Source: a phage. Taken from it: 64,000 nt of DNA. The notes beneath the pieces are model-generated. The model was not told the DNA's origin, made no database searches, and was given only the letters and a program-made list of their open reading frames with translations. Shown piece after piece: positions 1 to 64,000 of this stretch; positions within the stretch are counted from its first letter, which is position 1; every line of letters begins with the position of its first letter. The stretch is from NCBI GenBank assembly GCA_026209155.1, contig GCA_026209155.1_3056.1, one strand, 5' to 3'. The position numbers and the translations under genes were made by a program.

Positions 1-285
1 TACGCCATCAACAGTAATTGAAATGAATTTTTTAGATGCATTCCAAATAATGTCAGATTTAGCAACTGGAGCAATAGCTACATCACTCTTAACTTCAACT
101 GTAATGTCACCGCTAATGGTAACTTTGGAGCGCTCAACTTCTTCAGCATTTTTCAAAACACGACGGATTGTGTCAACCGATACACCTTGCCAATCAGCCA
201 ATTCCTGCTGGGTATAATTACCACTTGAATACAGTTTGACAATTTCAGCTTGTTCGTTTTTGGTCAGGCATTTAATATTGTACAT
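1..285 (-). CDS. rIIB: rIIB protein, N-terminal 95 codons (gene runs off the window start)
   Basis: Minus-strand ATG at 283-285 preceded by AAGGAAA; open frame to position 1 translating MYNIKCLTKNEQAEIVKLYSSGNYTQQELADWQGV..., which matches the T4 rIIB N-terminus as I recall it. Absent from ORF track because no stop lies in the window. Confidence 0.8.
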   Translation of the reverse strand, partial: MYNIKCLTKNEQAEIVKLYSSGNYTQQELADWQGVSVDTIRRVLKNAEEVERSKVTISGDITVEVKSDVAIAPVAKSDIIWNASKKFISITVDGV

Positions 286-296
286 AATTTTCCTTA

Positions 297-2474
297 TTAG
301 GCCGCAAGGGCCTTCATAGTTTTAGCGATTTGGGAAACTTCATCATCACTTAAAGAGTTGCGATAACCGATGAAGTCGGAAACAATACGGAATTTCTTGG
401 TAAACTCAGCAACCATTTTATCACTGTTTTTTGAAGCATTATTTGATAATACATCAAAAAGATTAGTTACTGTCCAGATGTCATGACCGATGGTATCTTT
501 TCCACCGTTGAAATATACACCCTGTAATGAACTAACCATATTAGCGAGTCGTGTATATTCTTCAGAAACTTCATCTACACTGAAGTACTTCATCATAAAA
601 TCTAGTTCAGGATACTTAATAATTTTATCAATATATCGTTTAGCTGAACTTGAATAACCTACATACTTATCATAATCTACATCATCAAAAGCATCTACAT
701 ATAAATCACGCAAAGTTTCAAAAATACATTGGCACTGACCAAGTTCTTTTACCTTTTTCTGCAAAAGCGGACGAATAACATAAAATTCATTAATGCCAAT
801 AAGATTAGCCATACGAATCAAAATATTCGTAGATGGATGACAAAGCGATGTAGTACCATCCATAGAGAAAATATCAGAATGATGCATGTATGCTACATAA
901 CCAGTAATTTCATCTGCTTCTGACGTAAGTGTAAACAATTCCTCTTTTTCCCAGCGCCCGTCTTTAATTTCAAACTTAAATGCGGTGGCAGCTTTAGGAC
1001 GAGGAGCTGTACTTTTTACTGCCTTTGGAATATAACTTTTAACTAAAGCTTCAATTTCTGACAAATAATGAATGTTAACTTCATCACTTTCAAACATTGC
1101 CATAATATCAGGAAGCAAATCAATCTGCGATTCTACTTCCGGATTAATAAACAGAAGACGCTCATTGTGATGAATATTCAAAGTGTTATTAAATTCACTA
1201 TCATCTAATGCACGTGCTAATCCACGGACAATATTAACACGATTTTTAATATTATCAATAACGATATTAATTTTTGTTGTGTTAATACCAAACAGACGAT
1301 AACTTGATGCAACGGCTGAAGTTTCATGACTTTGCTTAATGCGTTTTAGTCGAGGGTCAAGATTTACTTCATACACAACCCCTGCATTGCATAACTTACT
1401 GTCAGGTTCAAACATGCTTTGCATCTTCTTATATGACAGATTTTTAGTCGTGAATTTGACCGAATTACTAATCATATAATCTCGAGCAGAATATCCCATC
1501 TTCATCAATTCACGGTATGTATGACGAGGAGATGTAGATTCTTTAAATCGTTTTACATCTTCATTAAATGCCTTCTCACTGAGCTCTTTAACACGCTCAA
1601 TAATATTTTTACGAGTACGATCATCTAGTGAAAGAGCCTCACGCGATGGAGCAATATCAAGTGAACCCATTGGAAACTTAATGTAATTCACTTCATTACG
1701 AATGCTTAACCAGTTACGGTCTCTAATAACACCGTCGATAGGATAAACAATACCACCATAGATAGCATATAATCCACCACGATCTGGCCAGTATCTTTCT
1801 GGATTTACGCCGTAATAATCATCAAAATCAGGAAAATAATCAATTTCGCGGTCAAGACCATTAATGATAGCCAAATCTTTGAATGGTCGCATGATATAAG
1901 AAACTTCATAAGCAAAGTTTCTAAAGTCTTTTTCTTCAACTGGAACTACGATTTCAATACCAGTTTTATCGTCTGGACCCATTTCTTTTACGAATGTAGG
2001 TTTAATCTGCGGACCGTCACCATCCATGTAAGCTACATAACCACGAATTTCGCCTTTATGATATGAAGTGATACTAAACGTATCAGTATAACTAAACGGA
2101 GATTTAGAACCTAAACCAAATCCACCAATGAAATCATTAGATTCAGCCTTAGATGAACTGAAGTATGAATTATACAACCCAGGAGAATTATCATCACCCT
2201 GAATATCAAAATCGCTCATACCCGGACCAAAATCTCGACAAACAAATCGCGGATCTAATCGTCCTGGAACTTGAATGATAAATTTTTCAGGATTTCCATT
2301 AAGAGCATGGGCATCAATCATGTTGGTAATCAATTCACGGACTACTGCGCGAATCTTGTTTGTATACAAATCAGATGATAGAATTTTAAATACTTTAGGA
2401 GATGCTGTGATGCTAAATGCTTTTGATTTAGAACCATTACCAAGAATTGTTTCTTTTTCAGTGGTGATAATCAT
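297..2474 (-). CDS. rIIA: rIIA membrane-associated protein (GHKL/HATPase-like)
   Basis: 725-aa ORF, N-terminus [20 protein letters not shown]..., same length as T4 rIIA; 11-nt gap to rIIB start as in T-even phages. Confidence 0.9.
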
Positions 2475-2484
2475 AATTTCCTCA

Positions 2485-2688
2485 TTAATTCATATTGCGT
2501 TTAATAACTTCAACAACTTCTAGTAGTTCATCTTTAGTTGCGGTGTCGGATTGAATTTTATCTCTAATATCCTTAAAGCGGTTTTTAAACTCTTCAGCTT
2601 CTCCCATATCGAAAAAGCGTTGAATGATTCTATATTCTCGATGAACTGCTTTATCAAAAAGTTCTAAATTTACTTTATATGATTTCAT
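2485..2688 (-). CDS. small protein at the rIIA.1 position
   Basis: 67-aa ORF immediately upstream of rIIA on same strand; assignment by synteny only. Confidence 0.55.
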
Positions 2689-2711
2689 TTCAATATCCTC
2701 ATTTGCCCAAT

Positions 2712-2745
2712 TAATTATACCACATCCTTGTGGTAAAGTAAACTA
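2712..2745 (-). promoter_or_regulatory. T4-type early promoter (GTTTAC -35, 18-nt spacer, TATAAT -10) upstream of rIIA.1/rIIA
   Basis: Plus strand shows attata (2714-2719) and gtaaac (2738-2743), i.e. minus-strand GTTTAC-N18-TATAAT; spacer contains palindrome ccacatccttgtgg. Confidence 0.55.
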
Positions 2746-4560
2746 TTGGCTCATCCATTCTTTACGAAGGTCAGCATTATCTCCCATGAGCATTTCAAAA
2801 AGCTCTTTCCAGTTCTCAGGAAGTTTAACAACATCATATACTGGGTTTTGAATCATCTCACGATATTCAGATTTTTCCAAAGAGCCAAGTCCTTTAATAT
2901 AACGGATGCTATGTTTAGGTAGAGCATCTTTGGCACTCTCATATTCAGCGACTGTATAAAACCATTCTTGTTTTTTACCGACCTGAGCGATGATTACAGG
3001 AGTTTTGACAAAGCGAATTCTTCCTTGTTCAAACAATTCTGGCCAATTACTAAAAAATCCGAGCAGAGAAGGATAAATGCTTCCTAGACCATCATGGTCA
3101 GCATCAGTCATAATAGCAATATTATGATAATTCAAGTTTTCAGCCTTTTCACCAAGAACTAATCCAGTGATTGCACAAATATCGAACAGTTCTTTGTTTT
3201 TAAGCATATCAGCATATGACATGCCCCAACTGTTAAGAACTTTACCACGCAATGGATAACCACCATGAAGTTCTTTATCACGAACATCAATAAGATATCC
3301 GATAGCAGAATCACCCTCAGTCAAGAAAAGAGTAGTATCAGCATCTTTACCGCAAAGATTCGCTTTGATATGTTTATGAACCTTAGCTTTAGAAGCCTTT
3401 TTAGCTGCTTTAGTTTCTGCTGCTTTTTCTGCCGCCAATTTACGAGCCAAAGCAGCTTCAATAATCGGCATTAGAATTGCTTCATTATTTAGAATAGCGC
3501 GTGAAATCTTTTTAGCATCAAGCTGAATATGACTACGAATTTCGCCAAATGGAGAAGTCAAACGCTCTTTAGTTTGAGAATCAAATCGCATGTTTTTCAT
3601 ATCACGAACAAACATAACGATAGTCAAACATTCTTTAACACGTGCTTTAGTTACATCAATTTTGAACTTACGTTTGATTTGTGGAATAAGGTCTTCACAA
3701 ATATCATCCATAACGCAGTCAATGTGATGGCCACCATTCTTAGTATGAATGTTATTGACGTATGTTAATTGACGAAAACCATCCGGTGAACGACCAACCG
3801 CAATAGAACAATTTTCTTGTTCTTGAACAATAGCATGTTCATCATATTGGCGTGCATATTTCTTAAAATTACCCTGAACCTTTTTACCATTAAAGGTAAA
3901 TTGAATATCAGGATAAACTACTGCAAGTGTCTGGAGACGATCTAGCGTAATGTCAAGATAAACTTGAGATAGTTCATTAGTTTCAAATGACATAAAATCA
4001 GGAATGAAAGTAACACGAGTTCCTTTCCATTTTCCAGGAATAGTTTCCCATGATTTATTTTCCATGCCATTTGAACAACGAACTACAATATTATTTTGAC
4101 CATCGCCAGTTTCACCGACAAACATCACAGAAAAAATGTTAGTTAAACTAGAGCCAACACCGTTCATACCGCCAGTGACGCGTTCTTTATCATCACCAAA
4201 GTTACCACCTGCTTTTGGAATAGTCCAGGCAGCAACAGGACCAGGAATTTCTTCACCAGTAGGTGTTTTAACCATCGCTTGTGGAATACCACGACCGTTA
4301 TCTTCAACTGTTACTTGATTGTTTTTGATAGTAACATTAATTTTATTTGCGAATTTAAACTTAGTACGAATACCTTCATCTACTGAGTTATCGATAATTT
4401 CATCAATAAGCTTAACAAGACCAGGTACATACTGAACACTTTCCCATTTACCAAACAGAAAGCGCTCATGCATTTCATTAGCGGAAGAGCCAATGTACAT
4501 GCCGCTACGCTTTTTGATATGTTCAATATCGCTCAGAATTTTAATTTCATTCTTAATCAT
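2743..4560 (-). CDS. 39: DNA topoisomerase II large subunit, unsplit form (GyrB-like ATPase plus TOPRIM in one ORF)
   Basis: 606-aa track ORF starts with GTG; ATG one codon in gives MIKNEIKILSDIEHIKKRSGMYIGSS... (T4 gp39 N-terminus); TOPRIM motif EGDSA present in the same frame, so no gene-60-type interruption. Confidence 0.9.
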   Translation of the reverse strand: MIKNEIKILSDIEHIKKRSGMYIGSSANEMHERFLFGKWESVQYVPGLVKLIDEIIDNSVDEGIRTKFKFANKINVTIKNNQVTVEDNGRGIPQAMVKTPTGEEIPGPVAAWTIPKAGGNFGDDKERVTGGMNGVGSSLTNIFSVMFVGETGDGQNNIVVRCSNGMENKSWETIPGKWKGTRVTFIPDFMSFETNELSQVYLDITLDRLQTLAVVYPDIQFTFNGKKVQGNFKKYARQYDEHAIVQEQENCSIAVGRSPDGFRQLTYVNNIHTKNGGHHIDCVMDDICEDLIPQIKRKFKIDVTKARVKECLTIVMFVRDMKNMRFDSQTKERLTSPFGEIRSHIQLDAKKISRAILNNEAILMPIIEAALARKLAAEKAAETKAAKKASKAKVHKHIKANLCGKDADTTLFLTEGDSAIGYLIDVRDKELHGGYPLRGKVLNSWGMSYADMLKNKELFDICAITGLVLGEKAENLNYHNIAIMTDADHDGLGSIYPSLLGFFSNWPELFEQGRIRFVKTPVIIAQVGKKQEWFYTVAEYESAKDALPKHSIRYIKGLGSLEKSEYREMIQNPVYDVVKLPENWKELFEMLMGDNADLRKEWMSQ

Positions 4561-4610
4561 CACTTATCCTCGTTTGGTTTCGGGAATATTATACTCCGGT
4601 AATCATAAAG

Positions 4611-4632
4611 CTAAAGGCCCGAAGGCCTTTTA
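4611..4632 (-). terminator. intrinsic terminator-like hairpin (GGCC-UUCG-GGCC stem, U-rich tail) after the 90-aa lipoprotein gene
   Basis: Palindrome aaaggcc cgaa ggccttt at 4613-4630, overlapping the stop codon. Confidence 0.45.
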
Positions 4633-4902
4633 TTTAAAACGGATAGTCGAATCCTTGAAGAATAGACCAGAACACACGGTTCCTTCTACTTTCTGCCCAG
4701 TAGGTCCAATAGCACGAAATCCAGTATGCTGGAAATCATTTTCAGAGCAACCGAACCAATTATATCCAGTGATTTCAATATTAGTAAAACCACTTGAAGA
4801 CAAAACTTTGGTTGCATTATCGGCATCAGTACATCCTACTAAAGATACTGCTAATACTAATGCCGCGATAGAACGATTAACATATTTCATAATTTCACTC
4901 AA
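4630..4902 (-). CDS. putative lipoprotein
   Basis: 90-aa ORF with signal peptide and lipobox (LAVSLVGC). Confidence 0.5.
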   Translation of the reverse strand: MSEIMKYVNRSIAALVLAVSLVGCTDADNATKVLSSSGFTNIEITGYNWFGCSENDFQHTGFRAIGPTGQKVEGTVCSGLFFKDSTIRFK

Positions 4903-5266
4903 ATTTAATGGCTTGAAGAAGACTAATAATTCTCAAGCGACTTCTTTCATCTTTAACTGTAAAAGAAAGAGGGTCACCAGATTTCATAGTGATGGTGCAT
5001 CCAAAATCAAAATCTTCTGTAACTTCTTCGAATAGGTCAAATTCTTCATCATAAATTAGAACATTACTCTGAAAACTGTGAAGAATTTTTCCATCATTTC
5101 CAGATGCTGTACTAATCACTGTAACATTATTACCTTTCATATCTTCAACGATAAATTCGCTTGTAGATATTACATTACTAATAGAACCATTCCTATAAAT
5201 AGCAGAAAATAGATATTTCTTTTCTTCACCTTCGCGAATGCGATATTTCTTACCGATTTTAAACAT
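4895..5266 (-). CDS. hypothetical protein
   Basis: Track ORF 4895..5272 begins with GTG; first ATG gives MFKIGKKYRIREGEEKK... (123 aa); ATGA-type junction with upstream small ORF. Confidence 0.45.
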   Translation of the reverse strand: MFKIGKKYRIREGEEKKYLFSAIYRNGSISNVISTSEFIVEDMKGNNVTVISTASGNDGKILHSFQSNVLIYDEEFDLFEEVTEDFDFGCTITMKSGDPLSFTVKDERSRLRIISLLQAIKFE

Positions 5267-5268
5267 AA

Positions 5269-5445
5269 TCACCCTTTAAGTAAGTCGTAAAAACCGCCAT
5301 TTACATGCTTAGGAGCAGAAGGCCGACGAGTAGACAAACGATGACATTTAGGGCAAACATCATTTTCTCGTTCAGAAATCTTTTTAATTTTTTCATATTC
5401 ATGCCCACAATCTTCGGATTGGCATTTATAATCATACATTGGCAT
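5269..5445 (-). CDS. FmdB-like zinc-ribbon mini-protein (58 aa)
   Basis: Not in ORF track (<60 aa). ATG at 5443-5445 preceded by AAGGAA; translates MPMYDYKCQSEDCGHEYEKIKKISERENDVCPKCHRLSTRRPSAPKHVNGGFYDLLKG with two CxxC pairs; stop overlaps next gene start. Confidence 0.45.
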   Translation of the reverse strand: MPMYDYKCQSEDCGHEYEKIKKISERENDVCPKCHRLSTRRPSAPKHVNGGFYDLLKG

Positions 5446-5447
5446 AA

Positions 5448-5867
5448 TTATTCCTTAAAATGTGCTTTCAACATCTGATACAAAGACCATGCATGTTCAT
5501 TATTTTCAATAGTAACTTTCATTACCGGGAATTCTGTGAAATCTTCTATTTGTTCTTGCTCTTCCTGCTCTTGTTCTTCAGCAGCCTGATATGGATTTTC
5601 AACTTCATCAAAGAACCCAGCTTCACTTTTTGAAAGCCAAATAAAGTCTTCATCCAAAACATCTTTATCAGGAGATAGTACTAAATTTCCAGTAGATGAC
5701 AAAATTTTAATAGGACGCCCAAGAGCGTCCACATCTAAAATTTTAAAAGGATACATACCTAAACGGCGCGCATAAATTCCGTTATTAATATGGTCTTTAA
5801 TAAAATTTTCTTGAGCTTGTTTATTTTTAAATTGATACCATTTATTAACTTCAAATCTAATAGCCAT
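5448..5867 (-). CDS. hypothetical acidic protein
   Basis: 139-aa ORF with [10 protein letters not shown] tract; length and position suggest T4 goF but I cannot verify. Confidence 0.45.
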
Positions 5868-6082
5868 TAATAAATTTCCTTCCAGTAAGTTGTACCGTCT
5901 TCAGTGATTTCACGGAATACACCGTAAATTGGCTGTTTATCACCAACCTTTTCATACACATAAACCGAAGTCAAGTGAGTAAACTTAATGGTGTGTTCCT
6001 TTTGAACCACTACCAAATCTGGATCGAATAATACATCTTCAAATTCGTCATTAGTGCATTTCTGAACAGTTTTACGTTTCAT
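5867..6082 (-). CDS. hypothetical protein (71 aa)
   Basis: ORF with RBS GAGGAAA upstream of ATG at 6080-6082; possibly cef-like by size and position. Confidence 0.45.
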
Positions 6083-6181
6083 TACAATTTCCTCATTAAT
6101 TGAACAGTGGAGCGATGCGTTTCAGAAGAGTAGCAGCACCTTTGGCAAATTTTCCATTTTATTCTCCAAGTTGTTTTCTGT

Positions 6182-6224
6182 ATCAGTAGTTGATATTGAT
6201 ATAATACCATAATCAACTACTGAT
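6182..6224. repeat. 13-bp inverted repeat (atcagtagttgat / atcaactactgat) flanking a promoter -10-like element
   Basis: Arms at 6182-6194 and 6212-6224 separated by 17 nt containing ataata; the conserved early-promoter leader follows on the minus strand. Confidence 0.5.
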
Positions 6225-6253
6225 GTATATAGTTTTATGAAAAAATTTAAACT

Positions 6254-6751
6254 TTATGCACAGCGGGCTTTGCTATAGTGTTTAATCCAACTTTCGGGAA
6301 TGACTTTGTATGTTCCTAAAAATACCGCGTTGTACAACTTAACGCCATCTTCTACCCATTGATCGGTAATGTATGCACACATAGCACGAGTACGGTGTTT
6401 TTGAACAACCCCTTCCTCATCTTCAGTAAATTCGAATTCATAAGGAGCAATGAACTTAATAGCCTGACCGAGTTTCCACTTAAAGTCTACACCTACATGC
6501 GAAGTATCAATCGTTTCAATTCCTTTAGCAGGAACAGCTTTCAAAAACGCAGATTCAAGAAATTTCGCACGAACATAGCCAAACTGAGGTTTAGACTTTC
6601 CATCTTTAGGAATGATACGCACTTTTACTTCAGAATCTTCATCTTTAACGCCATGTTTAAGCTGAATGCTTACAATTTCGACCAATTTTCCTGCTGCTTT
6701 AGAACGGGATTTATCAGATACACGAGCAATTTCACCAATATTAATAATCAT
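6254..6751 (-). CDS. hypothetical protein, paralog of 6828..7370
   Basis: 165-aa ORF; C-terminal motif ITDQWVEDGVKLYNAV shared with next ORF (VTDQWIEDGVELLNVV). Confidence 0.5.
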   Translation of the reverse strand: MIINIGEIARVSDKSRSKAAGKLVEIVSIQLKHGVKDEDSEVKVRIIPKDGKSKPQFGYVRAKFLESAFLKAVPAKGIETIDTSHVGVDFKWKLGQAIKFIAPYEFEFTEDEEGVVQKHRTRAMCAYITDQWVEDGVKLYNAVFLGTYKVIPESWIKHYSKARCA

Positions 6752-6793
6752 AGTTATCTCTCACTTGTTAAAAAGATTTTATACTCCACAGGA

Positions 6794-6827
6794 CCATTAT
6801 ACTCTGGTCCCAAGAGTTTGTAAACTA
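6794..6827 (-). promoter_or_regulatory. T4-type early promoter
   Basis: Plus attata 6796-6801 and gtaaac 6820-6825 (minus GTTTAC-N18-TATAAT); flanked by ggacc/ggtcc inverted repeat. Confidence 0.5.
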
Positions 6828-7370
6828 TTAATTCAAAATAGCTACCACCGCACTACGAGGTACTACACTAAAATCACCTGCATGAACAACGTTCAGAAGT
6901 TCAACACCATCTTCAATCCACTGGTCTGTTACCCAACCGCAGACTGAAATAAATGGAGTCTTGATAGCTACCGCACGAGTTAGAAGGTCTGTAGGGTCTT
7001 GTTCTTCAACTTCTTGGAACAGGATGAACTCTGCTTCATAAACCAGGATTTTCTCTATTTTGTTATTGTCTAAACGACGACCGTGTACAATATAAGATTT
7101 AGTAAACCATTTACTTTTTTCAAAGTCTTCAACAGTAAATTCGCCTTCGCCAAAAACATCAGTCAGAGTTTTATGGCCGGAAATCAAGGCATTAGTTTTA
7201 ATTTCAGGTTCAACCAGTTTGTAGGTTTTGCCGATTTCAATAGCGGTAGTCATAGTAGGTTCCTTAATTTCCAGTGGTTTAACAGGGCATACATAAGTGC
7301 TTACAACATCAAAATCAATCAGTTTAGCTACCGGATTTGGTATGTATTCAGGATTATAATTAAATTTCAT
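6828..7370 (-). CDS. hypothetical protein, paralog of 6254..6751
   Basis: 180-aa ORF sharing the DQWIEDGV C-terminal motif. Confidence 0.5.
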   Translation of the reverse strand: MKFNYNPEYIPNPVAKLIDFDVVSTYVCPVKPLEIKEPTMTTAIEIGKTYKLVEPEIKTNALISGHKTLTDVFGEGEFTVEDFEKSKWFTKSYIVHGRRLDNNKIEKILVYEAEFILFQEVEEQDPTDLLTRAVAIKTPFISVCGWVTDQWIEDGVELLNVVHAGDFSVVPRSAVVAILN

Positions 7371-7372
7371 AA

Positions 7373-7873
7373 TTATCTCATTTCAATAAAATCTATGAGT
7401 TCAGCATGCGATTTGCGGAACATTACTTGGTGCCCGCCAATGATAACTTCATCTTCAGGAACTTCGTATACAGCGAGATAAAATCCTTTAGAAGATAATT
7501 CTTCCCGCTCTTCTCGTGTGAACCATCTCATCATATCATATTCACTAGCGAAAGCAAAATGATAAAGAGCTATAAACCATCCTGGAATATGATATTCTAC
7601 TCCAACATAATCTTTCTTGAACTTAGTATTAATTACTATATTAGCGTTTTTAACTAATAGTTTATCTTCGTGTGGTAAAGGAATTCTTTTATTATTATCG
7701 CTATGATGCATAAAATTAGGTCTGTCATAACCTACGTGTAATAGCCACTCTTCGCTCCATGAATCTATTATACTCCTGTACGGCGTTATTTGAACACAAA
7801 GATTTCGACGTATTGTTATAGCATCTTCATAATCAAGAATACTAAACGATGATTCAACACGATAAATTTTCAT
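7373..7873 (-). CDS. hypothetical protein
   Basis: Track ORF starts with TTG at 7912; ATG at 7871-7873 with GAGGA RBS gives MKIYRVESSF... (166 aa). Confidence 0.5.
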   Translation of the reverse strand: MKIYRVESSFSILDYEDAITIRRNLCVQITPYRSIIDSWSEEWLLHVGYDRPNFMHHSDNNKRIPLPHEDKLLVKNANIVINTKFKKDYVGVEYHIPGWFIALYHFAFASEYDMMRWFTREEREELSSKGFYLAVYEVPEDEVIIGGHQVMFRKSHAELIDFIEMR

Positions 7874-7898
7874 TTTATTATCCTCAGTAGCTATGGTG

Positions 7899-7932
7899 TT
7901 ATAATACCACAACTAACCGAGGAAGTAAACAA
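7899..7932 (-). promoter_or_regulatory. T4-type early promoter
   Basis: Plus ataata 7901-7906 and gtaaac 7925-7930, 18-nt spacer. Confidence 0.5.
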
Positions 7933-7936
7933 CTTT

Positions 7937-8620
7937 TTATCGTTTTGTTGGAAGAGAAAGAGGATCGCACTCTTCTTCTGACGGAGCATCTTCAAGACCC
8001 ATAGCATATCGCAAAGCATACTTCATCATCAGGATGTCTTTCGCACAGTCATGAATAGAATCATGTGCAACGAATCCATCTAAAGTTCCCTTTGGAAGAG
8101 GACACGTGGTCATATCACGAACAAGGAGAAGTGCTTCAATTCTGGTACGAATATCACGCTGATTCCAGAATTTACACGGTTCTAACTTAAATGTGTCAAG
8201 TTCATTCTCAGAAACGCCATTAAGACGTTGAATATCGCGAATGAGATCGACTAAAATTGGAAAATCAAACGACATTCCACGGCACCAGCCTTGAGATTTC
8301 CAAGGATCGATGTTATGTGCATTGATGTAATCATTAAATTTTGCAATACCATCGATAGTGCTTACATCTTCATCTGATGGTGCAATATTTTTTCGAGCTT
8401 CGGGAGACTGATTTTTCCACCATTCGATAGTGCTTTTAGTAAAAAGACGATGTCCTTTTTGGCTTTTTAAATCAAATTTGATTTTAATGCCGCGCGAAAC
8501 TAATTCATCAAATGATTCAACTACTTCTGGATTAGGGTCAAAGGCAATAACAGCCAAATCAATAACAGCTGCCTTTTCACCGCTTCCCATTGTTTCAAAA
8601 TCTATAATAAAATCAAACAT
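7937..8620 (-). CDS. dexA: exonuclease A (DnaQ-like 3'-5' exonuclease)
   Basis: 227-aa ORF, N-terminus MFDFIIDFETMGSG (DEDD exonuclease motif I), length equals T4 DexA. Confidence 0.8.
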   Translation of the reverse strand: MFDFIIDFETMGSGEKAAVIDLAVIAFDPNPEVVESFDELVSRGIKIKFDLKSQKGHRLFTKSTIEWWKNQSPEARKNIAPSDEDVSTIDGIAKFNDYINAHNIDPWKSQGWCRGMSFDFPILVDLIRDIQRLNGVSENELDTFKLEPCKFWNQRDIRTRIEALLLVRDMTTCPLPKGTLDGFVAHDSIHDCAKDILMMKYALRYAMGLEDAPSEEECDPLSLPTKR

Positions 8621-8895
8621 TAAATTTTCCTCGCTAAATCGCGAATTTGACCTACAGTATAATCTTGGATATAAACTTTATTAATGGGCTCATCAATAAA
8701 TTTTGCCATAGATTCAATATCTTTTTGTATCTCTTCAAGACTGTATACTATCTTTAAAGCTTTTTCGCGAATAGTAACATTATCAGGTCCTAGATTTTCC
8801 TCAATGACAGCTTTAACATTTGTCATAAGAGATTTAAATTGATGCAAACTTAATTCAATCATTAATAACCGCCTTATAAAGATGGCTAATTTCAC
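8620..8895 (-). CDS. hypothetical small protein (dexA.1/dexA.2 position)
   Basis: 91-aa ORF; weak similarity to adjacent 86-aa ORF (LEEIxxD...DYxxGxI); start may be internal. Confidence 0.4.
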   Translation of the reverse strand: MKLAIFIRRLLMIELSLHQFKSLMTNVKAVIEENLGPDNVTIREKALKIVYSLEEIQKDIESMAKFIDEPINKVYIQDYTVGQIRDLARKI

Positions 8896-9115
8896 CTAAA
8901 ATGTAATCACTGATTGTGACAGTTTTCACTTCACCACAAAAGAATTCTAACGCAATCAAATCTCGTTCAATTTCTTCCAATTGAAGCATTAACTTGCCTG
9001 ATTCAATTTTCACGTTTTTGCGATTTTTACTATAAGCTATTTCATAAATTTCGTTCACTTTATCTTGAAGTAGATAAAACTGGTCTTTAGTTATTTCCAC
9101 GAATAGCTTCCTCAA
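8855..9115 (-). CDS. hypothetical small protein (dexA.1/dexA.2 position)
   Basis: 86-aa ORF, tandem partner of previous. Confidence 0.4.
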   Translation of the reverse strand: MRKLFVEITKDQFYLLQDKVNEIYEIAYSKNRKNVKIESGKLMLQLEEIERDLIALEFFCGEVKTVTISDYILGEISHLYKAVIND

Positions 9116-9121
9116 ATTTAA

Positions 9122-10441
9122 TCATACATAAAACACATCATAACGACCACGTGTTACACCAACATAAAGAAGCTGCTGAGCTAGTTCAGCATCTGCATAA
9201 TGAATACAAGGCGTATAGATAAAAGCACGGTCTACAGACATGCCCTGAGCTTTATGGAATGTTGATGCGGGAAGTGCTTTCACTTTACTAAACTGTGATT
9301 TAGCATCCCAAAAATCACTCCACGGAGCTTTTCCACCTTTATTCCAATTTTTATAAGTTTCTGCCGTTTTACCTAAAAATAAGTTAAACTTATACAGCTC
9401 TTCATCAGATGAAATTATTTTAATCTTTTCACGATAATATTCATCATCGCCGTAAGTTTCTACTGTTAAATCCCAATGACGAATTAGATATTCTCCAGAA
9501 ACACCACGAGCTTTAACAAATGTTGATGTATACTCTGCTTCTATAATACGAACTAATTGTCCGTTATTAAAAATAATTTCTGACACAGGCTTTCCATCAA
9601 TTTTATATGTTTTAATTAATGGTTCCTGCATTACAATAATTTCACCAACGATAAAATCTTTATCAGTTTCAAAAATCTTTTTGCGAATAATGCTATTCAA
9701 CTTATCAACAGATTTATTCGTAAATGCCATTACGCGATTTTCAAACAAATCATCTAGTGATTTAACGATTGAAAAATAATTTACCATAAAATCGCGTAAA
9801 GCGGTATCACCAGTAAATCCACGTACTCCGTGTCCGTCAACAATTTTATCATAAATCCACTTACCGTTACGAACATCAGTAGCTACATCAATAATAGGAG
9901 CATTACTGCGTTTAACTTCAGTGAGTTCACACTGATAAAAGTCTTTGTGTGTAAAGAATGGACTGATATAAGCAGTGTTTTCTCCTGGGTCAACAGGTCT
10001 AATTTGCTTATTATCGCCTATTCCAATTATAGTACACCACGGCGGAATAGTTGAAAGCAGAATTTTAAATAGCTTTCTATCATACATTGACACTTCGTCG
10101 CAGATTAATACTCTGCATTTAGCCAAATCCGGTACTTCTTTTTGCTCAAAAAGAACGTTTTCTTCGTATGTTACTGGGTTAATTTTAAGAATACTGTGAA
10201 TAGTACTCGCTTCTTTCCCTGATAGTTTTGAAAGAATCTTTTTAGCTGCGTGTGTAGGAGCTGCTAAAATAATTCCAGTTTCGCCTGTAGATATTAAGGC
10301 TTCAATGATGAACTTAGTAAGAGTAGTCTTACCGGTACCAGCAGGTCCATTAATAGTTACATGATGTTTCTTTTCTTTAATAGCCCTCATAACAATGTTA
10401 AAGGCATTTTTCTGGCCTTCGGTCAAATCATCAAATGTCAT
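9122..10441 (-). CDS. dda: Dda DNA helicase (SF1B)
   Basis: 439-aa ORF; Walker A GPAGTGKT, Walker B DEVSM, C-terminal VGVTRGR; length equals T4 Dda. Confidence 0.9.
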   Translation of the reverse strand: MTFDDLTEGQKNAFNIVMRAIKEKKHHVTINGPAGTGKTTLTKFIIEALISTGETGIILAAPTHAAKKILSKLSGKEASTIHSILKINPVTYEENVLFEQKEVPDLAKCRVLICDEVSMYDRKLFKILLSTIPPWCTIIGIGDNKQIRPVDPGENTAYISPFFTHKDFYQCELTEVKRSNAPIIDVATDVRNGKWIYDKIVDGHGVRGFTGDTALRDFMVNYFSIVKSLDDLFENRVMAFTNKSVDKLNSIIRKKIFETDKDFIVGEIIVMQEPLIKTYKIDGKPVSEIIFNNGQLVRIIEAEYTSTFVKARGVSGEYLIRHWDLTVETYGDDEYYREKIKIISSDEELYKFNLFLGKTAETYKNWNKGGKAPWSDFWDAKSQFSKVKALPASTFHKAQGMSVDRAFIYTPCIHYADAELAQQLLYVGVTRGRYDVFYV

Positions 10442-10749
10442 CGTAAATTCCCTGCAATTGGTATACTAACAATACGCCCAGTATCTAAAATTCGCCGATA
10501 TAATCTTTGTGTGTCTACATCAGGCTTAACGTGTTTAACTTCTATTTTATTAAACCAAAACTTGCGTGGAGTCTCAACTAATCTCGGAATTCCCATACCT
10601 AAAGCTAGTTGATACTGCTCTTTAAGAGTTGTAAATACTTTATCAGCAATCTCCCTTTCAAAAAATACAGCAGGGCGATGTTCATCAAGAGGAACAGGCA
10701 CCGCAAATCCATCTTTATCTCTATACACTATCGCATATACATAAAACAT
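10438..10749 (-). CDS. hypothetical protein (dda.1 position)
   Basis: 103-aa ORF overlapping dda start by 4 nt. Confidence 0.45.
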   Translation of the reverse strand: MFYVYAIVYRDKDGFAVPVPLDEHRPAVFFEREIADKVFTTLKEQYQLALGMGIPRLVETPRKFWFNKIEVKHVKPDVDTQRLYRRILDTGRIVSIPIAGNLR

Positions 10750-10750
10750 A

Positions 10751-11497
10751 TTATCCTCGGATAAGTTTAAAAATTGAACAATTTAGCGGGTATCCTCTTT
10801 TCAGTTTAAGTTTATCAATAAAAGACAAGTTTTGATACCGCTCTACACCTTGAATAATTTTATCACACATATCATATTGCATTTCTGCTTCTGACAACTT
10901 TTTCACAGTTTTCCAATCCGAGCCTTTAAGAAGAACGTTCAATTTAACAACTTCAGCGCCTTCTGCTATACGAGAACCATCAATACGAGCTTTAAGTGCT
11001 ATAATCGTTAGCTTAACGTCAGAGGTTTGTTTTGATTTAGAAAGCTGAGAAATGTGCTCAATTCGGTTTTCGCGTTTTTTCTGTATAGCTTTAATTTGAT
11101 TATAAGTCTTTTTGATTTTAGCCCATTTCTTTTCATCTAAATTTAGTTTATGAACTTTTTTCGCAGATGAACGACCAATTCGCAAAGCAAATAAATCACG
11201 CTTTTCAATCAACTCTTCTAAAGTATAATCAGAACGAAATGTATTATACTTTTTCTTTACTGCAATAACATTCCCTTTAATGTATCCAACGTTATTATCA
11301 AAACGTTCTAATGATAATTTCTCTCCTTCAATACGATTATCAAAAGGTTCTCCCGAGTAAGCGCAAACTTTCTGATCTAAAATGTTCTTAATGTAATTGA
11401 AGTCTAAGTTAAAATCTTTAGAACGTCTTTTAGCTGATGCCTGAGTATGCTCTAGACGACGTGTAATTTTACGAATTTGATTTTTAGACAGTTTCAT
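10751..11497 (-). CDS. hypothetical protein at the srd position
   Basis: 248-aa basic protein between dda.1 and modA; synteny with T4 srd, sequence identity not verified. Confidence 0.45.
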   Translation of the reverse strand: MKLSKNQIRKITRRLEHTQASAKRRSKDFNLDFNYIKNILDQKVCAYSGEPFDNRIEGEKLSLERFDNNVGYIKGNVIAVKKKYNTFRSDYTLEELIEKRDLFALRIGRSSAKKVHKLNLDEKKWAKIKKTYNQIKAIQKKRENRIEHISQLSKSKQTSDVKLTIIALKARIDGSRIAEGAEVVKLNVLLKGSDWKTVKKLSEAEMQYDMCDKIIQGVERYQNLSFIDKLKLKRGYPLNCSIFKLIRG

Positions 11498-11524
11498 ATT
11501 TTTCTCACGGACGATTAACTACTT

Positions 11525-11558
11525 ATACTATATCATTTTTACTTCAGCTTGTAAACAA
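11525..11558 (-). promoter_or_regulatory. T4-type early promoter upstream of the srd-position gene
   Basis: Plus actata 11527-11532 and gtaaac 11551-11556 (minus GTTTAC-N18-TATAGT). Confidence 0.5.
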
Positions 11559-11612
11559 CTTTATGAAAAATGCTTTAAAACTTTCATGGTATAATGAATC
11601 TAAGTCCTTCCA

Positions 11613-12215
11613 TTATAGATTAAATCCTTCAAAGTCAAGAGTATAGATAGTGTATGTTGAATACTTTTTATACTCATATCTATCCGCAATTCTAAATACA
11701 CTTCCAGCTGGTATCATTACTTCTTGTTCATCTGAAACTAATTCCATATTACGATAGCGATGACTATCCGGAAACTTAAAACTTGGACTGTATTCTTTAC
11801 AGCGTAGAGCTTTTATAGCATACTCCTGGAAATTAAATACCATAGGAGCTTTGAATTCAAAAATAACTTGTGTGTTATACTCTAAACCGGAAGCAAAATG
11901 TAGAGCTATATTTTTATCATATGAAGCTGATACTACTTTATCAAATGTAATAATATCAATTCCTTGATTTAATGCTTGTTTAGTCTCAGCTGGAACACCT
12001 CTCCAAAGAGGTTTATCGTTTGGAACCAAACGAGATTTGATTATTTCATTTAACCAAGTATGGTCATCTGGTTTATTAGTAATACAATGAATTAAAAGTT
12101 CAATTTCAGATAAATTAAACCCTTCAGAAAGTAATTCTTCACGAATAGAAGCACGCACCGATGCATCCATTGATTTTATTTTAAAATCTTTTAGTTGCAT
12201 TACTGAGTATTTCAT
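11613..12215 (-). CDS. modA: ADP-ribosyltransferase ModA
   Basis: 200-aa ORF, length and position match T4 ModA; adjacent paralog-like ModB. Confidence 0.75.
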   Translation of the reverse strand: MKYSVMQLKDFKIKSMDASVRASIREELLSEGFNLSEIELLIHCITNKPDDHTWLNEIIKSRLVPNDKPLWRGVPAETKQALNQGIDIITFDKVVSASYDKNIALHFASGLEYNTQVIFEFKAPMVFNFQEYAIKALRCKEYSPSFKFPDSHRYRNMELVSDEQEVMIPAGSVFRIADRYEYKKYSTYTIYTLDFEGFNL

Positions 12216-12835
12216 TCAACTACCTCAATATCATAAACTTTAAATGTTCCAAATGAATTGTGTAATTTTTCTTTTGAAATAGAAGTTATTTTATACTTTC
12301 CAATTGGAATCATCCATTCTTGTTCACGCACAATCATCATTAAGTTATCAGTACGCTCTGAATCTAGCCCATCAGTATCTTCATATGTGTACTTAAACTC
12401 AGTATTAGGAGAAGAAAGTATAATATCGCTGATATGGTCAGAATAATTAAAAGCTTTATCAGTTTTTAAGCGAAATATTATTTCAGTGAAATACTCAAAA
12501 TAAGAAAAACCACATGCTGTGTGCAAACTAGTAGTAAATGAATCTACTCTGTTCGTTGAAAACACTTCTCCAACTTGTAAATCTTTAATGAGTTCTTTTG
12601 TCGATTTTGATATACCACGATATAGCTGATAAGGCGATTTAGTTAAATGTTTTTTAACGATTTTATTCAACTGCTGATGAAGAGCTTCATTCTTTTTGGC
12701 TTCCATACATTGCCAAAGAACTGACTGTTCAAAGTCAGTAAATTTTTCACAGACCTTTTTATACATATCATATTGAAAATCAACGCTTTCAGCTTTTATA
12801 GATAACTGTTCAACATCTACAAGATTAATAATCAT
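12212..12835 (-). CDS. modB: ADP-ribosyltransferase ModB
   Basis: ATG at 12833-12835 with GGAGG RBS gives 207 aa (MIINLVDVEQL...), matching T4 ModB length; track ORF extends 4 codons upstream. Confidence 0.7.
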   Translation of the reverse strand: MIINLVDVEQLSIKAESVDFQYDMYKKVCEKFTDFEQSVLWQCMEAKKNEALHQQLNKIVKKHLTKSPYQLYRGISKSTKELIKDLQVGEVFSTNRVDSFTTSLHTACGFSYFEYFTEIIFRLKTDKAFNYSDHISDIILSSPNTEFKYTYEDTDGLDSERTDNLMMIVREQEWMIPIGKYKITSISKEKLHNSFGTFKVYDIEVVE

Positions 12836-12859
12836 GATAGCCTCCATATACTTCAGAAG

Positions 12860-12893
12860 CTATCATATCATTGTTAGGAAGGAAAGTAAACAA
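12860..12893 (-). promoter_or_regulatory. T4-type early promoter upstream of modB
   Basis: Plus atcata 12862-12867 and gtaaac 12886-12891. Confidence 0.5.
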
Positions 12894-12902
12894 CTTTTTG
12901 AA

Positions 12903-13085
12903 TTATTTTGCCCAGGGAGCCCAGGGCGGAGGGTCAAGATGGTATGAAGCTAGTTCTTCTAAAAGAGCATCTGGGGCTTCAATTCCATAATTCTGTAATA
13001 CTATACGGTACTCTTTCTTATAATCACTAGAATCATTCTGGATATTCGTAGAATGATTATCTTCTAACATCTCAAATAAATCCAT
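12903..13085 (-). CDS. hypothetical small protein
   Basis: 60-aa ORF. Confidence 0.35.
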   Translation of the reverse strand: MDLFEMLEDNHSTNIQNDSSDYKKEYRIVLQNYGIEAPDALLEELASYHLDPPPWAPWAK

Positions 13086-13093
13086 ATTAATTC

Positions 13094-13564
13094 CTAGCGA
13101 TAAAAACCAAAATAACGATTAGCTTCAATAATTTTTCTTTCTTCTTCGGACATTCTCCAGCGTAGTCCAACATCAAAATGAGCCCAGACCATCTTAACAA
13201 ATGCATTTATATCTTTAATATCTTCAATAATGAATGTTTTACTTTTAAAAGGTTGACTCGCTAATTTAACTTTATCATCTTCAAACAGGTCAAAAAGACC
13301 ATATTCATGAGCTCTTTTATATCCTTTAATAGTTAAAGCTTCAGAAGAAGAAAATGGTGAATCAGTATTCTGCAAAATATCTTCAGTATGCTTTATAATT
13401 AGAATAACATTTTCTGGATATTTTCTTTCTTTTATATCTTTAATTAAAAGATCCGGATTTTCTGCTAAAGGAATAATTAATGAGCACTTTTTGTCAAGCG
13501 TATTTACTGATTTACCGTCTTTAGACATAAATTCTATTGAATATAGTTTTGCTACTTCAATCAT
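13094..13564 (-). CDS. hypothetical protein
   Basis: 156-aa ORF. Confidence 0.45.
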
Positions 13565-13721
13565 GCGATTTCCTCTTGCCTACTAATGGGCCGTCAGGAA
13601 TTTTGTTTTCCTGGATATATTTCTCATTTTCTTCCATCATTTTACTGCCAATTTTAAGAAGCAAATCCAGTGCTTCATTTGCTTTAGCCTTGGCCTCTTC
13701 TAGCGTCATATCTTTGTTCAT
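13557..13721 (-). CDS. hypothetical small protein (54 aa)
   Basis: Not in ORF track; ATGA overlap with stop of upstream ORF and 8-nt overlap with downstream start; [27 protein letters not shown]... Confidence 0.35.
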
Positions 13722-13921
13722 GATTTATCCCCATAGATGTCTCTCATCAATTTAAGCGCTGAGCGTTCTAATTTCTTTTCTTTCTCAGCGCTAATCATTG
13801 ATTTCATCCATTCTTCTGATTCGTTCTGCATTTCTTTATTTGCCTGTTCAACCCAACCATCGTCAATATACATTGAGTTTGGTCTACTGAACCATTCAAG
13901 CATTTTCTTCAGAACTTTCAT
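13718..13921 (-). CDS. hypothetical small protein
   Basis: 67-aa ORF. Confidence 0.4.
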
Positions 13922-14414
13922 TTACTTTACCCAAAACAACAGTAGGAGCATCATCAAATTCATGAATTTTTAGCAAATTTGGATGTAAACTATTCCATAC
14001 AGAAGAAATAAAGTATGATAAAGCATCTTCACTCGCAATTATAAATTTGTTTCCTTTATCTATTTTCCAGTTATATACTGAATCGTACGAATAAAAAGAT
14101 AAGGGTTTATCATTATATTGTTCTGCGCTAACATTAATGTATTCGGATTTAGTAAATGCTTCAATTGCTCTAAACGGAATATTTGGTACAGTTTCAATAA
14201 TACCAATCTTTTTAAGTTTTATTTCAGCATCTTCTGGAACTGGCATTGAAACGAAATTTTCTACGAGATACATTGGGTCACAATAACCCTTATCAATCAT
14301 TACTGCTACTGTAATTGGAACATCTTTAGCAAACGACATACTATTACTGCTAATATACATTTCAAACAAAATCGCTTCCATAATTTTCCTCAATCGCAAG
14401 ATGTAGATGAACAA
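13896..14414 (-). CDS. hypothetical protein (start possibly internal Met giving 161 aa)
   Basis: 172-aa ORF; position corresponds to the mrh/srh block of T4. Confidence 0.45.
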
Positions 14415-14731
14415 CTAGAATCACAAGAACTTCCACACGAATCGCCCGTCCATACATGAACAGGAACATTAGTGTCATATGAATCAGAACTAGACTGTGT
14501 ATTCTGCGTATTAGATGATGTAGTAGGTGTTGACCAGCGCCAAGGATTTTTATAATATTCTTGGGCTTCTTCATAAGTCATAGTAACTGCTTCTACTGTT
14601 CCATCTCCCATATAAACATATTCAATTACGGTTAAAGGAAGGTAGTCATTTGAAATAGGAACTACACCTTCTCCAGGAGCTGTAGAGAAAAAATCCGTAA
14701 AGAAACTTTTAAACCAATTAAAGATAAACAT
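14390..14731 (-). CDS. hypothetical protein with Cys/Ser-rich C-terminal tail
   Basis: 113-aa ORF ending [18 protein letters not shown]. Confidence 0.4.
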
Positions 14732-14937
14732 TACAAAAAGCCTCTCTTGAATTCAACTTGCTTCTCACCATAATCATATCGAATCTCTGCGTTAAATTCG
14801 ACAGAACCATCTGCGTACATCATAAATGAATGCACAACAACTTCTGTAGACCATGGCTGTAGTTCATATTTCTTCATTACATGCCGTGAAATGATAATAT
14901 CTAAATCTTCATTTGGTTTAATCCAACGATTTAACAT
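14731..14937 (-). CDS. hypothetical small protein
   Basis: 68-aa ORF directly downstream of an early promoter. Confidence 0.45.
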   Translation of the reverse strand: MLNRWIKPNEDLDIIISRHVMKKYELQPWSTEVVVHSFMMYADGSVEFNAEIRYDYGEKQVEFKRGFL

Positions 14938-14961
14938 AGTGCTCTCCTCTATAAGATAATT

Positions 14962-14995
14962 TTATTATACCATACTCATTTTGGAAAGTAAACCA
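14962..14995 (-). promoter_or_regulatory. T4-type early promoter
   Basis: Plus attata 14964-14969 and gtaaac 14988-14993. Confidence 0.55.
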
Positions 14996-15000
14996 GTAAA

Positions 15001-15028
15001 ATAAAAAAGGACTCCCGAAGGAGTCCTT
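15001..15028 (-). terminator. intrinsic terminator after soc
   Basis: Hairpin aggactcc cgaa ggagtcct (15008-15027); minus-strand RNA has a UUUUUUAU tail. Confidence 0.6.
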
Positions 15029-15034
15029 GAATTA

Positions 15035-15280
15035 TTAACCGCCAGTTACTTTCCACAAATCTTCGTTTGCAGCAATCCACGCAGCACGTTGATTTTCTTC
15101 ATATACAGTAGTATATGCTGCTTTTTCTGAAGGGAATGTCTGGTAATGAGCACCAGAAATTTTGTGAACGTCAGAATAAAGAGGGAAAGCTACAGAAATT
15201 TCCTTTCCTTCAATTTTCTTATTTCCATCTAATTTCTGCTCAAATGTTTTGATATTAACATAACCGCGAGTACTAGCCAT
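15035..15280 (-). CDS. soc: small outer capsid protein Soc
   Basis: 81-aa ORF MASTRGYVNIKTFEQKLDGNKKIEGKEISVAFPLYSDVHKISGAHYQTF..., matching T4 Soc. Confidence 0.9.
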   Translation of the reverse strand: MASTRGYVNIKTFEQKLDGNKKIEGKEISVAFPLYSDVHKISGAHYQTFPSEKAAYTTVYEENQRAAWIAANEDLWKVTGG

Positions 15281-15310
15281 GTAATTCTCCTTTTATTTAA
15301 ATTACATGAT

Positions 15311-15318
15311 TATTTATA
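15311..15318 (-). promoter_or_regulatory. late promoter core TATAAATA upstream of soc
   Basis: Plus tatttata at 15311-15318, about 31 nt upstream of the soc ATG. Confidence 0.5.
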
Positions 15319-15364
15319 ATAATAATTCTCGCGGCTTTTAAGTCGTCGTTAAAAAAACGAGCTA

Positions 15365-15883
15365 TTAATAACCTCGGTCTTGACGAGCGAAGTTTTCAGC
15401 ATTTTTCAGATAATAAAGTTTAAAGATTTCTTCAGCCGTAAGACCGAGACCTTGGAACATGTTCAGAACGAAATGAAGAATATCAATCATTTCGAATTTA
15501 ATTTCCAACTGGTCTTGCGGAGACAAATCAGTAATTAGAGTTTCACGACGTTCACCATGTTGAGCTTTCCAAGGCTTCCATACAGCAGATGCATCTTTTT
15601 CGCCATTGCTCATACCGCCAAGAGAAGTTAGAAGTTCACGGAATTCATCGTCAATATAATCTTTCTGATTACGCAGCCAATCAACAACTTCACCTGCAGT
15701 AGCCAAATCATCAGGATGACGGTTATATTCAGGTTTATCTTTAGCTAAACGAACTTGCAGAGATTTCTGCATATCAAGCATAACCTGCAGTGGGTCTTTT
15801 TCATCACCGAGAATATCCCAGTATTCATTTTGAGCTTTATCAGCGCCTTCGATCAGTTGTGAACATTCATTAAAGTATGCCAT
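15365..15883 (-). CDS. 56: dCTP pyrophosphatase (dCTPase-dUTPase)
   Basis: ATG at 15881-15883 with AAGGA RBS gives 172 aa (MAYFNECSQLIEGADKAQNEYW...); the track ORF has a 31-codon upstream extension. Confidence 0.8.
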   Translation of the reverse strand: MAYFNECSQLIEGADKAQNEYWDILGDEKDPLQVMLDMQKSLQVRLAKDKPEYNRHPDDLATAGEVVDWLRNQKDYIDDEFRELLTSLGGMSNGEKDASAVWKPWKAQHGERRETLITDLSPQDQLEIKFEMIDILHFVLNMFQGLGLTAEEIFKLYYLKNAENFARQDRGY

Positions 15884-15915
15884 TATTTTTCCTTTCAATT
15901 CATGGGTTAGTAGAT

Positions 15916-15945
15916 TAATTATACAATAAATATATAAAGCAATAA
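15916..15945 (-). promoter_or_regulatory. MotA-dependent middle promoter for gene 56
   Basis: Minus strand reads ATTGCTTTA (MotA box) - 11 nt - TATAAT; plus-strand coordinates taaagcaat 15935-15943, attata 15918-15923. Confidence 0.5.
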
Positions 15946-15954
15946 GGAGGACAT

Positions 15955-16155
15955 ATGGTGCAAAAATTAATGGCACTTGTTGATGCCATCAAAGGTAATA
16001 AAAAACGTATAGCTTTTACTATTTCTGCTATGATAGGAATTTTACTTTGGAATTTTGTTTTATCGCCAGTTGCTATTGCTCATGGCGTTAGTATTCCAGT
16101 AATTACTCTTGATACATTCGTAGATTTAGCATTTGCTTTAGTTGGGTTAATTTAA
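15955..16155 (+). CDS. candidate small hydrophobic protein on the plus strand (66 aa)
   Basis: ATG at 15955 preceded by AAGGAGG (4-nt spacing); MVQKLMALVDAIKGNKKRIAFTISAMIGILLWNFVLSPVAIAHGVSIPVITLDTFVDLAFALVGLI; exactly fills the 56-61 spacer; convergent with gene 61 (4-nt overlap). Confidence 0.3.
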   Translation: MVQKLMALVDAIKGNKKRIAFTISAMIGILLWNFVLSPVAIAHGVSIPVITLDTFVDLAFALVGLI

Positions 16156-17180
16156 ATCTTAGCATATTTAGATAGCCGCATTTTAGCCATCAACCCCTGC
16201 GCAATATTATTTTTCATATATTCCATAATTTGTTCAGGGGTTGCACCTTCCTTTCTAATCATATCATTGACATCTTTTGATTTCCAGGGAGATTTATCCC
16301 AAAACATAACCCTTTCTCCTGCATCAACTAATTTAGTCATTCGTTTAATAGTGTCAGGGTGACGAGGTTCATTATCTAAAACCCATACACGTCTATCTTT
16401 AAATGGAACAATTTCTAGGTCTAATTGACCACCCGTAATAGCTATACCATTTTCAATAAAAAGTGAATCTATAGGTCCTTCTAGAACATATACATCACCA
16501 TCTTTAACCCGTTCGACTCCATAAATTTTTGTTGCCTCAGGATAAGCTTTGATGGTGATATATTTTTGGGGAGCGTCTTTCTTTAATGCACGTCCTTGAA
16601 AAGACTCAGCTTTTCCATTAGCATTATAAATTGGAATAACAAGACGAGGCTCAGGTATTTCCTTTTTATATGTTCCTGGCGCTATGCTATTAACTAATTT
16701 AGGCCATTCGGTTGTAAACCAAAGATATTTCCATTTATCCTTTGGAATACAGCGAGCTTTTACGTATTTTATAATTGGATGGTCTTCCGTCAGTTTATCT
16801 AATCTAATGCATGACGGAAGAGATTTAATTATTTTCTTCTCGGGTTGTTTAGGAAGTTCTTTAGGTTTTTCTACTGGACGACTTTTACCTTTTTCTTTTC
16901 TTATTTCAAAGATATACTCACGATATAAATCAGGTTCAAACTCCTTTAAATATATTCCGATTGGTGCATGATAGTTACAGTTATAGCAATGAATATTTCC
17001 TTCATTATTATCACCATAATACCATCCACGGGCTTTATTTTGGTCGGTTTTTGAATCTCCACAAACAGGGCATCTAAACCGTAATTTAAAAGTTGAACTA
17101 TTATTTACTTGTGTAAATTTAGGTAAATGAGCTAGCGCACGATATGCAAACTCATTATCAATCCAAGGTATTGATGACAT
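16152..17180 (-). CDS. 61: DNA primase
   Basis: 342-aa ORF, MSSIPWIDNEFAYRALAHLPKF..., zinc ribbon CPVCGD...CYNC and TOPRIM; same length as T4 gp61. Confidence 0.9.
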   Translation of the reverse strand: MSSIPWIDNEFAYRALAHLPKFTQVNNSSTFKLRFRCPVCGDSKTDQNKARGWYYGDNNEGNIHCYNCNYHAPIGIYLKEFEPDLYREYIFEIRKEKGKSRPVEKPKELPKQPEKKIIKSLPSCIRLDKLTEDHPIIKYVKARCIPKDKWKYLWFTTEWPKLVNSIAPGTYKKEIPEPRLVIPIYNANGKAESFQGRALKKDAPQKYITIKAYPEATKIYGVERVKDGDVYVLEGPIDSLFIENGIAITGGQLDLEIVPFKDRRVWVLDNEPRHPDTIKRMTKLVDAGERVMFWDKSPWKSKDVNDMIRKEGATPEQIMEYMKNNIAQGLMAKMRLSKYAKI

Positions 17181-17182
17181 TT

Positions 17183-17347
17183 TTACTCTTCTTTTTCTTT
17201 AGATTCCTCTTTTTTCTTTTTAGGAATCTGTTCAGGGCCTTTATTTACTACAGCACCTGATGTTGTTCCAGTGGAGATATTTTCAGGATTACCACCTGAA
17301 TCTCCAGCGACCATATCTTCTTTGATAAATTCTTTAAACGTTTTCAT
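17183..17347 (-). CDS. hypothetical small protein (54 aa) with MKTFKEFIKE N-terminus
   Basis: Not in ORF track; ATG 17345-17347 with GAGG RBS; MKTFKEFIKEDMVAGDSGGNPENISTGTTSGAVVNKGPEQIPKKKKEESKEKEE; occupies the 61.1 position. Confidence 0.4.
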   Translation of the reverse strand: MKTFKEFIKEDMVAGDSGGNPENISTGTTSGAVVNKGPEQIPKKKKEESKEKEE

Positions 17348-17348
17348 A

Positions 17349-17975
17349 TTAACCTCTATTCATAAAAGCGTTAAAAATTTGGTCATCAATAGAAACATTT
17401 ACTTTAGACTGTTTTTCAGATGGCAATTCATATCCACATATTACAATTTTATGATCAATATCAAAATACACAGAAGCAATATGATTAATGATATTTTCAG
17501 TGAAGTCTAAATCGACATCAATATCTTTTTGACCAAAGCCAAAAGGATAAATAATGCGAGTAATTCGATTATCTTTAACAAAGATTCCACCGACATACTC
17601 TGTACTGCGTTTAAAGTCTACACGCCGACGAAATGAAAAATATTCAGGCTCTTTATGAGCTCGGCTCATAGGACACAACGAATAACTAGAATAAGAGATG
17701 TCAAATCCTACGCCTTCGATATGAGCCAAAGTGTCATGATTAAACCAATTATAATCGTACGCCAAATCCATTAGATTATAATATGTAAAAGGCACCGGAT
17801 TAACATCATTAGTCACAAGCATATAATTAGCAACTGCTATAATTTCATTGTTTTTAACGAATACAAACCGTGATTGATGCGAATGGCCTGAACCCGCGTT
17901 TTCACGATTAATGATATAACACTGGGCACCTTTATATTTGTATGTATCTTTGCACTTGTGCATTTGATAGAGCAT
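17349..17975 (-). CDS. hypothetical protein (61.2 position)
   Basis: 208-aa ORF. Confidence 0.5.
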   Translation of the reverse strand: MLYQMHKCKDTYKYKGAQCYIINRENAGSGHSHQSRFVFVKNNEIIAVANYMLVTNDVNPVPFTYYNLMDLAYDYNWFNHDTLAHIEGVGFDISYSSYSLCPMSRAHKEPEYFSFRRRVDFKRSTEYVGGIFVKDNRITRIIYPFGFGQKDIDVDLDFTENIINHIASVYFDIDHKIVICGYELPSEKQSKVNVSIDDQIFNAFMNRG

Positions 17976-18268
17976 TATTCACCTACCACTTCAGCGATGA
18001 TATTTTTGTTATTAAAGTTTTTATCGCAATACAGAACATAATTATACTGCATTACACCACCAGACTTAAGTTGTTTTTGCACTTCAGCTTTCATTTCAGG
18101 ACGATCGCGCTCAACGATATTCATAATATCCGCTTCAATTTGAGTTTCAACTTCAGTCTGATCCGCAGTCATAGACCATTCGCACAAATCTTTATCATAA
18201 CCTGCCATAGCAGGCTGAGCAGCACAAGAAGCTAAAGCAAAAATTGCGGCAAAGATAAATTTTTTCAT
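17975..18268 (-). CDS. sp: Spackle periplasmic protein
   Basis: 97-aa ORF with signal peptide MKKFIFAAIFALASCAAQPAMA; size and position match T4 sp (61.3). Confidence 0.65.
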   Translation of the reverse strand: MKKFIFAAIFALASCAAQPAMAGYDKDLCEWSMTADQTEVETQIEADIMNIVERDRPEMKAEVQKQLKSGGVMQYNYVLYCDKNFNNKNIIAEVVGE

Positions 18269-18294
18269 GATAATCTCCTCAGTAGTTTATGTTT

Positions 18295-18328
18295 ATATAG
18301 TATCTCAATTTCCAACAAAAGTAAACAG
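18295..18328 (-). promoter_or_regulatory. T4-type early promoter upstream of sp
   Basis: Plus atagta 18297-18302 and gtaaac 18321-18326. Confidence 0.5.
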
Positions 18329-18628
18329 TTATTTTAAAACTTCTGCGTAATCACATGTTACAAACTGTTTCTCTAGCTTGACGATTTTACGAAAGTATCT
18401 TTTACATTGACGAATCTGTCGCTTAGTAGGGCGCACAGCAAACTTAATAAATTCCACTCGACCAAATGGAGGGCTTTCTTCTGATGGAATATCTAACACC
18501 AATTCCCACGTATCTGCAATAAGTGCTTTGAATTGAGTATTTTTCCTAACGTTATACGGAGTAGGTTTAAATAAAACAATATGCATATTATCCTCGGCAA
18601 TCCACTTCACATACTTTCTTGTCATCAA
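18329..18628 (-). CDS. hypothetical protein (61.4 position)
   Basis: 99-aa ORF. Confidence 0.45.
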   Translation of the reverse strand: MMTRKYVKWIAEDNMHIVLFKPTPYNVRKNTQFKALIADTWELVLDIPSEESPPFGRVEFIKFAVRPTKRQIRQCKRYFRKIVKLEKQFVTCDYAEVLK

Positions 18629-18770
18629 TGAAAGCTTTAACTAATGCTTTATTAACTTCAGCATACTGAGTAGTAGCCCATTGAACGTCATCTTTCATCA
18701 TTGTGGTTTCTTTAGTAAACATGCTTTCATTCTTAAACCACCCCATAAAAACTACCTTTACCAATTCCAT
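18588..18770 (-). CDS. dmd: Dmd-like small protein
   Basis: 60-aa ORF MELVKVVFMGWFKNESMFTK... adjacent to gene 41; matches my recollection of T4 Dmd (61.5). Confidence 0.6.
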   Translation of the reverse strand: MELVKVVFMGWFKNESMFTKETTMMKDDVQWATTQYAEVNKALVKAFIDDKKVCEVDCRG

Positions 18771-18797
18771 AACAATCTCCTCATTTAACCAACAAGA

Positions 18798-18831
18798 CTA
18801 CTATACCATAGTCTCGTCAGCTTGTAAACTA
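18798..18831 (-). promoter_or_regulatory. T4-type early promoter upstream of dmd
   Basis: Plus actata 18800-18805 and gtaaac 18824-18829. Confidence 0.5.
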
Positions 18832-20256
18832 AAATTTTAATTCATTCGCCAAAGCATCTAACTGAGCTCGAGTGGATTCATTTCTTTGATAGCGATTCTG
18901 CTCAGCCTGAATCTGTTGTGAACCTGCTACTTCGTTCACTTCAGTTGGAGTAGAATCTTGTTCAATTTCTACCCATTTCTGATTTCCCTTTTGAACACCC
19001 ATCAAAAACTTATTCCACTTATTCTTATCGCCATATCGTGATTTGATTTGCTTAATGAGTTGTTGTTCAGCAGCTGCTAGCTCCTCGGTTTCAATGACCG
19101 CAAGCATAAAATCAGCTGTTGCTGGAAGACCGGCAGATTCTGCGATATCACTCATGTTAACATCAGAAGAATCCCAAGCTTGTTTACCAACCTGTGCTGC
19201 AGTCCAAAGAACAGTTTCGGTTTCAACAGCCAGAGCACGCAATTCCTCTGCAATAGCTTTAACAGTTGTGTAACTATTTTCTGAATAAACTCTAATGCGG
19301 CAAGATTTACAAATACCTAGATAGTCGACAATAATGATTGTTGGAACAAAATTCTTCTTGAGCTTCAATTCGTTTAAAAGTGATCGAAATGTATTAGCAT
19401 CTGCTCCACCGGTAGGATACTGTTTAACGATTAAACGACCGAGAGTAGATTTCTCACGCCATTTTTCCATTTTTCCTTTATACTCAGCGTAAGAAATATG
19501 CCCATCATCAATGTCATCAAGAGAAACATCAAGCATATTAGCATCAATACGCTTAGCACAGACTTCTTCTGCCATTTCCATGGAAATGTAAAGAACGTTA
19601 TGACCAAGCTGCAAATAATCTGCTGCCAATGAACACAATCCTAATGACTTACCAACGTTAACGCCAGCCATTAAAACGTTCAGTGTTCCAGTCTCAGCTC
19701 CGCCTTTAGTAATTTTGTTTAGAATTCTGAGTTTAAATGGAACCTTACGAGCTTTATTCATATAAGATAGCCAACGTGCTTCGTAGTCATCCATCCAGTC
19801 ATGACCAACGTAGCTATCAAATGAAATTGATAATGCTTGCCGCATGATGTCAGGAATAGCACCAACATCCGGCATTTTCTTATTTCGTTTTTCCGGAGGA
19901 AGCTCAGCATTAGTTTGAATTTCGATTATTTTAGACGTAGCATTAAACATCGCCCTTTGCTGAACATATTTTTCTGTTTCTTTTACTAACCAGCTGTGGT
20001 CTTCCGGAGAATCAGCCAGTTTTGAAATAAGTGTTTTTACACCAGAATATTCTGTTTCAGTAAATGAACTATTTTCTAATGCAACATTTAACGCATTAAT
20101 AGATGGAACGCTATGATACTCATTAACATGAGATTTAATTAATTTGAATGTATTTTTAGCTGGACCACTTTCAAAATATTCTGAATCCATATATGGCCAA
20201 ACTTTTGAAAAATAAGCTTGATCAAATATGAGATGAGAAAGAATAATTTCTACCAC
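18829..20256 (-). CDS. 41: replicative DNA helicase (DnaB-like)
   Basis: 475-aa ORF; Walker A GAETGTLNVLMAGVNVGKS; same length as T4 gp41. Confidence 0.9.
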   Translation of the reverse strand: MVEIILSHLIFDQAYFSKVWPYMDSEYFESGPAKNTFKLIKSHVNEYHSVPSINALNVALENSSFTETEYSGVKTLISKLADSPEDHSWLVKETEKYVQQRAMFNATSKIIEIQTNAELPPEKRNKKMPDVGAIPDIMRQALSISFDSYVGHDWMDDYEARWLSYMNKARKVPFKLRILNKITKGGAETGTLNVLMAGVNVGKSLGLCSLAADYLQLGHNVLYISMEMAEEVCAKRIDANMLDVSLDDIDDGHISYAEYKGKMEKWREKSTLGRLIVKQYPTGGADANTFRSLLNELKLKKNFVPTIIIVDYLGICKSCRIRVYSENSYTTVKAIAEELRALAVETETVLWTAAQVGKQAWDSSDVNMSDIAESAGLPATADFMLAVIETEELAAAEQQLIKQIKSRYGDKNKWNKFLMGVQKGNQKWVEIEQDSTPTEVNEVAGSQQIQAEQNRYQRNESTRAQLDALANELKF

Positions 20257-20265
20257 ACTTACTCC

Positions 20266-20616
20266 TTAAAAGAATTTAAATTTTTTCTTTGACCTTTTAT
20301 TAAATGCATCTTGTAGTTGCATTGTAATACATTTTTCTACATGAGGAGCTAACTCAGCTTTTCTTTCTTGGTCAAGAACAGCAAAGTCCATTACAACCTT
20401 TCCATCAACCCAATCCAGTTTAGTTACATACACTATATGTGTAGAACCATCTTCTAGTTTAATGACAATCTCCTGGATAACATTTTCCATAGCGGATTTA
20501 ATTATCTTAAGAGACTCATTAAAAAGACGTTCTTTTCTTTCTTCTTCCCCCTCCGAAGAGGGGGATTCATCGATAATTTCTAGATCTAAATCTAAATCTA
20601 AATCATCTTTATTCAT
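20266..20616 (-). CDS. 40: head-assembly protein gp40-like
   Basis: Track ORF starts with GTG at 20634; first ATG (20614-20616) gives MNKDDLDLDLDLEIIDE...; located between 41 and uvsX as in T4. Confidence 0.55.
   Translation of the reverse strand: MNKDDLDLDLDLEIIDESPSSEGEEERKERLFNESLKIIKSAMENVIQEIVIKLEDGSTHIVYVTKLDWVDGKVVMDFAVLDQERKAELAPHVEKCITMQLQDAFNKRSKKKFKFF
20584..20604. repeat. hexanucleotide microsatellite (ATCTAA) x3.5 encoding a DLDLDL repeat in gene 40
   Basis: atctaaatctaaatctaaatc at 20584-20604; a GC-rich hairpin ccccctc cgaa gaggggg lies just upstream at 20547-20564. Confidence 0.7.
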
Positions 20617-21790
20617 TAAATTCTTCCATATCACTTAACTGTTCGAGGTCAGTTTCTAAATCAGCAGCTGATTTACTTTTACTTTCTGGAGATTTAAATT
20701 TTTCAACCTTTGAGTTAATCAATTCATCAACTTCAGCTTCAACAATTTCATTGCTATCAATAGCACCTAACTGATAAGCACGTTTAATAGCATCTCGGAA
20801 TGGTTGATGCTTAAATAAAGGACCCCAGAATGTAGTGCAGTTGGTATCTTTTGCACGCCAAGATTTTTCTTCGCGAATCATCTCACCGGTTTCTTCATCA
20901 AGAAATTCACGAGCATACCAACCGTTCTTAGGTTTTACCACGAATCCTAATTCTAGAGCCATATCTAACAATCCAGAATAAGGATCGATACCACCATCAA
21001 ATTTAACATCAATAAAGAATTTACTTTTTTCTTTAACGGTACGAGATTTTTCTACATTTAGAACAAATTGATACCCCTGAAGATCAGAACCATCTTTAAT
21101 CTGGCGTTTACCGATAATGAATACGGTATCAGCCGAATACATTACGCCTGTACCACCTGTCATCACGGTTTTACTAAACATTTCAATTGTTTCAATTGTA
21201 TGGTTAACCGCAACACATGGAATATTTTTAATGCTAAAATAAGGAGTAACAATACGGAATAATGACTTCAGTGATTTAGCACGAGTCATATCTGCCACAG
21301 ATTTTTCATTCAAGGCATCTTCCGTTTCTTTCTTAGAAGCCATATTACCAATTGAGTCGATGAATACAATAACTTTTTCACCACGCTCAATAGCTTCAAG
21401 CTGATTCACCATATCAATTTTCAGCTGTTCAACTGACTGGATTGGTGTATGAATTACACGTTCCGGATCAACTCCCATGGATCGCAAATAAGCTGGAGTA
21501 ATACCAAATTCGCTATCATAGAATAGACAAACCGCGTCAGGATATTTGTTCAAATACGCCGCAACCATAGTCAAAGACATATTTGATTTAAAGTGTTTAG
21601 AAGGCCCTGCGAAAATAGTTAAACCAGACTGCATTCCACCATCAATCGCACCAGAAATAGCGATATTGAGCATTGGGATTTTTGTACGGATTACATCCTT
21701 TTCATTAAAGAATTTAGATGTAGTCAGCTCAGCAGTCATTTTAGAAGTGGAAGCTTTAATCAAACGGGATTTTAAATCTGCAATAGACAT
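20609..21790 (-). CDS. uvsX: UvsX recombinase (RecA-like)
   Basis: 393-aa ORF; Walker A GPSKHFKS region and C-terminal acidic tail; high similarity to T4 UvsX as recalled. Confidence 0.9.
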   Translation of the reverse strand: MSIADLKSRLIKASTSKMTAELTTSKFFNEKDVIRTKIPMLNIAISGAIDGGMQSGLTIFAGPSKHFKSNMSLTMVAAYLNKYPDAVCLFYDSEFGITPAYLRSMGVDPERVIHTPIQSVEQLKIDMVNQLEAIERGEKVIVFIDSIGNMASKKETEDALNEKSVADMTRAKSLKSLFRIVTPYFSIKNIPCVAVNHTIETIEMFSKTVMTGGTGVMYSADTVFIIGKRQIKDGSDLQGYQFVLNVEKSRTVKEKSKFFIDVKFDGGIDPYSGLLDMALELGFVVKPKNGWYAREFLDEETGEMIREEKSWRAKDTNCTTFWGPLFKHQPFRDAIKRAYQLGAIDSNEIVEAEVDELINSKVEKFKSPESKSKSAADLETDLEQLSDMEEFNE

Positions 21791-21841
21791 TCATTTTTTC
21801 CATAGGCATCATTATATTTTCCTCACTGGTTAAAGATAGAG

Positions 21842-21871
21842 TAATTATAACACAATAAATTTAGGCATTAA
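21842..21871 (-). promoter_or_regulatory. possible middle promoter for uvsX (MotA-box variant)
   Basis: Minus strand AATGCCTAA - 11 nt - TATAAT (plus attata 21844-21849); one mismatch to the TGCTT core. Confidence 0.3.
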
Positions 21872-22716
21872 TCAACTGCTATTGGATGAATAGCATTAAA
21901 CTTATGAAATGCTTCTGATTTTTCTTTACGAGAAATACACATGCGAAGAACCTTTAATGGCTCGTCTTCTTCACCCAACGATTTTCGTTTTTCAATATTA
22001 GAAGTTTTCCAACGAGCTTGCTCTGGAAACTCTCTATTGATTTGTTCAAGCGCTCTATTATGTTTAGAATTACTACGAATTGAACTGCACCCGCCGGGAG
22101 CGTGTGATTTTCCAGATACAACTAGATATTTGAACAAGGCCAAATGCGGATAACCTTGATTAATTAAATTGAGAAATGCGTACATATCTTCACATAAATC
22201 AATTTTTCCATACCCAATTTGTTCTGTCGTAAGTTTTCCGAGGTCATACCATGTATTCGTGAATCCATATGAGTTTTCACGATAATTACCCCAAGATGAA
22301 GTAATTTTAAAAATAGGTAGACGAGCATGGCCATGATAATACCCACAATCCATGGCATCCTCAACGTATTGAATTAATTCATAGAACTGTTCACGAGTTA
22401 ATTGATTAATTTTATCTACGCGCCGTTTATCGTCTCTCTTTCGTATTGAACTCATACGAATAGTAGTATCATCATCAATCATCCAGATTCGTTGACCTGC
22501 ATACATGTCAGTAATTGCTTTACGAGTACCGGCAATTCCGTTTACATCATCAGGAATAGTTATAATTTTAGCTCTAGACCCATAGGCATCATAATAAGCT
22601 TTTTCTTCGTGTTCACGCACTACAATATGTGGTTCATAATCAGTCGGAAACATATCAAGGGCAGAAACTGCCCCTACACGTTGATAGCTTGGAATTACGA
22701 ATTGAATCATTTCCAC
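21868..22716 (-). CDS. putative GT-A-type glycosyltransferase at the beta-gt locus
   Basis: 282-aa ORF with DXD-like motif IWMIDDDTTIR; unlike T4 beta-gt (351 aa, GT-B fold); position between uvsX and gene 42. Confidence 0.5.
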   Translation of the reverse strand: MEMIQFVIPSYQRVGAVSALDMFPTDYEPHIVVREHEEKAYYDAYGSRAKIITIPDDVNGIAGTRKAITDMYAGQRIWMIDDDTTIRMSSIRKRDDKRRVDKINQLTREQFYELIQYVEDAMDCGYYHGHARLPIFKITSSWGNYRENSYGFTNTWYDLGKLTTEQIGYGKIDLCEDMYAFLNLINQGYPHLALFKYLVVSGKSHAPGGCSSIRSNSKHNRALEQINREFPEQARWKTSNIEKRKSLGEEDEPLKVLRMCISRKEKSEAFHKFNAIHPIAVD

Positions 22717-23447
22717 TCACCGTTATAATCTTTTTTCACAATATGAGTTTCGCCAGTATTCCACCAATGATCAACCAAGTAAAAATGACGAGAATATACA
22801 TGAAGACTTCCAACATTCCATATAATAGAACCTGCTTTATACTGACGAGTTGAATCGCCTGCATTCAAATCAGATACTAATTTATCTAATACGTATTTTT
22901 GCCATGCATAATCATTACGGAATCCGAAGACCACGTCATTTGAGCGCATGCTTACTACTGCATTGACTTTCTTATCACGAATCAGGTACTGTACTGTATT
23001 AGTACACATGAAATCTGACATACCATCTTTATTGTAGTCAAATTGCATGGATGGACGAGTATAAATCATGATACCACGTCGAGAATCAGGATTTTGACCA
23101 AGTTCAGCTAAACACATATCATACTGAGCATAGTTATCTTCTGACCAGATAGCCCAACCGTAATTCGAGTTAATTTCACCTTTAGAAGATGCTACTTGTT
23201 GCCAAATCTTCGGTGTTTCACCCGGAATATCTTTAACGAACAAGCTCTTAGATTTATACCATTCAAGTTCACGCTGAATGTATTCATCATTAAGAGCGCC
23301 AAAAATAAACGGTTCATCTGCTACAAATGATGCGCCAATAATTTCAATAGTTTTAACACCAGTTTTATCAACTACGAAATCTTTTTCTTTTAATGCAAGC
23401 CCCAAATGAAGACGGATTTCTTCAACTGTCATAGAGTCACTAATCAT
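22707..23447 (-). CDS. 42: dCMP hydroxymethylase
   Basis: 246-aa ORF MISDSMTVEEIRLHLG..., thymidylate-synthase-like; same length as T4 gp42. Confidence 0.9.
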   Translation of the reverse strand: MISDSMTVEEIRLHLGLALKEKDFVVDKTGVKTIEIIGASFVADEPFIFGALNDEYIQRELEWYKSKSLFVKDIPGETPKIWQQVASSKGEINSNYGWAIWSEDNYAQYDMCLAELGQNPDSRRGIMIYTRPSMQFDYNKDGMSDFMCTNTVQYLIRDKKVNAVVSMRSNDVVFGFRNDYAWQKYVLDKLVSDLNAGDSTRQYKAGSIIWNVGSLHVYSRHFYLVDHWWNTGETHIVKKDYNGEWK

Positions 23448-23454
23448 TTAAACC

Positions 23455-23604
23455 TCAATTGATACATTCATATTTAACTTGTAACAGTAATAAACTCCAA
23501 CCTAAAATAATAGTTGGAATCATAAGAGGAACCGTTACACTATAGTATATACTTATTATAACCATCAAGATTAAAAGCAACACTGCTATAATTTTGCTTT
23601 TCAT
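23455..23604 (-). CDS. hypothetical membrane mini-protein (49 aa)
   Basis: Not in ORF track; ATGA overlap with imm stop; MKSKIIAVLLLILMVIISIYYSVTVPLMIPTIILGWSLLLLQVKYECIN. Confidence 0.35.
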   Translation of the reverse strand: MKSKIIAVLLLILMVIISIYYSVTVPLMIPTIILGWSLLLLQVKYECIN

Positions 23605-23852
23605 TCTTTCTCTCTGATGATAATTACTTGATTTGGCTGTGCAGACTTTTTGGTTTCACCCGCAATTGACCAAATAAATGTAATAAACCAACCAATAATT
23701 GACCAGTTAAACAGTAAAGATGTGAAAAAGATTCCTACTGTCGATTTTGACCCACGCATCAAAGCAATAAACCATGGAAGCATGTATATAATAATAGCCA
23801 ACACGCCTGAAACTAAAACCATAAAAATTGAACCTGCTACTAAAGTTTCCAT
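23601..23852 (-). CDS. imm: superinfection immunity protein Imm
   Basis: 83-aa two-TM membrane protein METLVAGSIFMVLVSGVLAIIIYMLPWF...; matches T4 Imm. Confidence 0.85.
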   Translation of the reverse strand: METLVAGSIFMVLVSGVLAIIIYMLPWFIALMRGSKSTVGIFFTSLLFNWSIIGWFITFIWSIAGETKKSAQPNQVIIIREKE

Positions 23853-23859
23853 GTTTTCC

Positions 23860-24240
23860 TCACTTAGTCAAATTTTTTACGCATGAATTATAAGAATTCA
23901 CTACATACTCCATCGGAGCATTTTTACCGGTACGCCATTGGTAATTATTAGCCCAATTAGCCCAAATTTCGGCGCAGTAGTTTTCAATTTTTTCTTCGCG
24001 TGTAATTACATCAGAATTACGATATGCTTGAGCAGATTCATCTGGACGAATAGCTTCGTCAAAATTCGCCTGCATTTGTTCGACTGTTTGCTTTGGAGCT
24101 TCTTTATAACACTTGACATTAGGATTATAAAATTTGCTTGAACAGTTTACAATTTTTCCTACATCAGACTGATTTACTACCGGTCCTTGAGCTACACAAC
24201 CAGTAAGACCTAATGCAATAACCAAAATAGCGATTTTCAT
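23860..24240 (-). CDS. putative lipoprotein
   Basis: 126-aa ORF with lipobox LGLTGC. Confidence 0.5.
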   Translation of the reverse strand: MKIAILVIALGLTGCVAQGPVVNQSDVGKIVNCSSKFYNPNVKCYKEAPKQTVEQMQANFDEAIRPDESAQAYRNSDVITREEKIENYCAEIWANWANNYQWRTGKNAPMEYVVNSYNSCVKNLTK

Positions 24241-24250
24241 AATAATTTCC

Positions 24251-24487
24251 TCAAATGCAAGTAGTAATTACTCCAGTAGTGCTTATGCAGGTATTACCCA
24301 TTTGCACACCTAAAGATCCATTTGTATTCACATGAAGATTATCATCAATTTTAACTGATATTTTACCATTAGTGTGAATAACAGTGCTAGATTCAATCAC
24401 AGGTTGAGTATCATTTTCAACACTAACAAATGGAACTGCTGTTAATGCAACTAAACAAACTGCTAAGCATCCCATAACAATTTTCAT
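24251..24487 (-). CDS. secreted small protein
   Basis: Internal ATG (24485-24487) with GGAG RBS gives MKIVMGCLAVCLVALTAVPFVSVEN... (78 aa); track ORF extends upstream through the promoter. Confidence 0.45.
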   Translation of the reverse strand: MKIVMGCLAVCLVALTAVPFVSVENDTQPVIESSTVIHTNGKISVKIDDNLHVNTNGSLGVQMGNTCISTTGVITTCI

Positions 24488-24522
24488 TTTATTCTCCAAA
24501 TCTGTATCAGTAGTTGATAGTT

Positions 24523-24556
24523 GTATAGTACCATGGAAGAACAGTCTTGTAAACAG
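24523..24556 (-). promoter_or_regulatory. T4-type early promoter with conserved leader
   Basis: Plus atagta 24525-24530 and gtaaac 24549-24554; downstream leader ...CAACTATCAACTACTGATACAGATTTGGAGAATAAAATG is repeated at two other loci. Confidence 0.55.
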
Positions 24557-24635
24557 TTTTGTGAAAAAATTTTTTAATGAATCCAAAAGGTCCAGAATCA
24601 TCTGTTTTTCACAAGTATAGATTTATATTACTTGT

Positions 24636-24661
24636 ATGAAAAAGGGACCCGGAGGTCCCTA
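24636..24661 (-). terminator. intrinsic terminator after gene 43
   Basis: Hairpin agggacc cgga ggtccct (24643-24660) followed on minus strand by UUUUUC. Confidence 0.6.
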
Positions 24662-24672
24662 GATTTATTCTA

Positions 24673-27369
24673 TCAGCCAAACAGGAAGTCTAACGAAGCT
24701 TTTTCTTCATAGTCCATACCAGCCGATTCACACATACCCGCAAGCGGTTTAACAAACGATTTTTGGAACAAAGTTGAGTAGTCAATCCAAGACAGTACAT
24801 CAGAACGAATTTCTTTTGGAAGTTCTGTGCCCGACGGCCAAGCAATGCACTTGTCACCAAATGGATTTCCTTCACGCAATGGAAGAACCATTACCTTATT
24901 TCCATCCAAAATTGGAGCTACACCTAAACCGCTAACAGCTCGACGATAAGTTAGCACACCACGAATATGGAACGGGCATTTAAATCCTGGCCAACCTTTA
25001 TCATCATATTTCGCTATATCGTTCGCAGTTTTTACTTCAGCAATAACTTTATAGTCAAGTTGACGATATTCTTTCTCGAAGTTCTTGTAATATTCTTGGA
25101 CAGACTCTTCACCTTCCTGAAGAATACGACGAATACTTTCTTCGAGAGCTTCTTGCACTGCCTTTGGTGTTGAACTCTGCTGAGTTTCCATACCCATGAT
25201 TTTTAGATGCGGTTCAGCAAATCGCTTATCTTCCATATCATAAACGTTCAGAGCATAACGCTTTTTCGCTTTCCAAAATCCACCAACGCCCTTTGAACCA
25301 AGCGGAGGGCAAGAAATAGCTTCACGGTCCATATGCATCAGATGCTCGCGGTTATTCATATAATCACATAACTCACGATATGCAACATCAATCATAGGTT
25401 CCATCTTTTTCTTACCGAACTGATTCATGAATTCAACTAAATCGTTCTGCTCTTTGAATCGGTCAAGACCAACTTTTTCAATAACTTTATCTACACAAAC
25501 ATATACCGAATCAGTATCACCTGCTGCAATGAAATCTTCACCATTAGTTCCGCATACTTTATTCAGATATTCATTAATTTTACGAGCAATCCACTGAATA
25601 CCAACTTGGCCGAAAATTGTGATAGCAGTAGCATTTCGCAAATCATAGTAACGGAAATGAATATTACCAAGAGCACCATAAAGACTGTTAATAAGAATTT
25701 TACGGTTCAGCTGATTTGTGTTAGCAAGTGTAGCCGCTTTTTCGCATTCCTCAATCAGACTATTGAGAACAGATTCAGTATAATTCGATAGTTCATTTAA
25801 GAAATCATCACTGAACTTAACATATCGTTCAACTTCTGGTTTAGTTGAACAGGACCCTGCGCCTTTCATAATAATCTTTTTAATAGCTTCGGCATTCATT
25901 TCTTCAGCGAACATTTTCTTTTTCCAATCTTTACGCTGGAAAAATACTTTAGCGATTTCCTTTGGAATGATACCTTCTTGATGCTTATCATACATCCATC
26001 CATTCGGAGAACAAGAATATTCATCACTCGGTTTAGGAGCTGTTCCTGCGATATATTCATGAATTGGATGAACTTTAAACTGCCCACGAATAGTCTCAGG
26101 ACTAATGTTAACCTGACGAATAATGCTCGGATACAGAGACGTCAAGTCAAAACTCATAATATATCGACGAGCAATTGGTTTAGGTTCAAATACAAATGCA
26201 CCCGGAAAACTTTGTTTAACGTGCGAACCTTGTTGAGGAATAACCTTGTGTTCACCTTTCAATGAGTTAAAAATAATAGCATCCCAAGTTTTAATAGGAC
26301 TCATTACACCAGAAAAAGGCATTTTAGCGTAATAAGACATACTTAAAACTAGATCGATAAACCCGCGAATTTTATCAATTGCTTGAACTGATTCTACGTC
26401 AATGATGTTATAACTAATGTATCGTTGATGATTAGTCTCACGAAGTTTATTAATAGGACCGTCGTATGGTAATTTACCTTTTTTGGTTTCATGTTGAGCA
26501 ACTGATTCCAAAGAGAATGACGGCAAATTAGTAAAAGCGAATTTCTTGTACAAATCTAAATAATCAAGAATAGATACGCCATCAATAGAATAAATTTCTT
26601 TGCTACCGTACATATTTTGAATTAGTTTAGATTTTACTCGACCGATTGGAGAGAAGCGTTTCATACTGCGTTCGCCCAGAACCATTTTAACACGATTCAT
26701 GATATACGGAACGTCAAATCCCTCAATATTCCAGCCGGTAAAAATAGCAGGTCTTTTCTGTTCCCAGAGATTAATATATTCCATGAGCATATCACGCTCA
26801 TTATCAAATGGCATATAAATTACTCGGTCAAGAATTTCTTGAGGAACTTCATCACCACCTTCACAGTCAAGCTTAGCAGCTAACTTTGCATCCCATTTTG
26901 ATACTGAACCATACATTGAATTCAAAAGGTCGAAAACATAAAAACGATCGTCAATTGAATCATAATGAGTGATAGCATCAATTTCATATTCTGCTTTCAT
27001 TGGGTCAGGAAATTTATCACCAGTAACCTCAATGTCACAGTTAGCTACACGAACAAATTTTCGGTCATAAACAATTTCTGAACCATACGTATCACTGATA
27101 TAAGCGAGTTTAAAATCGTTCATACCGAGAGCTTCGAGACCGATGTCTTCCATTCGCTTCATCCAATCTCGAGCATCTTTCATTGATGGAAATTTTTGAG
27201 GAGCGCAGTTTTTACCATAAATGTCTTTGTATTTTGACTCTTCCTTACAATGCCTAAACATAGTTGGAAGATATTCTACTTCACGAGTACGTTCCTTTCC
27301 GTTTTCATCAATATAACGTTCAACAATGTTATTTCCGACTGTTTCAATAGAGATATAAAATTCTTTCAT
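24673..27369 (-). CDS. 43: DNA polymerase (family B)
   Basis: 898-aa ORF with exonuclease and polymerase motifs (YGG, DTDS); same length as T4 gp43. Confidence 0.95.
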   Translation of the reverse strand: MKEFYISIETVGNNIVERYIDENGKERTREVEYLPTMFRHCKEESKYKDIYGKNCAPQKFPSMKDARDWMKRMEDIGLEALGMNDFKLAYISDTYGSEIVYDRKFVRVANCDIEVTGDKFPDPMKAEYEIDAITHYDSIDDRFYVFDLLNSMYGSVSKWDAKLAAKLDCEGGDEVPQEILDRVIYMPFDNERDMLMEYINLWEQKRPAIFTGWNIEGFDVPYIMNRVKMVLGERSMKRFSPIGRVKSKLIQNMYGSKEIYSIDGVSILDYLDLYKKFAFTNLPSFSLESVAQHETKKGKLPYDGPINKLRETNHQRYISYNIIDVESVQAIDKIRGFIDLVLSMSYYAKMPFSGVMSPIKTWDAIIFNSLKGEHKVIPQQGSHVKQSFPGAFVFEPKPIARRYIMSFDLTSLYPSIIRQVNISPETIRGQFKVHPIHEYIAGTAPKPSDEYSCSPNGWMYDKHQEGIIPKEIAKVFFQRKDWKKKMFAEEMNAEAIKKIIMKGAGSCSTKPEVERYVKFSDDFLNELSNYTESVLNSLIEECEKAATLANTNQLNRKILINSLYGALGNIHFRYYDLRNATAITIFGQVGIQWIARKINEYLNKVCGTNGEDFIAAGDTDSVYVCVDKVIEKVGLDRFKEQNDLVEFMNQFGKKKMEPMIDVAYRELCDYMNNREHLMHMDREAISCPPLGSKGVGGFWKAKKRYALNVYDMEDKRFAEPHLKIMGMETQQSSTPKAVQEALEESIRRILQEGEESVQEYYKNFEKEYRQLDYKVIAEVKTANDIAKYDDKGWPGFKCPFHIRGVLTYRRAVSGLGVAPILDGNKVMVLPLREGNPFGDKCIAWPSGTELPKEIRSDVLSWIDYSTLFQKSFVKPLAGMCESAGMDYEEKASLDFLFG

Positions 27370-27420
27370 AGATATTCCTTAGTTTATAGCCCGAGTTATT
27401 AGGCTCTTGATATATTATAC

Positions 27421-27446
27421 TCCAAATAAGGGGCCGAAGCCCCTTG
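27421..27446 (-). terminator. terminator-like hairpin after regA
   Basis: aaggggc cgaa gcccctt at 27428-27445. Confidence 0.5.
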
Positions 27447-27447
27447 C

Positions 27448-27816
27448 TTAATTACCAATCGTATATTTAGGAACGAGTTTCCATTCATGTTTTTGCTTAA
27501 AAGAAATAACTCGGAAGTTATTAGTTAAATCTTTCATAAAAGTTCTTTGACCGGGAGCGATTTCAATCAGTCCCCAATCTTCTAACAGCCATGCAATCGA
27601 ATCACGACGAACTTCATCTTCTTCTGTCATTTCAACCTGGCGACCATCCATACGAAGCATTTCTTTAAAATGAACGATATAGTATAGTCCTTTTTTCTGG
27701 AGAATATGGCAGGATTGATACAGAACTTTATCTTTATTATTAGCAATTCCCATACGAGTCAGAGTTTCTTTAACTTTCAGAAAATCTTCAGGTTTTTTAA
27801 GAGTAATTTCAATCAT
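27448..27816 (-). CDS. regA: translational repressor RegA
   Basis: 122-aa ORF MIEITLKKPEDFLKVKETLTRMGIANNKDKVLYQSCHIL...; matches T4 RegA. Confidence 0.9.
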   Translation of the reverse strand: MIEITLKKPEDFLKVKETLTRMGIANNKDKVLYQSCHILQKKGLYYIVHFKEMLRMDGRQVEMTEEDEVRRDSIAWLLEDWGLIEIAPGQRTFMKDLTNNFRVISFKQKHEWKLVPKYTIGN

Positions 27817-27817
27817 T

Positions 27818-28381
27818 TTACCATTCCAATGCTAGTTTTTTGAGTTGTTTCTGTTCTTTTACATTCTTAGTCACTTCTTTCAAAAAATCATCCGTGACTA
27901 AACCTTTTAGTTCTTTTAATACTAAAGGAAGTTTTCCATTTTTAGTAAGAATTGATTTATAGTTAATTGCATCGTTTGTATTAACTTGATACCGCTTAGC
28001 AAGTAACTTAATAATCAATACTTCAGTAGAATCTTCGACCAGTTTTGCCCATTTACCATATCTTTTACCCCGAGGAACAGCAGCCATCAGATAATTAAAA
28101 TGGGCTTCATCGCTTAAACCTGATCCAATTAAATTCATAGCATATACAGCTGGCATGCACTCAGGAAATTGTGATAATGCATTCTCAACCATGTATTTTG
28201 AATAATCTTTTTGAGCAATAGAGCATTTAGTTTTATTATTGATAGCCCCAATTATTTCAAAAAATTCATTTTCAGCTTTTTCCTTAAAAGAATCAGCAGC
28301 AGATTGGACAGCTGTCCAATCTTTTGAATACCAAGCAACTTGATGCTCGTTTAATTGAATATCATCTTCAAATAAGCTCAT
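27818..28381 (-). CDS. 62: clamp loader small subunit
   Basis: ATG at 28379-28381 gives [22 protein letters not shown]... (187 aa, T4 gp62 length); track ORF has a 7-codon upstream extension. Confidence 0.85.
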
Positions 28382-28382
28382 A

Positions 28383-29342
28383 TCACTTCCACTGCATTTC
28401 ACATGCTAATTGAATGAAAAGATAAGCTAGATGCAATTCAGTATTAGCTGCAATACCATGATACTGATTATTTTCGCCGACAATTTCGTACATACGAATA
28501 ATACTCTGCGGAGTTACACGTGAATAGATTTCTTCGGCAAGTTTACCCACGAACCACGAATAATCAGCTGCATATTTTGGTGCTAAAGCTCTGAGTTGTT
28601 TAACATCTTTATTTTTGAGAGACTCAAGAACATCATCAATAGCACCACGATCGTTAGTAACCAGTGATAAAATACCAGCATCCAAAACACCTTTAGATGA
28701 ATAACTATCGAGCTCGCCAATAGTTTTACGAAAATCAGGAAAATTCTTTTTAACCAAAGCTGCTACAACTTTCATATCAGCTATAGCAATTCCTTCGCGC
28801 TTACAGATTTCAGTCAATCGCCGAATCATCTGCTTCATCATTTCAATTTTATCTTCATCGGTCGGTTGACCGAATGTAATAACTCGACAGCGTGACTGAA
28901 GTGGTTTAATAATACCATCAATATTGTTAGCAGTAATAATAATACTACAGTTTGAACTATAAGCTTCCATAAAGGAACGAAGATGTCGCTGAGACTCTGC
29001 TAACCCTGAGCGGTCAAATTCATCAATAACGATTACTTTTTGACGACCATCAAATGAAGCGGCGCTGGCAAAATTAGTCAAAGGACCACGAACGAAATCA
29101 ATTTTACAATCTGATCCATTCACAAACATCATATCAGCATTTACATCATGACACAATGCTTTTGCCACAGTTGTTTTACCTGTTCCTGGAGAAGGAGAAT
29201 GAAGAATAATATGTGGAATCTTACCTTTACTTGTAATAGATTTAAAGGTTTCTTTATCAAAGGCGGGAAGAATACATTCATCGATAGTAGATGGACGATA
29301 TTTCTGTTCAAGAATGTGTTCTTTTTCATTTACGGTAATCAT
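28383..29342 (-). CDS. 44: clamp loader ATPase subunit (AAA+)
   Basis: ATG at 29340-29342 gives [22 protein letters not shown]... (319 aa); Walker [11 protein letters not shown], Walker B DEFD. Confidence 0.9.
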
Positions 29343-29372
29343 AATTTCCTCATTCAAGTTTTAGTGTAAATT

Positions 29373-29393
29373 ATAAAGGGCCGAAGCCCTCTA
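29373..29393 (-). terminator. terminator-like hairpin after gene 45
   Basis: agggc cgaa gccct at 29377-29390. Confidence 0.45.
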
Positions 29394-30080
29394 TTAAAAA
29401 TCGTGGGTAGAATCAGCTTCAAGAGCTACTACATAATTCGCATGTTCACCTTCAAATTTAGCAGCACCTTGTTTACCTTTTGCCCAGAGCAGAAGTTTAT
29501 AATTTCCTGGTTGCATTTTCATATTTGCCATATTGATAATGAAATTAAATGTATTTTCACCATCATAATCACCAAGAGTCAAAGAATATTTAACACGGGT
29601 TAAAGCAGAATCTTCTACTTTATTAAAACCGTTAATTACGATTTTACCTTCTTTTACCGTGATAGCAATTGTATCAATTTGCAGACCACGGGATACACGC
29701 AACAGTTGTTGAAGGTCTTCAGCTTTAATTTCAGTAACAACAGATGCTACCGGGAATGGAATTGGTTTATTAGGAGCAACTACTGTACTCGGATCGGCTG
29801 CTGGCCAAAAAATTGTTGAACGAGCATCAGCAATTTTAATATTTCCATCTTCTGACTGGGAAATTTCTGCATCATCATTAACTAGAGACAGAATACCGAG
29901 AAAACCGTTCAAATCGTAAATTGCTACATCAAAATCAATAACGTCAGAAATATTTGCTTCCGCATAAGTTGTACCATTAACTGCACGAGTCATAATAAAT
30001 TGACCAGATTTAAGCATAATACCGGAGTTAATAGTAGCGAAATTTTTCAAAATATTCAGTGTGTCTTTAGATAATTTCAT
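29394..30080 (-). CDS. 45: sliding clamp
   Basis: 228-aa [31 protein letters not shown]...; same length as T4 gp45. Confidence 0.9.
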   Translation of the reverse strand: MKLSKDTLNILKNFATINSGIMLKSGQFIMTRAVNGTTYAEANISDVIDFDVAIYDLNGFLGILSLVNDDAEISQSEDGNIKIADARSTIFWPAADPSTVVAPNKPIPFPVASVVTEIKAEDLQQLLRVSRGLQIDTIAITVKEGKIVINGFNKVEDSALTRVKYSLTLGDYDGENTFNFIINMANMKMQPGNYKLLLWAKGKQGAAKFEGEHANYVVALEADSTHDF

Positions 30081-30964
30081 TTCAATTTCCTATTTACATA
30101 ATAGTTAGACCAGGACCGTACAGCACCCTGATAAGATTCGTCGTTAAACCCATTAGCTACTGCAATTTTACGAAATTTATTATAACTCGGTTTTCCGTAA
30201 GCATGCCATAAAGTTTTTAATTCATCTTCATGTTCAATCCAAGTTCCTCTAGCTTTAGATTTTCTAAATTTTGATTTGAATTCCGGTAAATTATTTCTAA
30301 CAGTTGCTTGAATTGAAGCTCTCTGTCTTCTTTCAGCATTATTCCATAACTCTTTTTGAGATTTAGAAATTTTTGATCTTACACTTTCTGAATTCATTAT
30401 ATCACTAAACTTTTTAGCATAACTACAATCAAGATATTTCAATTTCATCTTATTTGAAAGTTTAAGCTTTTTCTCATCGGTCCAGTGATTCTTCATTGAA
30501 TTAGATATTTTATATTTTACGCCAGAACTATGTTTGTAACCTTTACGAATACCAACATAATCGGGCGTAATTTCAGATTGCGAAAGCTTTACAATTTTTC
30601 CAGTTAAAACATTTTTATATGTTCCATATCCTTTAGCGCCAATTAAAGTATTTTCATCTGCGTATGCTTTATTAAAATATTTTATATTGCTTTTTGCTTT
30701 AACTTTTAATTGAAAAAATCTTTCCAATTTTCTTGGATCTAATATAGTTTCAGCTAAAATTTTGACGGTATATTTAGTGGTTTTAATAAGCTCAAAATAT
30801 TCATCACTATAACTCGATGACACGCTTCCAGTATAAATCTTTCCAGCTGAATCAATTATATTTGTTCCATCGAAAATTGCGTTAATTTTTGAACCTATAT
30901 AATAACACGGAAAAATATTTTTAGCTTCCCGCTCTGGAAAGCTAATAAGATATACTAAATTCAT
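30077..30964 (-). CDS. homing-endonuclease-like protein (GIY-YIG-like N-terminus, NUMOD3-like basic repeats)
   Basis: 295-aa ORF between genes 45 and rpbA with 4-nt overlaps on both sides; LVYLISF...CYYIGSK motif and K/R-rich repeats ([16 protein letters not shown]). Confidence 0.5.
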
Positions 30965-31350
30965 TTATTAAACTCGGCCACAATTGTTTCCGCAACAATT
31001 TGAGCAGCAACAATCAGACGTTCATCTGCATTACCGCAATATTCATCTTCAAGGCGTTCACCACATGAAGTCATAATAAATTTAGCACCAGCGTTTAGGG
31101 ATTCTGTAGTATGTTTGCGCATTAGTTCAATCCATTTATTACTTACTTCACGATCGATAGCTTCATAATACGCATGACGAGCAGGTGCAGATTTAATTTT
31201 GTTCTGAATAACTTCCATTGCGTTATCAGAAAGAGACAAAACCCATGCTCGACGAATTTTATTTTGGTTTTGTGGATTTGATTCAGAACGCACGTGTTTT
31301 GGCTGAATATCTTTTACGTCAACAGTATAATTCACAGTAATTTTAGTCAT
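30961..31350 (-). CDS. rpbA: RNA polymerase-binding protein RpbA
   Basis: 129-aa ORF at the expected position upstream of gene 45; same length as T4 RpbA. Confidence 0.65.
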
Positions 31351-31359
31351 AATACACCT

Positions 31360-31548
31360 TTAGTCATAATAATCAGTAACAGTCCAAGCTTCATTTCTAT
31401 TGGACATTATTTTTGTATATTCTGATTTAAATGCATTCCTAAGCATAGATTCAGTAACTATATGCTCTTCATTAGAAAAATTATTTCTCAGAATATATCG
31501 TTTTATTTCAGGAATAGTTAATAGATGCTGTCCAGTTGAATATTCCAT
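31360..31548 (-). CDS. hypothetical small protein (45.2 position)
   Basis: 62-aa ORF. Confidence 0.45.
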   Translation of the reverse strand: MEYSTGQHLLTIPEIKRYILRNNFSNEEHIVTESMLRNAFKSEYTKIMSNRNEAWTVTDYYD

Positions 31549-31603
31549 GTTTTTCCTCCATAGAGATTATACTCTAATAAATTAAAGCATAATCTCTTAT
31601 AAA

Positions 31604-33286
31604 TTAAACCATTACAGTAAATCGACCAACTTTCTTCATTTGAAGATGCTGACCATATTCTTGCGGGTCATGGTCTTTATGCGAAATTATAAAAACATTA
31701 GTATTTTTCATTGAATTTATAATATTAGCTACACCTTTAATACCTTCGGCATCAAATGACCCATCAAACACTTCATCAAGAATTAATGTACTAATACTAA
31801 CACCAGATACGATAGAAGCAATATCACGCCAAGTAAATAAAAGAGCAATATCGATTCGTGCCTTTTCACCTTCACTAAATGAAGCATAACTAAAATCTTC
31901 ACGACCACGGGATTTAATTGTCTCATTAAATTCTTCATCTAATGTAAACACATAATCCGCTTCCATTATTTTAAGATAATGGTTAATCTGCTTATTAAAT
32001 AATGGAATGTACTTTTTAATAATAGCACCTTTAATACCAGAATCTTTGAGCATATTAGTCAAAATTCCTCGGTGGTATTTTTCCATTACTAAATTAGTTT
32101 TTGTCTTAACAATTTTATCAAGTTCTTCTTGAAGCAGTGCTATTTCATCAGCATGGTCAATAAACTCAGAAGATGCTTTTTCTATAGCTGCTTTAACTTT
32201 TTTAGCTTTATCTACTGTCGTGATTAGAGATTGCTTTTTATTGCGAATATCATTTGCCAACGACTGCTGGGTTTTAATATTATCTCGGTATTCATCAACA
32301 AGAACTTTTAAATTATCACGGTGTGTTGAAAGCTGTTCAAACGAATGCGTGCATTCAGAAACTTTATCTTTAATTTTAGAAACAACTTTATCACTGGAAC
32401 TCAATTGTGACAAACAGGTTGGACATAATCCACCTTCGTGATACATATTAATGACTTTATTATACGAGTCAATTTTTGATTTAATTAAAACTGCTTCTTG
32501 ACCGATTTTATTAAATGCATTAGTCGGGTCTTCGTCTAAAACAATATTAACTAATCTTTCATTAGCTTCTTCTATTTCCGATTTTAGCGTTCTAGCTTCT
32601 TTTGCCAAATCATCGTACATATTTTGCAGACGAGTAAGGTTGTCACCCGTTAATTTTTTCTGGCGTTCAACGTTATCATTATATATTTTAATTTGTTGGA
32701 TAATACTATCTTTTTTAACATCAAGCACTTGGTTCTGCGAATTTAATTCACGTATTAGTGCTTTATTAAGCTTATCCATTTCAGCTAATGTTCCTACCTC
32801 AAGCAGGTCTTCCACAAGCTTTCTTCGTGCAGGGGTCGACAAACCCATGAAAGGGGTATACCCTGCTGTACCAAGGACAACAATCTGCTTGAAACTGGCA
32901 TATGACATTCCGATAAGCTGTTCAAATTCTGCTTGGAAATCTTTACTGCTGGCAGATTCATTAAGACGTGTACCGTTAACGGTGATTTCGAAAACGTTTG
33001 GTTTTTGTCCTCTTTTGATATAGTACTTTTTCTCATCATATTCCATCCACAGTTCAACTAAAAGTTCTTTCTTATTTGTGCTGTTTATTAATTGACCTTT
33101 CTTTACATCGCGAAATGGCTTGCCAAAAAGCCCAAATGTGATGGCTTCTAACATAGTAGACTTACCACCGCCATTTCGTCCAGTAATAAGAGTTTTTTGA
33201 ACCTTATCTAATCGAATGTCAATAGGATTTCCACCTACTGACATTATATTTTGATACCTAACTCGGTTTAGTTTAAAATTCTTCAC
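31604..33286 (-). CDS. 46: recombination endonuclease subunit (SbcC/Rad50-like ATPase)
   Basis: 560-aa ORF; Walker A GRNGGGKST, central coiled coil with CPTC hook, signature/Walker B LDEVFDGS. Confidence 0.9.
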   Translation of the reverse strand: MKNFKLNRVRYQNIMSVGGNPIDIRLDKVQKTLITGRNGGGKSTMLEAITFGLFGKPFRDVKKGQLINSTNKKELLVELWMEYDEKKYYIKRGQKPNVFEITVNGTRLNESASSKDFQAEFEQLIGMSYASFKQIVVLGTAGYTPFMGLSTPARRKLVEDLLEVGTLAEMDKLNKALIRELNSQNQVLDVKKDSIIQQIKIYNDNVERQKKLTGDNLTRLQNMYDDLAKEARTLKSEIEEANERLVNIVLDEDPTNAFNKIGQEAVLIKSKIDSYNKVINMYHEGGLCPTCLSQLSSSDKVVSKIKDKVSECTHSFEQLSTHRDNLKVLVDEYRDNIKTQQSLANDIRNKKQSLITTVDKAKKVKAAIEKASSEFIDHADEIALLQEELDKIVKTKTNLVMEKYHRGILTNMLKDSGIKGAIIKKYIPLFNKQINHYLKIMEADYVFTLDEEFNETIKSRGREDFSYASFSEGEKARIDIALLFTWRDIASIVSGVSISTLILDEVFDGSFDAEGIKGVANIINSMKNTNVFIISHKDHDPQEYGQHLQMKKVGRFTVMV

Positions 33287-33546
33287 AAAAGATTCCTTTT
33301 AATGTATCTTTTAGACCATTCTATCATATCATCATAATCTAAAAAGTATTCATCAAATTCAGCCATGCAAACAACACCTTGTGCTGTTTTTGATGTAATA
33401 TAAATTATTCCAACATATCTAGAATCTTCTTCGGTATAATCAATGTTTGCTATGAATTCATCATTAATGTCAAATGTCGAAAACTTCACAGTATGCATCC
33501 TTAATACAAGATACGGCCATATCTCGCAATGATTTAGGTGTGTCAT
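33283..33546 (-). CDS. hypothetical small protein (46.1 position; start uncertain)
   Basis: 87-aa track ORF overlapping upstream ORF by 77 nt; an internal ATG at 33498 would give 71 aa. Confidence 0.35.
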   Translation of the reverse strand: MTHLNHCEIWPYLVLRMHTVKFSTFDINDEFIANIDYTEEDSRYVGIIYITSKTAQGVVCMAEFDEYFLDYDDMIEWSKRYIKRNLL

Positions 33547-33733
33547 TATCTAAAATGTTGAAGTTAAAAGATACAGCCCAGTCAGTGCAGACCGTGACCT
33601 TTTTAATACAATTATCTTCAACCTCTAGCGGTTCAAACCAATATTCAATAATTTCTTTATGCCCAATATCATCTTTTACTTCGCATTCAAAATGCTGACT
33701 CATCATAACATTTTTAAATTCATCAAAAGTCAT
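33470..33733 (-). CDS. hypothetical small protein (46.2 position)
   Basis: 87-aa ORF, 4-nt overlap with gene 47 start. Confidence 0.4.
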   Translation of the reverse strand: MTFDEFKNVMMSQHFECEVKDDIGHKEIIEYWFEPLEVEDNCIKKVTVCTDWAVSFNFNILDNDTPKSLRDMAVSCIKDAYCEVFDI

Positions 33734-34749
33734 TGTGTTGCCTCTACATATAACTGATTTGCATATTGAATAAGTGCTTCACGGTCAGAATCAGTGATGT
33801 CTGGAATTGCATTAATGTATTCTTCCATCAACGTCTGAAGAGATTGAACTTCAACTTCTTCACTGTCATCTGACTCGACAGAGTTATCAATCTTTGACAC
33901 AACTCGTAATGAATGCACAACTTTTTCTAGTTCAGATTCGAACTTCGTCAGATTTTTGTCTACCTCAGTTACTATAACACGTACTGATAGATTTGTAAAA
34001 TCTTTATAGTCAATTTTTCCCTTAAATGGATATTGAATTCGACGATGCCAGGTAGTGTTGTTTGGAATAAATTCCATTCGTTCTGTTTCTGTATCAAACA
34101 TCCAGAACCCACGAGGGTCATTCTCGTCACCTGCAGTTAGTGTCCATGGTGTCCCAATATATTTGACGTTAGCAGCCTCAGAGATAGTATGGAAGTGACC
34201 AGACCACACTTCTTTATAAGTCTTAAGGAAATCAGGTTCAAGACCGTGAGATTTCATTCCTTTATAAAAATAAAATCCATTCAGTTCCCAGTGACCAACA
34301 CAAAAGGAAGCAGATGAAGTTTTAATATGTTCAAGAATTTCACCGGTATTTTCTTCACACATCCAAGGAATTAAATCAATCAAACATCCGTCAAAATCTA
34401 CTGTAGTGGGCTTATCATACACTTTAACATTAGGATATTTAGCCAAAAGCTCAGTAGAGGCATTTGGAGTTAAAGTATTTTTAAAGTGCATATCATGGTT
34501 TCCTACAACAGTATGTAGGGTAATACCAGCATCATCAAGCATTTGAACTATTTCACGAGCGAACTCCATAGTTTTATGCGTGATTGCTTTTCGCACATCA
34601 AAAATATCGCCGTATTGAATCCATGTAGTAATTCCATTTTTCTTAGAATATTCTATTGCTTGTTTAATTCCATCCAACTGAATGGATTGAACCCACTCAT
34701 CATCGGCTTTAACGCCTAAATGCCAATCACCTAAATTTAAAATTTTCAT
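33730..34749 (-). CDS. 47: recombination endonuclease subunit (SbcD/Mre11-like phosphoesterase)
   Basis: 339-aa ORF MKILNLGDWHLG... with calcineurin-like metallophosphatase motifs (GDxxD, GNHD); same length as T4 gp47. Confidence 0.9.
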   Translation of the reverse strand: MKILNLGDWHLGVKADDEWVQSIQLDGIKQAIEYSKKNGITTWIQYGDIFDVRKAITHKTMEFAREIVQMLDDAGITLHTVVGNHDMHFKNTLTPNASTELLAKYPNVKVYDKPTTVDFDGCLIDLIPWMCEENTGEILEHIKTSSASFCVGHWELNGFYFYKGMKSHGLEPDFLKTYKEVWSGHFHTISEAANVKYIGTPWTLTAGDENDPRGFWMFDTETERMEFIPNNTTWHRRIQYPFKGKIDYKDFTNLSVRVIVTEVDKNLTKFESELEKVVHSLRVVSKIDNSVESDDSEEVEVQSLQTLMEEYINAIPDITDSDREALIQYANQLYVEATQ

Positions 34750-34886
34750 ATATCAAGAACCGTCATTGAAATGCAAAATAAAATTATTGAAATAAACCCA
34801 TCTGGTGTGCTAAAGAACCCAATCCAACATGCTCTAGTGAATAGATAAAATGCGAGAAAAAGTATCACATATCCAAGAAATATCAT
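34746..34886 (-). CDS. hypothetical membrane mini-protein (46 aa)
   Basis: Not in ORF track; stop overlaps gene 47 ATG (ATGA); MIFLGYVILFLAFYLFTRACWIGFFSTPDGFISIILFCISMTVLDI. Confidence 0.3.
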   Translation of the reverse strand: MIFLGYVILFLAFYLFTRACWIGFFSTPDGFISIILFCISMTVLDI

Positions 34887-34907
34887 TATATCAAACTCCG
34901 TATAAAG

Positions 34908-34928
34908 CTAAAGGGCCGAAGCCCTTTA
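34908..34928 (-). terminator. terminator-like hairpin at the end of alpha-gt
   Basis: aaagggc cgaa gcccttt at 34910-34927, overlapping the alpha-gt stop codon. Confidence 0.45.
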
Positions 34929-36128
34929 TTTTGTAATAATGTCAAACTGCTCTTTAAAGCAGAAGCTTGAATCTTGATGCTGATACAAAAATTCATAAGC
35001 TTTTTCGCGTTCACGGTCATAAAGAGCTCGGTCAGATGACAGTTCTTTAATACGTTCAAATGTTGATTCCATGTCATTTTCATCAAACCAAACGATACCG
35101 CTATCGTGCGAAATTAATGGAGTATTATCAACACGGAATTTTAAATTTTCGCCAGTAGATTTCCAAAATACTGGAATTGTTCCACATGCACCAAGCTCGA
35201 GATGAGTATATTCTAAAGAACGCTGTAGATATTTTTTATCTAATTTACTCAGCTGATAACCAAATCCGGATTTACTCATGCGTTCAAGCATTTCGCTATT
35301 TACATAACGGTCGAGAATTTGCGTCGGCAAATTAGGAGCAATTTTAATTTGGTCTACTTGATGAAGACGATAATACTCGTATGGAATTCCTTTTTCTTTA
35401 ATATGAATGAACGCTGGAGAACGTTCCAGACCTTCCATAATAGTACTTAGTCCTGCAGGTTTAAGATGTTTTTCGTGAAAATCAAACATCTGATAAAAGC
35501 CTTTCCATGTAGTAGTACGACCAATCCAACGATTGATATTCATGTTAATTTCAGAAACATCTTTCCAGTAGGTTGATCGAACCTTCGCAATATCCATGGG
35601 AGGCTGAAAGTTATATACGGTCGGTGCTTCTTCAATATCATCAAATAGAGAAACAGTTTCCGGATACCATTCTTTCATCAGAACTTTATTAAAATCACCA
35701 TTATCAGAATGGCTAAAAATAACATCAGCTCGACGAACAGTTTCTTCTAATCCCAAATTTCGGCGCAAAGAAAGAGAAGAATGGTCATGTTGATAAACTA
35801 CAACACGAACAGAAGGTTTAATGTTATCAATAATTTTTTTATAGTTATTAATAGTGTCTTCTTCAACCGAAGTAGCAGGAACTGAATTGATAATTAGAAT
35901 ATCACAATCATTTACCAGCTTAAGTGTTTTATCATATTCTTTTGCCAATAAAACCGGAATTGAAAATGATTTATAATCATGCGCGCAATTACGAGTAAAT
36001 GATTTATCTTTAGCATAAACCAAAGTTACTTCATGACCATTCTTAATAAACCAATCACGTTGCTCAAGAGAAAATTTAGTTACACCACAACCTTCAAGAC
36101 CTCGAGCCATAAAAATACATACTTTCAT
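34926..36128 (-). CDS. a-gt: DNA alpha-glucosyltransferase
   Basis: 400-aa ORF M(K)VCIFMARGLEGCGVTKFSLEQRDWFIKNGHEVTLVYAKDKSF...; matches T4 alpha-gt closely as recalled. Confidence 0.9.
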   Translation of the reverse strand: MKVCIFMARGLEGCGVTKFSLEQRDWFIKNGHEVTLVYAKDKSFTRNCAHDYKSFSIPVLLAKEYDKTLKLVNDCDILIINSVPATSVEEDTINNYKKIIDNIKPSVRVVVYQHDHSSLSLRRNLGLEETVRRADVIFSHSDNGDFNKVLMKEWYPETVSLFDDIEEAPTVYNFQPPMDIAKVRSTYWKDVSEINMNINRWIGRTTTWKGFYQMFDFHEKHLKPAGLSTIMEGLERSPAFIHIKEKGIPYEYYRLHQVDQIKIAPNLPTQILDRYVNSEMLERMSKSGFGYQLSKLDKKYLQRSLEYTHLELGACGTIPVFWKSTGENLKFRVDNTPLISHDSGIVWFDENDMESTFERIKELSSDRALYDREREKAYEFLYQHQDSSFCFKEQFDIITK

Positions 36129-36150
36129 TTAATATCCTCTTTGTTTTGGT

Positions 36151-36180
36151 TTATTTTACCAAAAATTTATAAAGCAATAT
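36151..36180 (-). promoter_or_regulatory. MotA-dependent middle promoter for alpha-gt
   Basis: Minus strand ATTGCTTTA - 11 nt - TAAAAT (plus taaagcaat 36170-36178, atttta 36153-36158); preceded by hairpin aggagc cgaa gctcct (36181-36196). Confidence 0.45.
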
Positions 36181-36365
36181 AGGAGCCGAAGCTCCTATCC
36201 ACATAATACGCCATACAGAGGCTCGTTAGAACTTTTAAATTTTATGCGCTTATATTTTATAGTTCCTTCTGCTTTATCATGAGACTCTTTAAAGCGTCTC
36301 ATCATTTCCTCTTTAGAGGAACGAATTTTATTATAATCTATTTCAGAAGTCTGGGTGTTCATCTT

Positions 36366-36572
36366 TCATAATTGCCACCATTTTTTGACTTGATAAGAAT
36401 CAACCCACACTTTCATATTAGGGTCTGCTCTTACAATAGGAGGATTAACTTCTTTAATTGAACTATCATGGTATTCTTTTTCAGAAATTTTCACACAAAG
36501 ATGACCATTCAAAGATTCAGTAAATCCTGCATTAATTTTAAGACGCTTGAATTTTACGTGTGTAAGCATCAA
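36366..36572 (-). CDS. hypothetical small protein
   Basis: 68-aa ORF. Confidence 0.4.
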   Translation of the reverse strand: MMLTHVKFKRLKINAGFTESLNGHLCVKISEKEYHDSSIKEVNPPIVRADPNMKVWVDSYQVKKWWQL

Positions 36573-36855
36573 TCATATCCTCAATTTGCGATCTAGTAGT
36601 CTTCCAAAGAATACTGATGAGTTCATCGTTATATGGCTGTTTTAGAATATCCCGACTTTTCTTGATAGCATATTCGTATTGAGCAAAATTATTGTTTTCA
36701 GCTGCGATCTGAGCGTGCTTATAAAGACGATTCAGTTCGCGTTTGTTTTTAGACAATAACTTATTTGCTTTTCTTTCTGCTTCAAGACGGTTCTTTTCTT
36801 CAATAGAAGAAATAAGCTTTTCCACTTCATCATTAATTTCGGGTTTATCAGTCAT
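36538..36855 (-). CDS. hypothetical protein
   Basis: 105-aa ORF, helical and charged. Confidence 0.4.
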   Translation of the reverse strand: MTDKPEINDEVEKLISSIEEKNRLEAERKANKLLSKNKRELNRLYKHAQIAAENNNFAQYEYAIKKSRDILKQPYNDELISILWKTTRSQIEDMIDAYTRKIQAS

Positions 36856-36856
36856 A

Positions 36857-37075
36857 TTATTTCTCTAATATAAAATAAAAATCATCATCTGTTAAATGAT
36901 ACCGATAGTTTAATTCTACACCATTAGATTTAAAAGCGGTATCATACGGATTTTCTGGATCAATATCAATGTCAAGAGCTAAAACTTCCCTGAGATACAT
37001 TTTAAGTAAATAGGGAATAGCTTCAACTTCAGGTATTTCTTCCAAGAATCCGGAGAGGTTAATCGTTAGCCTCAT
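36857..37075 (-). CDS. hypothetical small protein
   Basis: 72-aa ORF. Confidence 0.4.
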
Positions 37076-37616
37076 ATAAAAAATCCAAACTAGGAGAATC
37101 GTCTACAACACTTTTCTTTTCAGCCCCCGGTGTTCTATAGGTTGATTCTTCGTAATGCGTCATTTTATCGTAGATGTCTTGAATAAAAGTTTCATCTACT
37201 AACGCAACCATATCGTCGTCACGACTGTCATAGACATTGTGAACGAAGTAACTGTATTTCTTTGCAACTTCCTTACGTTCTTTTTTAATACGTTGGACGA
37301 ATGCATTAAAACAAGCTTGAGTTATATATGCATGTGGGTTTTTATATTTCGTTTCATCAAAATTATGAAGCCCCTTAATAGAAGCTTCTATACCATCTGC
37401 AATCATTTCTTGTTTCCAAGATTGGGTGTATCCTGAAAAGTTGAAACGTTTAGATAAGCCTTCTGCAATAAGCATAATGGCTAATCCGATAGTATCATTC
37501 TGACGAACTACTTTATTTGGGTCTTTATTATTTGCTAATTCTGTTTTCCAATCAATAATAGCTTGTAAAAGCTCTTTATTGTTTACGTAATTATATTTAG
37601 GCTTAGTTTCTGACAT
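37059..37616 (-). CDS. 55: late-transcription sigma factor gp55
   Basis: Third codon ATG gives [30 protein letters not shown]... (185 aa), matching T4 gp55; track ORF begins two codons upstream at a GTG. Confidence 0.9.
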
Positions 37617-37698
37617 TTTCACCTCTTAGCTCAATTCATAGATCTATTATATCATAATATTTGAAGATCTATCTTAAAGCATAGAGGATGAATCAATT

Positions 37699-37920
37699 TC
37701 ACGCATTCATTAAATTAGCCGCTTCGAGAGCTGCATCTAGTGAATCAAATTGATCGACATATTCAATTAATTCGCCATAATTAGCATATAACCACCATTG
37801 GCTAAATTCATACTCAAGGATGAATCCGTTTCCTTCAATTTGAGTTAAACCATTACCGTTTGTATTTACTTCATATCCGGCAAGACGCAAATCGTTAATA
37901 AGAGCTTCATTCATATTCAT
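37699..37920 (-). CDS. hypothetical small protein (55.x)
   Basis: 73-aa ORF. Confidence 0.4.
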   Translation of the reverse strand: MNMNEALINDLRLAGYEVNTNGNGLTQIEGNGFILEYEFSQWWLYANYGELIEYVDQFDSLDAALEAANLMNA

Positions 37921-38243
37921 ACCTTAGTAATTTTCAGGTCTGCAAATTTTTTCTTGCGTTGATTTTTCATGCGACGAATAGTTTTATCGGAAATTTCATG
38001 CTTTTGATAAGCTTTAGATTCTACACCAAAAGCTTTAACATCAAATTCTGACAAGATATATTGAACCAACAATTCACGGATAGTATTACGTCCAATCTTC
38101 TGATCATTCTGTTTCATCGTCTGATGAAGCTCTTTTTCCCATTTATCCAAAATTTGAGGAGTTACAATATCGCCTTTTTCTAGCAGAGAAACTACTTTAT
38201 CATATGCATAAGAATTGATGGCGTTTTTAATTTGAATAGTCAT
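37917..38243 (-). CDS. hypothetical protein (55.x)
   Basis: 108-aa ORF. Confidence 0.4.
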   Translation of the reverse strand: MTIQIKNAINSYAYDKVVSLLEKGDIVTPQILDKWEKELHQTMKQNDQKIGRNTIRELLVQYILSEFDVKAFGVESKAYQKHEISDKTIRRMKNQRKKKFADLKITKV

Positions 38244-38281
38244 ACATTATCCTCAATTACGTTAAAATTTTATTATCCAAA

Positions 38282-38297
38282 AAGGGCCGAAGCCCTT
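38282..38297 (-). terminator. terminator-like hairpin
   Basis: aagggc cgaa gccctt at 38282-38297, overlapping the stop of the 66-aa ORF. Confidence 0.4.
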
Positions 38298-38496
38298 AGC
38301 TAAACTGTTTGGCACCCTTCCAGCCTTCATACATCATTGCGGCTGATATTAATATTGCTCCTGCGCATTTTGAATATTTGTGATTCCAAAACCAGTTCAG
38401 AAAAACTTCGTCATCAATACCTTGGGCTATCATATTTTCAAAGAACTGACGACGAGCTTCGGCAATTCGTTGTGATAATTTAGATTCAGGATTCAT
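38296..38496 (-). CDS. hypothetical small protein
   Basis: 66-aa ORF. Confidence 0.4.
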   Translation of the reverse strand: MNPESKLSQRIAEARRQFFENMIAQGIDDEVFLNWFWNHKYSKCAGAILISAAMMYEGWKGAKQFS

Positions 38497-38628
38497 TTAA
38501 ATTTTCCAGTTACCGTTTTCATCAATAAATTTAATCCAGTCATTTACTGACCACTTGGTCGTATCGCCTTTTGGAGCAACATTTAAAGTGTATAATCCTT
38601 GTTTAAAAAGCATGCGTTTGATATTCAT
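38497..38628 (-). CDS. hypothetical mini-protein (43 aa)
   Basis: Internal ATG at 38626-38628 with GAGGAAA RBS (MNIKRMLFKQGLYTLNVAPKGDTTKWSVNDWIKFIDENGNWKI); the 71-aa track ORF extension overlaps the upstream gene. Confidence 0.35.
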   Translation of the reverse strand: MNIKRMLFKQGLYTLNVAPKGDTTKWSVNDWIKFIDENGNWKI

Positions 38629-38635
38629 ATTTTCC

Positions 38636-38929
38636 TCAGCTATAACGATAACACTCGTTTGATTTGCGCTTAGCAACTCGTTGAGAAGTATTGTAATCAA
38701 AATCATCGTCAATGTAAACTGATTTTTTCAACTTTCTTACTTCACTACGTAATTGACGATTTAGCTCATCTTTAACTTCTGAATCAATGCCTTTCATTCT
38801 ACGCCATTTATCAGAGCGAAAAATGTTTTCAACCATATCTTTATGACTTACACCATCAGGAGCTTTACGCTTTCCGAAATAGTCATAATCACGTACTTTT
38901 AAATCTTTACGACGATACGTTTTACCCAT
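38636..38929 (-). CDS. hypothetical basic protein
   Basis: ATG at 38927-38929 with AAGGAAA RBS gives 97 aa (MGKTYRRKDLKVRDYDYFGKRK...). Confidence 0.4.
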   Translation of the reverse strand: MGKTYRRKDLKVRDYDYFGKRKAPDGVSHKDMVENIFRSDKWRRMKGIDSEVKDELNRQLRSEVRKLKKSVYIDDDFDYNTSQRVAKRKSNECYRYS

Positions 38930-39104
38930 GGAGTTTAATTTCCTTAGCAACTGAACTAAATACAGCACGATCACAAATCATCTGTTTATGTAACTTGAGT
39001 ATAAGATAATAAACTTCAAAACCGTTTACATAAGTAACACGAACAACATTACCATTAATAAAATAATATTGTCCCTTTTTAATCTCTTTATCAACCACAA
39101 CCAT
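38922..39104 (-). CDS. hypothetical small protein
   Basis: 60-aa ORF downstream of an early promoter. Confidence 0.4.
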   Translation of the reverse strand: MVVVDKEIKKGQYYFINGNVVRVTYVNGFEVYYLILKLHKQMICDRAVFSSVAKEIKLHG

Positions 39105-39132
39105 ATCAATTCCTCAAAGGCAATTCATATGT

Positions 39133-39166
39133 TAATAATACCACAGTTTGAACTTGTTGTAAACAA
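39133..39166 (-). promoter_or_regulatory. T4-type early promoter
   Basis: Plus ataata 39135-39140 and gtaaac 39159-39164. Confidence 0.5.
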
Positions 39167-39231
39167 CTTTGTGAAAATTATTTTAGGGAATGATAAGAAG
39201 TGAATGATAGTTAGAATGGTAATATACAGAA

Positions 39232-39258
39232 TGTGAGAAAGAAAGGCCCAGAGGGCCC
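39232..39258 (-). terminator. terminator-like hairpin after nrdH
   Basis: ggccc aga gggcc at 39245-39257, U-rich tail on minus strand. Confidence 0.45.
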
Positions 39259-39261
39259 GTC

Positions 39262-39570
39262 TTAGTCTTCTATGATATCTCTATCATATCCAAGTGAAAT
39301 GAGAGTTTCTTTGAAGTGTTTAATGTTCTTTTGTCTGGAATCATTAATGAAAATGACTGGATAACGAATGTTAAGAGATGTGAATCCAGCGCGTTTAGCA
39401 AGAGATACAATCAGTGGACGATCATACTCAATCTTACCATTATTAGTAAGAACTTTATAGAAAGTAAAAGGAGCATTGAGCTCCTTTAGAAGTTTTGTAA
39501 CTGATTGACATCCAGGACAACGACCTACTTCATCTGGAATTCCATAGACTTCAATCTTGTTTTGTTTCAC
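39262..39570 (-). CDS. nrdH: NrdH-type glutaredoxin-like protein
   Basis: 102-aa ORF with CPGC redox motif. Confidence 0.65.
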   Translation of the reverse strand: MKQNKIEVYGIPDEVGRCPGCQSVTKLLKELNAPFTFYKVLTNNGKIEYDRPLIVSLAKRAGFTSLNIRYPVIFINDSRQKNIKHFKETLISLGYDRDIIED

Positions 39571-39572
39571 AA

Positions 39573-39809
39573 CTATTCCTTACTAAGAGCAGCATTCAGC
39601 TTGTTAGTAATTTTATCCAGACGCTCATTGAACTCGCTAGAAGATAAGCCTTTTTCTGGAGAAATTAAGCTAATTACGAAAAATATAGCAATAAAAGGAA
39701 TAAGGAAAATAGCTCCAACTGCCATAAACAAAAAGAATGTTACAGTTGTAAGAAAATCAGCTAAACCTTTACGAAATTTATACATATTTACCCTTAATTG
39801 ATTAACCAA
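39573..39809 (-). CDS. hypothetical membrane protein
   Basis: 78-aa ORF with one long hydrophobic segment. Confidence 0.4.
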   Translation of the reverse strand: MVNQLRVNMYKFRKGLADFLTTVTFFLFMAVGAIFLIPFIAIFFVISLISPEKGLSSSEFNERLDKITNKLNAALSKE

Positions 39810-39899
39810 GCATTGATAAGTACTAAACTATACTGCGAATAAAATTCTGGACCAAAATGAAAAATCATATCATTTATAGTATCAATAATATAATTCAGT

Positions 39900-40370
39900 T
39901 TAATCATGTTTCCACACCCCATCGGTATTTGACCAAAGTCGCTGATTATCTGAACCTCGCCACAGCTTTTTAGTCGGAAGATTTTTCTCATACTTCCCAT
40001 CAATAATAACATCAACATATTTAAGCATTTCTAGTTGTTTAATATCTTCAAACTTGTACCCTGTCCACAACCAAATGCTTTTATTTGGATAAAGATTTTT
40101 TACAGTTTGAACAATGCAATGAACATCATCTCGGTTATCAGGATAAAGAGGGTCACCTCCGGTTATAGTTAATCCTTCTATATAATCATTATTCAAACAT
40201 TCAATCAATTGTTCTAGTGTTTCACCAGTAAATGGAATACCATTTCTAGCATTCCATGTTGATTTATTATAACACCCTTCGCATTTATGCAAACAACCTG
40301 TAACGAAAAGAACGACCCTGCATCCAGGGCCATTCACAAAATCGCAAGGATAAAATCTATCATAATTCAT
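39900..40370 (-). CDS. nrdG: anaerobic ribonucleotide reductase activating protein (radical SAM)
   Basis: Start at internal ATG gives MNYDRFYPCDFVNGPGCRVVLFVTGCLHKCEGC (156 aa) with a CxxxCxxC-type cluster. Confidence 0.8.
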   Translation of the reverse strand: MNYDRFYPCDFVNGPGCRVVLFVTGCLHKCEGCYNKSTWNARNGIPFTGETLEQLIECLNNDYIEGLTITGGDPLYPDNRDDVHCIVQTVKNLYPNKSIWLWTGYKFEDIKQLEMLKYVDVIIDGKYEKNLPTKKLWRGSDNQRLWSNTDGVWKHD

Positions 40371-41197
40371 AATAATATCCAATTTTTCCAAGCTTCATCA
40401 GTAGAATTACAGCGTTTTAGTATAAGATGTCTAGAAACTTTTATGGAATTTGAGCACTTTTTAATTGAATCATATTTAATACCGTCAACTGAAACGGTTT
40501 TGCTAGTTGGAGAAATTTTTCCATACATTGGATTTTTTGAACCAACTTGAAGTCCTTTTAAAGCTTTTGAAAGCTTTTGTCTAGATTCCAATGACATGGG
40601 AGAATTCTTTTTACCTTCAATAATTCGCTTGCGATGAAGTTCGCGTTCTTCTTCACTCAAAGAATTGTAATATTTTTTAACACCGTTTGATATAGATAAT
40701 TTATCTTTCTCAGACCGCTCTCCAGCTAATTTACTTCTAACATCTTTTCGCTTCATAGCTATGCTTACGGCTTTATTTAAATTTGCTTGATGCTCTGGCG
40801 TACGTTTATATTTCTTTAAAGCACGTGAAATAGCTATTTTAGTTTCTTCTGTTCTCTTTTTACCTTTATTTGCTAAACTATTTTTGTGGCGATGTTCAAG
40901 TGTCTGTTCATAGGCAGTTCCACCTTTTCCACCAGGTTTAATATTATATGTATTTTCTTTTAGACAATACTCTTCAGTTACAAGTTCAGCTTCTTTATCA
41001 TACATTTGCTTTTCATTATCAAAAACATATAAAATTTCTTTATAAAAATTTTTTATACCATATTTTAATAAAGCAGCACGAATCAATGTTCCTGATCCCA
41101 TATAACCGTCATTTATATTATCGGTGCTATGCGCACCGATATATTCCTTTGAATTAATTATATTTGTTATTTTATAAATTATATAATACCTATGCAT
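40367..41197 (-). CDS. free-standing GIY-YIG homing endonuclease (Seg-like)
   Basis: 276-aa ORF; N-terminal YYIIYKITNIINSKEYIGAHS motif; NUMOD3-like repeats (KGKKRTEETKIAISRALK, SPMSLESRQKLSKALKG); wedged between nrdD and nrdG with 4-8 nt overlaps. Confidence 0.7.
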   Translation of the reverse strand: MHRYYIIYKITNIINSKEYIGAHSTDNINDGYMGSGTLIRAALLKYGIKNFYKEILYVFDNEKQMYDKEAELVTEEYCLKENTYNIKPGGKGGTAYEQTLEHRHKNSLANKGKKRTEETKIAISRALKKYKRTPEHQANLNKAVSIAMKRKDVRSKLAGERSEKDKLSISNGVKKYYNSLSEEERELHRKRIIEGKKNSPMSLESRQKLSKALKGLQVGSKNPMYGKISPTSKTVSVDGIKYDSIKKCSNSIKVSRHLILKRCNSTDEAWKNWILL

Positions 41198-43007
41198 GTT
41201 TTACTCGTTTTACCATTTCTTTCATTTTACCTAAATTCCATGGAACAACGCTAGGAGTTCCAAGATATCCGCATGTTCTTCTTATTGTGTTCATCTTTTT
41301 AGGATCAGTTTCTCCACAAATAGAACAAACAAATCCGTTTTCAGTAGGAGTCATTTCATGGGTACTTCCACATGTAAAACATTTATCTACTGGCATATTA
41401 ACACCAAAATAATCTAAATGTTGTGCAGCATAATCCCATACAGCCTCAAGACCTTTTAAGTTATTTTTCATATCAGGAAGTTCAACATAAGAAATGTGGC
41501 CGCCTGTCGCAATGAAATGATATGGTGCTTCGCGAGAAATCTTTTCAAACGGAGTAATATTTTCTTCTACTGAAACATGGAAACTGTTAGTGTACCAACC
41601 TTTATCGGTAACATCCTTTACACTTCCATATTTTTCGGTATCAAGTTTACAGAAGCGATAACAAAGGTTTTCAGCAGGAGTAGAATACAAGCTAAAAGCA
41701 AAACCAGTTCTTTCAGTCCACTGCTTAAGACGAGCATTCATTTTAGTTAAAATTTCTTGTCCAATATCACGACCGACAAGAATATTCAATTCGTGAATAC
41801 CAATGTATCCTAAGGACACTGAACTTCTACCGTTTTTAAATAACTCAATTATATCATCATCAGGTTTAAGACGAACCCCGAATGCACCTTCTTGGTAAAG
41901 AATAGGAGCAACAGTCGCTTTAACTCCTTTTAAGGAACTAATTCTACACATCAAAGCTTCAAAACACAGATCCATTCGTTCATTAAATAGCTCAACAAAT
42001 TTCTGCTCATTGAATTGAGTTCCAATATAAGAATCTAATGCAATACGAGGAAGATTCAGTGTTACAACGCCAAGATTATTACGTCCATCAAGAATTTCAT
42101 TACCAGTCGAATCTTTCCATACGCTCAAGAAACTGCGGCAACCCATTGGAGAAACAGGAATAGATGAACCTGTGATAGCTTTATTGTTCTTAGCCGAAAT
42201 GATGTCAGGATACATTCTTTTACTTGCACATTCTAGAGCAAGCTGCTTAATATCATAGTTCGGATCGTCTTTATAAAGATTAACACCTTCTTCAACGAAC
42301 ATAACAAGTTTAGGGAAAATAGGAGTTATCCCATCGCGACCAAGACCTTTGATACGATTTTTCAGAATTGCTTTCTGAATCATTCGTTCAGTCCAGTCAG
42401 TTCCCGTACCAAATGTAATTGTTACAAAAGGCGTTTGTCCGTTTGAACTAAAGAGAGTATTTACTTCATATTCATAAGCTTGGAATGCATCGTATACGTC
42501 TTTTTCTGTTTTAGATTGGGCATAATTCAACGCATCAGCGATTTGCCATTTTTCTGCATCCTCAATATGTTTTGCATAGGTGCGTTTAACATAAGGAGAA
42601 AGTACTTTATCTACATTCGCAAAAGTCGTTCCGCCATATTGGTGGGAAGCAACCTGTGCAGTAATTTGTGCCATAATTGCAGTAGCAACGCCGATTGATT
42701 TAGGAGTTTCAATCTGTGCATTACCGAGCTTAAATCCGTTCTCAAGCATTCCTTTTAAATCTACTAAACAGCAATTAGTAAATGGAAGAGCAGGGGAATA
42801 ATCAATATCATGGAAATGAATAATTCCGCTTTCATGCGCTTTCATAATAAAAGACGGGACCATATTTTTGGCAATGTGTTTAGACACAATACCAGCCATA
42901 AGGTCCCGTTGAGTTGGAAAAACACGAGAATCTTTATTAGCATTCTCGTTCAAAAGGTCTTTATTAGTTTTATGAATCAATCCTTCAATTTCTTTTTCAA
43001 TTGTCAT
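41190..43007 (-). CDS. nrdD: anaerobic ribonucleoside-triphosphate reductase (uninterrupted)
   Basis: 605-aa continuous ORF with C-terminal glycyl-radical motif RRTCGYLG and CxxC zinc site. Confidence 0.9.
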   Translation of the reverse strand: MTIEKEIEGLIHKTNKDLLNENANKDSRVFPTQRDLMAGIVSKHIAKNMVPSFIMKAHESGIIHFHDIDYSPALPFTNCCLVDLKGMLENGFKLGNAQIETPKSIGVATAIMAQITAQVASHQYGGTTFANVDKVLSPYVKRTYAKHIEDAEKWQIADALNYAQSKTEKDVYDAFQAYEYEVNTLFSSNGQTPFVTITFGTGTDWTERMIQKAILKNRIKGLGRDGITPIFPKLVMFVEEGVNLYKDDPNYDIKQLALECASKRMYPDIISAKNNKAITGSSIPVSPMGCRSFLSVWKDSTGNEILDGRNNLGVVTLNLPRIALDSYIGTQFNEQKFVELFNERMDLCFEALMCRISSLKGVKATVAPILYQEGAFGVRLKPDDDIIELFKNGRSSVSLGYIGIHELNILVGRDIGQEILTKMNARLKQWTERTGFAFSLYSTPAENLCYRFCKLDTEKYGSVKDVTDKGWYTNSFHVSVEENITPFEKISREAPYHFIATGGHISYVELPDMKNNLKGLEAVWDYAAQHLDYFGVNMPVDKCFTCGSTHEMTPTENGFVCSICGETDPKKMNTIRRTCGYLGTPSVVPWNLGKMKEMVKRVKHA

Positions 43008-43477
43008 TTTAAACTCTTTCTAAGCTGCTTCTTAAATGAAGCTATTAATTGTGTTTTGGTGTCAGATTCATTATATTCAAATCCTCTTTGAAGCATCTCG
43101 GCCATCATTTCCTCTTTTCCTAAACGAGAAAATTCCTTTGATTTATCTCCAACAAAGTTAGGGTGAATATTATTTTGGGTGTAATCGGATTTTAAATAAG
43201 TAAGTAAATTTTCTAACCATTCAAGATAATCAACACCTTGTCCCTTTAAGCCAGAACGATTAAATTTATGCTTCATTTGACCTTCCGCAGCATTGCAGAG
43301 ATTACAGAGCAATCCACGTACCTTTCCTGCTTTTGGTCCATTTAATTCATGGTCATGGTCAAGGTGATTAGCTTGAACATCAGGATTTAGTTCTCGTTGG
43401 CAAATTAAGCATTTACCGTTTTGTGCATCATAAAATTTCTGTTTTTCTTCTTTGTATAATTTGCCAGTCAATAACAT
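43004..43477 (-). CDS. 49: endonuclease VII (Holliday junction resolvase)
   Basis: 157-aa ORF MLLTGKLYKEEKQKFYDAQNGKCLICQRELNPD...; matches T4 gp49. Confidence 0.9.
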   Translation of the reverse strand: MLLTGKLYKEEKQKFYDAQNGKCLICQRELNPDVQANHLDHDHELNGPKAGKVRGLLCNLCNAAEGQMKHKFNRSGLKGQGVDYLEWLENLLTYLKSDYTQNNIHPNFVGDKSKEFSRLGKEEMMAEMLQRGFEYNESDTKTQLIASFKKQLRKSLK

Positions 43478-43695
43478 AATAAAACCCTTACCTTAAATAG
43501 ATAAGGGTATTTATTATTTTCAAGTATTGTAAAACATTCGATGCAATCGCTTATATTGTCGAATCATCTTTTTAGTAGGACGAGAATAAGTTCCTATACA
43601 AGTGGTCATATTAGGGTCAGTAGGACTTCCTTTAATAAAAAGTTTCCAAACCTTACCACCATTTAACTTTTCAGTATAAATTAATTCGGTTTTCA

Positions 43696-44142
43696 TTAAA
43701 ACGCTCGGTCAGAAAAAGAAATTTGAGTTTCAAGCCATTCAATGTACTCTGCGGCAGCTTGCATCAGGTTACCTTCATAGCCATCGTTATTTTCTTGCGC
43801 AGCTAATTTAGCTAATGCGTATGAAATACGTTCACCTTGAAAAGCGGCTTTAGGCTTCTGAACATCTTGGCTAGTTCTCTCTACAACTTCTTCAATTTCG
43901 CCATTTTCAACGGATTCAGTATTCCACAAACACCAGTATGTAATTGGCTTATCATAGATGTTAATAATCTTTCCGTCGGAAAGTTCAATTTCAATAATTC
44001 CAGTATCAGGTTCTATATCATCTTCGCATTCTTTTGCAAGTTCACGAACTTTAAAGACAGTACCTGCACTAAGTTCCGGCCAGTAATTACATAGCCCTGT
44101 ATCAACACGATTAATTCTAAACCACTTATCTACTGTAATCAT
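43696..44142 (-). CDS. hypothetical protein
   Basis: Track ORF begins with TTG at 44160; first ATG gives MITVDKWFRINRVD... (148 aa). Confidence 0.4.
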   Translation of the reverse strand: MITVDKWFRINRVDTGLCNYWPELSAGTVFKVRELAKECEDDIEPDTGIIEIELSDGKIINIYDKPITYWCLWNTESVENGEIEEVVERTSQDVQKPKAAFQGERISYALAKLAAQENNDGYEGNLMQAAAEYIEWLETQISFSDRAF

Positions 44143-44437
44143 GTCCCATCTCCATATCAATTAAGTCATTTATCGTTGGTTCATTATATACTGTTTCTTC
44201 ATCAGTGTAAACCGGTTCTTCCGGCTCTGGCTCTACAGTTTCCCATCTAGCCGCCCACCAAGGTTTAACCCCGAAGCTTATTAAGTTCTTCATAATCAAT
44301 CCAGGATTCTAATCCTGATGGCAAATCAGATTCAATTTCCCAAAGAAGCTCTTCAATTTTCTGAAGACGATCTAGTTCTTCGGCTGGAATAGTAACCATT
44401 GACGGAGTTCTTGATACATTAATATCGTAAATCATAT

Positions 44438-44653
44438 TTACCCCAATTTAACCATACAATCGCCGTATTTCCACTTAGAAATAGACTTTTCACCATTAGA
44501 ATAATAAACTTCGAGTTTAGCACGATTATTTTTAATTTGAATAACCTTGGCTGTCATCAAAGTTCCATACCCATAATAAACTGCAACTTCATCACCTACA
44601 TATACCGCGCTTCCGCGGTAATCATGAATATAGTCAGTTCCTTCGAGCATCAT
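44438..44653 (-). CDS. hypothetical small protein
   Basis: 71-aa ORF, 4-nt overlap with nrdC. Confidence 0.4.
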   Translation of the reverse strand: MMLEGTDYIHDYRGSAVYVGDEVAVYYGYGTLMTAKVIQIKNNRAKLEVYYSNGEKSISKWKYGDCMVKLG

Positions 44654-44913
44654 TTAAAATATTCTCGCAGTTGGTCAAATCCACCAATATGACTTCCATC
44701 AGGAGCAAATACCTGGGGCATTGTCAAGCCGATTTGAGTATCACGACCTAGTTTAGTCAGAAGCTCAGCAATTTTCTCATCATCAAAAACACCTTTTTCC
44801 GGCATAATGTTGATAAATTCAAACGGCTGTTTCTTCACGGTCAAAAGACGTTTTGCATTATCGCAATACACACATTTATGAATGTTGCTATCATAACCAT
44901 ATACTTTAAACAT
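44650..44913 (-). CDS. nrdC: glutaredoxin (thioredoxin) NrdC
   Basis: 87-aa ORF MFKVYGYDSNIHKCVYCDNAKRLL... with CVYC active site; matches T4 NrdC. Confidence 0.85.
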   Translation of the reverse strand: MFKVYGYDSNIHKCVYCDNAKRLLTVKKQPFEFINIMPEKGVFDDEKIAELLTKLGRDTQIGLTMPQVFAPDGSHIGGFDQLREYFK

Positions 44914-44914
44914 A

Positions 44915-45157
44915 TTATTCCTTAATTCCTAGTACTTGTTTAAAAGTCTCGTCGTAATCAAGACTTTGGCCCGTTTGTTCTTTATGTTTGTATATAATAT
45001 CACTTACTTCTGATAGCATATTTTTATATGAACGAGTTAAAGCAGATTTAAGCACGCTGTATCTATCAGGAAATTTACCATGTTCATTATAATAAGCTAT
45101 TGCTAATTCACGGACTGCCTTTTCAGCAGCCTCCATATATTCTTTACGCTTGGTCAT
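44915..45157 (-). CDS. hypothetical small protein
   Basis: 80-aa ORF. Confidence 0.4.
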
Positions 45158-45159
45158 TT

Positions 45160-45549
45160 TTAATCCAAAATATTATTAGGCATTGGTTGAACACTCACAA
45201 GTTCTTTAAAGAACTCAGTAGAGTCAGGCAATTTAACCATTTCCGGAGCATGCTTACTGAATTTATGTTTACATTGACGGCATTTATATTCAAGCTCTGG
45301 TTTACGCCAGTTAATCAATTGAACTTGTTCAGTACCGCATTCAGGGCAATTAGGAACGTTTTTAGAAGCTCTTTCACGTCGTTCAACCATAGCCATAATA
45401 GCATCCCATGCTGGAGGTTTAAAATCTAAATCGTCGCAGCCGTGAATCTTTCCACGCATTTCCATATCATCTTCCTCACCAGCCATAATAATTTTAATTA
45501 AACTGGAATTACTTGAAGCTGCAATGTCTTCTAATAAACGCTTTTTCAT
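45160..45549 (-). CDS. hypothetical protein with zinc-ribbon-like Cys pairs
   Basis: 129-aa ORF; CPECGTE...CRQCKH. Confidence 0.4.
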
Positions 45550-46472
45550 TTCAATACCTCAATAGCATTACGTAAACCATTTGCTTTGGCGGTTAAAGCC
45601 TTAAGAACTTTAGTATGCTCTTCAATCTGTTTTTCAACTTCAATCAAACGGGCACTGAGATATTCGCGTTCTTCTTTCATAGTATCATTTCCATGATTGG
45701 ATTTTGGTGTAGGTTTAAATTCACTAGGGTCCTTTAATTTAATAACAAATTTAGTTTCAAACAGCGAAAGACCATAATTCGTATTATCATCAAAGGATTT
45801 GACTACATCCATATCAGATAATAACACGCGTAAATTATAAGCCAAAGAACTAATAGTTTCATTGTGTTTATTAGCTTCGCGTGGTTTCATATACGGAAGA
45901 TTTTTATATATCTCGTGCGGAGCACAAATGATAATTGACAATTCAAATTGCCCATTCTGGGACGATGGAGTGAATTTAGCCGTAACCCAGTCTTTTACAT
46001 TCACATTAATAGTACGGTTATCACCATGACAAAACAGTCTACGAGAATGCTTAAAAAGCATATTCACGTTATTATTGAATTCGTGTGAAAATTCACTAGC
46101 AAATTTTTCTTTACTATCTTTAGAAAACCATTCTTCTAAATAAGTTCTTTTCACGTCGTTAATAATATTAAATGTAACAACACTAGCATTTGATACATTA
46201 GTCTCAATGTAGCTTGAATACATAAATTTTTTAACATTATTAACAGCTATCACAGAAGATAGTAATCGGGAACGTTTGAACCACTCGAGCAAAGAACCAA
46301 GAGAATGTGAATACGCATTTTGTGTATCTTTACAAATATGGTTTTCCCATCCAATATAGTCTAAAAAATCACGAAGAATATTATTGATTACTGCTCTGTG
46401 TCCTATCTGATAATTACGATGTTTAGTAATAAGACTGTCAAAATAATCAATATAATGTTTACGAGTTTTCAT
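45546..46472 (-). CDS. coiled-coil paralog family member A
   Basis: 308-aa ORF, N-terminus MKTRKHY, C-terminal heptad helix [42 protein letters not shown]. Confidence 0.5.
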   Translation of the reverse strand: MKTRKHYIDYFDSLITKHRNYQIGHRAVINNILRDFLDYIGWENHICKDTQNAYSHSLGSLLEWFKRSRLLSSVIAVNNVKKFMYSSYIETNVSNASVVTFNIINDVKRTYLEEWFSKDSKEKFASEFSHEFNNNVNMLFKHSRRLFCHGDNRTINVNVKDWVTAKFTPSSQNGQFELSIIICAPHEIYKNLPYMKPREANKHNETISSLAYNLRVLLSDMDVVKSFDDNTNYGLSLFETKFVIKLKDPSEFKPTPKSNHGNDTMKEEREYLSARLIEVEKQIEEHTKVLKALTAKANGLRNAIEVLK

Positions 46473-46524
46473 GTTCTTCTCACTTGGTTAATGATTTATA
46501 CTCCGAGCCATCCTTGGCTTTAAA

Positions 46525-47526
46525 TTACTTAATTAACTGTAAAGCTTGTTCCAGACGATCAAGACGATTAACAGATTCTTCCCAAATCCTTTTAGCCTGC
46601 TCATATTCTTTCTGCGCTTTATTAGAAATTTCTAGAACTTCTTTATAAGCTTTTTCTAGTGCAATAACTTCTGGACGAATTTCTATCGGTTCAGGTGAAT
46701 CATCAAGACATTCCATTAGTTCCTCAAGGGTAGTTTCTTCTTTAGGAGTATTCACAATTTCATCACATTTTTGTTGGTAAATTTCTTTATCAGTAGGTGA
46801 ATAAGCACATTTCACTTCACGAAGGCTAATTACGAGTTTATATCCTTCCCAACCGCATATATTCTTAAAAGGATATGTATGAATATTTTCTACTGTTTCC
46901 ATACAAAGTAATGCGGTCTCTAATTGACGAGTTATAGTGCTAGCAATTGAGAAAAATTTATTAATATTCTTTTGGTTAGTTTCTGGTGTAAAAAATCCAT
47001 AATTCACAAAAATAGATACTTTATTTTTATCAAGTTCATATTCTTTTATGATAATCATATCAGAAGCCAAAGGATGAATTTGACGATAATCGCCATAACA
47101 TAATTTAGAAGCTGATTTTAGAATTTGTTTCTTAAAAAGTCTGAAATTACTGATCCAACGACGAGTAAAAATATTCTCAGGGTCTTCTTTAATATTAAGA
47201 TGATAAGAATTAACATCACCGAACCAATTGTATCCTACTACATCTTTAGTTCGTTTAATTTCTTTCCCAAAATTACCAAGAATATCCCGATTAACCAAAT
47301 ATGAAAGAAGACGAGACTCTTTAAAGGTTTTCTTGATAACATCTTTATCTACACGGCTAGAAATTTTACGAATTTCATGAATAAATTTAGTAGAAGAAAC
47401 AATACTTGCATCAACACTATTGAGCCATTGATTGATAATAGAAAGAACGCTATTTTGGCCAAACATCGGTATAGCTTTATCATCAATAACGCTATTGAAT
47501 GATTTGATATATTCGTTACGAGTCAT
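46525..47526 (-). CDS. coiled-coil paralog family member B
   Basis: ATG at 47524-47526 with GAGGAG RBS gives MTRNEYIKSF... (333 aa); C-terminal EYEQAKRIWEESVNRLDRLEQALQLIK. Confidence 0.5.
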   Translation of the reverse strand: MTRNEYIKSFNSVIDDKAIPMFGQNSVLSIINQWLNSVDASIVSSTKFIHEIRKISSRVDKDVIKKTFKESRLLSYLVNRDILGNFGKEIKRTKDVVGYNWFGDVNSYHLNIKEDPENIFTRRWISNFRLFKKQILKSASKLCYGDYRQIHPLASDMIIIKEYELDKNKVSIFVNYGFFTPETNQKNINKFFSIASTITRQLETALLCMETVENIHTYPFKNICGWEGYKLVISLREVKCAYSPTDKEIYQQKCDEIVNTPKEETTLEELMECLDDSPEPIEIRPEVIALEKAYKEVLEISNKAQKEYEQAKRIWEESVNRLDRLEQALQLIK

Positions 47527-47552
47527 AATAATCTCCTCAGTAGAAAGTAAAA

Positions 47553-47586
47553 ACATTATACCACATCCTTGTGGCAAAGTAAACTA
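47553..47586 (-). promoter_or_regulatory. T4-type early promoter, near-identical copy of the rIIA.1 promoter cassette
   Basis: Plus attataccacatccttgtggcaaagtaaac (47555-47584) versus attataccacatccttgtggtaaagtaaac at 2714-2743. Confidence 0.55.
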
Positions 47587-48612
47587 GTTCAGTGCATTTA
47601 GTGCATTGTTCAGTTTAGAACGTTGCTTTGTCAGATTTTGAACCCTTGACTGAGCTTGTTCTAACGCCTTTTCAGCTTCTAGCACTTCATTGGTCGCTTT
47701 AACGAGTTCATCATCTACTGCCTTAAGAGACTTCTCAATCGCGTCAGCGTGCCATTTTTCTACAGGTTTAAAATTTGAATTTTCAGTAGGAAGAAAACTC
47801 ACTTTATTAAGTTTACATGCATCTATATTGCTTGAGCTATACATCCAAAATTTAGGATCGTTTGATAAGTAATTGGATAAATTTAAATTTAAGGTATCTT
47901 GCACTTCCTGCTTTTTCTCTTGAACAATTTCATCCTTTCTCAAAAATTCATATTTAAATGAAACGATCATATCAAGTTCATATGTTGTTGTATGTTCCCA
48001 ATTTCGCTCAAAACGAGGTAAAATCTTAGATTGAACAGCAGCAACAACATCCATATACTTAAATGCTTCTGTCAGCTGTGATTTAAGACATTCACAAATT
48101 GAAAGAGAATTTTTAGTATTAGGCTTAAAGCTAATTCGTGCAGTTCTATTATTTTCTTTTAACGGTCTTACTTCCATCTGAAGAGTATAACCATCAAATT
48201 TCAGGTTCTTTAAGTTAATATCAGAGCCTTTTAATCGACTAGCAGTAGACAAAATTTGCTTTAATTGTTTACGGAATAGAGCAATAAATCTCCATTCAAT
48301 ACGATAATGATTTGGATTGAAAAATCCAGATGATAAATCGACCTTACTTTGACCAACGCCTTGAACAATCAAAGGATTTTTATAATCAATAGTTTTACAG
48401 AAATCGGTGAGCTGTTCACGAGCAGTCATTTGTGTAATATACCCTGCTTTACTAAAATTACGCACCCATTCACTGCTATTCGTATACTTAAAGTGATGAA
48501 TAACACGATTAACTTTATCAGGGTCTAAATTATTTTCACACAAAAATGTCATAACATCACGAGTATAGCTGGCATTACGAACCATATCTTCAATTTGAGA
48601 ACGAGTTTTCAT
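47584..48612 (-). CDS. coiled-coil paralog family member C
   Basis: 342-aa ORF, N-terminus MKTRSQIEDM, C-terminal EAEKALEQAQSRVQNLTKQRSKLNNALNALN. Confidence 0.5.
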   Translation of the reverse strand: MKTRSQIEDMVRNASYTRDVMTFLCENNLDPDKVNRVIHHFKYTNSSEWVRNFSKAGYITQMTAREQLTDFCKTIDYKNPLIVQGVGQSKVDLSSGFFNPNHYRIEWRFIALFRKQLKQILSTASRLKGSDINLKNLKFDGYTLQMEVRPLKENNRTARISFKPNTKNSLSICECLKSQLTEAFKYMDVVAAVQSKILPRFERNWEHTTTYELDMIVSFKYEFLRKDEIVQEKKQEVQDTLNLNLSNYLSNDPKFWMYSSSNIDACKLNKVSFLPTENSNFKPVEKWHADAIEKSLKAVDDELVKATNEVLEAEKALEQAQSRVQNLTKQRSKLNNALNALN

Positions 48613-48620
48613 GGTGTTCC

Positions 48621-49508
48621 TTAAGATTTAAGTAAATCAACGATTTTAATTAATTTTTCACGCTCAGATTTAGCTTTACTACTCAATCCAGATAGTCTGA
48701 AAATTTCATCATCATATTGCTGAATAGAAATATTTAGCTCTTCAATCTGCTTATTAAAATAAGCAATTTGTTCAGAATGTTTTTCATTACTGCGAACTGG
48801 TACAGGTTTTGTAGGTAATTTAGTTGAACTGGATTCATCTGGGCGATAAATTAAAATGCAATTTGAACCAATCGGACATTTAGCACCAGACACATATTCT
48901 AATGTTCCGGCTTCTTTTAAAACTTCAAAAGCTAAACAGAGATGATGCCCCATATTAACATAATCTGTAGAGCGAGCTCTGATGTAATAATCATCTCCAC
49001 GAGTACTAAATTTAAAGCATTTAAGGTCTTCTGTATTATTGGTCTTAAAAATCATTTGTTTATCTAGACCTTTAGCTAATCGAGCGCCTAATGCTAATAA
49101 TCGTCGTTGATTTTCCCACAAATCCGCAATCATTTGGTCAAATGATAATTTCGGCATTAGTCGACCATAAAGGTCATATCCTTTATTATAATTGCGAAGG
49201 ATTTCACTCGCATTAATACGAGACAACGCTCCAATTTTATTAAGGGCTTTCATGATGCGATTAGATAAACTCATTCCAGATCCGTTTGTTCGCTGTAAAT
49301 GTTTTTCTAATCCAAATCCAATATCAACTTTAAATTTATCTAAAATTTCAGCATGAACATCTCTGTCAATAACATTCAAATCCAAAGTTGGGTTAAATCT
49401 ATGAAAAAATTTATCTGGCTCTCCACGACGAAGTACAGTCCATTCATTCAATTTTTTATTAACTAAAGATTTAATTACTGTATTGACATTATTAATTACT
49501 ACTGACAT
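48621..49508 (-). CDS. coiled-coil paralog family member D
   Basis: ATG at 49506-49508 with GAGGAAA RBS gives MSVVINNVNT... (295 aa); C-terminal IEELNISIQQYDDEIFRL...EREKLIKIVDLLKS. Confidence 0.5.
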   Translation of the reverse strand: MSVVINNVNTVIKSLVNKKLNEWTVLRRGEPDKFFHRFNPTLDLNVIDRDVHAEILDKFKVDIGFGLEKHLQRTNGSGMSLSNRIMKALNKIGALSRINASEILRNYNKGYDLYGRLMPKLSFDQMIADLWENQRRLLALGARLAKGLDKQMIFKTNNTEDLKCFKFSTRGDDYYIRARSTDYVNMGHHLCLAFEVLKEAGTLEYVSGAKCPIGSNCILIYRPDESSSTKLPTKPVPVRSNEKHSEQIAYFNKQIEELNISIQQYDDEIFRLSGLSSKAKSEREKLIKIVDLLKS

Positions 49509-49515
49509 ATTTTCC

Positions 49516-49923
49516 TCACTCAATTTCAATTTTACTAAATACACAGAATATGATGGAAAAGACTATATAAGCACCGCATACAGATTGAACTAATACCATT
49601 CCAAAGAACCAAACGATATTATCAAACAATGTCTGTTTTACGTCGAAAGGACGTAAACTTACAGTAATATTATCACCTTTTTCTATTGAAGAATACATCT
49701 CTGGGGAAATATATTCACTAAATCTATTGCCGTCTTTGAGTTCATATACGGCAATAAACGATAAACTAGACCCCTTTCCTTGAGTTCCTGTGATAGTATT
49801 AACTACAGTAACATCATAATCTTTATAATGCATATAATCATTAATTGCGTAATAACCATATGCAATTATTAAACATAGACAACATATCAATAAATTCAAT
49901 CTTTTAATTATCAACTGTTTCAT
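49516..49923 (-). CDS. hypothetical membrane protein
   Basis: 135-aa ORF with N- and C-terminal hydrophobic segments. Confidence 0.45.
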   Translation of the reverse strand: MKQLIIKRLNLLICCLCLIIAYGYYAINDYMHYKDYDVTVVNTITGTQGKGSSLSFIAVYELKDGNRFSEYISPEMYSSIEKGDNITVSLRPFDVKQTLFDNIVWFFGMVLVQSVCGAYIVFSIIFCVFSKIEIE

Positions 49924-49978
49924 AATAATCTCAATTAAAAGGGCTTAGAACCATTATACCATCCTTGGTATAAAGCGG

Positions 49979-50506
49979 TTATGCGAGTACCGTCTTTAAC
50001 CGTTCTTCAAACTTCCGAAGAGTATTCTGGCGTTCAGCTCTTTGCTTTTTGTAAGTTTCAATACGCTCTGAAATGAGAGTGTATCGTTCATTTACTGATT
50101 CTTTCATAAAATCAGGAATTTCACGAGAAGCTTTAATCTCGTCAAATTTATCAATAACAGCTTGCTCTTCAGCAATTAAGTTATCATACATCAAAATATC
50201 TTTCTCGATGAACTCAATATCTTCTTGAGTTACACGAGATAATTTAGATGCTTTATCCTTTTTGTACTGTTCATTAGTATCACGAGACCAGTGTAATGTA
50301 CGATTTTTATTCGTATTCTTGTAAATTTCTACAATACCAATCTCATCGATAATAACGATCCAATTCCAACGGGATTTGTAAATTTGTCCTCCATCAACCG
50401 TGATTTCACCACCGATTGAGATGTCATTAAAGAACTTGCTTTGTGCTTCAGATTTAAATTTACCATCATTGTAGTTTACCAAGTTGAAAATATCTTTAGC
50501 ATTCAT
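49979..50506 (-). CDS. hypothetical protein with C-terminal coiled coil
   Basis: 175-aa ORF directly downstream of an early promoter. Confidence 0.45.
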   Translation of the reverse strand: MNAKDIFNLVNYNDGKFKSEAQSKFFNDISIGGEITVDGGQIYKSRWNWIVIIDEIGIVEIYKNTNKNRTLHWSRDTNEQYKKDKASKLSRVTQEDIEFIEKDILMYDNLIAEEQAVIDKFDEIKASREIPDFMKESVNERYTLISERIETYKKQRAERQNTLRKFEERLKTVLA

Positions 50507-50531
50507 TTTTGTTCCTCCGTAGTTGATAGTT

Positions 50532-50565
50532 GTATAGTACCACAGAGGAACGGTCTTGTAAACAA
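50532..50565 (-). promoter_or_regulatory. T4-type early promoter
   Basis: Plus atagta 50534-50539 and gtaaac 50558-50563; flanked by gttcctc/gaggaac inverted repeat. Confidence 0.55.
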
Positions 50566-50880
50566 CTAAAAGAAACTTCTTTCACAATTTTTTCCACTGA
50601 ACCAAGCGCTCATTGCTTTCTTAGTCTCAGGAGCAGTGTTATCCATAAACCATTCAAAGGCAGCCTTTTTATGATTCTGGAGGGCTTCTCGGGCTTTAAT
50701 CTGCTCACGGTCTATTAACACTAACATATGAGCCTTTCTTGTCACCATGGGCTTCTTATGATTTTTTGAATACTCCCAGTCATTTGTCCATCGCATTGTC
50801 GTTGCGAATTGAAATACAGCTTCTTTAATTTTAGTTTCGTAAATTTCACGAGCCTTTGAGTATAACATCATTACCTCCAT
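50566..50880 (-). CDS. hypothetical protein
   Basis: 104-aa ORF. Confidence 0.4.
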   Translation of the reverse strand: MEVMMLYSKAREIYETKIKEAVFQFATTMRWTNDWEYSKNHKKPMVTRKAHMLVLIDREQIKAREALQNHKKAAFEWFMDNTAPETKKAMSAWFSGKNCERSFF

Positions 50881-50969
50881 TTACCAGTTTAATTCTAGTC
50901 ATCTTTTTGATGGCAGTCCATATAATCTATTTCTGAACTGCCTTTTTATCTTAGAAGGCCTCTTATGAA

Positions 50970-51938
50970 TTATTTCAGAAGAGTAACCTCAGCGATTTCT
51001 TCCCAACCGTTTTTGTCGGTCATAATAAAGTCAGCAAGATAAAGAGCAGTACGCAGTGAAACATTGCGTAAACGATTAACATTGACTTTCATCCATGATA
51101 ATGCTTTATAAGTTTCTTCATCAGAAAGACCGCGCTTTTGCATCATGTCAGTTGAAAGAATAACATCTTCAACCCTGACCATAATTTCTTCATTAGTGTG
51201 AACACCCAAATCCAAATAAACTGAGCGGGACACTAATGCTTGTAAATGTGGAGCAAGTTTAGTACCACGGTCTAATTCGCGGTCAATGTCAACGTTTGTG
51301 ATAAAAACAATTGTTCCTTTAAATTCAAACTCACGCTCAATGCCTTTTTCTTCTAAGTAAGAAGATGCAGTGCTCCAGCAGACTTTACGGGTCTCTCCAG
51401 TGTCCAGAGCAGCTTTCAGAAGATTAAGAATGTCCATATCAGAGAAAACATCCACATCATCAATCAAAAGGACAGAATTCTCTTCACGATTATTCCAGAG
51501 CTGTTCATAAAGACCGATACCAGAGATTTTACCGTTAATGCTTTTATATTCAATGTATCCAATATCATTTGCTTTATTTAAAGCTTTATCTAAAGAATAC
51601 GTTTTACCAATACCCGCCGCACCAGAGATAATTAATGAACGAATGTTTCCGTTAATAATACCATTCGTCATCATTCCCATAACATTAAATCTTTTATTAA
51701 TGCGGGTTTTCATATCTTCATATGATTCTTTAACTTCTTCAACTTTTACACCATCATATGAAATGTCTGATTTGTAAACCCAAACACCGCGACGTTTACC
51801 GTCAATTTCAACAAAAACTTTACCATCTCCTTGTGCATCTACCGGAGCATTATCCGGGAACCATTCGCCTAAGAGCTCAAAAGTTCCAGAGATTTCTTTA
51901 CCGAAGTAGATACCCTTATTGATAGTTACAGTTTTCAT
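50970..51938 (-). CDS. AAA+-type ATPase (P-loop NTPase)
   Basis: ATG at 51936-51938 with GGAG RBS gives MKTVTINKGIYF... (322 aa); Walker A GAAGIGKTYS, Walker B LLIDDVD, sensor-1-like FITN. Confidence 0.55.
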   Translation of the reverse strand: MKTVTINKGIYFGKEISGTFELLGEWFPDNAPVDAQGDGKVFVEIDGKRRGVWVYKSDISYDGVKVEEVKESYEDMKTRINKRFNVMGMMTNGIINGNIRSLIISGAAGIGKTYSLDKALNKANDIGYIEYKSINGKISGIGLYEQLWNNREENSVLLIDDVDVFSDMDILNLLKAALDTGETRKVCWSTASSYLEEKGIEREFEFKGTIVFITNVDIDRELDRGTKLAPHLQALVSRSVYLDLGVHTNEEIMVRVEDVILSTDMMQKRGLSDEETYKALSWMKVNVNRLRNVSLRTALYLADFIMTDKNGWEEIAEVTLLK

Positions 51939-51970
51939 TTTATTCTCCAAATCCGTATCAGTTGATAGTT

Positions 51971-52004
51971 GTATAGTACCATAAAGCTTTATGCTTGTAA
52001 ACCG
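51971..52004 (-). promoter_or_regulatory. T4-type early promoter with conserved leader, upstream of the ATPase gene
   Basis: Plus atagta 51973-51978 and gtaaac 51997-52002; leader ...CAACTATCAACTGATACGGATTTGGAGAATAAAATG shared with loci at 24480-24556 and 6157-6230. Confidence 0.55.
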
Positions 52005-52021
52005 TTTTGTGAAAAAAATTT

Positions 52022-52051
52022 AAAATAAAAAAGGGAGCCCGAAGGCTCCCT
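52022..52051 (-). terminator. strong intrinsic terminator after the nucleotidyltransferase-like gene
   Basis: Hairpin gggagcc cgaa ggctccc (52033-52050) followed on minus strand by UUUUUUAUUUU. Confidence 0.65.
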
Positions 52052-52052
52052 A

Positions 52053-53066
52053 TCATTTATAATAACTTCGATGGTTTTCAAGATAGACTTTCTCAAGGAA
52101 GTCATCCCAAAAACCCATGTCCACTTTTTGCTGCATACCGTTCTTAGAAGCTTCAGTAGATGCTGCTTCTACTTGATCGACCACATCTTCCAAAAACTCT
52201 TGAACGGTTTTAAATGGATGTTTACCCAACTTCACGTCGAGAATAAATGGAGCGTCTTGAAGTGGATAGACTAAGTCGCCAGTTTTGTAAATTTCCAATA
52301 GTTGAAGTCCACCACGACAGGCATGGCTCAGAGCTTTCCAGTCAATGCCTTCGTTGGCTTCGGCCTTACGAGCGCGTTCACCATATTCAGCATCTAATTT
52401 GTTCAGTGACTGCTTAAGCTCAATAAGAGAAAGCGTTGTCTGATATTTACGACCCAACACAGTGTAGAACGTTTGTGGGCCTGTTTTCTCATGATTATGG
52501 AACACCCATTCACAGAATTCGTTTTCTGGAAGACGATGCTTAATATCTTCAACTTTAGTGCGACGCTGCTTAATAGAACCATCTTCTTGGTAATCAATCC
52601 ACTGCTCAGGGATTTGATTAACTACTTTCAATACATCACGTAATGCAGCCAAACGAGAACCCTTGACACCGTATTTAGAAGCTTGCTTGCGGACATATCC
52701 TAAATAGGATTTCATGTTAGTCGTATAAAAACGAGAACGGTTGTCTTGAATAAACTTCCACACATCAAGCAAATCAGATTTAACCACTAGTTCAGGTGGA
52801 GTGTGAAGCATATCCAATGCTACAGTTTCACCATCTGCTGCTAATTTAAAGAAATATTTAAGACTGTATAGTTCATGGTCAATATCATCTTTAGTGTTTT
52901 TAGATGATGTGTTGTTAGTGTTTTTACTCATGTGCTCTTTGACATTTCCGATAAGAATATCACGAGCAGGAGGAACAAAAATTTCTTTAAAATCTACATC
53001 AGATTCTGGGGTAGAAGTTCCATAAAGATGACTACCAAAATAGCTTTTCATTACTGTTTTCATCAT
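52053..53066 (-). CDS. Pol-beta-superfamily nucleotidyltransferase-like protein
   Basis: 337-aa ORF; N-terminal FGSHLYGTSTPESDVDFKEIFV fits the GS-x(9-13)-DxD nucleotidyltransferase signature; about 230 aa of unassigned C-terminal sequence; start may be an internal Met. Confidence 0.5.
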   Translation of the reverse strand: MMKTVMKSYFGSHLYGTSTPESDVDFKEIFVPPARDILIGNVKEHMSKNTNNTSSKNTKDDIDHELYSLKYFFKLAADGETVALDMLHTPPELVVKSDLLDVWKFIQDNRSRFYTTNMKSYLGYVRKQASKYGVKGSRLAALRDVLKVVNQIPEQWIDYQEDGSIKQRRTKVEDIKHRLPENEFCEWVFHNHEKTGPQTFYTVLGRKYQTTLSLIELKQSLNKLDAEYGERARKAEANEGIDWKALSHACRGGLQLLEIYKTGDLVYPLQDAPFILDVKLGKHPFKTVQEFLEDVVDQVEAASTEASKNGMQQKVDMGFWDDFLEKVYLENHRSYYK

Positions 53067-53524
53067 TCAGCCTTATATTCAATAACAGGACATACTTTAG
53101 CTTTACGAGCTTTTAAAAATTCAACGATAATCGATTTCTTGGGTTGAATAGGAGGTAAACCTTTATACGCCCTATCAATATTTTCTATGTGTAAAGCATA
53201 ATCCTTTTTCCATTTATAATCTTTATATTTTTCATGCAAATGTGCAGGAATAACAAATGAACCGATAATAAGTAAAACAACCAAAAGCGCAAGTATAAAT
53301 GCTGATGGAAGAAGAGTCCATAAACTACCGAAAATAAGCCAACGTTGTAGGCTTTCTGCACAAATAATTGTTAGCCCTACGAGTATAGCACATCCAAAAA
53401 TAGAAACGAAAAATGTAGGAATGGCAATAGACCAAAAATACGCACACAGTGTCTTAGGTCGTTTCCATTCGTCGTTAAACATTTTAAATAATTTATAATG
53501 CCAAGAGTTTTCATTAATAATCAT
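53063..53524 (-). CDS. hypothetical multi-pass membrane protein
   Basis: 153-aa ORF with three to four hydrophobic helices; 4-nt overlap with the nucleotidyltransferase-like gene. Confidence 0.45.
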   Translation of the reverse strand: MIINENSWHYKLFKMFNDEWKRPKTLCAYFWSIAIPTFFVSIFGCAILVGLTIICAESLQRWLIFGSLWTLLPSAFILALLVVLLIIGSFVIPAHLHEKYKDYKWKKDYALHIENIDRAYKGLPPIQPKKSIIVEFLKARKAKVCPVIEYKAE

Positions 53525-53526
53525 AA

Positions 53527-54048
53527 TTATCCTTTCATTGAAGGTGTAACAGTTGTTAAATACTTAATCATAGCTTCAGCTTCTGATTTTGATAATGAAA
53601 TTTCTCCATTGTTTTGACGAATAGAAATAAAATCCGGATGACGGTCACCACCAGCTTTTAAAACACACATATAAGTATCAACTTCATCTTCAATATTTGA
53701 AATGATTGAAGCAGTTCCGCATGAATGTGGTTTTTGATAAATCAATACAGCTTTTCTTCCACCGTTTGACTGTTCATAAACTTTTAACACATCAAACAAA
53801 TCGCTTCTTTTATCAATAGCTAAGATGTTGTTTTCATCTTCAATGTTAAATCCTTCGGATACTTCATAAAGTGTCACCCATAAATCGCCAATATCGATAG
53901 TAGTATTTTCCTTTCCATGACTTTCAAGAGCGTGACAAATTTTCTTAATTTCGTCATAACTCATTTTAACAATATCATCTCCTTGAATAAGGAAGATGTC
54001 ATTTTTAAATTCAACACGAATTAAACCGCTTTCACTTGAAATAAACAT
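53527..54048 (-). CDS. hypothetical protein, paralog of 54055..54600
   Basis: 173-aa ORF; C-terminus ISLSKSEAEAMIKYLTTVTPSMKG resembles VTFTKDEAIALKTYLDSVIPTMISK of neighbour. Confidence 0.45.
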   Translation of the reverse strand: MFISSESGLIRVEFKNDIFLIQGDDIVKMSYDEIKKICHALESHGKENTTIDIGDLWVTLYEVSEGFNIEDENNILAIDKRSDLFDVLKVYEQSNGGRKAVLIYQKPHSCGTASIISNIEDEVDTYMCVLKAGGDRHPDFISIRQNNGEISLSKSEAEAMIKYLTTVTPSMKG

Positions 54049-54054
54049 ATTTCC

Positions 54055-54600
54055 TCACTTTGAAATCATAGTTGGAATGACAGAATCAAGATAAGTCTTT
54101 AGCGCAATAGCTTCATCTTTGGTAAATGTGACAATATGTGCTCGAAAATCATCAATTTGACGAATAGTTAAGACATCTCCATCTTCATAACATTTTGATA
54201 CGTTTAAAACAGTTTCATCATTCTGATTGCAAGCGTTAGTAATAATAGCATTGCAATTTTTAAACCATTTTAAACTATGTTTTCTTTCATTAGAATAATA
54301 AAAATATTTAATCTTATCTATAAAACTATCCCAATGGATAACTGATAAGCATATTGACTCGCTTTCAATATTAAATCCTGGGCATGAAGAATAAAAATGA
54401 ATTTTATGCTCATCATTAATGCTTACAATTTTATCAGTATAAGGATTTTCAATTTTGGTTAAATGAATGATTTCACTAGGCGTAAAATACAGCATATCGT
54501 CTTCTTGTGTCAAACGATACATATTATTTACTTTTTCTATAGCCAATTCACCAAAAAGTGAACTAACTTCTAATACTAATCGTTTCGCCGCTACCGTCAT
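54055..54600 (-). CDS. hypothetical protein, paralog of 53527..54048
   Basis: 181-aa ORF. Confidence 0.45.
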   Translation of the reverse strand: MTVAAKRLVLEVSSLFGELAIEKVNNMYRLTQEDDMLYFTPSEIIHLTKIENPYTDKIVSINDEHKIHFYSSCPGFNIESESICLSVIHWDSFIDKIKYFYYSNERKHSLKWFKNCNAIITNACNQNDETVLNVSKCYEDGDVLTIRQIDDFRAHIVTFTKDEAIALKTYLDSVIPTMISK

Positions 54601-54730
54601 TACATACTCCTCTGAATCATATCAATAATGTTGTTCACCAGATTATAAGTAAACATTGGGTAATTATATTGAATCACCACATACACAACAAACAAAACTT
54701 TCATTCTCTTCTCCTTGGCAGTTGACAAGA

Positions 54731-54764
54731 TTACTATACCATAACCTTGCCAACTTGTAAACCA
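54731..54764 (-). promoter_or_regulatory. T4-type early promoter
   Basis: Plus actata 54733-54738 and gtaaac 54757-54762. Confidence 0.5.
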
Positions 54765-54927
54765 TTAAATGACGTTTTCAATAAAATTCTGAAGCTTTGT
54801 ATGAGCATCAACCATGATTTTCATTTCTTCCTTTGCGAAAGCTGTACCTCTTTCACGAGAAGAACATTCATAGTCAGAAACTGCATTAGCATATTCTTCA
54901 ATTAGCTTCATTAAAAACATCTGCTTT

Positions 54928-55122
54928 TCAGTTTTCATTATTCCACCTAATCATTTCAAGATATTGAACTAACTTAGCTTTGGATTTATCCAAATCCTTT
55001 TTAGCTGCTTCTATACCGTCGTATGAATATCCTTCACAATGCTCAACTGCTAATTGATATGAATCTATTTCAATATCACGTGCTAATTTAATGATTTTTT
55101 CAAACTGTTCACGTGTTAGCAT
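54928..55122 (-). CDS. hypothetical small protein
   Basis: 64-aa ORF. Confidence 0.4.
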   Translation of the reverse strand: MLTREQFEKIIKLARDIEIDSYQLAVEHCEGYSYDGIEAAKKDLDKSKAKLVQYLEMIRWNNEN

Positions 55123-55124
55123 AC

Positions 55125-55328
55125 TTAAACTCTCGTATTATGATCGATAATTTCATCAAGAAACATATCTAACGCTTCTAAAGCATTATCAACTTTAGCT
55201 TCAAGTTCATCAATACCTTTATTTGCAATGCCTGACGAAAACCAAGCAAAGTCACTAAGTTCCTCGTCTGCTTTACGAATTAAAGCTACTAATTCCTTAA
55301 TTTTATCTGCTTGTTCGATACTAATCAT
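55125..55328 (-). CDS. hypothetical small protein
   Basis: Internal ATG at 55326-55328 gives [19 protein letters not shown]... (67 aa). Confidence 0.4.
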   Translation of the reverse strand: MISIEQADKIKELVALIRKADEELSDFAWFSSGIANKGIDELEAKVDNALEALDMFLDEIIDHNTRV

Positions 55329-55516
55329 TATTCCACCACATATGAAAGAGAGAATATTGCACACGCCATGTGAGTTGCAACTTCATCACACATATTATAA
55401 CGTTTCTTAAGAAGTTCTACAAGTTCTTCACTAGTAACTTCATCCATGTCGACGAAAAAATCACCATTAATGATGACGTAGATATTTCCTTCTTGATTGA
55501 GTGCTTCAATTTTCAT
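55328..55516 (-). CDS. hypothetical small protein
   Basis: ATG at 55514-55516 with GAGGAG RBS gives [21 protein letters not shown]... (62 aa). Confidence 0.4.
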
Positions 55517-55542
55517 GATGTTCTCCTCTTTATCTGATAGTT

Positions 55543-55576
55543 GTATAGTACCACAGCTCAAACGGAAAGTAAACCG
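55543..55576 (-). promoter_or_regulatory. T4-type early promoter
   Basis: Plus atagta 55545-55550 and gtaaac 55569-55574. Confidence 0.55.
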
Positions 55577-55582
55577 GTAAAA

Positions 55583-55608
55583 TGAAAAAAGTCTCCCGAA
55601 GGAGACTA
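55583..55608 (-). terminator. intrinsic terminator
   Basis: Hairpin agtctcc cgaa ggagact (55590-55607) followed on minus strand by UUUUUUCAUUUU. Confidence 0.6.
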
Positions 55609-55611
55609 ATG

Positions 55612-55998
55612 TTATTCGAGGGAAAGAAGATACTTACTCTGATAAAACATTCCAGTAATATCATCTATCGTGCTTTGGATGGCTGGAGGCATTTCTTTAT
55701 AAATGCTGTTAGATTGGTCTAGTATGCGATCAATCATTTTAATTGTGTCGGTAGGAAGTTTACTGGCATCTGGAATTGAAGGTGTGTATTTTCTACCAGA
55801 ATACCCCAAATATTGCTCACCAAATTTATCAATCAAATCTGGCAACTCGGAGAAAATAAAATCGTATGCTTTGTGTCTAGCATAATTTTTAGTTTCAAAA
55901 TGTGCAGAATGAAAATAAGCTTGTGCAGCCATTAATAAACCTAAGTATTCATCTGCCTTTGAAGGTTTTCCACTTTGTGAAAAGTCGCTGAATTTCAT
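55612..55998 (-). CDS. hypothetical protein (rI.-1 position)
   Basis: 128-aa ORF. Confidence 0.45.
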
Positions 55999-56288
55999 TC
56001 AGTCTCCAATTTAATGTTCATAATTCTAGCGTATGATTGTGCCATCTCCGCGCCTCGTTCTATACATTCAAAATCAGAAGAGCACGGGTCATTTTTATAG
56101 GTCGTTCTCATAAAACTATAGAATTGTTCAGACGATTCTACGCTTTTATTTTCAAAAAGCATATAAACGTGCCTAATACCAGATTCCATAAATTTATCAA
56201 AATGAGGATCGACATTCGCTTCAATCGATGGAGATAAAACAAATGACAATCCTAGCATGGCAAATAGTGCCGTTGCTTTTAAGGCCAT
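55995..56288 (-). CDS. rI: lysis inhibition regulator RI
   Basis: 97-aa ORF with signal-anchor MALKATALFAMLGLSFVLSPSIEANV; matches T4 RI. Confidence 0.8.
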   Translation of the reverse strand: MALKATALFAMLGLSFVLSPSIEANVDPHFDKFMESGIRHVYMLFENKSVESSEQFYSFMRTTYKNDPCSSDFECIERGAEMAQSYARIMNIKLETE

Positions 56289-56300
56289 AAAGGCCTCCTA

Positions 56301-56513
56301 TCATTTTTGTCCTGTATTTACTTTATGCCGATGCACGGCCTTAACTTTATCAAGGTATTTTTCAAAATTTCGCAATCTAGTATAGTCTGCCGGAGATTGG
56401 TTGAGTGATACTTCTCGACGCAAAGCTGAAATAACATTTCCAACTTCCCTACGAATTTCATCTAATTGAAGCACAGTAAGATTGCGAAGTTGCTTTTCAG
56501 TTAATTGTAGCAT
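56301..56513 (-). CDS. hypothetical small protein (rI.1 position)
   Basis: 70-aa ORF. Confidence 0.4.
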
Positions 56514-56555
56514 ATATACCCCTTTAGTTAGATAAACCTATTTATAACTTTTGCA

Positions 56556-57137
56556 CTAACCGAGCTTTTTAGTTAATTCATTCCAATGTTTTCTACACAA
56601 AGAAACATAAATTTCATCACCAATACAGATTTGATTACCTTCTTTAACTGGTGTTCCATCTTCCATTAATCGAGCTGTCATAATCGCTTTTTTACCGCAA
56701 TGACAAACTGCTTTTAGTTCAATAAGTTTATCTGCAATCGCTAAAAGTTCTTTAGAACCTTCAAACAATTTTCCAGCGAAATCAGTCCTTAATCCATAAG
56801 CCATAACAGGAACATTATATGTATCAACAATTCGGCTCAATTGATGCACTTGTTCAGTTTTTAAAAACTGAGCTTCATCTACAAATACACAATGAATATC
56901 TTTTTGTGCTTCAGCCCATTTATAGAACTCGAAAATATCCATATCATCTGTAATAATATTCGCTTCCTGCTTAATTCCAATGCGAGAAACAACTTCACAG
57001 ACAGAATCGCGAGTATCAATAGCAGGCTTAAGAACTAATACACTCATTCCACGTTCTTTATAATTATGTGCAGCAGTCAAAAGAGAAGCAGATTTTCCAG
57101 CATTCATTGCTGCATAAGTAAAAATTAAACTCGCCAT
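56556..57137 (-). CDS. tk: thymidine kinase
   Basis: 193-aa ORF; P-loop AAMNAGKS, zinc ribbon CHCGKKA...C; same length as T4 Tk. Confidence 0.9.
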   Translation of the reverse strand: MASLIFTYAAMNAGKSASLLTAAHNYKERGMSVLVLKPAIDTRDSVCEVVSRIGIKQEANIITDDMDIFEFYKWAEAQKDIHCVFVDEAQFLKTEQVHQLSRIVDTYNVPVMAYGLRTDFAGKLFEGSKELLAIADKLIELKAVCHCGKKAIMTARLMEDGTPVKEGNQICIGDEIYVSLCRKHWNELTKKLG

Positions 57138-57146
57138 ATCACCTTC

Positions 57147-57332
57147 TTAAAGCGTATTCACATAAGCTATTAATTCATTTTCTTTCTTATCAAACCGATC
57201 AGCAAATTCTTCCTGCTGTTCAGGAGATAGCGGGCCGTATTCATCATAAAAGGTGTTTGCTTCTGTATGCTCATCTAGAAGTTCATGGATAAGCTCAAAC
57301 AATTTATCTTTTTGTTCTTTGCTTAAACTCAT
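57147..57332 (-). CDS. hypothetical small acidic protein
   Basis: 61-aa ORF. Confidence 0.4.
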   Translation of the reverse strand: MSLSKEQKDKLFELIHELLDEHTEANTFYDEYGPLSPEQQEEFADRFDKKENELIAYVNTL

Positions 57333-57502
57333 ATATTAATTTCCAAAAGTTTTAAAATAATTCGTTTCTGATTCATAACCGCTACGATTGAATGACCGTT
57401 GGGGTCTTTTTGACCTGATCCAATTATAAATCCTTTTTGCGCAGAAAGTTTAATCAAAACATCAAGTTCACGTAATAATTGATATTTTAAATCATCATTC
57501 AT
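57329..57502 (-). CDS. hypothetical mini-protein (57 aa)
   Basis: Not in ORF track; ATGA overlaps at both ends. Confidence 0.3.
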   Translation of the reverse strand: MNDDLKYQLLRELDVLIKLSAQKGFIIGSGQKDPNGHSIVAVMNQKRIILKLLEINI

Positions 57503-57726
57503 TTTGGTTTACCTTCTTTAACGAAATCAGGATAAGGATAAAATCCTGAATAAAATCCTTCACCTTTATGATTAATGCATCCTTTATTAGAGCAATAGCA
57601 CCAATAATCGAAATCACAAGCCATTTCATCATTGCATAAAGCAAAAACAACTGGCCATTTACACTTTTCACAATGTGCATTTTTAAGAATGCTAATTTGG
57701 CTCATAACCATGTAACCTTTAAGCAA
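57499..57726 (-). CDS. Cys-rich small protein (probable zinc binding)
   Basis: 75-aa ORF with multiple Cys and His (HCEKCKW...CNDEMACDFDYWCYCSNKGCINH). Confidence 0.4.
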   Translation of the reverse strand: MLKGYMVMSQISILKNAHCEKCKWPVVFALCNDEMACDFDYWCYCSNKGCINHKGEGFYSGFYPYPDFVKEGKPK

Positions 57727-57929
57727 TATTCTTCTACATGCTGTTTACGACCTTTCTTATCAATAAAGGTATATTCAACGAATGTTCCAATATAGTCTTT
57801 ATCTACATCATGTGGACTATTAATTGGGCATTTAGTACGGCAAATGCGTTCCCATTGACGAATAATTACTGCTTTGGTTTTAGGATCAAACGGATGTGGA
57901 TAATGTATATTCATAATAACGGTTCCCAA
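57702..57929 (-). CDS. hypothetical small protein
   Basis: 75-aa ORF. Confidence 0.4.
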   Translation of the reverse strand: MGTVIMNIHYPHPFDPKTKAVIIRQWERICRTKCPINSPHDVDKDYIGTFVEYTFIDKKGRKQHVEEYCLKVTWL

Positions 57930-58378
57930 TCAACAATCACAATTTCTAGTTTAGTAGAATACGTATCTAAAATCCCCTCAATAATATCCCAGTTCCCTTT
58001 ACCTATGCCTGCACCAATCCTAGGCATATAGATTGTAGGTTTAATCAGTTTATTTTCACCAAACTCATTTAATTCTAACATACAATTCATTAAAGCGGAA
58101 TACTCAAAATTTGGCCCTGGTTGAAATTGAGTATAAAGATTGAAGCAGTAAGCTTTATGAGTCCTAAAGTATTTTTCATAGACTGAATAAGAACCAAGTT
58201 TAGTTACATCACCCCATTCAGTCTGTAATTTATCAGCTTCCAAAATTTTAGGGAAAGCTTTGGTTAATTGACCTGCGACTCCAGCTTTCATCGCGTGAAA
58301 ACAATTACATCCATGCGCAATATTTTTACCTTCAGCGAAAAGGGCGACAATATCGCCCTTGATATATTTTACAATCAT
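57911..58378 (-). CDS. macro-domain-like protein (putative ADP-ribose binding or processing)
   Basis: 155-aa ORF; GDIVALFAEGKNIAHGCNCFHAMKAGVAGQL and PRIGAGIGKGNWD resemble macro-domain motifs; assignment from motif pattern only. Confidence 0.4.
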   Translation of the reverse strand: MIVKYIKGDIVALFAEGKNIAHGCNCFHAMKAGVAGQLTKAFPKILEADKLQTEWGDVTKLGSYSVYEKYFRTHKAYCFNLYTQFQPGPNFEYSALMNCMLELNEFGENKLIKPTIYMPRIGAGIGKGNWDIIEGILDTYSTKLEIVIVDWEPLL

Positions 58379-58722
58379 CTAGTACTCAATCCTCGATTAT
58401 AAGAATCTACCAAACGGTCAACCATTGAATGACAAGCGGCTTTATCTTTCTCCTCCGCAACTGAACATTCTAAGGTATTCCACTTTTTAGCATATCGTTT
58501 TAATAATGTATCGTTTTTGTATCTACTTGATTTATCTCTTTCTCCGTCTTTATATGCATATATTAATTTCTGTGCAAATTCAGCTTGACATGCTTTATTT
58601 TTCCCACAATAATCTGCCGCAGTGCGGTTTACATATTCTCTAATTTCAGTATATGATGTATCTGCTAACGCAGAAGCAGAAAATGAAATTAATCCTATAC
58701 ATAAAACCAAAATTTTAGTCAT
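58375..58722 (-). CDS. secreted protein (vs position)
   Basis: 115-aa ORF with signal peptide MTKILVLCIGLISFSASALA. Confidence 0.45.
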   Translation of the reverse strand: MTKILVLCIGLISFSASALADTSYTEIREYVNRTAADYCGKNKACQAEFAQKLIYAYKDGERDKSSRYKNDTLLKRYAKKWNTLECSVAEEKDKAACHSMVDRLVDSYNRGLSTR

Positions 58723-59260
58723 TTACTATTTCCAAAAGTTTATTATTTTTAAGGTAATTAGCCTTTTCTAGGACTTCAGAAGCATATTTAGAACCTGCTT
58801 TAACATTCCATCCCGAATTATAAGAGGATATTGCTTTTCTTATATCGCCCTTATGTATATTTAACCAATAAGAAAGTTCAATGTACGCCCAGAAAGCTGA
58901 ATTGGATCGTTTATTCAACATTCTTTTTATTTCAGCATCGGTCATATTATAACCAAGTTCCTTAACTCTTGCTCGCATAGTAGGCAAATAATTTTGGAAC
59001 ATTCCGTAGGCGTGATGCTTTGGTTTAGATTTTAAATTAACTCCGCCAGAGCTTTCTTGCCATAAAATGGCTGCCATTATATGACCTAATCCGCTCTTGT
59101 GGATATTTTTGTGTGTTTTATATTTTCCATCCTTAGAAAATTGTTCCCCGAATTGATACGCGTAACGCATGTTATCGAGTTGGACATTACTGAAAGTATG
59201 CTCGGAGCTATGTGCCATCATTGAAATGGCCAATAGACCAGCGAGTAGTGCTTTTCTCAT
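58715..59260 (-). CDS. lytic transglycosylase-like protein, exported
   Basis: 181-aa ORF with signal peptide and AAILWQESSGG motif typical of the SLT catalytic site. Confidence 0.5.
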   Translation of the reverse strand: MRKALLAGLLAISMMAHSSEHTFSNVQLDNMRYAYQFGEQFSKDGKYKTHKNIHKSGLGHIMAAILWQESSGGVNLKSKPKHHAYGMFQNYLPTMRARVKELGYNMTDAEIKRMLNKRSNSAFWAYIELSYWLNIHKGDIRKAISSYNSGWNVKAGSKYASEVLEKANYLKNNKLLEIVND

Positions 59261-59267
59261 GCTTACC

Positions 59268-59729
59268 TCATTGAGTTTTAATTACTGCTTTAGAAGCCTT
59301 TCCTGGTAAACGACGACTGTTGATAATTGCCATCCTGCATTGAAGCGACGGGTCTTTGAACTTCGCGTTAGGTTTACAAACTGTAAATCCAAGCCAAAGA
59401 TTTCCATCTGTGATTTCTAAACGTCCAGGACGATATTCAACCCCATCAATAAAATCCTCGTCAATGTCAGGACGCGGAGGCATACTCAGGAATTCATTAA
59501 CTTCTAAAACATGGTCTTTTATTTTATGGAATAATTCAAAAACATATGTCTCGTCAATCTCCCGTTGAATTGCACGATCAAGAAGATGCTGAGAATATTT
59601 TAGATGAAACGATGAGACCCCTGCTGCTTTTGATGCCTCACGAATCTCATTGTTAATTTGACGAAACTCCGACTCAAAGTGACGACGAAGCTTATTTCGA
59701 CGGATAAAAACTTCTGTATTGATAGTCAT
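59268..59729 (-). CDS. regB: RegB endoribonuclease
   Basis: 153-aa ORF MTINTEVFIRRNKLRRHFESEFRQINNEIREASK...; matches T4 RegB. Confidence 0.85.
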   Translation of the reverse strand: MTINTEVFIRRNKLRRHFESEFRQINNEIREASKAAGVSSFHLKYSQHLLDRAIQREIDETYVFELFHKIKDHVLEVNEFLSMPPRPDIDEDFIDGVEYRPGRLEITDGNLWLGFTVCKPNAKFKDPSLQCRMAIINSRRLPGKASKAVIKTQ

Positions 59730-59754
59730 GTTATTCTCCTCTTAACTGATAGAA

Positions 59755-59788
59755 AAATTATACCACAGTCAAGAGGAAAAGTAAACAG
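59755..59788 (-). promoter_or_regulatory. T4-type early promoter upstream of regB
   Basis: Plus attata 59757-59762 and gtaaac 59781-59786. Confidence 0.55.
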
Positions 59789-60109
59789 TTATTCTTTAAA
59801 TCTAATCAATTTATTCATAGACTTTGAAACTTCTGCACGAACCTCATGTAGATTTTTGAGCTGTTCAAGACGCTGCTCATAGTAAGCAATTTCATCTTCT
59901 TCGAGACAGTCCTGTGAATCTTCTTTAAGATAACGTGCATAGTCCTGGAAAGCGTTACGAACTACTTCCTGGAAGTCATCAAGACTTTGAATTTTCTTAG
60001 GAGCAACAGATACACGACGAGGGGCAGTATAATACTCATAACCAAACCCTGCGCTTAATTGAGCCATTAGTATTTTTCCTCTGGTTGGAACACTGCACGA
60101 CAAGCCCAC
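59789..60109 (-). CDS. hypothetical protein (vs.3 position)
   Basis: 106-aa ORF. Confidence 0.4.
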
Positions 60110-60369
60110 ATACTGGCTTCTTTGAGTTTCGTTTTAGCAATAGTTAACTGATCGAGGCTTTCGGCGTAATTCTTCGCGAGTTCATCATCTTCACAGCTAT
60201 CAAATGCTTCCCAAAATTCATCGTATAAAGCATCAAAGATAAGTCCTAAACGAACTTCAGCGTCTTTAATAGCATTTACTTTACCGATTTTTTCGTCGGT
60301 ATGTGGCTTATAACCTTTAATATCTTCAATCATATTTGACTTCCTCACCAGTACATAAATCGTATTCAA
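60067..60369 (-). CDS. hypothetical protein (vs.4 position)
   Basis: 100-aa ORF; start may be internal. Confidence 0.4.
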
Positions 60370-60547
60370 CTAAACGAATAGGTTCATGAATGCCATATCC
60401 TTGAACAGAAATTTCTGTAGTAGGATAAATTCCATTAATATCACCCATGTTCCATGCTTCGTTAAATTGCTGTTCGCCTGAATTACTAAACCATTCGGCG
60501 AAAGCATTTAGCACATCTTTAGAACCTTCAATAATTATCTTTGCCAT
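60326..60547 (-). CDS. hypothetical small protein (vs.5 position)
   Basis: 73-aa ORF. Confidence 0.4.
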   Translation of the reverse strand: MAKIIIEGSKDVLNAFAEWFSNSGEQQFNEAWNMGDINGIYPTTEISVQGYGIHEPIRLVEYDLCTGEEVKYD

Positions 60548-60909
60548 TACAAACTCTCAGTAAAGGTACGAGCGATAACGTCGCGCTGCTGTTCCGGAGT
60601 CAGAGAGTTAAAGCGAACTGCATAACCGGATACACGGATGGTCAGCTGCGGATATTTTTCCGGATGCTTAACTGCATCTTCCAGAGTTTCGCGACGCAGA
60701 ACGTTAACGTTCAGGTGTTGACCACCTTCAATTTTAACTGTAGGCTGTTGCTCAATTTCAATTTCACGGGCATGCAAACCGTAGAAAATTTCTGGGTCTA
60801 CAAAAGAGTCCTCTTTAAAGGTTTTAGAGACAATAATTCGTGCTTGAATACCATCTTCAAAATAAATAGTACCTTTATGTGTGCCTTCAAGAATTTGATA
60901 TGCTTTCAT
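60547..60909 (-). CDS. autonomous glycyl radical cofactor-like protein (GrcA/YfiD-like)
   Basis: 120-aa ORF with C-terminal glycyl radical motif RVSGYAVRF. Confidence 0.65.
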
Positions 60910-60916
60910 ATAAACC

Positions 60917-61225
60917 TCAATTAGAAAATAAATTTATCCAAGATTTTTCTTTAATCAAAAATGGACCGGAATTAAACGCCATTAAACTTTGAGTGATTAA
61001 TCCCTTAAATGGTCCATCAATAAATTCCATTTTGAAATGCGGAATACTAGTCATCAACCGTGCATTAGGAGCAGTACAAAGAACCTGCTGCCCTGCGAAC
61101 GGACCTTTAGTCAAACGATATCGTTTAGGTTTAAAATGGTAAATCTCGTAATTTTCTACAAGGGCCCTTTTATTGCATACTGGGCTGTTATAACAATATT
61201 CAAAAACTTCAATAGTGGTCATCAT
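60917..61225 (-). CDS. hypothetical protein
   Basis: 102-aa ORF. Confidence 0.4.
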
Positions 61226-61761
61226 TGCATTCCAATCACAAAAAATTGAGGACGAGCATTACCGCCGATGCAATATTTGCTTTTGCAACAGTGTTGGACT
61301 GTTTTAATATGTACATTGTAAATCTTATCCATATCAGGAGCTTTAATAGGCTCGTCAATTATATACAGAATACGAGAAAGCGTTAATCCACGAAATTTAG
61401 AACCTTCATTGCCAATAAAACTACGGACAGAATCAGTAAATAAACGGAATCGAATATCATCGCTAGAATAACGAGAAAATTCTTTTTTAATGTTGCCAGC
61501 AGAAATTTTAGCATAAGCTGAAGTATTAGAAAGAACAATAACTGTTCCACCATCATACAGCCAATTAACAGCAAAATTAGTTACTGCGGTCGATTTACCT
61601 GATTGTCGGCCGCCGTCTAAACGAAGTGTACAGTACTGCTTGAGTACGTCTTCAAACGGTGGGACATAACCATTCTTACAAATTTCTTCTACTCTAGCAT
61701 CAGAATGGTGTGTAAAAGCATTCATCAGGGATAGATAAGGTCCAGTTAAAAATGTTCTCAT
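61222..61761 (-). CDS. hypothetical P-loop protein
   Basis: 179-aa ORF with Walker-A-like GGRQSGKST. Confidence 0.45.
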   Translation of the reverse strand: MRTFLTGPYLSLMNAFTHHSDARVEEICKNGYVPPFEDVLKQYCTLRLDGGRQSGKSTAVTNFAVNWLYDGGTVIVLSNTSAYAKISAGNIKKEFSRYSSDDIRFRLFTDSVRSFIGNEGSKFRGLTLSRILYIIDEPIKAPDMDKIYNVHIKTVQHCCKSKYCIGGNARPQFFVIGMQ

Positions 61762-61840
61762 TTAGTTTCTCTTAAGGTTTGGGCCATTCCGTGGCACATG
61801 AATTGTCCATTTCTGTATTTACCCCTCCAAGTAATTATGA

Positions 61841-61874
61841 ATATACTATCACAATTCTAGGAGAAAGTAAACTG
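61841..61874 (-). promoter_or_regulatory. possible early promoter
   Basis: Plus gtaaac 61867-61872 with atacta 18 nt away (minus GTTTAC-N18-TAGTAT). Confidence 0.35.
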
Positions 61875-62177
61875 TTATTTACCTTTAATTACTTTAGCTG
61901 CTTCGATAGCCGCTTGCTGAAGGTCATCCATAGACATACCGAATTTAGAAGCAAAGTTATCAATTTTCTTTTCGACAGCATTCAAAGGCTTGGCCTGTTT
62001 ACCTTCATTAGCGCCAGGAAGAGCGAGAATACGCTCTTTGTCAATATAAAGGCTTACAAGTTTCTTACGGTCTTTATCGGACAAATCATGAAATGAATGG
62101 GCCTTTTTATTTATAGCGGCTTCTAATTTACCTGCACTCACTCGCGCTTCAGTAATAAATTCTTGATACGTTTTCAT
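61875..62177 (-). CDS. ipII: internal protein II-like (capsid-targeted)
   Basis: 100-aa ORF beginning MKTYQEFITEARV (capsid targeting sequence of T4 internal proteins); rest resembles T4 IPII as recalled. Confidence 0.65.
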   Translation of the reverse strand: MKTYQEFITEARVSAGKLEAAINKKAHSFHDLSDKDRKKLVSLYIDKERILALPGANEGKQAKPLNAVEKKIDNFASKFGMSMDDLQQAAIEAAKVIKGK

Positions 62178-62205
62178 TTTTGTTTCCTTGTTTGTTTTGA
62201 TAGAG

Positions 62206-62239
62206 TAATTATATCATATTAATACTTAAGCGTAAACTG
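62206..62239 (-). promoter_or_regulatory. T4-type early promoter upstream of the ipII-like gene
   Basis: Plus attata 62208-62213 and gtaaac 62232-62237. Confidence 0.5.
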
Positions 62240-62240
62240 T

Positions 62241-62501
62241 TTAAGCTTTACCGCCAGAAATAATTCCGAAGTTGTTAAAATCATATCCAATATCGTCAAC
62301 ATCTACTTTAGGGCTTGCTACAACATAAGCAATTTCACTACGTTTTGCATAGGTGTTTATTTCTCTACCATCGCCGCCTAGGAAAGAATACCCATTACGT
62401 TTTAATGAGACAAAATCTTCGGCATCACCAACGAAAGCTTTAACTTTAAATTTAGGGCCTTTGGCATCTGCTTCAGCGATAAATTCTTGATACATTTTCA
62501 T
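62241..62501 (-). CDS. internal-protein-like small protein with capsid targeting sequence
   Basis: 86-aa ORF beginning MKMYQEFIAEADA. Confidence 0.55.
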   Translation of the reverse strand: MKMYQEFIAEADAKGPKFKVKAFVGDAEDFVSLKRNGYSFLGGDGREINTYAKRSEIAYVVASPKVDVDDIGYDFNNFGIISGGKA

Positions 62502-62507
62502 TTTTCC

Positions 62508-62921
62508 TTAGTAAATTGATTTACCATAGTATTTGTACCAAGTAGGGCGTTGAGCAATTTTTTCATCTAAGCGAGCTTGACTTATCGCAATGGACGCTTC
62601 GGACGGGACATAATTATTACGAAATTCGACAGGGATGTCGGAAATATCCTGGACAGTCGTGTCCTTGATTTTGAAACCACGTTTCAAGCATTCAGCGATT
62701 AGCTCGATTTGACGTAAACGTAAAAATTCGAGTTTGTCGTAAAAGAATGTTACGTGACCTGTGCCTAAGATAAATGTTGGAGAGATTTTAAAATCCTTTA
62801 CACGTTTACCGTTTTGAACATGTTTACGGACTGCACCAAATACGCGTGGTAATTCACGATACTCAGCCATAAGATGTTGGTCGGTCAGTTCAGAAACAAG
62901 TGTTAAATTGATACGAGTCAT
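62508..62921 (-). CDS. denV: endonuclease V (pyrimidine dimer DNA glycosylase)
   Basis: ATG at 62919-62921 with GGAGG RBS gives [34 protein letters not shown]... (137 aa); track ORF starts 4 codons upstream at a TTG. Confidence 0.9.
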
Positions 62922-62946
62922 AATTTCCTCCAAGTAGTTGATGAAT

Positions 62947-62979
62947 GTATAGTATCAAAGTCCTTGGAGGAAGTAAACA

Positions 62980-62980
<1 letters not shown>
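62947..62980 (-). promoter_or_regulatory. T4-type early promoter embedded in an SD-containing inverted repeat, upstream of denV
   Basis: Plus atagta 62949-62954 and gtaaac 62973-62978; arms ttcctccaag (62925-62934) and cttggaggaa (62963-62972). Confidence 0.55.
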
Positions 62981-63782
<802 letters not shown>

Positions 63783-64000
63783 TTAAAAGAGGCTGTTCAT
63801 TATTCGATAAAGTGAAGGACCCATCACATATTGCCACTGGGTACGAGGAATAAGAGCAAAAGCATCCATCTCTGGAATCATAACGCCATCTTTATTTTCA
63901 AAATAAGACCCACAATGGCAATTTCTAAACATCTCATGCTCTACTGGAATCGTATAATAAAATAACTGAAGGTCTTTATTACTAGAATATTTAAATACAC
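63783..64000 (-). CDS. hypothetical protein, C-terminal part (gene enters from beyond window end)
   Basis: Open minus-strand frame from 64000 to the TAA at 63783-63785 (...MIPEMDAFALIPRTQWQYVMGPSLYRIMNSLF); sits at the e.1/nudE position of T4 but identity not verified. Confidence 0.35.
   Translation of the reverse strand, partial: VFKYSSNKDLQLFYYTIPVEHEMFRNCHCGSYFENKDGVMIPEMDAFALIPRTQWQYVMGPSLYRIMNSLF

Follow-up and report, generated by a model that had tools for sequence, protein, structure and literature searches.

Early promoters of a T4-like phage form cassettes that often mark indel and replacement boundaries, some with a predicted arm that would hide the Shine-Dalgarno sequence

Introduction

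T4 early promoters have been described as a succession of UP element, -35 box, TGn motif and -10 box, with many conserved positions outside the hexamers (PMC2988021). They are cited for the T4 regB, denV and mobD.5 sites (PMC3014915, PMC1702504), the regB promoter being described in PMC3014915. PeSL (promoter-early stem-loop) cassettes have already been proposed as recombination sites (Arbiol 2010, PMC2839356; Comeau 2014, PMC4122927), with TTTACW-N17-TAYWAT as the published PST/T4 consensus (PMC2839356, PMC4122927). In T4 hairpins of the e, soc, 49 and I-TevI type, the 5' arm lies upstream of the start of the proximal promoter, so that only proximal transcripts are translatable (PMC3014915). 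In the accessible literature we did not find a description of an arm within T4 early promoters that hides the Shine-Dalgarno (SD) sequence, and in the accessible reviews TIR-sequestering examples were found only at late or middle promoters. Here, we analyzed a window of 64,000 nucleotides (the whole stretch of phage DNA) which, judged by its sequence, corresponds to the early region from rIIA to denV in a Tequatrovirus. Its early promoters very probably form cassettes, about one third of them with an arm predicted to hide the SD, that often mark the boundaries of indels and replacements.

Results

Early-promoter cassettes of the window

The window is about 95-97% identical to its T4 relatives, and all its genes are minus-strand. 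When up to one mismatch was allowed, the motif GTTTAC-N18-TATAAT was matched 14 times in the window, always on the minus strand, against an expectation of 1.04 and a maximum of 5 in shuffled sequence (0/100 shuffles reached 14). A relaxed scan (up to two mismatches, spacer 17-19) gave 39 matches on the minus strand versus 17 on the plus strand. About 22 of the 39 have an SD and an ATG downstream, and the first-pass annotation was thus correct in counting at least fifteen promoter sites. The geometry is constant, with -35, TGn (18 of 22 cassettes), -10, an SD near +10 and an ATG near +22, where start sites were set by rule 7 nt past the -10 box. The pyrimidine-rich stretch after the -35 box is possibly in part a promoter feature, which would provide some SD complementarity for free.

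The strongest direct-repeat families of the entire window are these cassettes. That the repeats are early promoters, as had been proposed, is borne out by the UP/-35/TGn/-10 architecture, by their position directly 5' of an SD-ATG on the coding strand and by sequence orthology to T4 sites, for example before regB, denV and mobD.5. The cassettes are classical T4 sigma-70 early promoters, and this core is already known. We attribute their resemblance to a common tuning to the RNA polymerase and ribosome of a single host, a few subfamilies also being true paralogues: the roughly 100-nt imm.1/nrdC.10/cef/e.8 family and the pairs rIIA.1-nrdC.4 and dmd-mobD.2. Their members in the window, together with the motB cassette, are:

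2686..2743, minus strand: rIIA.1 cassette, promoter core near-identical to 47555-47586
47524..47584, minus strand: nrdC.4 cassette, twin of 2714-2745
24485..24600, minus strand: leader-family copy 1, with UP, promoter, CAACTATCAACTACTGATACAGA leader and GGAGAATAAAATG
51936..52062, minus strand: leader-family copy 2 (nrdC.10), its -35 box immediately preceded by a UUCG-loop terminator (52021-52062)
6122..6248, minus strand: leader-family copy 3, between motB and cef, with a degenerate -35 box, ATATAC
18768..18829, minus strand: dmd cassette, 14-bp hairpin across the -10 box with the SD outside (-17.3, z = -5.0)
54702..54762, minus strand: mobD.2 cassette, 14-bp hairpin across the -10 box (-16.5, z = -5.1)
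6749..6825, minus strand: motB cassette, hairpin across the -10 box (-15.2), in one direct-repeat family (D2) with dmd and mobD.2

The near-identity noted earlier between 2714-2743 and 47555-47584 amounts to 29 of 30 positions, and to 31 of 32 over 2714-2745 and 47555-47586 (direct-repeat family D5). It ends at the -10 box and 2 nt upstream of the -35 box, and the same twin pair, with the same lone A/G difference, is found in T4. The rIIA.1 spacer holds a hairpin, CCACA-AGGA-TGTGG. The leader described as common to three loci is indeed shared, 24477-24511 being 94% identical to 51928-51962 and 6147-6181 74%; the similarity spans about 100 nt including the UP region, and in T4 a fourth copy precedes e.8. 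A further stretch, 50516-50564, which the first-pass annotation did not list, is 90% identical to 24507-24555 over 49 nt. Copy 1 drives imm.1 in T4 and would here drive an extra 78-aa ORF (24251-24487) inserted exactly at the ATG. The only reading frame after copy 3 is an 11-aa mini-ORF (6122-6157), and in its 13-bp helix (6230; -17.8) the spacer pairs with the leader only, leaving the SD free. The mobD.2 and dmd cassettes are 84% identical over 38 nt.

Helices that cover the Shine-Dalgarno sequence

Several cassettes had been described as embedded in inverted repeats with the SD in one arm. Six cassettes carry such an SD-covering helix of 8-13 bp, with the 5' arm upstream of the predicted start site and the 3' arm over the SD:

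62919..62978, minus strand: denV cassette, -35 at 62973-62978, -10 at 62949-62954, predicted +1 near 62942, ATG at 62921
59727..59786, minus strand: regB cassette, arms 59766-59778 (just 3' of the -35 box) and 59736-59748 (SD)
50504..50563, minus strand: nrdC.8 cassette, helix of 9-13 bp, arms 50543-50551 and 50511-50519 (SD)
12833..12891, minus strand: modB cassette, second architecture, arms 12856-12868 and 12833-12845
7871..7930, minus strand: motB.2 cassette, arms 7908-7924 and 7880-7894 (SD), -17.4
61808..61872, minus strand: decayed cassette 5' of vs.8, with nothing but a 12-codon mini-ORF after it, helix -13.5

The denV arms, 62963-62972 (TTCCTCCAAG) and 62925-62934 (CTTGGAGGAA), form a perfect 10-bp inverted repeat, as the first-pass annotation had it, with the SD inside 62925-62934. 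The helix (-20.2 kcal/mol) is predicted to lower the unpaired probability of the SD from 0.38 on promoter-initiated RNA to 0.00 on read-through RNA (0/100 shuffles as low). Corresponding values are 0.90 versus 0.00 for regB (13 bp including G-U pairs, -22.4) and 0.77 versus 0.00 for nrdC.8 (-22.2). In modB (-15.3; own-versus-other rank 0/21) the 5' arm begins in the 3' half of the -10 box and extends through position -1, and the 3' arm covers SD and AUG alike. The decayed cassette is of the sequence type that precedes denV in locus L021.

Across the 22 cassettes, the mean predicted SD unpaired probability falls from 0.63 on promoter-initiated to 0.27 on read-through RNA, and in nine of them 10% or fewer of the dinucleotide shuffles of the upstream part reach an equally low accessibility, in agreement with the earlier proposal. 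Duplexes between a promoter and its own TIR were stronger than mismatched pairs, with permutation p-values of 0.0004 and 5e-5. In T4, where 131 annotated gene starts were compared, helices of -14 or below occurred at 6 of 24 early-promoter starts versus 2 of 107 others, the two being the known cases of gene 49 and I-TevII. About two thirds of the cassettes are without an SD-covering helix. The idea that the SD is occluded on read-through but not on promoter-initiated RNA therefore stands, computationally, for about one third of the cassettes and falls as a general property.

The stem-loops could instead terminate or attenuate upstream RNA, the role assigned to them in the PeSL papers, where one RB49/phi1 stem-loop cuts lacZ expression like a strong terminator (PMC2839356). 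The cassettes at 14993, 52002 and 55574 do carry a GC-rich UUCG hairpin and a T-run immediately 5' of the -35 box, and the terminator-bearing nrdC.10, mobD.5 and mrh.2 cassettes belong to the same direct-repeat family (D9). However, true terminators and occluding helices reside on different cassettes: the terminator scan found no terminator upstream of the occluded ones and missed the SD-covering helices themselves, whose loops of about 10-30 nt contain the -10 box and which lead into A-rich sequence and the AUG, with no U-tract. Their 3' arm is always the SD with covarying flanks, which a terminator would not need, and we consider termination an improbable account of these helices. The terminator-bearing and other remaining cassettes, with two weak candidates, are:

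55514..55619, minus strand: mobD.5 cassette, UUCG-loop terminator 55578-55619 upstream
14935..15038, minus strand: mrh.2 cassette, terminator 14997-15038 upstream
62175..62237, minus strand: cassette of the ipII-like gene, without occluding helix
39102..39164, minus strand: cassette of the 55.6 homologue, from motif scan and geometry
18266..18326, minus strand: sp (spackle) cassette, from relaxed scan and geometry
11495..11556, minus strand: srd cassette, from motif scan and geometry
44140..44212, minus strand: promoter-like site inside 49.1, 5' of pin, a weaker candidate without TGn and with GC-rich upstream sequence, adjoining the 49.2/49.3 replacement breakpoint at 44266
38626..38719, minus strand: weak promoter-like site in coding sequence (55.5/55.4), doubtful

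Covariation across T4-like phages

In orthologous cassettes of other T4-like phages, the pairing is kept while the sequences differ. For 27 unique denV variants, own arms paired at -15.5 versus -9.7 kcal/mol for crossed arms (0/20,000 permutations as low); variants of the second architecture have an arm that terminates exactly at -1, and those of loci L016, L020 and L021 retain merely a 5-bp core. The regB orthologues have at least seven arm sequence types, every one complementary, and those of nrdC.8 a second arm type. RB69 has a perfect 13-bp helix of different sequence at motB.2 and an equivalent 10-bp helix with changed bases at modB. Contiguous pairs past the SD core numbered 4.2 in own versus 1.07 in crossed combinations (0/50,000 permutations as high), and among 188 unique cassettes from 31 loci, 21% reached -14 kcal/mol or below versus 2.8% of mismatched pairs; permutation p-values are optimistic here, since the compared sequences are mutually related. 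On a motif-anchored alignment, which is an artificial construct, 72% of cells were paired versus 59% in shuffles (0/500), with a covariation score of 0.379 versus 0.173 shuffled and 0.085-0.135 slid. Motifs, geometry, complementarity and covariation are directly observed in these data.

Similarity and dyad symmetry could be functionless by-products of the promoter consensus and of recent duplication, given that conservation in T4 early promoters extends to many positions beyond the hexamers (PMC2988021), that several cassettes are clearly paralogous and that a T/C-rich stretch after the -35 box is common. The pairing, however, persists although both arms have changed, across many sequence types and two architectures, and mismatched promoter-TIR pairs of the same consensus are far weaker, making this the least credible of the alternatives, at very long odds. 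Folding, own-versus-other complementarity and compensatory variation in orthologues together support a predicted occlusion in about one third of the cassettes.

Cassettes and recombination boundaries

Breakpoints relative to T4 and four close relatives fall repeatedly inside cassettes: at 24474 (cassette ATG), 51932/51948, 61824, 62979 (G of GTTTAC) and 44266. The one at 61824, within the SD of the decayed vs.8 cassette, recurs in five comparisons; L096, L097 and L106 have breakpoints at the ATG or leader of the nrdC.10 cassette, and a single denV cassette type is found with four distinct upstream contexts. Roughly one in two breakpoints falls at a gene boundary that has no cassette, and spacers with a cassette account for a large fraction of the intergenic DNA as a whole. 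Breakpoints in the close relatives were not clearly commoner in cassettes than at gene boundaries generally. The suggestion that the cassettes are sites of modular recombination survives: the recurrence of breakpoints inside them fits the PeSL model, but is in these data inseparable from viable indels that simply end between genes. As short shared sequences located between genes, the cassettes coincide with many indel and replacement boundaries among relatives, in line with the PeSL model.

Discussion

In the mechanism we propose, a cassette consists of an A/T-rich UP region, a GTTTAC -35 box, a spacer of 17 or 18 nt ending in TGn and a TAnnnT -10 box, followed by a predicted A start about 7 nt further on, an SD near +10 and an ATG near +22. 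In about one third of cassettes the promoter DNA also encodes the 5' arm of a predicted RNA helix, located right after the -35 box or from the -10 box to position -1, the 3' arm being the gene's own SD, at times with the AUG. RNA from the cassette's own promoter would lack the 5' arm and be translatable; read-through RNA from upstream would have both arms, and its SD would be hidden. The likely effect would be to limit synthesis of DenV, RegB, ModB, MotB.2 and NrdC.8 to the 2-5 minutes of early-promoter firing. We infer where transcription starts, that read-through RNA exists and that translation is affected.

A ribosome terminating upstream could, alternatively, melt the 5' arm, so that downstream translation would be proportional to that of the upstream neighbour rather than silenced. 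Coupling by a stop-proximal arm is a classical arrangement in other systems, and here only 1-8 nt separate the upstream stop codon from the -35 box, with the first-architecture 5' arm beginning 7-14 nt past the stop. Most arms, however, begin 11-14 nt past it, which from the usual footprint should be roughly out of reach of a terminating ribosome, and the second-architecture arm (modB, many denV variants) lies about 30-35 nt past it and ends exactly at -1, suggesting that the start site is the boundary that matters. Coupling therefore appears as improbable as termination. Marginally less probable still is that the helix shields the GGAG of the SD from RegB on long transcripts, stabilizing polycistronic RNA, with silencing as a side effect. 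RegB cleaves the GGAG of early SDs, and secondary structure inhibits it; in sixteen T4 RNAs that resist RegB the GGAG sits within a stable structure, and in vivo the SD of denV also resists RegB (PMC1702504). Yet the denV resistance has been ascribed to the sequence 3' of the GGAG, replacement of which rendered the denV RNA cleavable in vivo (PMC1702504), and regB, with the strongest helix, still has an efficiently cleaved SD (PMC3014915).

Gating of translation by promoter position, our preferred reading, can be set beside several known systems. With T4 early promoters the cassettes share the GTTTAC -35 box, spacing, extended -10, A/T-rich upstream region, conserved start region, placement before early genes and direct sequence orthology; nothing essential differs, apart from their occurrence in another Tequatrovirus genome and, for some (denV, imm.1), in other contexts. 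In some cassettes the leader end, GGAGAAUAAAAUG, matches the RegB/S1 target (GGAG and an A-rich tract) deemed canonical in PMC1702504, GGAG plus AAUAAAA, but such sites account for only the last 13 nt or so of the shared leader and not for the paralogy over about 100 nt. PeSLs likewise combine an AT-rich region, an early promoter, a stem-loop, an SD and an ATG; they cluster in variable regions and adjoin indels and replacements. In the PeSL papers, however, the stem-loop is read as a terminator or attenuator, that of PST/T4 lying upstream of the promoter, whereas the best-supported helices here extend across the start site as far as the SD. The promoter-encoded SD-hiding arm would be a conserved detail beyond the known early-promoter/PeSL core. 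Closest in principle are the hairpins of T4 e, soc, 49 and I-TevI (also I-TevII/III, mobE and segB), in which SD and/or AUG pair with a 5' arm at comparable stability (gene 49, -17.2; I-TevII, -16.9; e, -11.9; versus -15 to -23 here). Those genes rely on a late (or middle) proximal promoter, with a "late only" effect; the proximal promoter here is of the early sigma-70 type, and the predicted "immediate-early only" gating would mirror the late-only gating of e, soc, 49 and I-TevI.

Early promoter cassettes

The first-pass annotation had claimed at least fifteen repeated minus-strand promoters of the type GTTTAC-N18-TATAAT, and both the motif and the number held: allowing up to one mismatch gives 14 matches, none of them on the plus strand (1.04 expected; no shuffle reaches that count), and a relaxed scan returned about 22 sites with a Shine-Dalgarno sequence (SD) and ATG downstream. 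In DNA this rich in A+T, a generic sigma-70 scan has no discriminating power (87 matches versus 82 expected), so that only the phage-specific motif is informative. The -35 element GTTTAC (TTTACW) and the -10 element TAnnnT lie 17 bp apart (N18 if counted from GTTTAC), a TGn (extended -10) closes the spacer in 18 of 22 cassettes, and in 21 of 22 the 24-nt stretch preceding the -35 has an A+T content of 58-88%. In most cassettes an A is found about 7 nt past the -10, an SD at around +10 and the ATG between +20 and +25, and in 20 of the 22 the co-oriented SD-ATG follows 19-38 nt downstream. Searches at the gathering threshold found no Rfam family in the window.

T4 early promoters are described as being of the ‘UP / -35 / TGn / -10’ type with further conserved positions (PMC2988021), those of regB and mobD.5 being cited in PMC3014915 and PMC1702504, and the T4 counterparts of the cassettes are near-identical in sequence. 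Since promoter features are missing from both the RefSeq and the GenBank T4 records, orthology to mapped promoters was based on literature and sequence. The cassettes are classical T4 early promoters, real, probably functional and already known in their main lines; as such they would be served by unmodified host RNA polymerase immediately after infection. Inside the mobD.2 ORF, shortly before ATG 54600, is a second, weaker promoter-like site (54625-54654, GTTTAC-N18-CATTAT).

Repeat families and shared leaders

In a blind repeat search, these cassettes formed the largest direct-repeat families in the window; further large families were UUCG-loop terminators and an internal-protein leader. The pair 2714-2743 and 47555-47584, singled out earlier as near-identical, agrees at 29 of 30 positions (31 of 32 over 2714-2745). 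Recent exchange between 2714-2745 and 47555-47586 in this phage was rejected, as T4 has the pair with the same single difference; being unchanged there, the twin promoters of rIIA.1 and nrdC.4 are, by this comparison, inherited and not recent. The leader reported as common to three loci was confirmed by sequence and repeat search. The imm.1, nrdC.10 and cef-upstream copies (the last at 6230, between motB and cef) are alike over about 100 nt, and T4 has a fourth in front of e.8; the resemblance exceeds any consensus and indicates true paralogy of this family. Within the shared leader, the segment GGAGAAUAAAAUG agrees with GGAG + AAUAAAA, taken in PMC1702504 as the canonical RegB/S1 target. A conserved hairpin in the shared leader (CAACTATCAACTAC...) of promoter-initiated RNA was rejected, since the copy at 52002 is unable to form it.

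Helices covering the Shine-Dalgarno sequence

Each leader was folded in two versions, both ending at ATG+18: a promoter-initiated RNA that begins at the predicted +1, and a read-through RNA that begins 60 nt before the -35. It had been suggested that inverted repeats would hide the SD on read-through transcripts, and across 22 cassettes the mean SD unpaired probability indeed fell from 0.63 in promoter-initiated to 0.27 in read-through RNA. For 9 of the 22, no more than 10% of the dinucleotide-shuffled upstream sequences reached an equally low value. Inverted-repeat arms containing the SD, proposed for several cassettes, were found in six, whose read-through SD unpaired probability is at most 0.03.

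SD-covering helices of the six cassettes and their energies (minus strand).
denV, -20.2 kcal/mol
regB, -22.4 kcal/mol
nrdC.8, -22.2 kcal/mol
motB.2, -17.4 kcal/mol
modB, -15.3 kcal/mol
61872, decayed copy upstream of vs.8, -13.5 kcal/mol

The denV arms (62925-62934 and 62963-62972) form a perfect 10-bp inverted repeat. Two architectures were observed: in the first, the 5' arm begins directly after the -35, and in the second, seen in modB, it extends from the 3' half of the -10 up to exactly -1, its partner comprising both SD and AUG. Counted from the predicted +1, the 5' arms cover about -31 to -11 or -13 to -1. In the cef-upstream copy, a 13-bp helix straddles the start site and stops short of the SD. 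When each promoter region (-36 to -1) was paired with each translation initiation region, own duplexes were stronger than mismatched ones (permutation p = 0.0004; 5e-5 with the whole leader).

Conservation across T4-like phages

Upstream of denV, 36 T4-like and jumbo-phage IMG/VR loci carry at least 12 different arm sequences, nearly all complementary.

Examples of denV arm pairs.
TTCCTCCAAG/CTTGGAGGAA, window
TCTCCTGTAG/CTACAGGAGA, T4
TCTCCGTTTG/CAAACGGAGA, further example
TAGTGTTCTC/GAGAACACTA, further example
TAGTAGCCT/AGGCTACTA, further example
ATGTCCTCCTA/TAGGAGGACAT, further example

For 27 unique denV variants, own duplexes averaged -15.5 kcal/mol versus -9.7 kcal/mol for mismatched ones, and none of 20,000 permutations was as low. 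At least seven arm types were found among regB orthologues and two for nrdC.8, and in RB69 the bases differ but the motB.2 helix (13 bp) and the modB helix are retained. Outside the SD/anti-SD core, contiguous pairs came to 4.2 for own versus 1.07 for mismatched partners. Among 188 unique cassettes from 31 loci, 21% reached -14 kcal/mol or lower, compared with 2.8% of mismatched pairs.

A plain MAFFT alignment of whole cassettes placed the helix types in differing registers and gave no single column structure that could be counted; it was replaced by the own-versus-other duplex tests and by a motif-anchored construct containing all 43 cassettes with CTCC or CCTC in the spacer, picked regardless of flank pairing. 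In the latter, 72% of cells were paired versus 59% in shuffles (0 of 500 as high), and the covariation score was 0.379 versus 0.173 for shuffles and 0.085-0.135 for slid partners. On this comparative evidence, compensatory changes in many T4-like phages have preserved the SD-covering helices.

A different composite precedes denV in jumbo phages (~350 kb; L026, L029, L033 and L034, denV at 1501): a terminator-like hairpin, GGGTTGAC-TTCG-GTCAGCCC, whose stem includes TTGAC, the -35 of a promoter of the form TTGAC-N-TATAAT. No SD pairing was found in the composites of these four loci.

Specificity and alternative readings

The initiation regions of 131 annotated T4 gene starts were scanned against the 42 nt upstream, with a cut-off of -14 kcal/mol or lower. 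Such helices were found at 6 of 24 early-promoter starts versus 2 of 107 others (Fisher p = 0.0005). The two non-early matches are gene 49 and I-TevII, both established cases of ribosome binding site sequestration (PMC3014915); the method thus recovers known positives.

Four other readings of the helices were weighed: that they are terminators, that they serve translational coupling, that they protect against RegB, or that they have no function. The first has a precedent in the papers on promoter-early stem-loop (PeSL) cassettes, where stem-loops are read as terminators or attenuators (PMC2839356, PMC4122927). The SD-covering helices do not have the form of intrinsic terminators, since their loops are long and are followed by A-rich sequence and the AUG, and the only cassette hairpins that are GC-rich with a short loop and a U-tract are three located upstream of other cassettes.

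Terminator hairpins upstream of cassettes.
14997-15038, upstream of the cassette at 14993
52021-52062, upstream of the cassette at 52002
55578-55619, upstream of the cassette at 55574

These three terminator-preceded cassettes have no occluding helix, a number too small for a test. No terminator was found upstream of the occluded cassettes, where the stop codon of the upstream gene abuts the -35; read-through is therefore expected. SD occlusion on read-through RNA, the preferred reading, draws its support from covariation and specificity, and the SD-occluding subset is the part worth follow-up.

Stem-loops occupy several positions within the cassettes: the spacer (2743, 47584), across the -10 (18829, 54762, 6825), across the start site (the six SD-covering cassettes and 6230) and, as terminators, upstream (14993, 52002, 55574).

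Hairpins spanning the -10.
18793-18829, minus, dmd cassette
54726-54762, minus, mobD.2 cassette
6789-6825, minus, motB cassette

These hairpins are very stable, have stems of ~11-14 bp, end near +6 and leave the SD untouched (-15 to -17 kcal/mol, z about -3 to -5); between the paralogous dmd and mobD.2 hairpins both arms differ, with full pairing in each. A separate family of the GGGCC-GAAG-GCCC type (UUCG tetraloop on the minus strand) is located at gene ends, and a weak promoter-like CTTTAG-N17-TATAAT runs out of each of the hairpins at 4616 and 34913.

Hairpins of the GGGCC-GAAG-GCCC type.
4612-4633
27427-27448
29374-29395
34909-34930
38280-38301

Genome setting and cassette junctions

The first 20 kb and last 24 kb of the window are ~95-97% identical to hundreds of T4-like phages of Escherichia, Shigella and Yersinia, and the matches to these two parts included no near-identical full-length record. 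Every gene lies on the minus strand. Collinearity of the window with T4 spans 1-67 kb of the T4 genome, from rIIA to gene e, with breaks mainly at homing-endonuclease or other accessory genes of T4. Gene 39 is a single 606-aa ORF (2743-4563) that lacks the T4 insertion splitting 39/60 (60.1, mobA and the 50-nt translational bypass).

T4 genes absent or replaced in the window.
15318-15402, segF
15923-15944, dam
21778-22725, segA and b-gt
36119-36144, mobB
42469-42472, nrdD intron with I-TevII
53067-54030, mobD

Gene 56, beside the segF slot, is merely 76% identical to T4. In the place of b-gt, a 282-aa ORF (21868-22716) matches Pfam TAGT (TET-associated glycosyltransferase, E = 6e-10), suggesting that a different enzyme glucosylates the DNA here. 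The mobC slot is occupied by a 276-aa ORF (40367-41197) with a NUMOD3 motif, a weak match to the I-TevI DNA-binding domain under the Pfam cutoff and ~70% DNA identity to part of T4 segB; it is probably a seg-type homing endonuclease. A 295-aa ORF (30077-30964) separates gene 45 from rpbA, an insertion compared with T4, and gave no confident match in a Pfam search.

Several junctions with T4 also fall at cassettes. An extra 78-codon ORF is inserted precisely at the imm.1 cassette ATG (24241-24473); this 78-aa ORF (24251-24487, between the imm.1 promoter cassette and imm.1) has a hydrophobic N-terminus resembling a signal peptide (MKIVMGCLAVCLVALTA...) and no Pfam match. The end of the 49.2/49.3 replacement is 54 nt from the promoter-like site at 44212. 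The denV gene, which follows ipII in T4, is here upstream of two internal-protein-like genes (61875-62501) with a common N-terminal leader, MK(T/M)YQEFI(T/A)EA, seen as a 75% direct repeat (62146-62216 versus 62470-62540); the first is separated from denV by TAAGGAAAAATG alone. The remnant at 61872 is of the type that precedes denV in another phage, L021, and is followed only by a mini-ORF. Mini-ORFs of 11-12 codons stand alone downstream of two cassettes (6122-6157, 61772-61810), which look like scars of lost or moved genes.

In four close relatives (L096, L097, L098 and L118), about 10 of 22 breakpoint ends (author's count) lie inside cassettes; others are at cassette-free gene boundaries. 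Breakpoint 61824, inside the SD, recurs in five comparisons, further cassette breakpoints are 62979 (the G of GTTTAC) and 51932/51948, and one denV cassette type occurs in four different upstream contexts, the homology beginning at the -35. In L096, a 453-bp insertion begins at ATG 54600 in the mobD.2 ORF. The breakpoint analysis left out 25 more distant IMG/VR loci (67-81% identity), because alignment ends there reflect loss of similarity and not recombination. PeSL elements, with the PST/T4 consensus TTTACW-N17-TAYWAT, have been proposed as sites of modular shuffling (PMC2839356, PMC4122927). The breakpoints are consistent with that model, as they are with the trivial expectation that the indels which survive have their ends between genes, and enrichment beyond ‘intergenic’ is not demonstrable from these data.

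A putative early-only translational gate

RNA starting at a cassette's own promoter would lack the 5' arm and be translated, while on RNA from upstream promoters the helix would form and translation would be prevented. Early promoters are switched off within minutes (PMC3014915), which predicts synthesis in the immediate-early period only. Such timing would suit RegB, a nuclease already controlling its own mRNA, the ADP-ribosyltransferase ModB and the DNA repair nuclease endonuclease V. We advance, as a possibility still open to considerable doubt, that about 20-30% of T4-family early promoters, always including those of regB and denV, encode an anti-SD arm in the spacer or -10 region, so that translation of the gene would be limited to its own immediate-early transcript, with all read-through RNA remaining silent.

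Textbook T4 biology in themselves, the cassettes are of value mainly for the correct annotation of this genome; what may be added is that early promoters, too, make use of the promoter-in-a-hairpin device familiar from late genes. If true, this would be a conserved, covarying ‘early-only’ gate, the counterpart in reverse of lysozyme's late-only gate, and RegB would gain a third layer of control. Confirmation would explain a short early burst of potentially harmful enzymes (RegB, ModB, endonuclease V) despite ongoing read-through, and would offer engineered phages a compact portable design with promoter, ribosome site and insulator in 60 nt.

A 2010 review of post-transcriptional control covers hairpins at late or middle promoters only and gives regB control without a hairpin (PMC3014915). 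No description of an early-promoter SD gate was found there or in the PeSL papers; older primary papers may mention such hairpins. PeSL cassettes, like those of the window, are single intergenic units that unite early promoter, stem-loop, SD/ATG and an AT-rich region. A confirmed gate would refine how PeSL stem-loops are read, some of which appear to be translational and not transcriptional insulators. In the hairpins of e, soc, 49 and I-TevI, the SD and/or start codon lies in the helix and the 5' arm upstream of the proximal start, and the six cassettes, with predicted starts, have the same arrangement. That class has a late (gp55) proximal promoter and late-only translation, whereas the window cassettes have early sigma-70 promoters and the opposite predicted timing.

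Follow-up and report, generated by a model that had tools for sequence, protein, structure and literature searches.

A small plus-strand reading frame between gene 56 and gene 61

The DNA that we analyzed, a stretch of 64,000 nucleotides referred to below as the window, comes from a T4-like Tequatrovirus phage and includes its soc-56-61 segment; the nearest GenBank phages are ~97% identical over 16 kb. Within the spacer between genes 56 and 61 (268 bp, 15884..16151) there is a short open reading frame, which we call the mini-ORF, on the strand opposite to all of the neighboring early and middle genes (Table 1). It starts with ATG at 15955 and stops with TAA at 16153-16155, such that its coding region shares 4 nt with that of gene 61 and both stop codons fall within TTAA. 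The initial annotation had described a 66-aa frame with AAGGAGG 4 nt before its ATG and a 4-nt overlap with gene 61, and the sequence reads exactly so. It had also given the soc-56 gap as 84 bp, which is correct, and the 56-61 spacer as 270 bp, which is 2 nt more than we measured.

Table 1. Features of the soc-56-61 region of the window
Feature	Position	Strand	Basis
soc	15035..15280	-	
Gene 56 (dCTPase), left neighbor of the mini-ORF	15365..15883	-	
Putative middle-type promoter of gene 56	15918..15944	-	consensus match
Putative T4 late-promoter motif AATAAATA (consensus TATAAATA, A at -13)	15925..15932	+	motif match
Shine-Dalgarno AAGGAGG, 4 nt 5' of the mini-ORF ATG	15944..15950	+	read directly
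Mini-ORF, 66-aa small membrane-protein ORF (phrog_2024; 'dam.1' in RB27)	15955..16155	+	read directly and in the ORF list
Terminator-like hairpin (10 pairs) and U-run, 3' of gene 61, inside mini-ORF codons 1-13	15957..15992	-	
Gene 61 (DNA primase), convergent right neighbor of the mini-ORF	16152..17180	-	

The mini-ORF had been singled out as the lone plus-strand coding candidate in 64 kb, and indeed, a mechanical screen for plus-strand frames (minimum 25 aa) that begin with ATG, follow a Shine-Dalgarno sequence and lie within a gap between minus-strand ORFs left the mini-ORF only. We found no paralogues of it in the 64-kb window. Since chance alone gave a closed ATG ORF of 66 codons or more in ~1% of cases (47-71 of 5000 Markov simulations of a 272-nt spacer, matched in composition to the mini-ORF spacer), a frame of 66 codons is by itself only mildly unusual. 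We take the comparative sequence evidence presented below, rather than frame length, to settle the mini-ORF as a gene.

The mini-ORF belongs to a conserved family with an unannotated copy in T4

We took comparative DNA for the mini-ORF from GenBank phage records; a scan of IMG/VR yielded 8 loci only. The mini-ORF was found by tblastn in 696 phage records, and in 686 of these 696 it is near full length; ~190 of the records are <60% identical, including members of Mosigvirus, Gaprivervirus and Kanagawavirus. By megablast, the window ORF region matched 501 phage records, many of which call the ORF a 'hypothetical protein' or a 'putative membrane protein', and a second sequence type, like that of phage ZX14, was found in 509 records (143 from Klebsiella phages). 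In every genome inspected, the mini-ORF is encoded on the opposite strand, flanked by the 3' end of the primase gene on one side and by gene 56 (or an insert) on the other.

The window protein matches the profile phrog_2024 (E=5.5e-30; residues 2-66 on profile positions 1-65 of 65), as did all 11 of the 11 diverse copies tested, which came from Tequatro-, Mosig-, Gapriver-, Kanagawa-, Dhaka- and Jiaodavirus, an unclassified Klebsiella phage and a metagenomic contig. The exact window protein is QXN75737.1 of phage BF15, and other family members are YP_010068205.1 of EcNP1 and AIT74399.1 of RB27 (with the note 'dam.1'); the mini-ORF shares family, position and orientation with these three, and nothing sets it apart from the family. 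Since a HMMER search of 1.84 billion representative proteins returned 6 clusters, all of which are mini-ORF family or fragments of it, the family is seemingly restricted to T4-like phages. The mini-ORF family is already in the databases, uncharacterized, and relatives annotate it as a hypothetical protein; a literature search found no published account of the mini-ORF itself.

We found that T4 has a copy of the mini-ORF at NC_000866.4 17738..17938 (+) (3239..3439 of L002 in our numbering of loci), in the 309-bp gap between dam and gene 61. The T4 protein, also of 66 aa, differs from that of the window at six positions, all conservatively, and the T4 copy is preceded by an AAGGAGG Shine-Dalgarno sequence and, 21 nt before the ORF, by GATAAATA (T4 17709-17716). 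This copy is unannotated in both NC_000866 and AF158101, and a search for the exact T4 protein found no NCBI accession.

Not every database copy is intact: a few have frameshifts or are truncated, and in one, 3 codons are deleted. In the T6 copy (NC_054907; L016 1201..1401), ATA replaces the ATG start, and the CDS in the record begins at the in-frame Met6. Because some copies are damaged, the gene is perhaps dispensable, or the records may be in error. We did not adopt as a function the name 'putative head morphogenesis protein' given in the T6 RefSeq record, which is seemingly a misplaced label; neighbors in this record are plainly mislabeled (e.g., 'ferredoxin' for the gene 56 product). Separately, we observed that in Gaprivervirus the gene is followed directly by another copy of itself, of the ZX14 type (L005 2693..2900; L023 ~800..920; L020 and L022 ~790..910). 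This second copy is intact in TH15 over the part read (the first ~46 codons), is a pseudogene in VR20, with TGA at codon 2 and a frameshift, and is partly deleted in CJ20 and SP18.

The dam and segF genes are optional inserts at this locus

The initial annotation had noted that T4 carries dam in the 56-61 interval and segF in the one between soc and gene 56, and that neither is present here. Both points are borne out, the first by the T4 record and the second by searches of the window. Specifically, tblastn with T4 Dam found no homologue in the 64-kb window (best E-value 1.7), and the soc-56 gap, at only 84 bp, contains no GIY-YIG ORF. T4 SegF gave a weak tblastn match to a GIY-YIG gene at 40799..41197 (-) (E=7e-6, 30% identity over 144 aa), which points to a further homing endonuclease gene of the seg type, away from this locus.

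To describe the ORF as filling the gap left by dam was misleading, since comparison with the T4 map showed that dam occupies the 56-61 interval and that the same ORF is present there too, beside dam in the dam-61 gap. The idea that the mini-ORF replaces dam is ruled out, because T4 carries both side by side. We found dam in 184 phage records by megablast, compared to the 501 that match the window ORF region, and dam adjoins the mini-ORF wherever the coordinates of both are known. Moreover, the interval from gene 56 to the mini-ORF is a hot spot for insertions (L002, L019, L024, L025, L026, L003 and L028): T4 has dam alone there, BF15 and fPS-65 have dam with a 186-aa ORF, PYPS2T and KP1079 have homing endonuclease genes, and ZX14 and kv_tblp2 have small NTP-pyrophosphohydrolase-like ORFs or other ORFs without a name. 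Since the interval is a hot spot of this kind, and segF is a free-standing homing endonuclease gene that targets gene 56 (PMC2988022), the window represents an insert-free allele and the mini-ORF is independent of the inserts. The dam and segF genes are thus optional inserts, either present or absent, their absence is unrelated to the mini-ORF, and nothing unusual is missing from the window.

A putative late promoter motif lies within a probable middle promoter upstream of the mini-ORF

The putative late-promoter motif on the plus strand sits 22 nt before the mini-ORF ATG. Of the 50 late promoter sites that Geiduschek and Kassavetis report for T4, 32 match perfectly; A at -13, the commonest variant, occurs in nine (PMC2988020). 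Of 13 mini-ORF copies compared, 12 have NATAAATA 12-22 nt 5' of the ATG, with flanks that are unalignable between genera; in the remaining copy, from the metagenomic contig L014, no late motif was found. The motif reads TATAAATA in Kanagawavirus ZX14 and Klebsiella phage kv_tblp2; AATAAATA in the window, PYPS2T, Mosigvirus (ST0, phiE142) and Dhakavirus C6; GATAAATA in T4 and BF15; and CATAAATA in Gaprivervirus (VR20, TH15) and Jiaodavirus KP1079. Position -13 is thus other than T in several copies (G in T4; C in Gapriver- and Jiaodavirus), and T(-13) is known to be poorly conserved in relatives of T4 (Nolan et al., PMC1524935).

We examined the occurrence of the motif across the window, with the soc late promoter, TATAAATA at 15311-15318 (-), as a positive control that was recovered. 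ATAAATA is depleted ~fourfold (10 found vs 41.8 +/- 6.4 expected, both strands), and the soc late promoter and the site at 15926-15932 are among the ten. The full TATAAATA occurs 6 times, relative to 11.5 expected. The scarcity of ATAAATA and TATAAATA is consistent with avoidance of stray late promoters in the early region. We also note that plus-strand copies at 5195, 17547 and 60862 would yield transcripts antisense to early genes.

The arrangement resembles that of soc, a T4 late gene in the early region, which like the mini-ORF is short and has a TATAAATA-type motif a few tens of nt before its ATG. In contrast, soc is on the early-gene strand, whereas the mini-ORF is on the opposite strand and converges on gene 61, with its motif inside the gene 56 promoter. 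In T4, early and middle transcripts all run counterclockwise, and transcripts of either polarity are found only late (PMC2988020). We found no sigma-70-like promoter upstream of the mini-ORF on the plus strand within the spacer. Based on the late-type motif together with the clockwise orientation, transcription of the mini-ORF is probably late and gp55-dependent, and would start near 15938.

On the minus strand, the putative middle-type promoter of gene 56 comprises a MotA box, TATTGCTTTA (15944..15935), an 11-nt spacer and the -10 element TATAAT (15923..15918). It fits both the MotA consensus, (a/t)(a/t)(a/t)TGCTTtA, and the spacing of 12 +/- 1 bp from the -10 element (Hinton, PMC2988021). 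T4 itself has a mapped P56/69 promoter (PMC2988021), and the fPS-65 record has a predicted middle promoter upstream of its own gene 56. The late motif AATAAATA lies within the 11-nt spacer of this divergent middle promoter, and the two overlapping elements might compete for the same DNA.

A second minus-strand element lies within the mini-ORF. The hairpin and U-run located 3' of gene 61 folded with -11.7 kcal/mol on the minus strand (z = -3.7), compared to -7.0 kcal/mol on the plus strand (z = -0.6), and the fPS-65 record annotates a terminator at the same site; it has the appearance of a terminator for gene 61 that lies within the mini-ORF. We considered that this terminator might be the cause of mini-ORF conservation. 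However, of the seven copies that we folded, the two from Tequatrovirus both had the hairpin, and the five from other lineages all lacked it. Since only the Tequatrovirus copies among those folded show it, it cannot account for the wider conservation of the mini-ORF. We found no convincing plus-strand terminator 3' of the mini-ORF, and a late transcript should therefore run antisense into gene 61; such read-through might possibly have an additional regulatory role.

The mini-ORF product is predicted to be a small membrane protein

An AlphaFold2 model of the product, built with an alignment of 11 sequences (pLDDT 77.7), has helices at residues 2-12, 16-42 and 52-63. Kyte-Doolittle hydropathy in 19-residue windows peaks at ~2.0 over residues 19-41, and the GRAVY score is 1.29; the predicted hydrophobic helix 16-42 is long enough to cross the bilayer. 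Five basic residues (K4, K13, K16, K17 and R18) lie N-terminal of the predicted membrane helix, while the only charges C-terminal of it are D53 and D57. By the positive-inside rule, this distribution of charges suggests that the protein has an N-in topology. The acidic C-terminal helix, of 12 residues in the model, is too short to span the bilayer alone. The C-terminus itself, LAFALVGLI, is hydrophobic.

We searched for homologues of known function and found none in Pfam, NCBIfam, PADLOC or by sequence profile in the PDB, and Foldseek searches against the PDB and against BFVD returned family members or noise only.

Substitution patterns support a protein-coding gene

The comparative evidence indicates that the mini-ORF is, very probably, a real protein-coding gene. 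Among 12 Tequatrovirus copies we found 25 variable sites, distributed 9/2/14 over codon positions 1/2/3, and a pN/pS of 0.167 in the mini-ORF frame, the lowest of the six frames. The antisense frame -1 is also low (0.23), as codon phasing predicts, and the frame test by itself is therefore not decisive. Within genera, dN/dS was 0.16 for the window vs T4, 0.13 in Mosigvirus and 0.14-0.27 in Gaprivervirus. Between genera, where dS is high or saturated, a frame of 63-69 aa is still kept open. Moreover, GGAGG or AAGGAG lies 4-8 nt 5' of the start codon in all 22 of the 22 extracted copies and in three further lineages. Across aligned copies W32, N33, P38, G44, P48 and G64 never vary, and position 53 always holds an acidic residue. 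The comparisons thus demonstrate the ORF itself, its conservation, coding-type substitutions, and a ribosome-binding site and promoter-like motif that have been kept.

The initial annotation had left two options, a real opposite-strand gene or a chance open frame, and had named conservation and codon-level constraint in relatives as a check. In relatives, the ORF was found in 696 records, the pN/pS of 0.167 came from the 12 Tequatrovirus copies, and dN/dS within three genera was 0.13-0.27. Conservation, coding-type substitutions and the retained frame support the first option, and the comparative evidence rejects the second.

We considered that the selected product might instead be a late plus-strand RNA, acting as antisense to the primase (61) mRNA or to mRNAs that read through from 61 to 56, with the peptide secondary. 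The mini-ORF and gene 61 do overlap at their stops, followed by no convincing plus-strand terminator, and both strands of T4 are transcribed at different times at several sites (PMC2988020). However, the purifying selection on amino acids and the invariant residues show that the protein itself is selected; furthermore, the strong Shine-Dalgarno sequence is conserved, and several lineages have lost the overlap with gene 61. We therefore regard this explanation as improbable, although an antisense RNA could have an extra role beside the peptide.

A second alternative, to which we give as little weight, is that the mini-ORF encodes a holin or a pinholin-like lysis protein. T-even phages already possess a holin, T, which counts against this idea. 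The product is small, hydrophobic and probably late, and a few records carry automated labels to this effect (e.g., 'Holin' in OE5505, 'putative holin' in KP1079). Moreover, in sequence-based properties it would be similar to the S21-type holins and pinholins in size, hydrophobicity and probable late expression. In contrast to these proteins, it has neither a lysis cassette nor sequence or profile similarity to them, and no holin family was matched in Pfam or PHROGs. Its C-terminus (...FALVGLI) is hydrophobic rather than the charged tail typical of holins, and its second hydrophobic segment has two conserved acidic residues and, in the model, a helix of only 12 residues. Furthermore, its neighbors in all genomes examined are gene 56 and primase, not an endolysin or spanin.

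Far less probable is that the frame arose by chance and that its conservation comes from minus-strand elements, namely the gene 61 terminator and the gene 56/dam promoter with its leader. The spacer does hold the terminator-like hairpin within codons 5-13 and the MotA-box promoter beside the Shine-Dalgarno sequence, and the ~1% of simulated spacers with a frame of such length leaves some room for chance. However, among the copies folded the hairpin is limited to those of Tequatrovirus, and the minus-strand elements cover only about the first 40 nt. The frame of 63-69 codons, its start and its Shine-Dalgarno sequence persist where synonymous sites are near or at saturation, and it is the mini-ORF frame in which pN/pS is lowest. 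In addition, there is no overlap with gene 61 in Gaprivervirus, Jiaodavirus and the contig L014.

Finally, an early or middle immunity or exclusion membrane protein, similar to Imm and expressed from an unrecognized plus-strand promoter, would fit the small membrane-protein architecture and the presence of the sp (spackle) gene a few genes away, but is hardly credible when the known early and middle transcripts of T4 are all counterclockwise (PMC2988020) and the spacer has a conserved late-type motif instead of a sigma-70-like plus-strand promoter.

Possible role of the mini-ORF product

The explanation that we favor, and consider likely, is that the mini-ORF is a genuine T-even gene for an inner-membrane protein, probably expressed late, for which an envelope role is our guess, since it has no homologues of known function. 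We infer the late transcription, the membrane topology and any envelope role from the properties described above. Specifically, clockwise late transcription from the gp55-type promoter AATAAATA (15925-15932) would be followed by translation from the strong Shine-Dalgarno sequence into an inner-membrane protein of ~65 aa. This protein would have three parts: a basic N-terminal helix (2-12, then KGNKKR) that is probably cytoplasmic; a single transmembrane helix (~16-42) with the invariant W32-N33 and P38; and, at the membrane's outer face or beyond it, a conserved loop (G44...P48) and a short acidic helix (52-63, D/E53). Late in infection it might act at the cell envelope, through contact with another membrane protein or by self-association; lysis timing, lysis inhibition and late exclusion are examples of the processes in which it could take part.

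These particular functions are tentative. We think it unlikely that the mini-ORF product has any lysis- or exclusion-related role, and we hold equally doubtful the fuller scheme of a late inner-membrane factor in lysis timing or inhibition, or in late superinfection exclusion, with a nested promoter and an antisense mRNA. We note, too, a possible resemblance to type I toxin-like small hydrophobic peptides with overlapping antisense transcripts (Hok/Sok, TisB/IstR), in that the mini-ORF would encode a short single-pass hydrophobic peptide and would be wholly overlapped by transcripts of the other strand. Unlike the type I systems, however, the antisense RNAs here would be ordinary 61-to-56 mRNAs rather than a dedicated small RNA, and the mini-ORF is a gene of a lytic phage with a putative late promoter motif.

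For a genome scan, this is an ordinary outcome, in which a small gene was rightly spotted that is already a hypothetical protein in relatives. The points of modest interest are the gap in the T4 annotation, the probable late promoter nested in a middle promoter, and the membrane product. If the nested arrangement is real, the late promoter inside the spacer of the gene 56 middle promoter could act as a built-in switch from middle to late transcription. T4 is a reference organism of molecular biology, and its reference records omit a gene that is conserved, under purifying selection, in ~700 sequenced relatives; gene-by-gene work that relied on the T4 reference annotation would have missed it. 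Adding the mini-ORF to the T4 annotation and testing a knockout would be cheap, and might uncover a new late membrane function.

Follow-up and report, generated by a model that had tools for sequence, protein, structure and literature searches.

The cleavage consensus of the phage T4 protease gp21 is L/I-x-E. The T4 internal proteins IPI, IPII and IPIII carry a capsid-targeting sequence (CTS), are processed by gp21, packaged and injected. According to a review of the mutagenesis by Mullaney and Black (PMC9026906), targeting depends mainly on CTS residues 4 and 7 and processing on residues 8 and 10. An Asp at position 10 blocks processing but leaves targeting intact, and the ten-residue CTS is sufficient for packaging foreign proteins (PMC9026906). 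In a 2025 study of injected T-even proteins, only Ip1-3 were counted in T4 (PMC12373910).

The capsid protein gp23 is cut by gp21 after Glu65, which removes a 65-residue propeptide (PMC9546572), and gp23* residues 66-91 form the N-fist (PMC7136217). In the unexpanded head, the arm region of gp23 is disordered, points inwards and is thought to touch the gp22 scaffold. With expansion, it moves outwards, where it connects neighboring capsomers and contributes to the Soc binding site; the head-length mutants A66D, A94V and G97S map to it (PMC9546572). Some density in T4 head maps is unassigned, for example beneath gp24* (PMC9546572). T4 head assembly is among the best-studied pathways, yet the conserved gene 61.1 is without assigned function. 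A search of the open-access literature yielded no paper on the function, capsid homology or leader of 61.1, and no report of its product in T4 heads.

Gene 61.1 between adfA and the primase gene

We analyzed a 64,000-nucleotide stretch of phage DNA (assembly GCA_026209155.1, contig GCA_026209155.1_3056.1), referred to as the window. Its segment 16100-18300 is about 98% identical to RB18- and KRT47-type phages and belongs to a Tequatrovirus genome. An initial annotation had drawn attention to an "unannotated" 54-aa ORF on the minus strand next to the primase gene, and had suggested aligning it with the T4 61.1 product. The ORF stands, with an ATG start and a GAGG 5 nt upstream (Table 1). In the alignment, 53 of 54 residues are shared with T4 gp61.1 (NP_049649, "gp61.1 hypothetical protein"), and by this identity the ORF is gene 61.1 of a T4-type phage. 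It is thus not unannotated: public records list 61.1 as "hypothetical" in T4 and hundreds of relatives, while many others call it "major capsid (domain-containing) protein".

Table 1. Location of gene 61.1, its parts and related features in the window
Feature	Position	Strand	Remarks
Gene 61 (primase)	16152-17180	minus	ATG at 17178-17180
Gene 61.1 ORF	17183-17347	minus	54 codons plus TAA, ATG start; product MKTFKEFIKEDMVAGDSGGNPENISTGTTSGAVVNKGPEQIPKKKKEESKEKEE
61.1 stop codon TAA	17183-17185	minus	followed by AA, then the gene 61 ATG
Tail, residues 39-54 (EQIPKKKKEESKEKEE)	17186-17233	minus	Lys-rich, then mixed charge; purine-rich codons just upstream of the gene 61 start
Arm, residues 11-38 (DMVAGDSGGNPENISTGTTSGAVVNKGP)	17234-17317	minus	paralog of gp23* N-terminal arm/"N-fist", gp23 residues 66-93
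Predicted gp21 cut site, I8-K9-E10/D11	17315-17320 (E10 and D11 codons)	minus	aligned with gp23 E65; predicted cleavage
Leader, residues 1-10 (MKTFKEFIKE)	17318-17347	minus	CTS-like; F4, F7, I8 and E10 present
Gene 61.2 (adfA)	17349-17975	minus	product matches Pfam AdfA (E 8.6e-136)
Shine-Dalgarno GAGG	17353-17356	minus	5 nt before the 61.1 ATG, within the last codons of 61.2; read from the sequence
ip-type ORF, 100 aa	61875-62177	minus	leader MKTYQEFITE; looks IPII-like
ip-type ORF, 86 aa	62241-62501	minus	leader MKMYQEFIAE
ip-type ORF, 93 aa	62980-63261	minus	targeting leader; late-promoter motifs upstream at 63760 and 63773

As read from the sequence, 61.1 begins 1 nt past the stop of 61.2, and this Shine-Dalgarno context recurs in T4-type loci. 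In profile searches, the product matched the short-form family phrog_1823 over its full length (residues 1-54, E 6.8e-34) and the long-form family phrog_2086 with residues 7-53 on profile positions 108-154 (E 2.1e-16). In Pfam, gp61.1 had no match at E<=1, and neither the short nor the long form had any. Hundreds of genomes carry the ORF intact. Among short-form orthologs, dN/dS on the 61.1 core is about 0.02-0.1, with synonymous sites near saturation, which indicates that 61.1 is a real protein-coding gene under strong constraint.

The leader resembles the capsid-targeting sequence

The initial annotation had counted 7 of 10 identities between the N-terminus and the internal-protein targeting sequence. 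This count was confirmed against MKTYQEFIAE, the CTS of IPII/III type found in the ip ORFs of the window itself. The window has 1112 ORFs that start with ATG and are 20 aa or longer. Of these, only 61.1 and the three ip-type ORFs (starts 62177, 62501 and 63261) matched MKTYQEFIAE at 7 or more of the 10 positions; all others had at most 4. The chance of at least 6 matches in the 9 positions after the Met is 3e-6 per ORF, or about 0.003 ORFs expected per window. The targeting determinants at positions 4 and 7 are represented in the sequence by F4 and F7, and the L/I-x-E that closes the leader, with the processing positions 8 and 10, by I8-K9-E10. Position 4 is F in the window and Y in many T4-type relatives.

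T4 IPI starts with MKTFKEFTSTTTPVSTITE/A (the slash marks cleavage), and its residues 1-7 are those of gp61.1 (7/7). At the nucleotide level, codons 1-7 of T4 ipI (L005:3592-3879) and T4 61.1 (L228:167-331), starting ATGAAAACATTTAAAGAATTT, are identical in 21 of 21 positions; over the 40 nt before the start codons, the two genes are unrelated (13/40). The third codon is ACG in the window's 61.1 and ACA in T4. The nucleotide identity with ipI suggested that 61.1 had recently acquired its leader from an ip gene. We rejected this possibility because small ORFs of marine phages share both the leader and the architecture (see below), which makes it probable that the CTS-like leader is ancient in the gp61.1 family and not a recent loan.

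Like IPI, IPII and IPIII, gp61.1 keeps residues 4, 7, 8 and 10 with the closing I-x-E, and its transcript is of the early class, as are those of ipII and ipIII. Unlike the genes of the internal proteins, which lie in variable ip loci, 61.1 adjoins the primase gene, about 45 kb from the window's ip ORFs. The predicted cargo also differs: it is a 44-residue, slightly acidic and probably disordered copy of a capsid arm, whereas that of the internal proteins is a folded, basic GmrSD inhibitor. Finally, in contrast to the hypervariable ip genes, the gp61.1 family is ancient and is kept in both Straboviridae and Kyanoviridae. gp61.1 has the sequence features of a CTS-bearing internal protein, but not its folded, basic cargo. 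Competence for capsid targeting and processing is plausible from the sequence, and has more in its favor than the initial annotation could know.

gp61.1 is homologous to the gp23 segment around the maturation site

BLASTP aligned gp61.1 residues 2-38 with T4 gp23 residues 57-93, ungapped and with 17 of 37 identities (E 2e-9). With hhalign, the short forms matched gp23 at 97.6% probability (E 3.3e-12; 61.1 residues 1-46 on gp23 54-101) and the long forms at 98.05% (E 1.4e-13). With tblastn, a 61.1 query also hit the true capsid gene of Citrobacter phage KKP_3664, at residues 56-101 of 524. In the alignment, the leader falls on gp23 residues 56-65 (AQAFGSFLTE), Glu10 on Glu65 of the maturation site LTE/A, residues 11-36 on the gp23* N-fist, and KKKK on the MVRR motif, with hhalign reaching gp23 residue 101. 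Apart from the basic patch, the shared positions are G-D, G, N-I, G, S-G-A and G-P. The initial annotation had described everything after the leader as a low-complexity acidic/lysine-rich tail. This applies to residues ~43-54, the only K/E-rich part; residues 11-40 form a strongly conserved Gly/Ser/Thr-rich segment homologous to gp23.

By these alignments, gp61.1 is a free-standing copy of the gp23 segment across the maturation cut site, comprising the last ~9 residues of the propeptide, L/I-x-E, the N-fist and the basic patch. The homology with gp23 ~54-101 (propeptide end, LTE65/A66, N-fist 66-91 and start of the N-arm) is colinear and ungapped, cut site included. Unlike gp23, gp61.1 has family-conserved residues of its own (MVAGDSGG, NKGPE), and the two do not co-vary within Straboviridae. 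An HK97-fold body (A and P domains) is not found in its 54 residues, in which only gp23 54-101 is represented. Because it is without this body, gp61.1 cannot be a capsid subunit, and database entries that list the ORF as "major capsid protein" are in error and need correction.

Residue P1' is Asp in gp61.1 and Ala or Ser at the sites of gp23, gp24, IPI and the window's ip products. The predicted mature gp61.1 has 44 residues, a net charge of about -2 and a mass of ~4.6 kDa. A small, acidic or mixed-charge product of this kind would resemble the internal peptides of the T4 head, which are fragments of gp22, gp67 and gp68 left by gp21 digestion (PMC9546572). The internal peptides differ in that they stem from scaffold-core proteins, whose genes lie in the late head-gene cluster, and in that they show no homology to the capsid arm. 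The vertex protein gp24 offers a further parallel in its leader MAKINELLRE/S, a short propeptide removed by gp21, which likewise has ten residues, hydrophobic positions 4, 7 and 8, and Glu10. This leader, unlike that of gp61.1, precedes a full capsid-fold protein, and identity between gp24 and gp61.1 is low.

Long and short forms in Straboviridae

Long forms of 154-162 aa were found in CC31-, RB49-, S16-, Acinetobacter-, Aeromonas- and KVP40-type phages. They consist of an N-domain of ~105 residues, a hydrophobic-x-Glu motif, the segment (D/E/S)MVAGDSGG...NIASGTTTGA..NKGP and a strongly basic tail (KKRKRIKVNLNKL). Among 112 collected family proteins, 105 contained the MVAGD core, and in all 105 a [LIVMF]-x-E, corresponding to the gp21 consensus, preceded it, ending 0-1 residue ahead of the core in 104 proteins and 3 residues ahead in one.

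The T-even phages are without the ~105-aa N-domain, which is the most widespread part of the family. In the AlphaFold2 model of a long form, this domain was helical (pLDDT 79-90, residues ~10-70) and the arm segment disordered (pLDDT below 50). Foldseek found no match for the long-form model in the PDB at E<=0.001, and a fold search of BFVD returned uncharacterized phage proteins only, with homologs inside proteins of 387-913 aa (e.g. 672 and 913). A profile search with the N-domain gave 1818 representative clusters at E<=0.001, all uncharacterized. Most of them measure 130-300 aa and have the domain in N-terminal position. The N-domain (phrog_2086, phrog_18642; loci L022-L036 and L119-L146; proteins P0015-P0261) thus defines a very large phage family. 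Its C-terminal partners are modular and can be the capsid-arm module, a beta-rich domain or a "KFERWSKYL" domain. In a MAFFT alignment (A3, columns 24-30), the short-form leader MKTFKEF fell on the near-invariant K-x-F-x-E-W (QKPFTEW) at the start of the long-form N-domain. This element may be a second, internal targeting-like element or an accident of the alignment.

We examined 35 Straboviridae loci, which ranged from T4-type to KVP40-type and in which primase identity fell as low as 40%. In each of them, the homolog precedes the primase gene on the same strand, immediately in 33 loci and by ~500 nt in the two of Aeromonas type. A homolog near the primase gene was also found in Sinorhizobium phage phiM7. 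In most relatives, the gap between the homolog and the primase gene is 30-80 nt or more, so tight coupling of the two genes is not general. The genes between helicase gene 41 and 61.1 (adfA, sp, 61.4 and dmd) vary among the 35 loci. With the primase linkage constant and these genes variable, gp61.1 did not ancestrally belong to the anti-defence block.

A leader-arm-basic module in marine T4-like phages

The N-domain gene of marine T4-like contigs and cultured Kyanoviridae encodes, as a rule, no arm but another, beta-rich domain at the C-terminus. In 55 of 80 marine loci, its stop codon is overlapped (ATGA) by a small ORF. The 41 unique sequences of 51-121 aa share the start consensus M-K-[S/T/K]-F-K-[D/E/Q]-hydrophobic-x-E-E, followed by an arm-like Gly/Ala-rich segment and a K/R run. 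K2 is present in 30 of the 41, F4 in 32, K5 in 22 and the K/R run in 38. Examples are MKTFKQMFDEEMMTTGDAGIPQDTRDMGPKKKRK... of locus L157 and the 58-aa product of phage C48C1 (MKTFQEFMKQFEEE...; MKTFQEFMKQFEEEITNNTSQVPGAGSDSSTVIVRKK...VLRRIMPKN). By this sequence layout, the marine small ORFs have the architecture of T4 gp61.1. The initial annotation had named a lack of N-terminal conservation in orthologs as an argument against targeting; the N-terminus is in fact kept, and as far afield as these marine phages. No primase gene was found within the 600-nt flanks of the 80 marine loci.

In gp143 of Pelagibacter phage HTVC008M (L231:2468-3334), the leader-arm module (MKTFTDFSTDLLRLKTQLEGKQQEDIANVAGDGAV...KKKK) opens a longer protein. 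The part that follows (FDMFRRGKKKFEKWSKYLNLEDE...) matches the C-terminal end of fused marine proteins of 299-310 aa (L164, L173). The comparison of gp143 with these fused proteins indicates that leader, arm and extra domains were shuffled between lineages as separate or fused genes. From the distribution of forms, it is likely that an old two-gene cassette, made up of an N-domain gene and a small leader-arm-basic gene, was fused in many Straboviridae, and that the small gene alone was kept in T-evens.

The arm and its cognate capsid protein

We compared the arm with gp23 from the same contigs for 19 lineage pairs within Straboviridae. Cognate co-variation was not found there, either by identity (14.16 versus 14.17 of 31 positions, permutation p 0.58) or by BLOSUM score (p 0.11). 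This test has little power, because gp23 is almost invariant in the family.

Among four more divergent phages (T4, Melnitz, HTVC008M and C48C1), the cognate pairing had the highest summed score of the 24 possible pairings. TE/DAPANASGSAV of Melnitz matched SE/AAPTNSTGSAV of its own gp23 (z 4.0, 0/300 shuffles), and E/DIANVAG of HTVC008M matched E/IANVTG of its own (z 2.9). For C48C1, the junction match was not significant (z 1.3), and the best local alignment paired VKVLRRIMP with ISLVRRAMP of gp23. Against non-cognate environmental gp23 junctions, the marine small ORFs had a median z of 0.6, and 4 of 40 beat all shuffles; the best of these alignments spanned leader and arm, for example SFKEIRE/TAANAVAGG with SFGAMNE/TAANATGSG. 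The cognate 4x4 comparison, on which this point depends, modestly suggests that the arm tracks its cognate capsid protein at deep divergence.

Expression of gene 61.1

The T4 61.1 transcript is classed as early, and the protein was not detected in the time-resolved proteome of T4-infected cells (PMC9697503, Table S2). In the same dataset, the ipII and ipIII transcripts are also early, and their proteins late (PMC9697503, Table S2). In the window, dmd is preceded by a sigma70-like promoter at 18828-18800 (TTTACA-17-TATAGT with TG). An own late promoter for 61.1 was considered and ruled out: upstream of the gene on the minus strand, the motif TATAAATA does not occur between 17348 and 56539, the nearest copy being at 56539.

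Possible functions of gp61.1

We tentatively favor the possibility that gp61.1 is a prohead-targeted substrate of gp21 that releases a 44-residue mimic of the N-fist. The leader would carry gp61.1 to the prohead core, and the prohead protease gp21 would cut it after Glu10, as it cuts gp23 after Glu65. The peptide set free would mimic the N-fist of gp23*, and might act by occupying N-fist/scaffold docking sites or by competing with gp23 as a substrate. This proposal builds on the observed homologies, the conserved cut-site motif, the purifying selection and the ancient two-part architecture. It is favored by the identity of the leader to internal-protein targeting sequences, which is far beyond chance, with all four mapped positions (4, 7, 8 and 10) kept. 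Also in its favor are the ungapped homology that places E10 on E65, the hydrophobic-x-Glu motif in 105 of 105 short and long forms, the strong selection on the core, the independent recurrence of the leader-arm-K/R architecture in marine small ORFs and the top score of the cognate pairing in the 4x4 matrix. Foreign proteins packaged by a ten-residue CTS (PMC9026906) and the early transcripts of ipII and ipIII may serve as precedents.

Several observations weigh against a role in the head. Despite decades of work, no 61.1 product has been reported in T4 heads, where Ip1-3 alone were counted (PMC12373910), and it was not detected in the infected-cell proteome. The transcript is early, there is no upstream late promoter, and P1' is Asp. 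A mature peptide of 44 residues with slightly acidic charge could escape through capsomer pores, like scaffold fragments, and not stay packaged. In the fused long forms, the leader is internal, behind an unrelated helical domain. The constant primase adjacency is not accounted for by a head role, and co-variation with gp23 was not seen within Straboviridae.

The early transcription would also fit a peptide that never enters the head and mimics the N-terminal junction of gp23 in the cytoplasm, as a decoy or timer. The peptide would bind a partner that normally encounters nascent gp23, for instance a host sensor or chaperone like CmdC or, on the phage side, a factor like the gp21 zymogen, gp22 or Soc. 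In T-evens, the counter-defence genes adfA (61.2), sp, 61.4 and dmd are neighbors of 61.1; host defences are known to respond to gp23 (CmdTAC, Lit/Gol) and to other capsid proteins (Avs7); and the arm follows its cognate capsid protein at deep divergence. Against such a decoy, which we regard as unlikely if worth keeping in mind, the ancestral context is not an anti-defence island, given that the genes from 41 to 61.1 vary and the primase linkage is universal, and the family is kept from coliphages to pelagiphages, unlike host-specific counter-defence genes. No homology of gp61.1 to the AdfA, Spackle or Dmd families was found, Pfam assigning AdfA to 61.2 and T4_Spackle to sp. A decoy would also have no obvious need for the conserved hydrophobic-x-Glu or a CTS-like leader. 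Its Lit/Gol version is ruled out, as the Gol core, missing from gp61.1, lies in a conserved gp23 region downstream of the part that was copied.

The position of the gene invites an explanation linked to replication, in which gp61.1 acts together with the primase-helicase, or the ORF serves mainly for translational coupling of gene 61, which is poorly expressed, and the likeness to the capsid protein is a relic. It would account for the homolog upstream of the primase gene in 35 of 35 Straboviridae loci and near it in phiM7, for the 2 nt between the 61.1 stop and the gene 61 ATG with purine-rich tail codons, and for early transcription, with the sigma70-like promoter ahead of dmd. We nevertheless consider it improbable, as selection acts strongly on the amino-acid sequence, beyond occupancy of the reading frame, most relatives have the wider gap to the primase gene, and the 80 marine loci had no primase gene within 600 nt. 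Similarity of gp61.1 to replication proteins was not found in Pfam or in the Foldseek search with the long form, and the cut-site motif and the capsid homology would be left unexplained. That 61.1 is a decaying, functionless remnant of a longer ancestral gene, with an accidental targeting-like N-terminus, could be argued from the loss of the N-domain in T-evens and from the protein going undetected in the T4 proteome. This is contradicted by selection (dN/dS 0.02-0.1 among short forms, ORF intact in hundreds of genomes), and the leader pattern is conserved and recurs in marine phages, its match to the targeting sequence having a chance of 3e-6 per ORF; we give a remnant hardly any credence.

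If gp61.1 is targeted and cut as predicted, T4 would gain a fourth natural CTS client, itself a copy of the capsid protein's own arm. This would point to the junction of the capsid propeptide as the origin of the signal by which foreign proteins are now loaded into T4 heads, and the same module in cyanophage- and pelagiphage-type genomes would extend the targeting signal across the T4 superfamily. More speculatively, and with a low probability in our estimate, the CTS could be the ancient P10-P1 segment of the capsid propeptide, borrowed by the internal proteins of T-evens. The gp61.1 family would in that case be a superfamily-wide group (Straboviridae and Kyanoviridae) of capsid-arm peptides that co-assemble on the scaffolding core, are cut like gp23 and act in head maturation. 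Such arm peptides might, for example, stand in for N-fists at places without capsid arms (portal or vertex neighbors), or be pacing substrates for gp21. The targeting hypothesis is directly testable with existing T4 genetics and mass spectrometry.

Neighboring sequences

The block upstream of 61.1 (17349-18770, minus strand) contains 61.2 (Pfam AdfA, an anti-DarT factor), sp (Spackle), a 61.4-like ORF (18329-18628) and dmd (18588-18770). It varies among relatives, whereas the linkage of 61.1 to the primase gene is constant. On the plus strand, between gene 56 and the primase gene, a 66-aa ORF (15955-16155) encodes a hydrophobic product; its annotation in KRT47 predicts a membrane protein and notes similarity to Shfl2 gp35. 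The ~98% identical phages RB18, G10400 and FriedrichZschokke have 2559 bp where the window segment 16100-18300 has 2201 bp. The extra insert of ~358 bp adds one or two hypothetical ORFs somewhere in the primase-to-sp interval.

Follow-up and report, generated by a model that had tools for sequence, protein, structure and literature searches.

In phages T2 and T6, the DNA modification pathway has been described as running from gene 42 via alpha-gt to TAGT, the TET-associated glycosyltransferase (bioRxiv 10.64898/2026.02.25.707755; PMC13216743). A T6 mutant deleted for the TAGT gene is described as carrying ~75% alpha-glucosyl-5hmC, and the glucosidase BapA released glucose from the DNA of this mutant, but not from wild-type T6 DNA (bioRxiv 10.64898/2026.02.25.707755). 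The share of the doubly glucosylated base differs strongly between the two phages: T6 DNA is quoted at 72% gentiobiosyl and 3% alpha-glucosyl, and T2 DNA at ~5% gentiobiosyl-5hmC, the latter in both bioRxiv 10.64898/2026.02.25.707755 and PMC13390438. A recent study, in which DNA from ten Tequatrovirus phages was analyzed for its nucleosides by HPLC/MS, described TAGT as syntenic with T4 beta-gt (PMC13390438, AEM 2026), and reported 5hmC, alpha-glucosyl and alpha-gentiobiosyl nucleosides, without the beta-glucosyl form, for CP, QOTSP, TB37, EL, Geo and BGP.

TAGT of T6 has been modelled with AlphaFold3 and placed in the GT-A superfamily, where it is sister to GT2 (PMC13216743, NAR 2026). According to the same study, TAGT is usually paired with an alpha-GT or a beta-GT, and the alpha-GT plus beta-GT pairing of T4 is rare, being found in 6 of 753 genomes. 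Members of this diverse family are also found next to beta-GT, or in genomes that lack alpha-GT and beta-GT altogether (PMC13216743), and these varied partners imply that specificities within the family vary. A 'non-T4' gene at the beta-gt locus is the normal state, and the T4 gene there is the rarer arrangement. Published work already covers the TAGT gene with its fold class and distribution, as well as the DNA chemistry of close relatives, and we deal here with an ordinary and common feature of T4-like phages. A preprint on contingency loci, considered as a further source on TAGT, concerns alpha-gt instead and was set aside.

We analyzed a 64-kb stretch of phage DNA, referred to as the window, which judging from gene order and sequence is a segment of a Tequatrovirus (T4-like) genome. 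It is 96-98% identical across 22 kb to many Tequatrovirus phages. The first-pass annotation had described a 282-aa glycosyltransferase gene at 21868..22716 between uvsX and gene 42. Both neighbors were recovered at the expected places (Table 1), and a minus-strand ORF of 282 aa from a GTG, which contains IWMIDDDTTIR, is indeed present in the ORF list and the sequence. Homologues are present in 689 phage records and are near full length in 685 of these, which marks the ORF as a real, conserved gene rather than a chance ORF. Its proposed length has to be revised, as translation most likely begins with the ATG at 22710 and not with the GTG at 22716. The resulting 280 aa are favored because the homologues of T2, CP, EL, Geo, BGP, QOTSP and TB37 are, every one, annotated from the equivalent ATG and given as 843 nt and 280 aa. 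Residue numbers throughout refer to the 280-aa protein. Gene 42, which at the nucleotide level is 96% identical to its T4 counterpart, lies directly upstream, so that translational coupling of the two genes is likely. A scan for promoters and terminators around the TAGT gene returned 12 sites compared to 9.2 ± 2.7 in shuffled sequence and thus no excess.

Table 1 Features of the TAGT locus and of its partner gene in the window.
Feature	Position	Strand	Basis or remark
uvsX, downstream neighbor of TAGT	20609..21790	-	translation; syntenic annotations of T2/T6/T4
TAGT (ba-gt, ggt) CDS, beta-glucosyl-HMC-alpha-glucosyltransferase, 280 aa + stop	21868..22710	-	T2/T6 identity, Pfam, PHROG
G206-G207-C-S-S-I-R212, family-specific motif	22075..22095	-	G206 100/101, G207 101/101, C208 87/101, R212 98/101
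E174-D175, 'ED' motif	22186..22191	-	E174 84/101, D175 101/101
Hypervariable patch, codons 85-106, two Tequatrovirus alleles	22393..22458	-	window I89, K95, R97, I101
D79-D80-D81 (GAT GAT GAT), DXD-type motif	22468..22476	-	100/101, 101/101, 100/101; putative metal/UDP binding
Arg11, codon CGT	22678..22680	-	R in 100/100 family sequences of the alignment; His (CAT) in T2
Start region	22707..22716	-	in-frame GTG (22716..22714), likely ATG (22710..22708), ATGA overlap with gene 42 stop (22709..22707)
Gene 42, dCMP hydroxymethylase, directly upstream of TAGT	22707..23447	-	translation; syntenic annotations
alpha-glucosyltransferase (a-gt), 400 aa	34926..36128	-	99% identical to T2 alpha-gt

Comparison with the T2 and T6 enzymes, as proposed in the first-pass annotation, revealed 97% identity to the T2 beta-glucosyl-HMC-alpha-glucosyl-transferase over 280/280 aa and 96% identity to the annotated T6 protein across 261 aa. 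The protein also matches PHROG 842 ('beta-glucosyl-HMC-alpha-glucosyltransferase') with E=3e-88 over residues 2-277. With Pfam PF20691 (TAGT) it scores 39.8 bits against a gathering cut-off of 27.5, residues 5-209 aligning to profile positions 2-205 of 205. It differs from this Pfam entry by a ~70-residue C-terminal extension past the domain (residues 210-280). Moreover, no TET/JBP gene adjoins TAGT in the window, where 5hmC is supplied by a thymidylate-synthase-like hydroxymethylase. With the enzyme of T2 and T6 (ba-gt, ggt or g-gt), the gene shares the 280-aa length, the locus between gene 42 and uvsX, the ATGA overlap and the alpha-gt partner, whose presence had been pointed out before. The two proteins differ from that of the window at 9 residues (T2) and at 10 residues plus the amber codon of the T6 record used. 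Most of these differences lie close together, in codons 89-101 and 202-203, and the window has R11 where T2 has H11. The identity to both enzymes, the PHROG match and the common locus and partner support the earlier suggestion of a second-sugar enzyme as in T2/T6. We are therefore very confident that the gene is a T2/T6-type beta-glucosyl-HMC-alpha-glucosyltransferase of the TAGT family (PF20691) with a GT-A fold, an assignment that includes the pathway and the expected DNA composition set out below.

Homologues of the protein are widespread. Among the 689 records, 471 fall at 95-99% identity and belong to Tequatrovirus-type phages of Escherichia, Shigella, Yersinia and Salmonella, while ~200 at 60-80% identity belong to phages of Klebsiella and Enterobacter and to other T4-like phages. 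An exhaustive HMMER search yielded 373 cluster representatives at E<=0.001; the extent of the family is taken from this search, as a word-indexed one gave just 11 proteins.

A sequence search of the PDB revealed no solved relative, its sole matches being chance hits to a PNPOx-like protein at E=1.6-2, and the fold therefore had to be taken from prediction. The second structure model, built from 101 diverse homologues, reached a pLDDT of 94.2 and a pTM of 0.92. It consists of a single Rossmann-like alpha/beta/alpha domain that resembles solved GT-A enzymes, which are also its best structural matches, and shows neither the two-domain GT-B architecture nor a non-glycosyltransferase fold. D79-D80-D81 follow directly past the end of the central beta-strand (residues 74-78), as is typical for a DXD motif. 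The proposal of a GT-A enzyme, which had been made from the DXD-type motif, is thus borne out by the near invariance of these aspartates and by the structural matches of the model.

Conservation was counted in the alignment of 101 diverse TAGT homologues. The window protein has every residue that reaches 90% conservation among them; besides those of Table 1 at this level, these include the near-invariant R63 (92/101) and G186 (99/101). While this conservation is observed directly, the catalytic roles of the residues are deduced by analogy. D79-D80-D81 would hold the metal-UDP, as they are placed like the DXD motif in GT-A enzymes. If the transfer is inverting, the most evident candidate for its catalytic base is D175 of the 'ED' motif, which could act as in GT2-like GT-A enzymes. 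Together with the known beta linkage of the product, the DXD motif and the invariant D175 suggest that TAGT depends on a divalent metal and follows an inverting mechanism; inversion from UDP-alpha-glucose would be consistent with the beta-1,6 linkage of gentiobiose.

The pathway that we propose for the phage is drawn, step by step, from established T-even biochemistry. Gene 42 would make 5-hydroxymethyl-dCMP, which would take the place of dCMP in the DNA. After replication, alpha-gt would put glucose from UDP-glucose in alpha linkage on about three quarters of the 5hmC. Finally, TAGT would use UDP-glucose in an inverting transfer to attach another glucose at the 6-OH of the alpha-glucose and yield alpha-gentiobiosyl-5hmC (beta-1,6). 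For TAGT itself, the transfer of glucose from UDP-glucose, in beta-1,6 linkage, onto alpha-glucosyl-5hmC in DNA is predicted on indirect grounds, namely the HPLC/MS results for phages whose enzyme is 2-8 residues away (PMC13390438) and the T6 deletion mutant (bioRxiv 10.64898/2026.02.25.707755). As read from the 64-kb window, we predict with high confidence that the phage DNA contains 5hmC, alpha-glucosyl-5hmC and alpha-gentiobiosyl-5hmC, without beta-glucosyl-5hmC. The gentiobiosyl share is expected to lie between ~40% and ~70% of hmC, the exact ratio not being predictable from sequence. The first-pass annotation had held that the modification cannot be stated from sequence alone; this is right for the ratio and too cautious for the kinds of modified base, which can be predicted.

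Three other readings of the gene have to be weighed against this one. Its position at the locus of T4 beta-gt would suit a divergent T4-type beta-glucosyltransferase (GT-B) that places a single beta-glucose onto 5hmC. However, BLASTP against T4 beta-gt returned E=4.1 and thus no similarity, the best structural matches of the model are GT-A enzymes, and homology with T4 DNA ends at the gene borders, breaking at 22725 and resuming at 21778. A tblastn search with T4 beta-gt across the whole 64-kb window revealed no beta-gt-like sequence either (best E=1.4). The full-length similarity to T4 beta-gt that would have spoken against the first-pass proposal is hence absent, and the BLASTP result together with the GT-A matches refutes a T4-type enzyme, to which we assign practically no probability. 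T4 beta-gt (PF09198), which is 351 aa long in the annotation of the T4 locus, has the locus and the decoration of 5hmC with UDP-glucose in common with TAGT. It differs by its GT-B fold (PMC13216743), which the first-pass annotation had stated, and by its lack of sequence similarity, and it acts on 5hmC itself where the acceptor of TAGT is alpha-glucosyl-5hmC. A member of the TAGT family could also use another donor or acceptor, e.g. another sugar or 5hmC directly, as is conceivable from the diversity of a family that includes members without alpha-GT or beta-GT and thus varies in specificity (PMC13216743). We consider this highly improbable for the window, given the 96-97% identity to the T2/T6 enzymes, the matching locus and alpha-gt partner, and a distance of only 2 residues from the enzymes of phages measured as gentiobiosylated.

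The third reading concerns activity. A TAGT as weakly active as that of T2 would leave the DNA essentially alpha-monoglucosylated with a few percent gentiobiosyl, and the T2 gene, 97% identical yet associated with ~5% gentiobiosyl-5hmC in the literature, demonstrates that small sequence differences can matter. But the T2-specific R11H strikes a residue that is Arg in 100/100 family members and, among 531 matched records, is restricted to the 7 T2 records and SV76. At positions 11 and 251 the window agrees with the high-gentiobiosyl phages (R11, P251), and phages with its allele (EL, Geo, BGP) reach ~40% gentiobiosyl (PMC13390438). A T2-like weak enzyme is thus very unlikely, and a TAGT that forms gentiobiosyl-5hmC to a substantial extent is the reading we follow.

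The comparison with T4 also revealed a trace of the gene in T4 itself. T4 NC_000866 24238-24262 (L013:4239-4263) contains a 25-nt relic of the last TAGT codons and the stop, which is 24/25 identical to window 21866-21890 and is found after beta-gt, just ahead of the start codon of segA. This relic suggests that the T4 arrangement of beta-gt plus segA replaced TAGT in a TAGT-bearing ancestor, which fits the published view of the T4 pair as recent and rare. A TATCTTTAACC(A/G)GTG motif is common to the intergenic regions of T4 and the window; it is short, the order differs between the two, and we attach no meaning to it.

The TAGT gene is not uniformly conserved among Tequatrovirus phages. Mismatches between the window and TB37 number 9, 8 and 5 in the three 60-nt bins of nt 241-420 (22 in 180 nt), compared to 0-5 in the other bins, and mark a hypervariable patch at codons 85-106. 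Codons 202-203 (window 22102-22107) vary along with the patch, the gene being otherwise ~95-97% identical. Two alleles can be told apart by residues 89, 95, 97, 101, 202 and 203. The T6-type allele (M R C V A Q) is found in T6, CP, QOTSP and TB37, and the Durham phages carrying it contain about two-thirds gentiobiosyl and a trace of alpha-glucosyl (PMC13390438). T2 has the same six residues plus R11H and P251S and is quoted at ~5% gentiobiosyl. The EL-type allele (I K R I S H) is found in EL, Geo and BGP, in which 5hmC, alpha-glucosyl and gentiobiosyl forms occur at ~1:2:2 (PMC13390438). The window carries the EL-type residues at all these positions, and across codons 85-106 ~98 of 474 records show at least 95% nucleotide identity to it.

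The TAGT of the window differs from those of the Durham Collection phages EL, Geo and BGP (OZ034682, OZ034685, OZ035849) only by I50V and I259V (98.0% identity to the EL gene at the nucleotide level), and from those of CP, QOTSP and TB37 by 8, 8 and 7 residues. The surrounding genome tells a different story. EL, Geo and BGP have a divergent alpha-gt allele with ~35 substitutions relative to the window, whose alpha-gt is of the T2/TB37 type. They also carry dam (DNA adenine methyltransferase), along with one additional gene in the interval from gene 56 to gene 61. The corresponding interval of the window (15365-17180), delimited by genes 56 (dCTPase) and 61 (primase), has no dam and holds a single small plus-strand ORF (15955..16155). 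This arrangement is shared with T6, CP and TB37 and is unlike that of T2, T4, EL, Geo and BGP. By alpha-gt allele and lack of dam, the window thus groups with the phages at about two-thirds gentiobiosyl, and by its TAGT allele with the ~1:2:2 group. Judging from these sequences, the allele of the window correlates with partial conversion (~1:2:2) and the T6-type allele with near-complete conversion, a correlation confounded by the alpha-gt allele and dam. As EL, Geo and BGP form one close lineage that differs in both, the ratio for the phage of the window is not predictable.

The low gentiobiosyl level of T2, 5%, has been known since the 1960s. In a study from 1965, T2 x T6 hybrids showed the proportions of one parent or the other, so that the trait is discrete and heritable (PMC2137963). 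His11 of T2 (CAT, a single G-to-A change from CGT) and P251S are present in 3/3 aligned T2 records (LC348380, L002:8105-8107; also L005 and L006). Among 531 matching records, only 7 T2 records and SV76, which is T2-sized, are identical to T2 throughout codons 1-22. From the sequence comparison, R11H is a plausible cause of the ~5% gentiobiosyl level of T2 compared to 72% in T6, and a limited literature search found no paper stating it as such. More generally, we tentatively suggest, as a possibility we would not bet on, that small allelic differences of TAGT (the patch with codons 202-203, and R11H in T2) may set the extent of di-glucosylation in T-even phages. If the allele-to-ratio link and the effect of R11H were both true, the TAGT sequence would allow one to predict the modification pattern and with it how sensitive a phage is to type IV nucleases and DNA glycosylases specific for glucose, and the hypervariable patch would be a target of diversifying selection. 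The correlation and the R11H hypothesis are the sole mildly novel threads of this analysis.

Both T6 records examined contain an apparent lesion in the gene. In MH550421, codon 10 is TAG (Q10amber; L001:7951-7953) and the gene is annotated from Met20 with 261 aa. In AP018814 (L004, CDS 4135-4974), one GAT of (GAT)3 is absent, so that DD replaces DDD in a protein of 279 aa. These lesions may be laboratory-stock mutations or sequencing errors, and they are relevant where T6 serves as the gentiobiosyl standard.

The sugar pattern on 5hmC sets which host defenses can attack a phage: the targets are bare 5hmC for McrBC, glucosylated forms for GmrSD, BrxU and TgvAB, alpha-glucosyl-5hmC for Brig1 and unmodified 5hmC for Brig3. 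Whether CRISPR nucleases and laboratory restriction enzymes can cut the DNA depends on the sugar pattern as well. The alpha-gt plus TAGT type groups the phage of the window with T2/T6 and most other Tequatrovirus, for which gentiobiosyl-5hmC, about a quarter to a third of bare 5hmC and no beta-glucosyl-5hmC are characteristic. Knowing the type is no discovery, but helps annotation, phage therapy and engineering.

Several other ORFs of the window deserve mention. Two minus-strand ORFs, 23455-23604 (49 aa) and 24251-24601 (116 aa), both predicted to be hydrophobic, flank imm / imm.1 in the interval from gene 42 to the gene for DNA polymerase; in relatives, the annotation of the corresponding ORFs does not go beyond 'phage protein' or 'hypothetical'. 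Further along, a minus-strand ORF of 276 aa (40367-41197) is 45% identical to T4 SegA along 115 aa (tblastn E=3e-20) and probably encodes a seg-type (GIY-YIG) homing endonuclease. It lies directly downstream of a 605-aa ORF, with an overlap of 8 nt, and this latter ORF, reading its translation by eye, looks like the anaerobic ribonucleotide reductase (nrdD).
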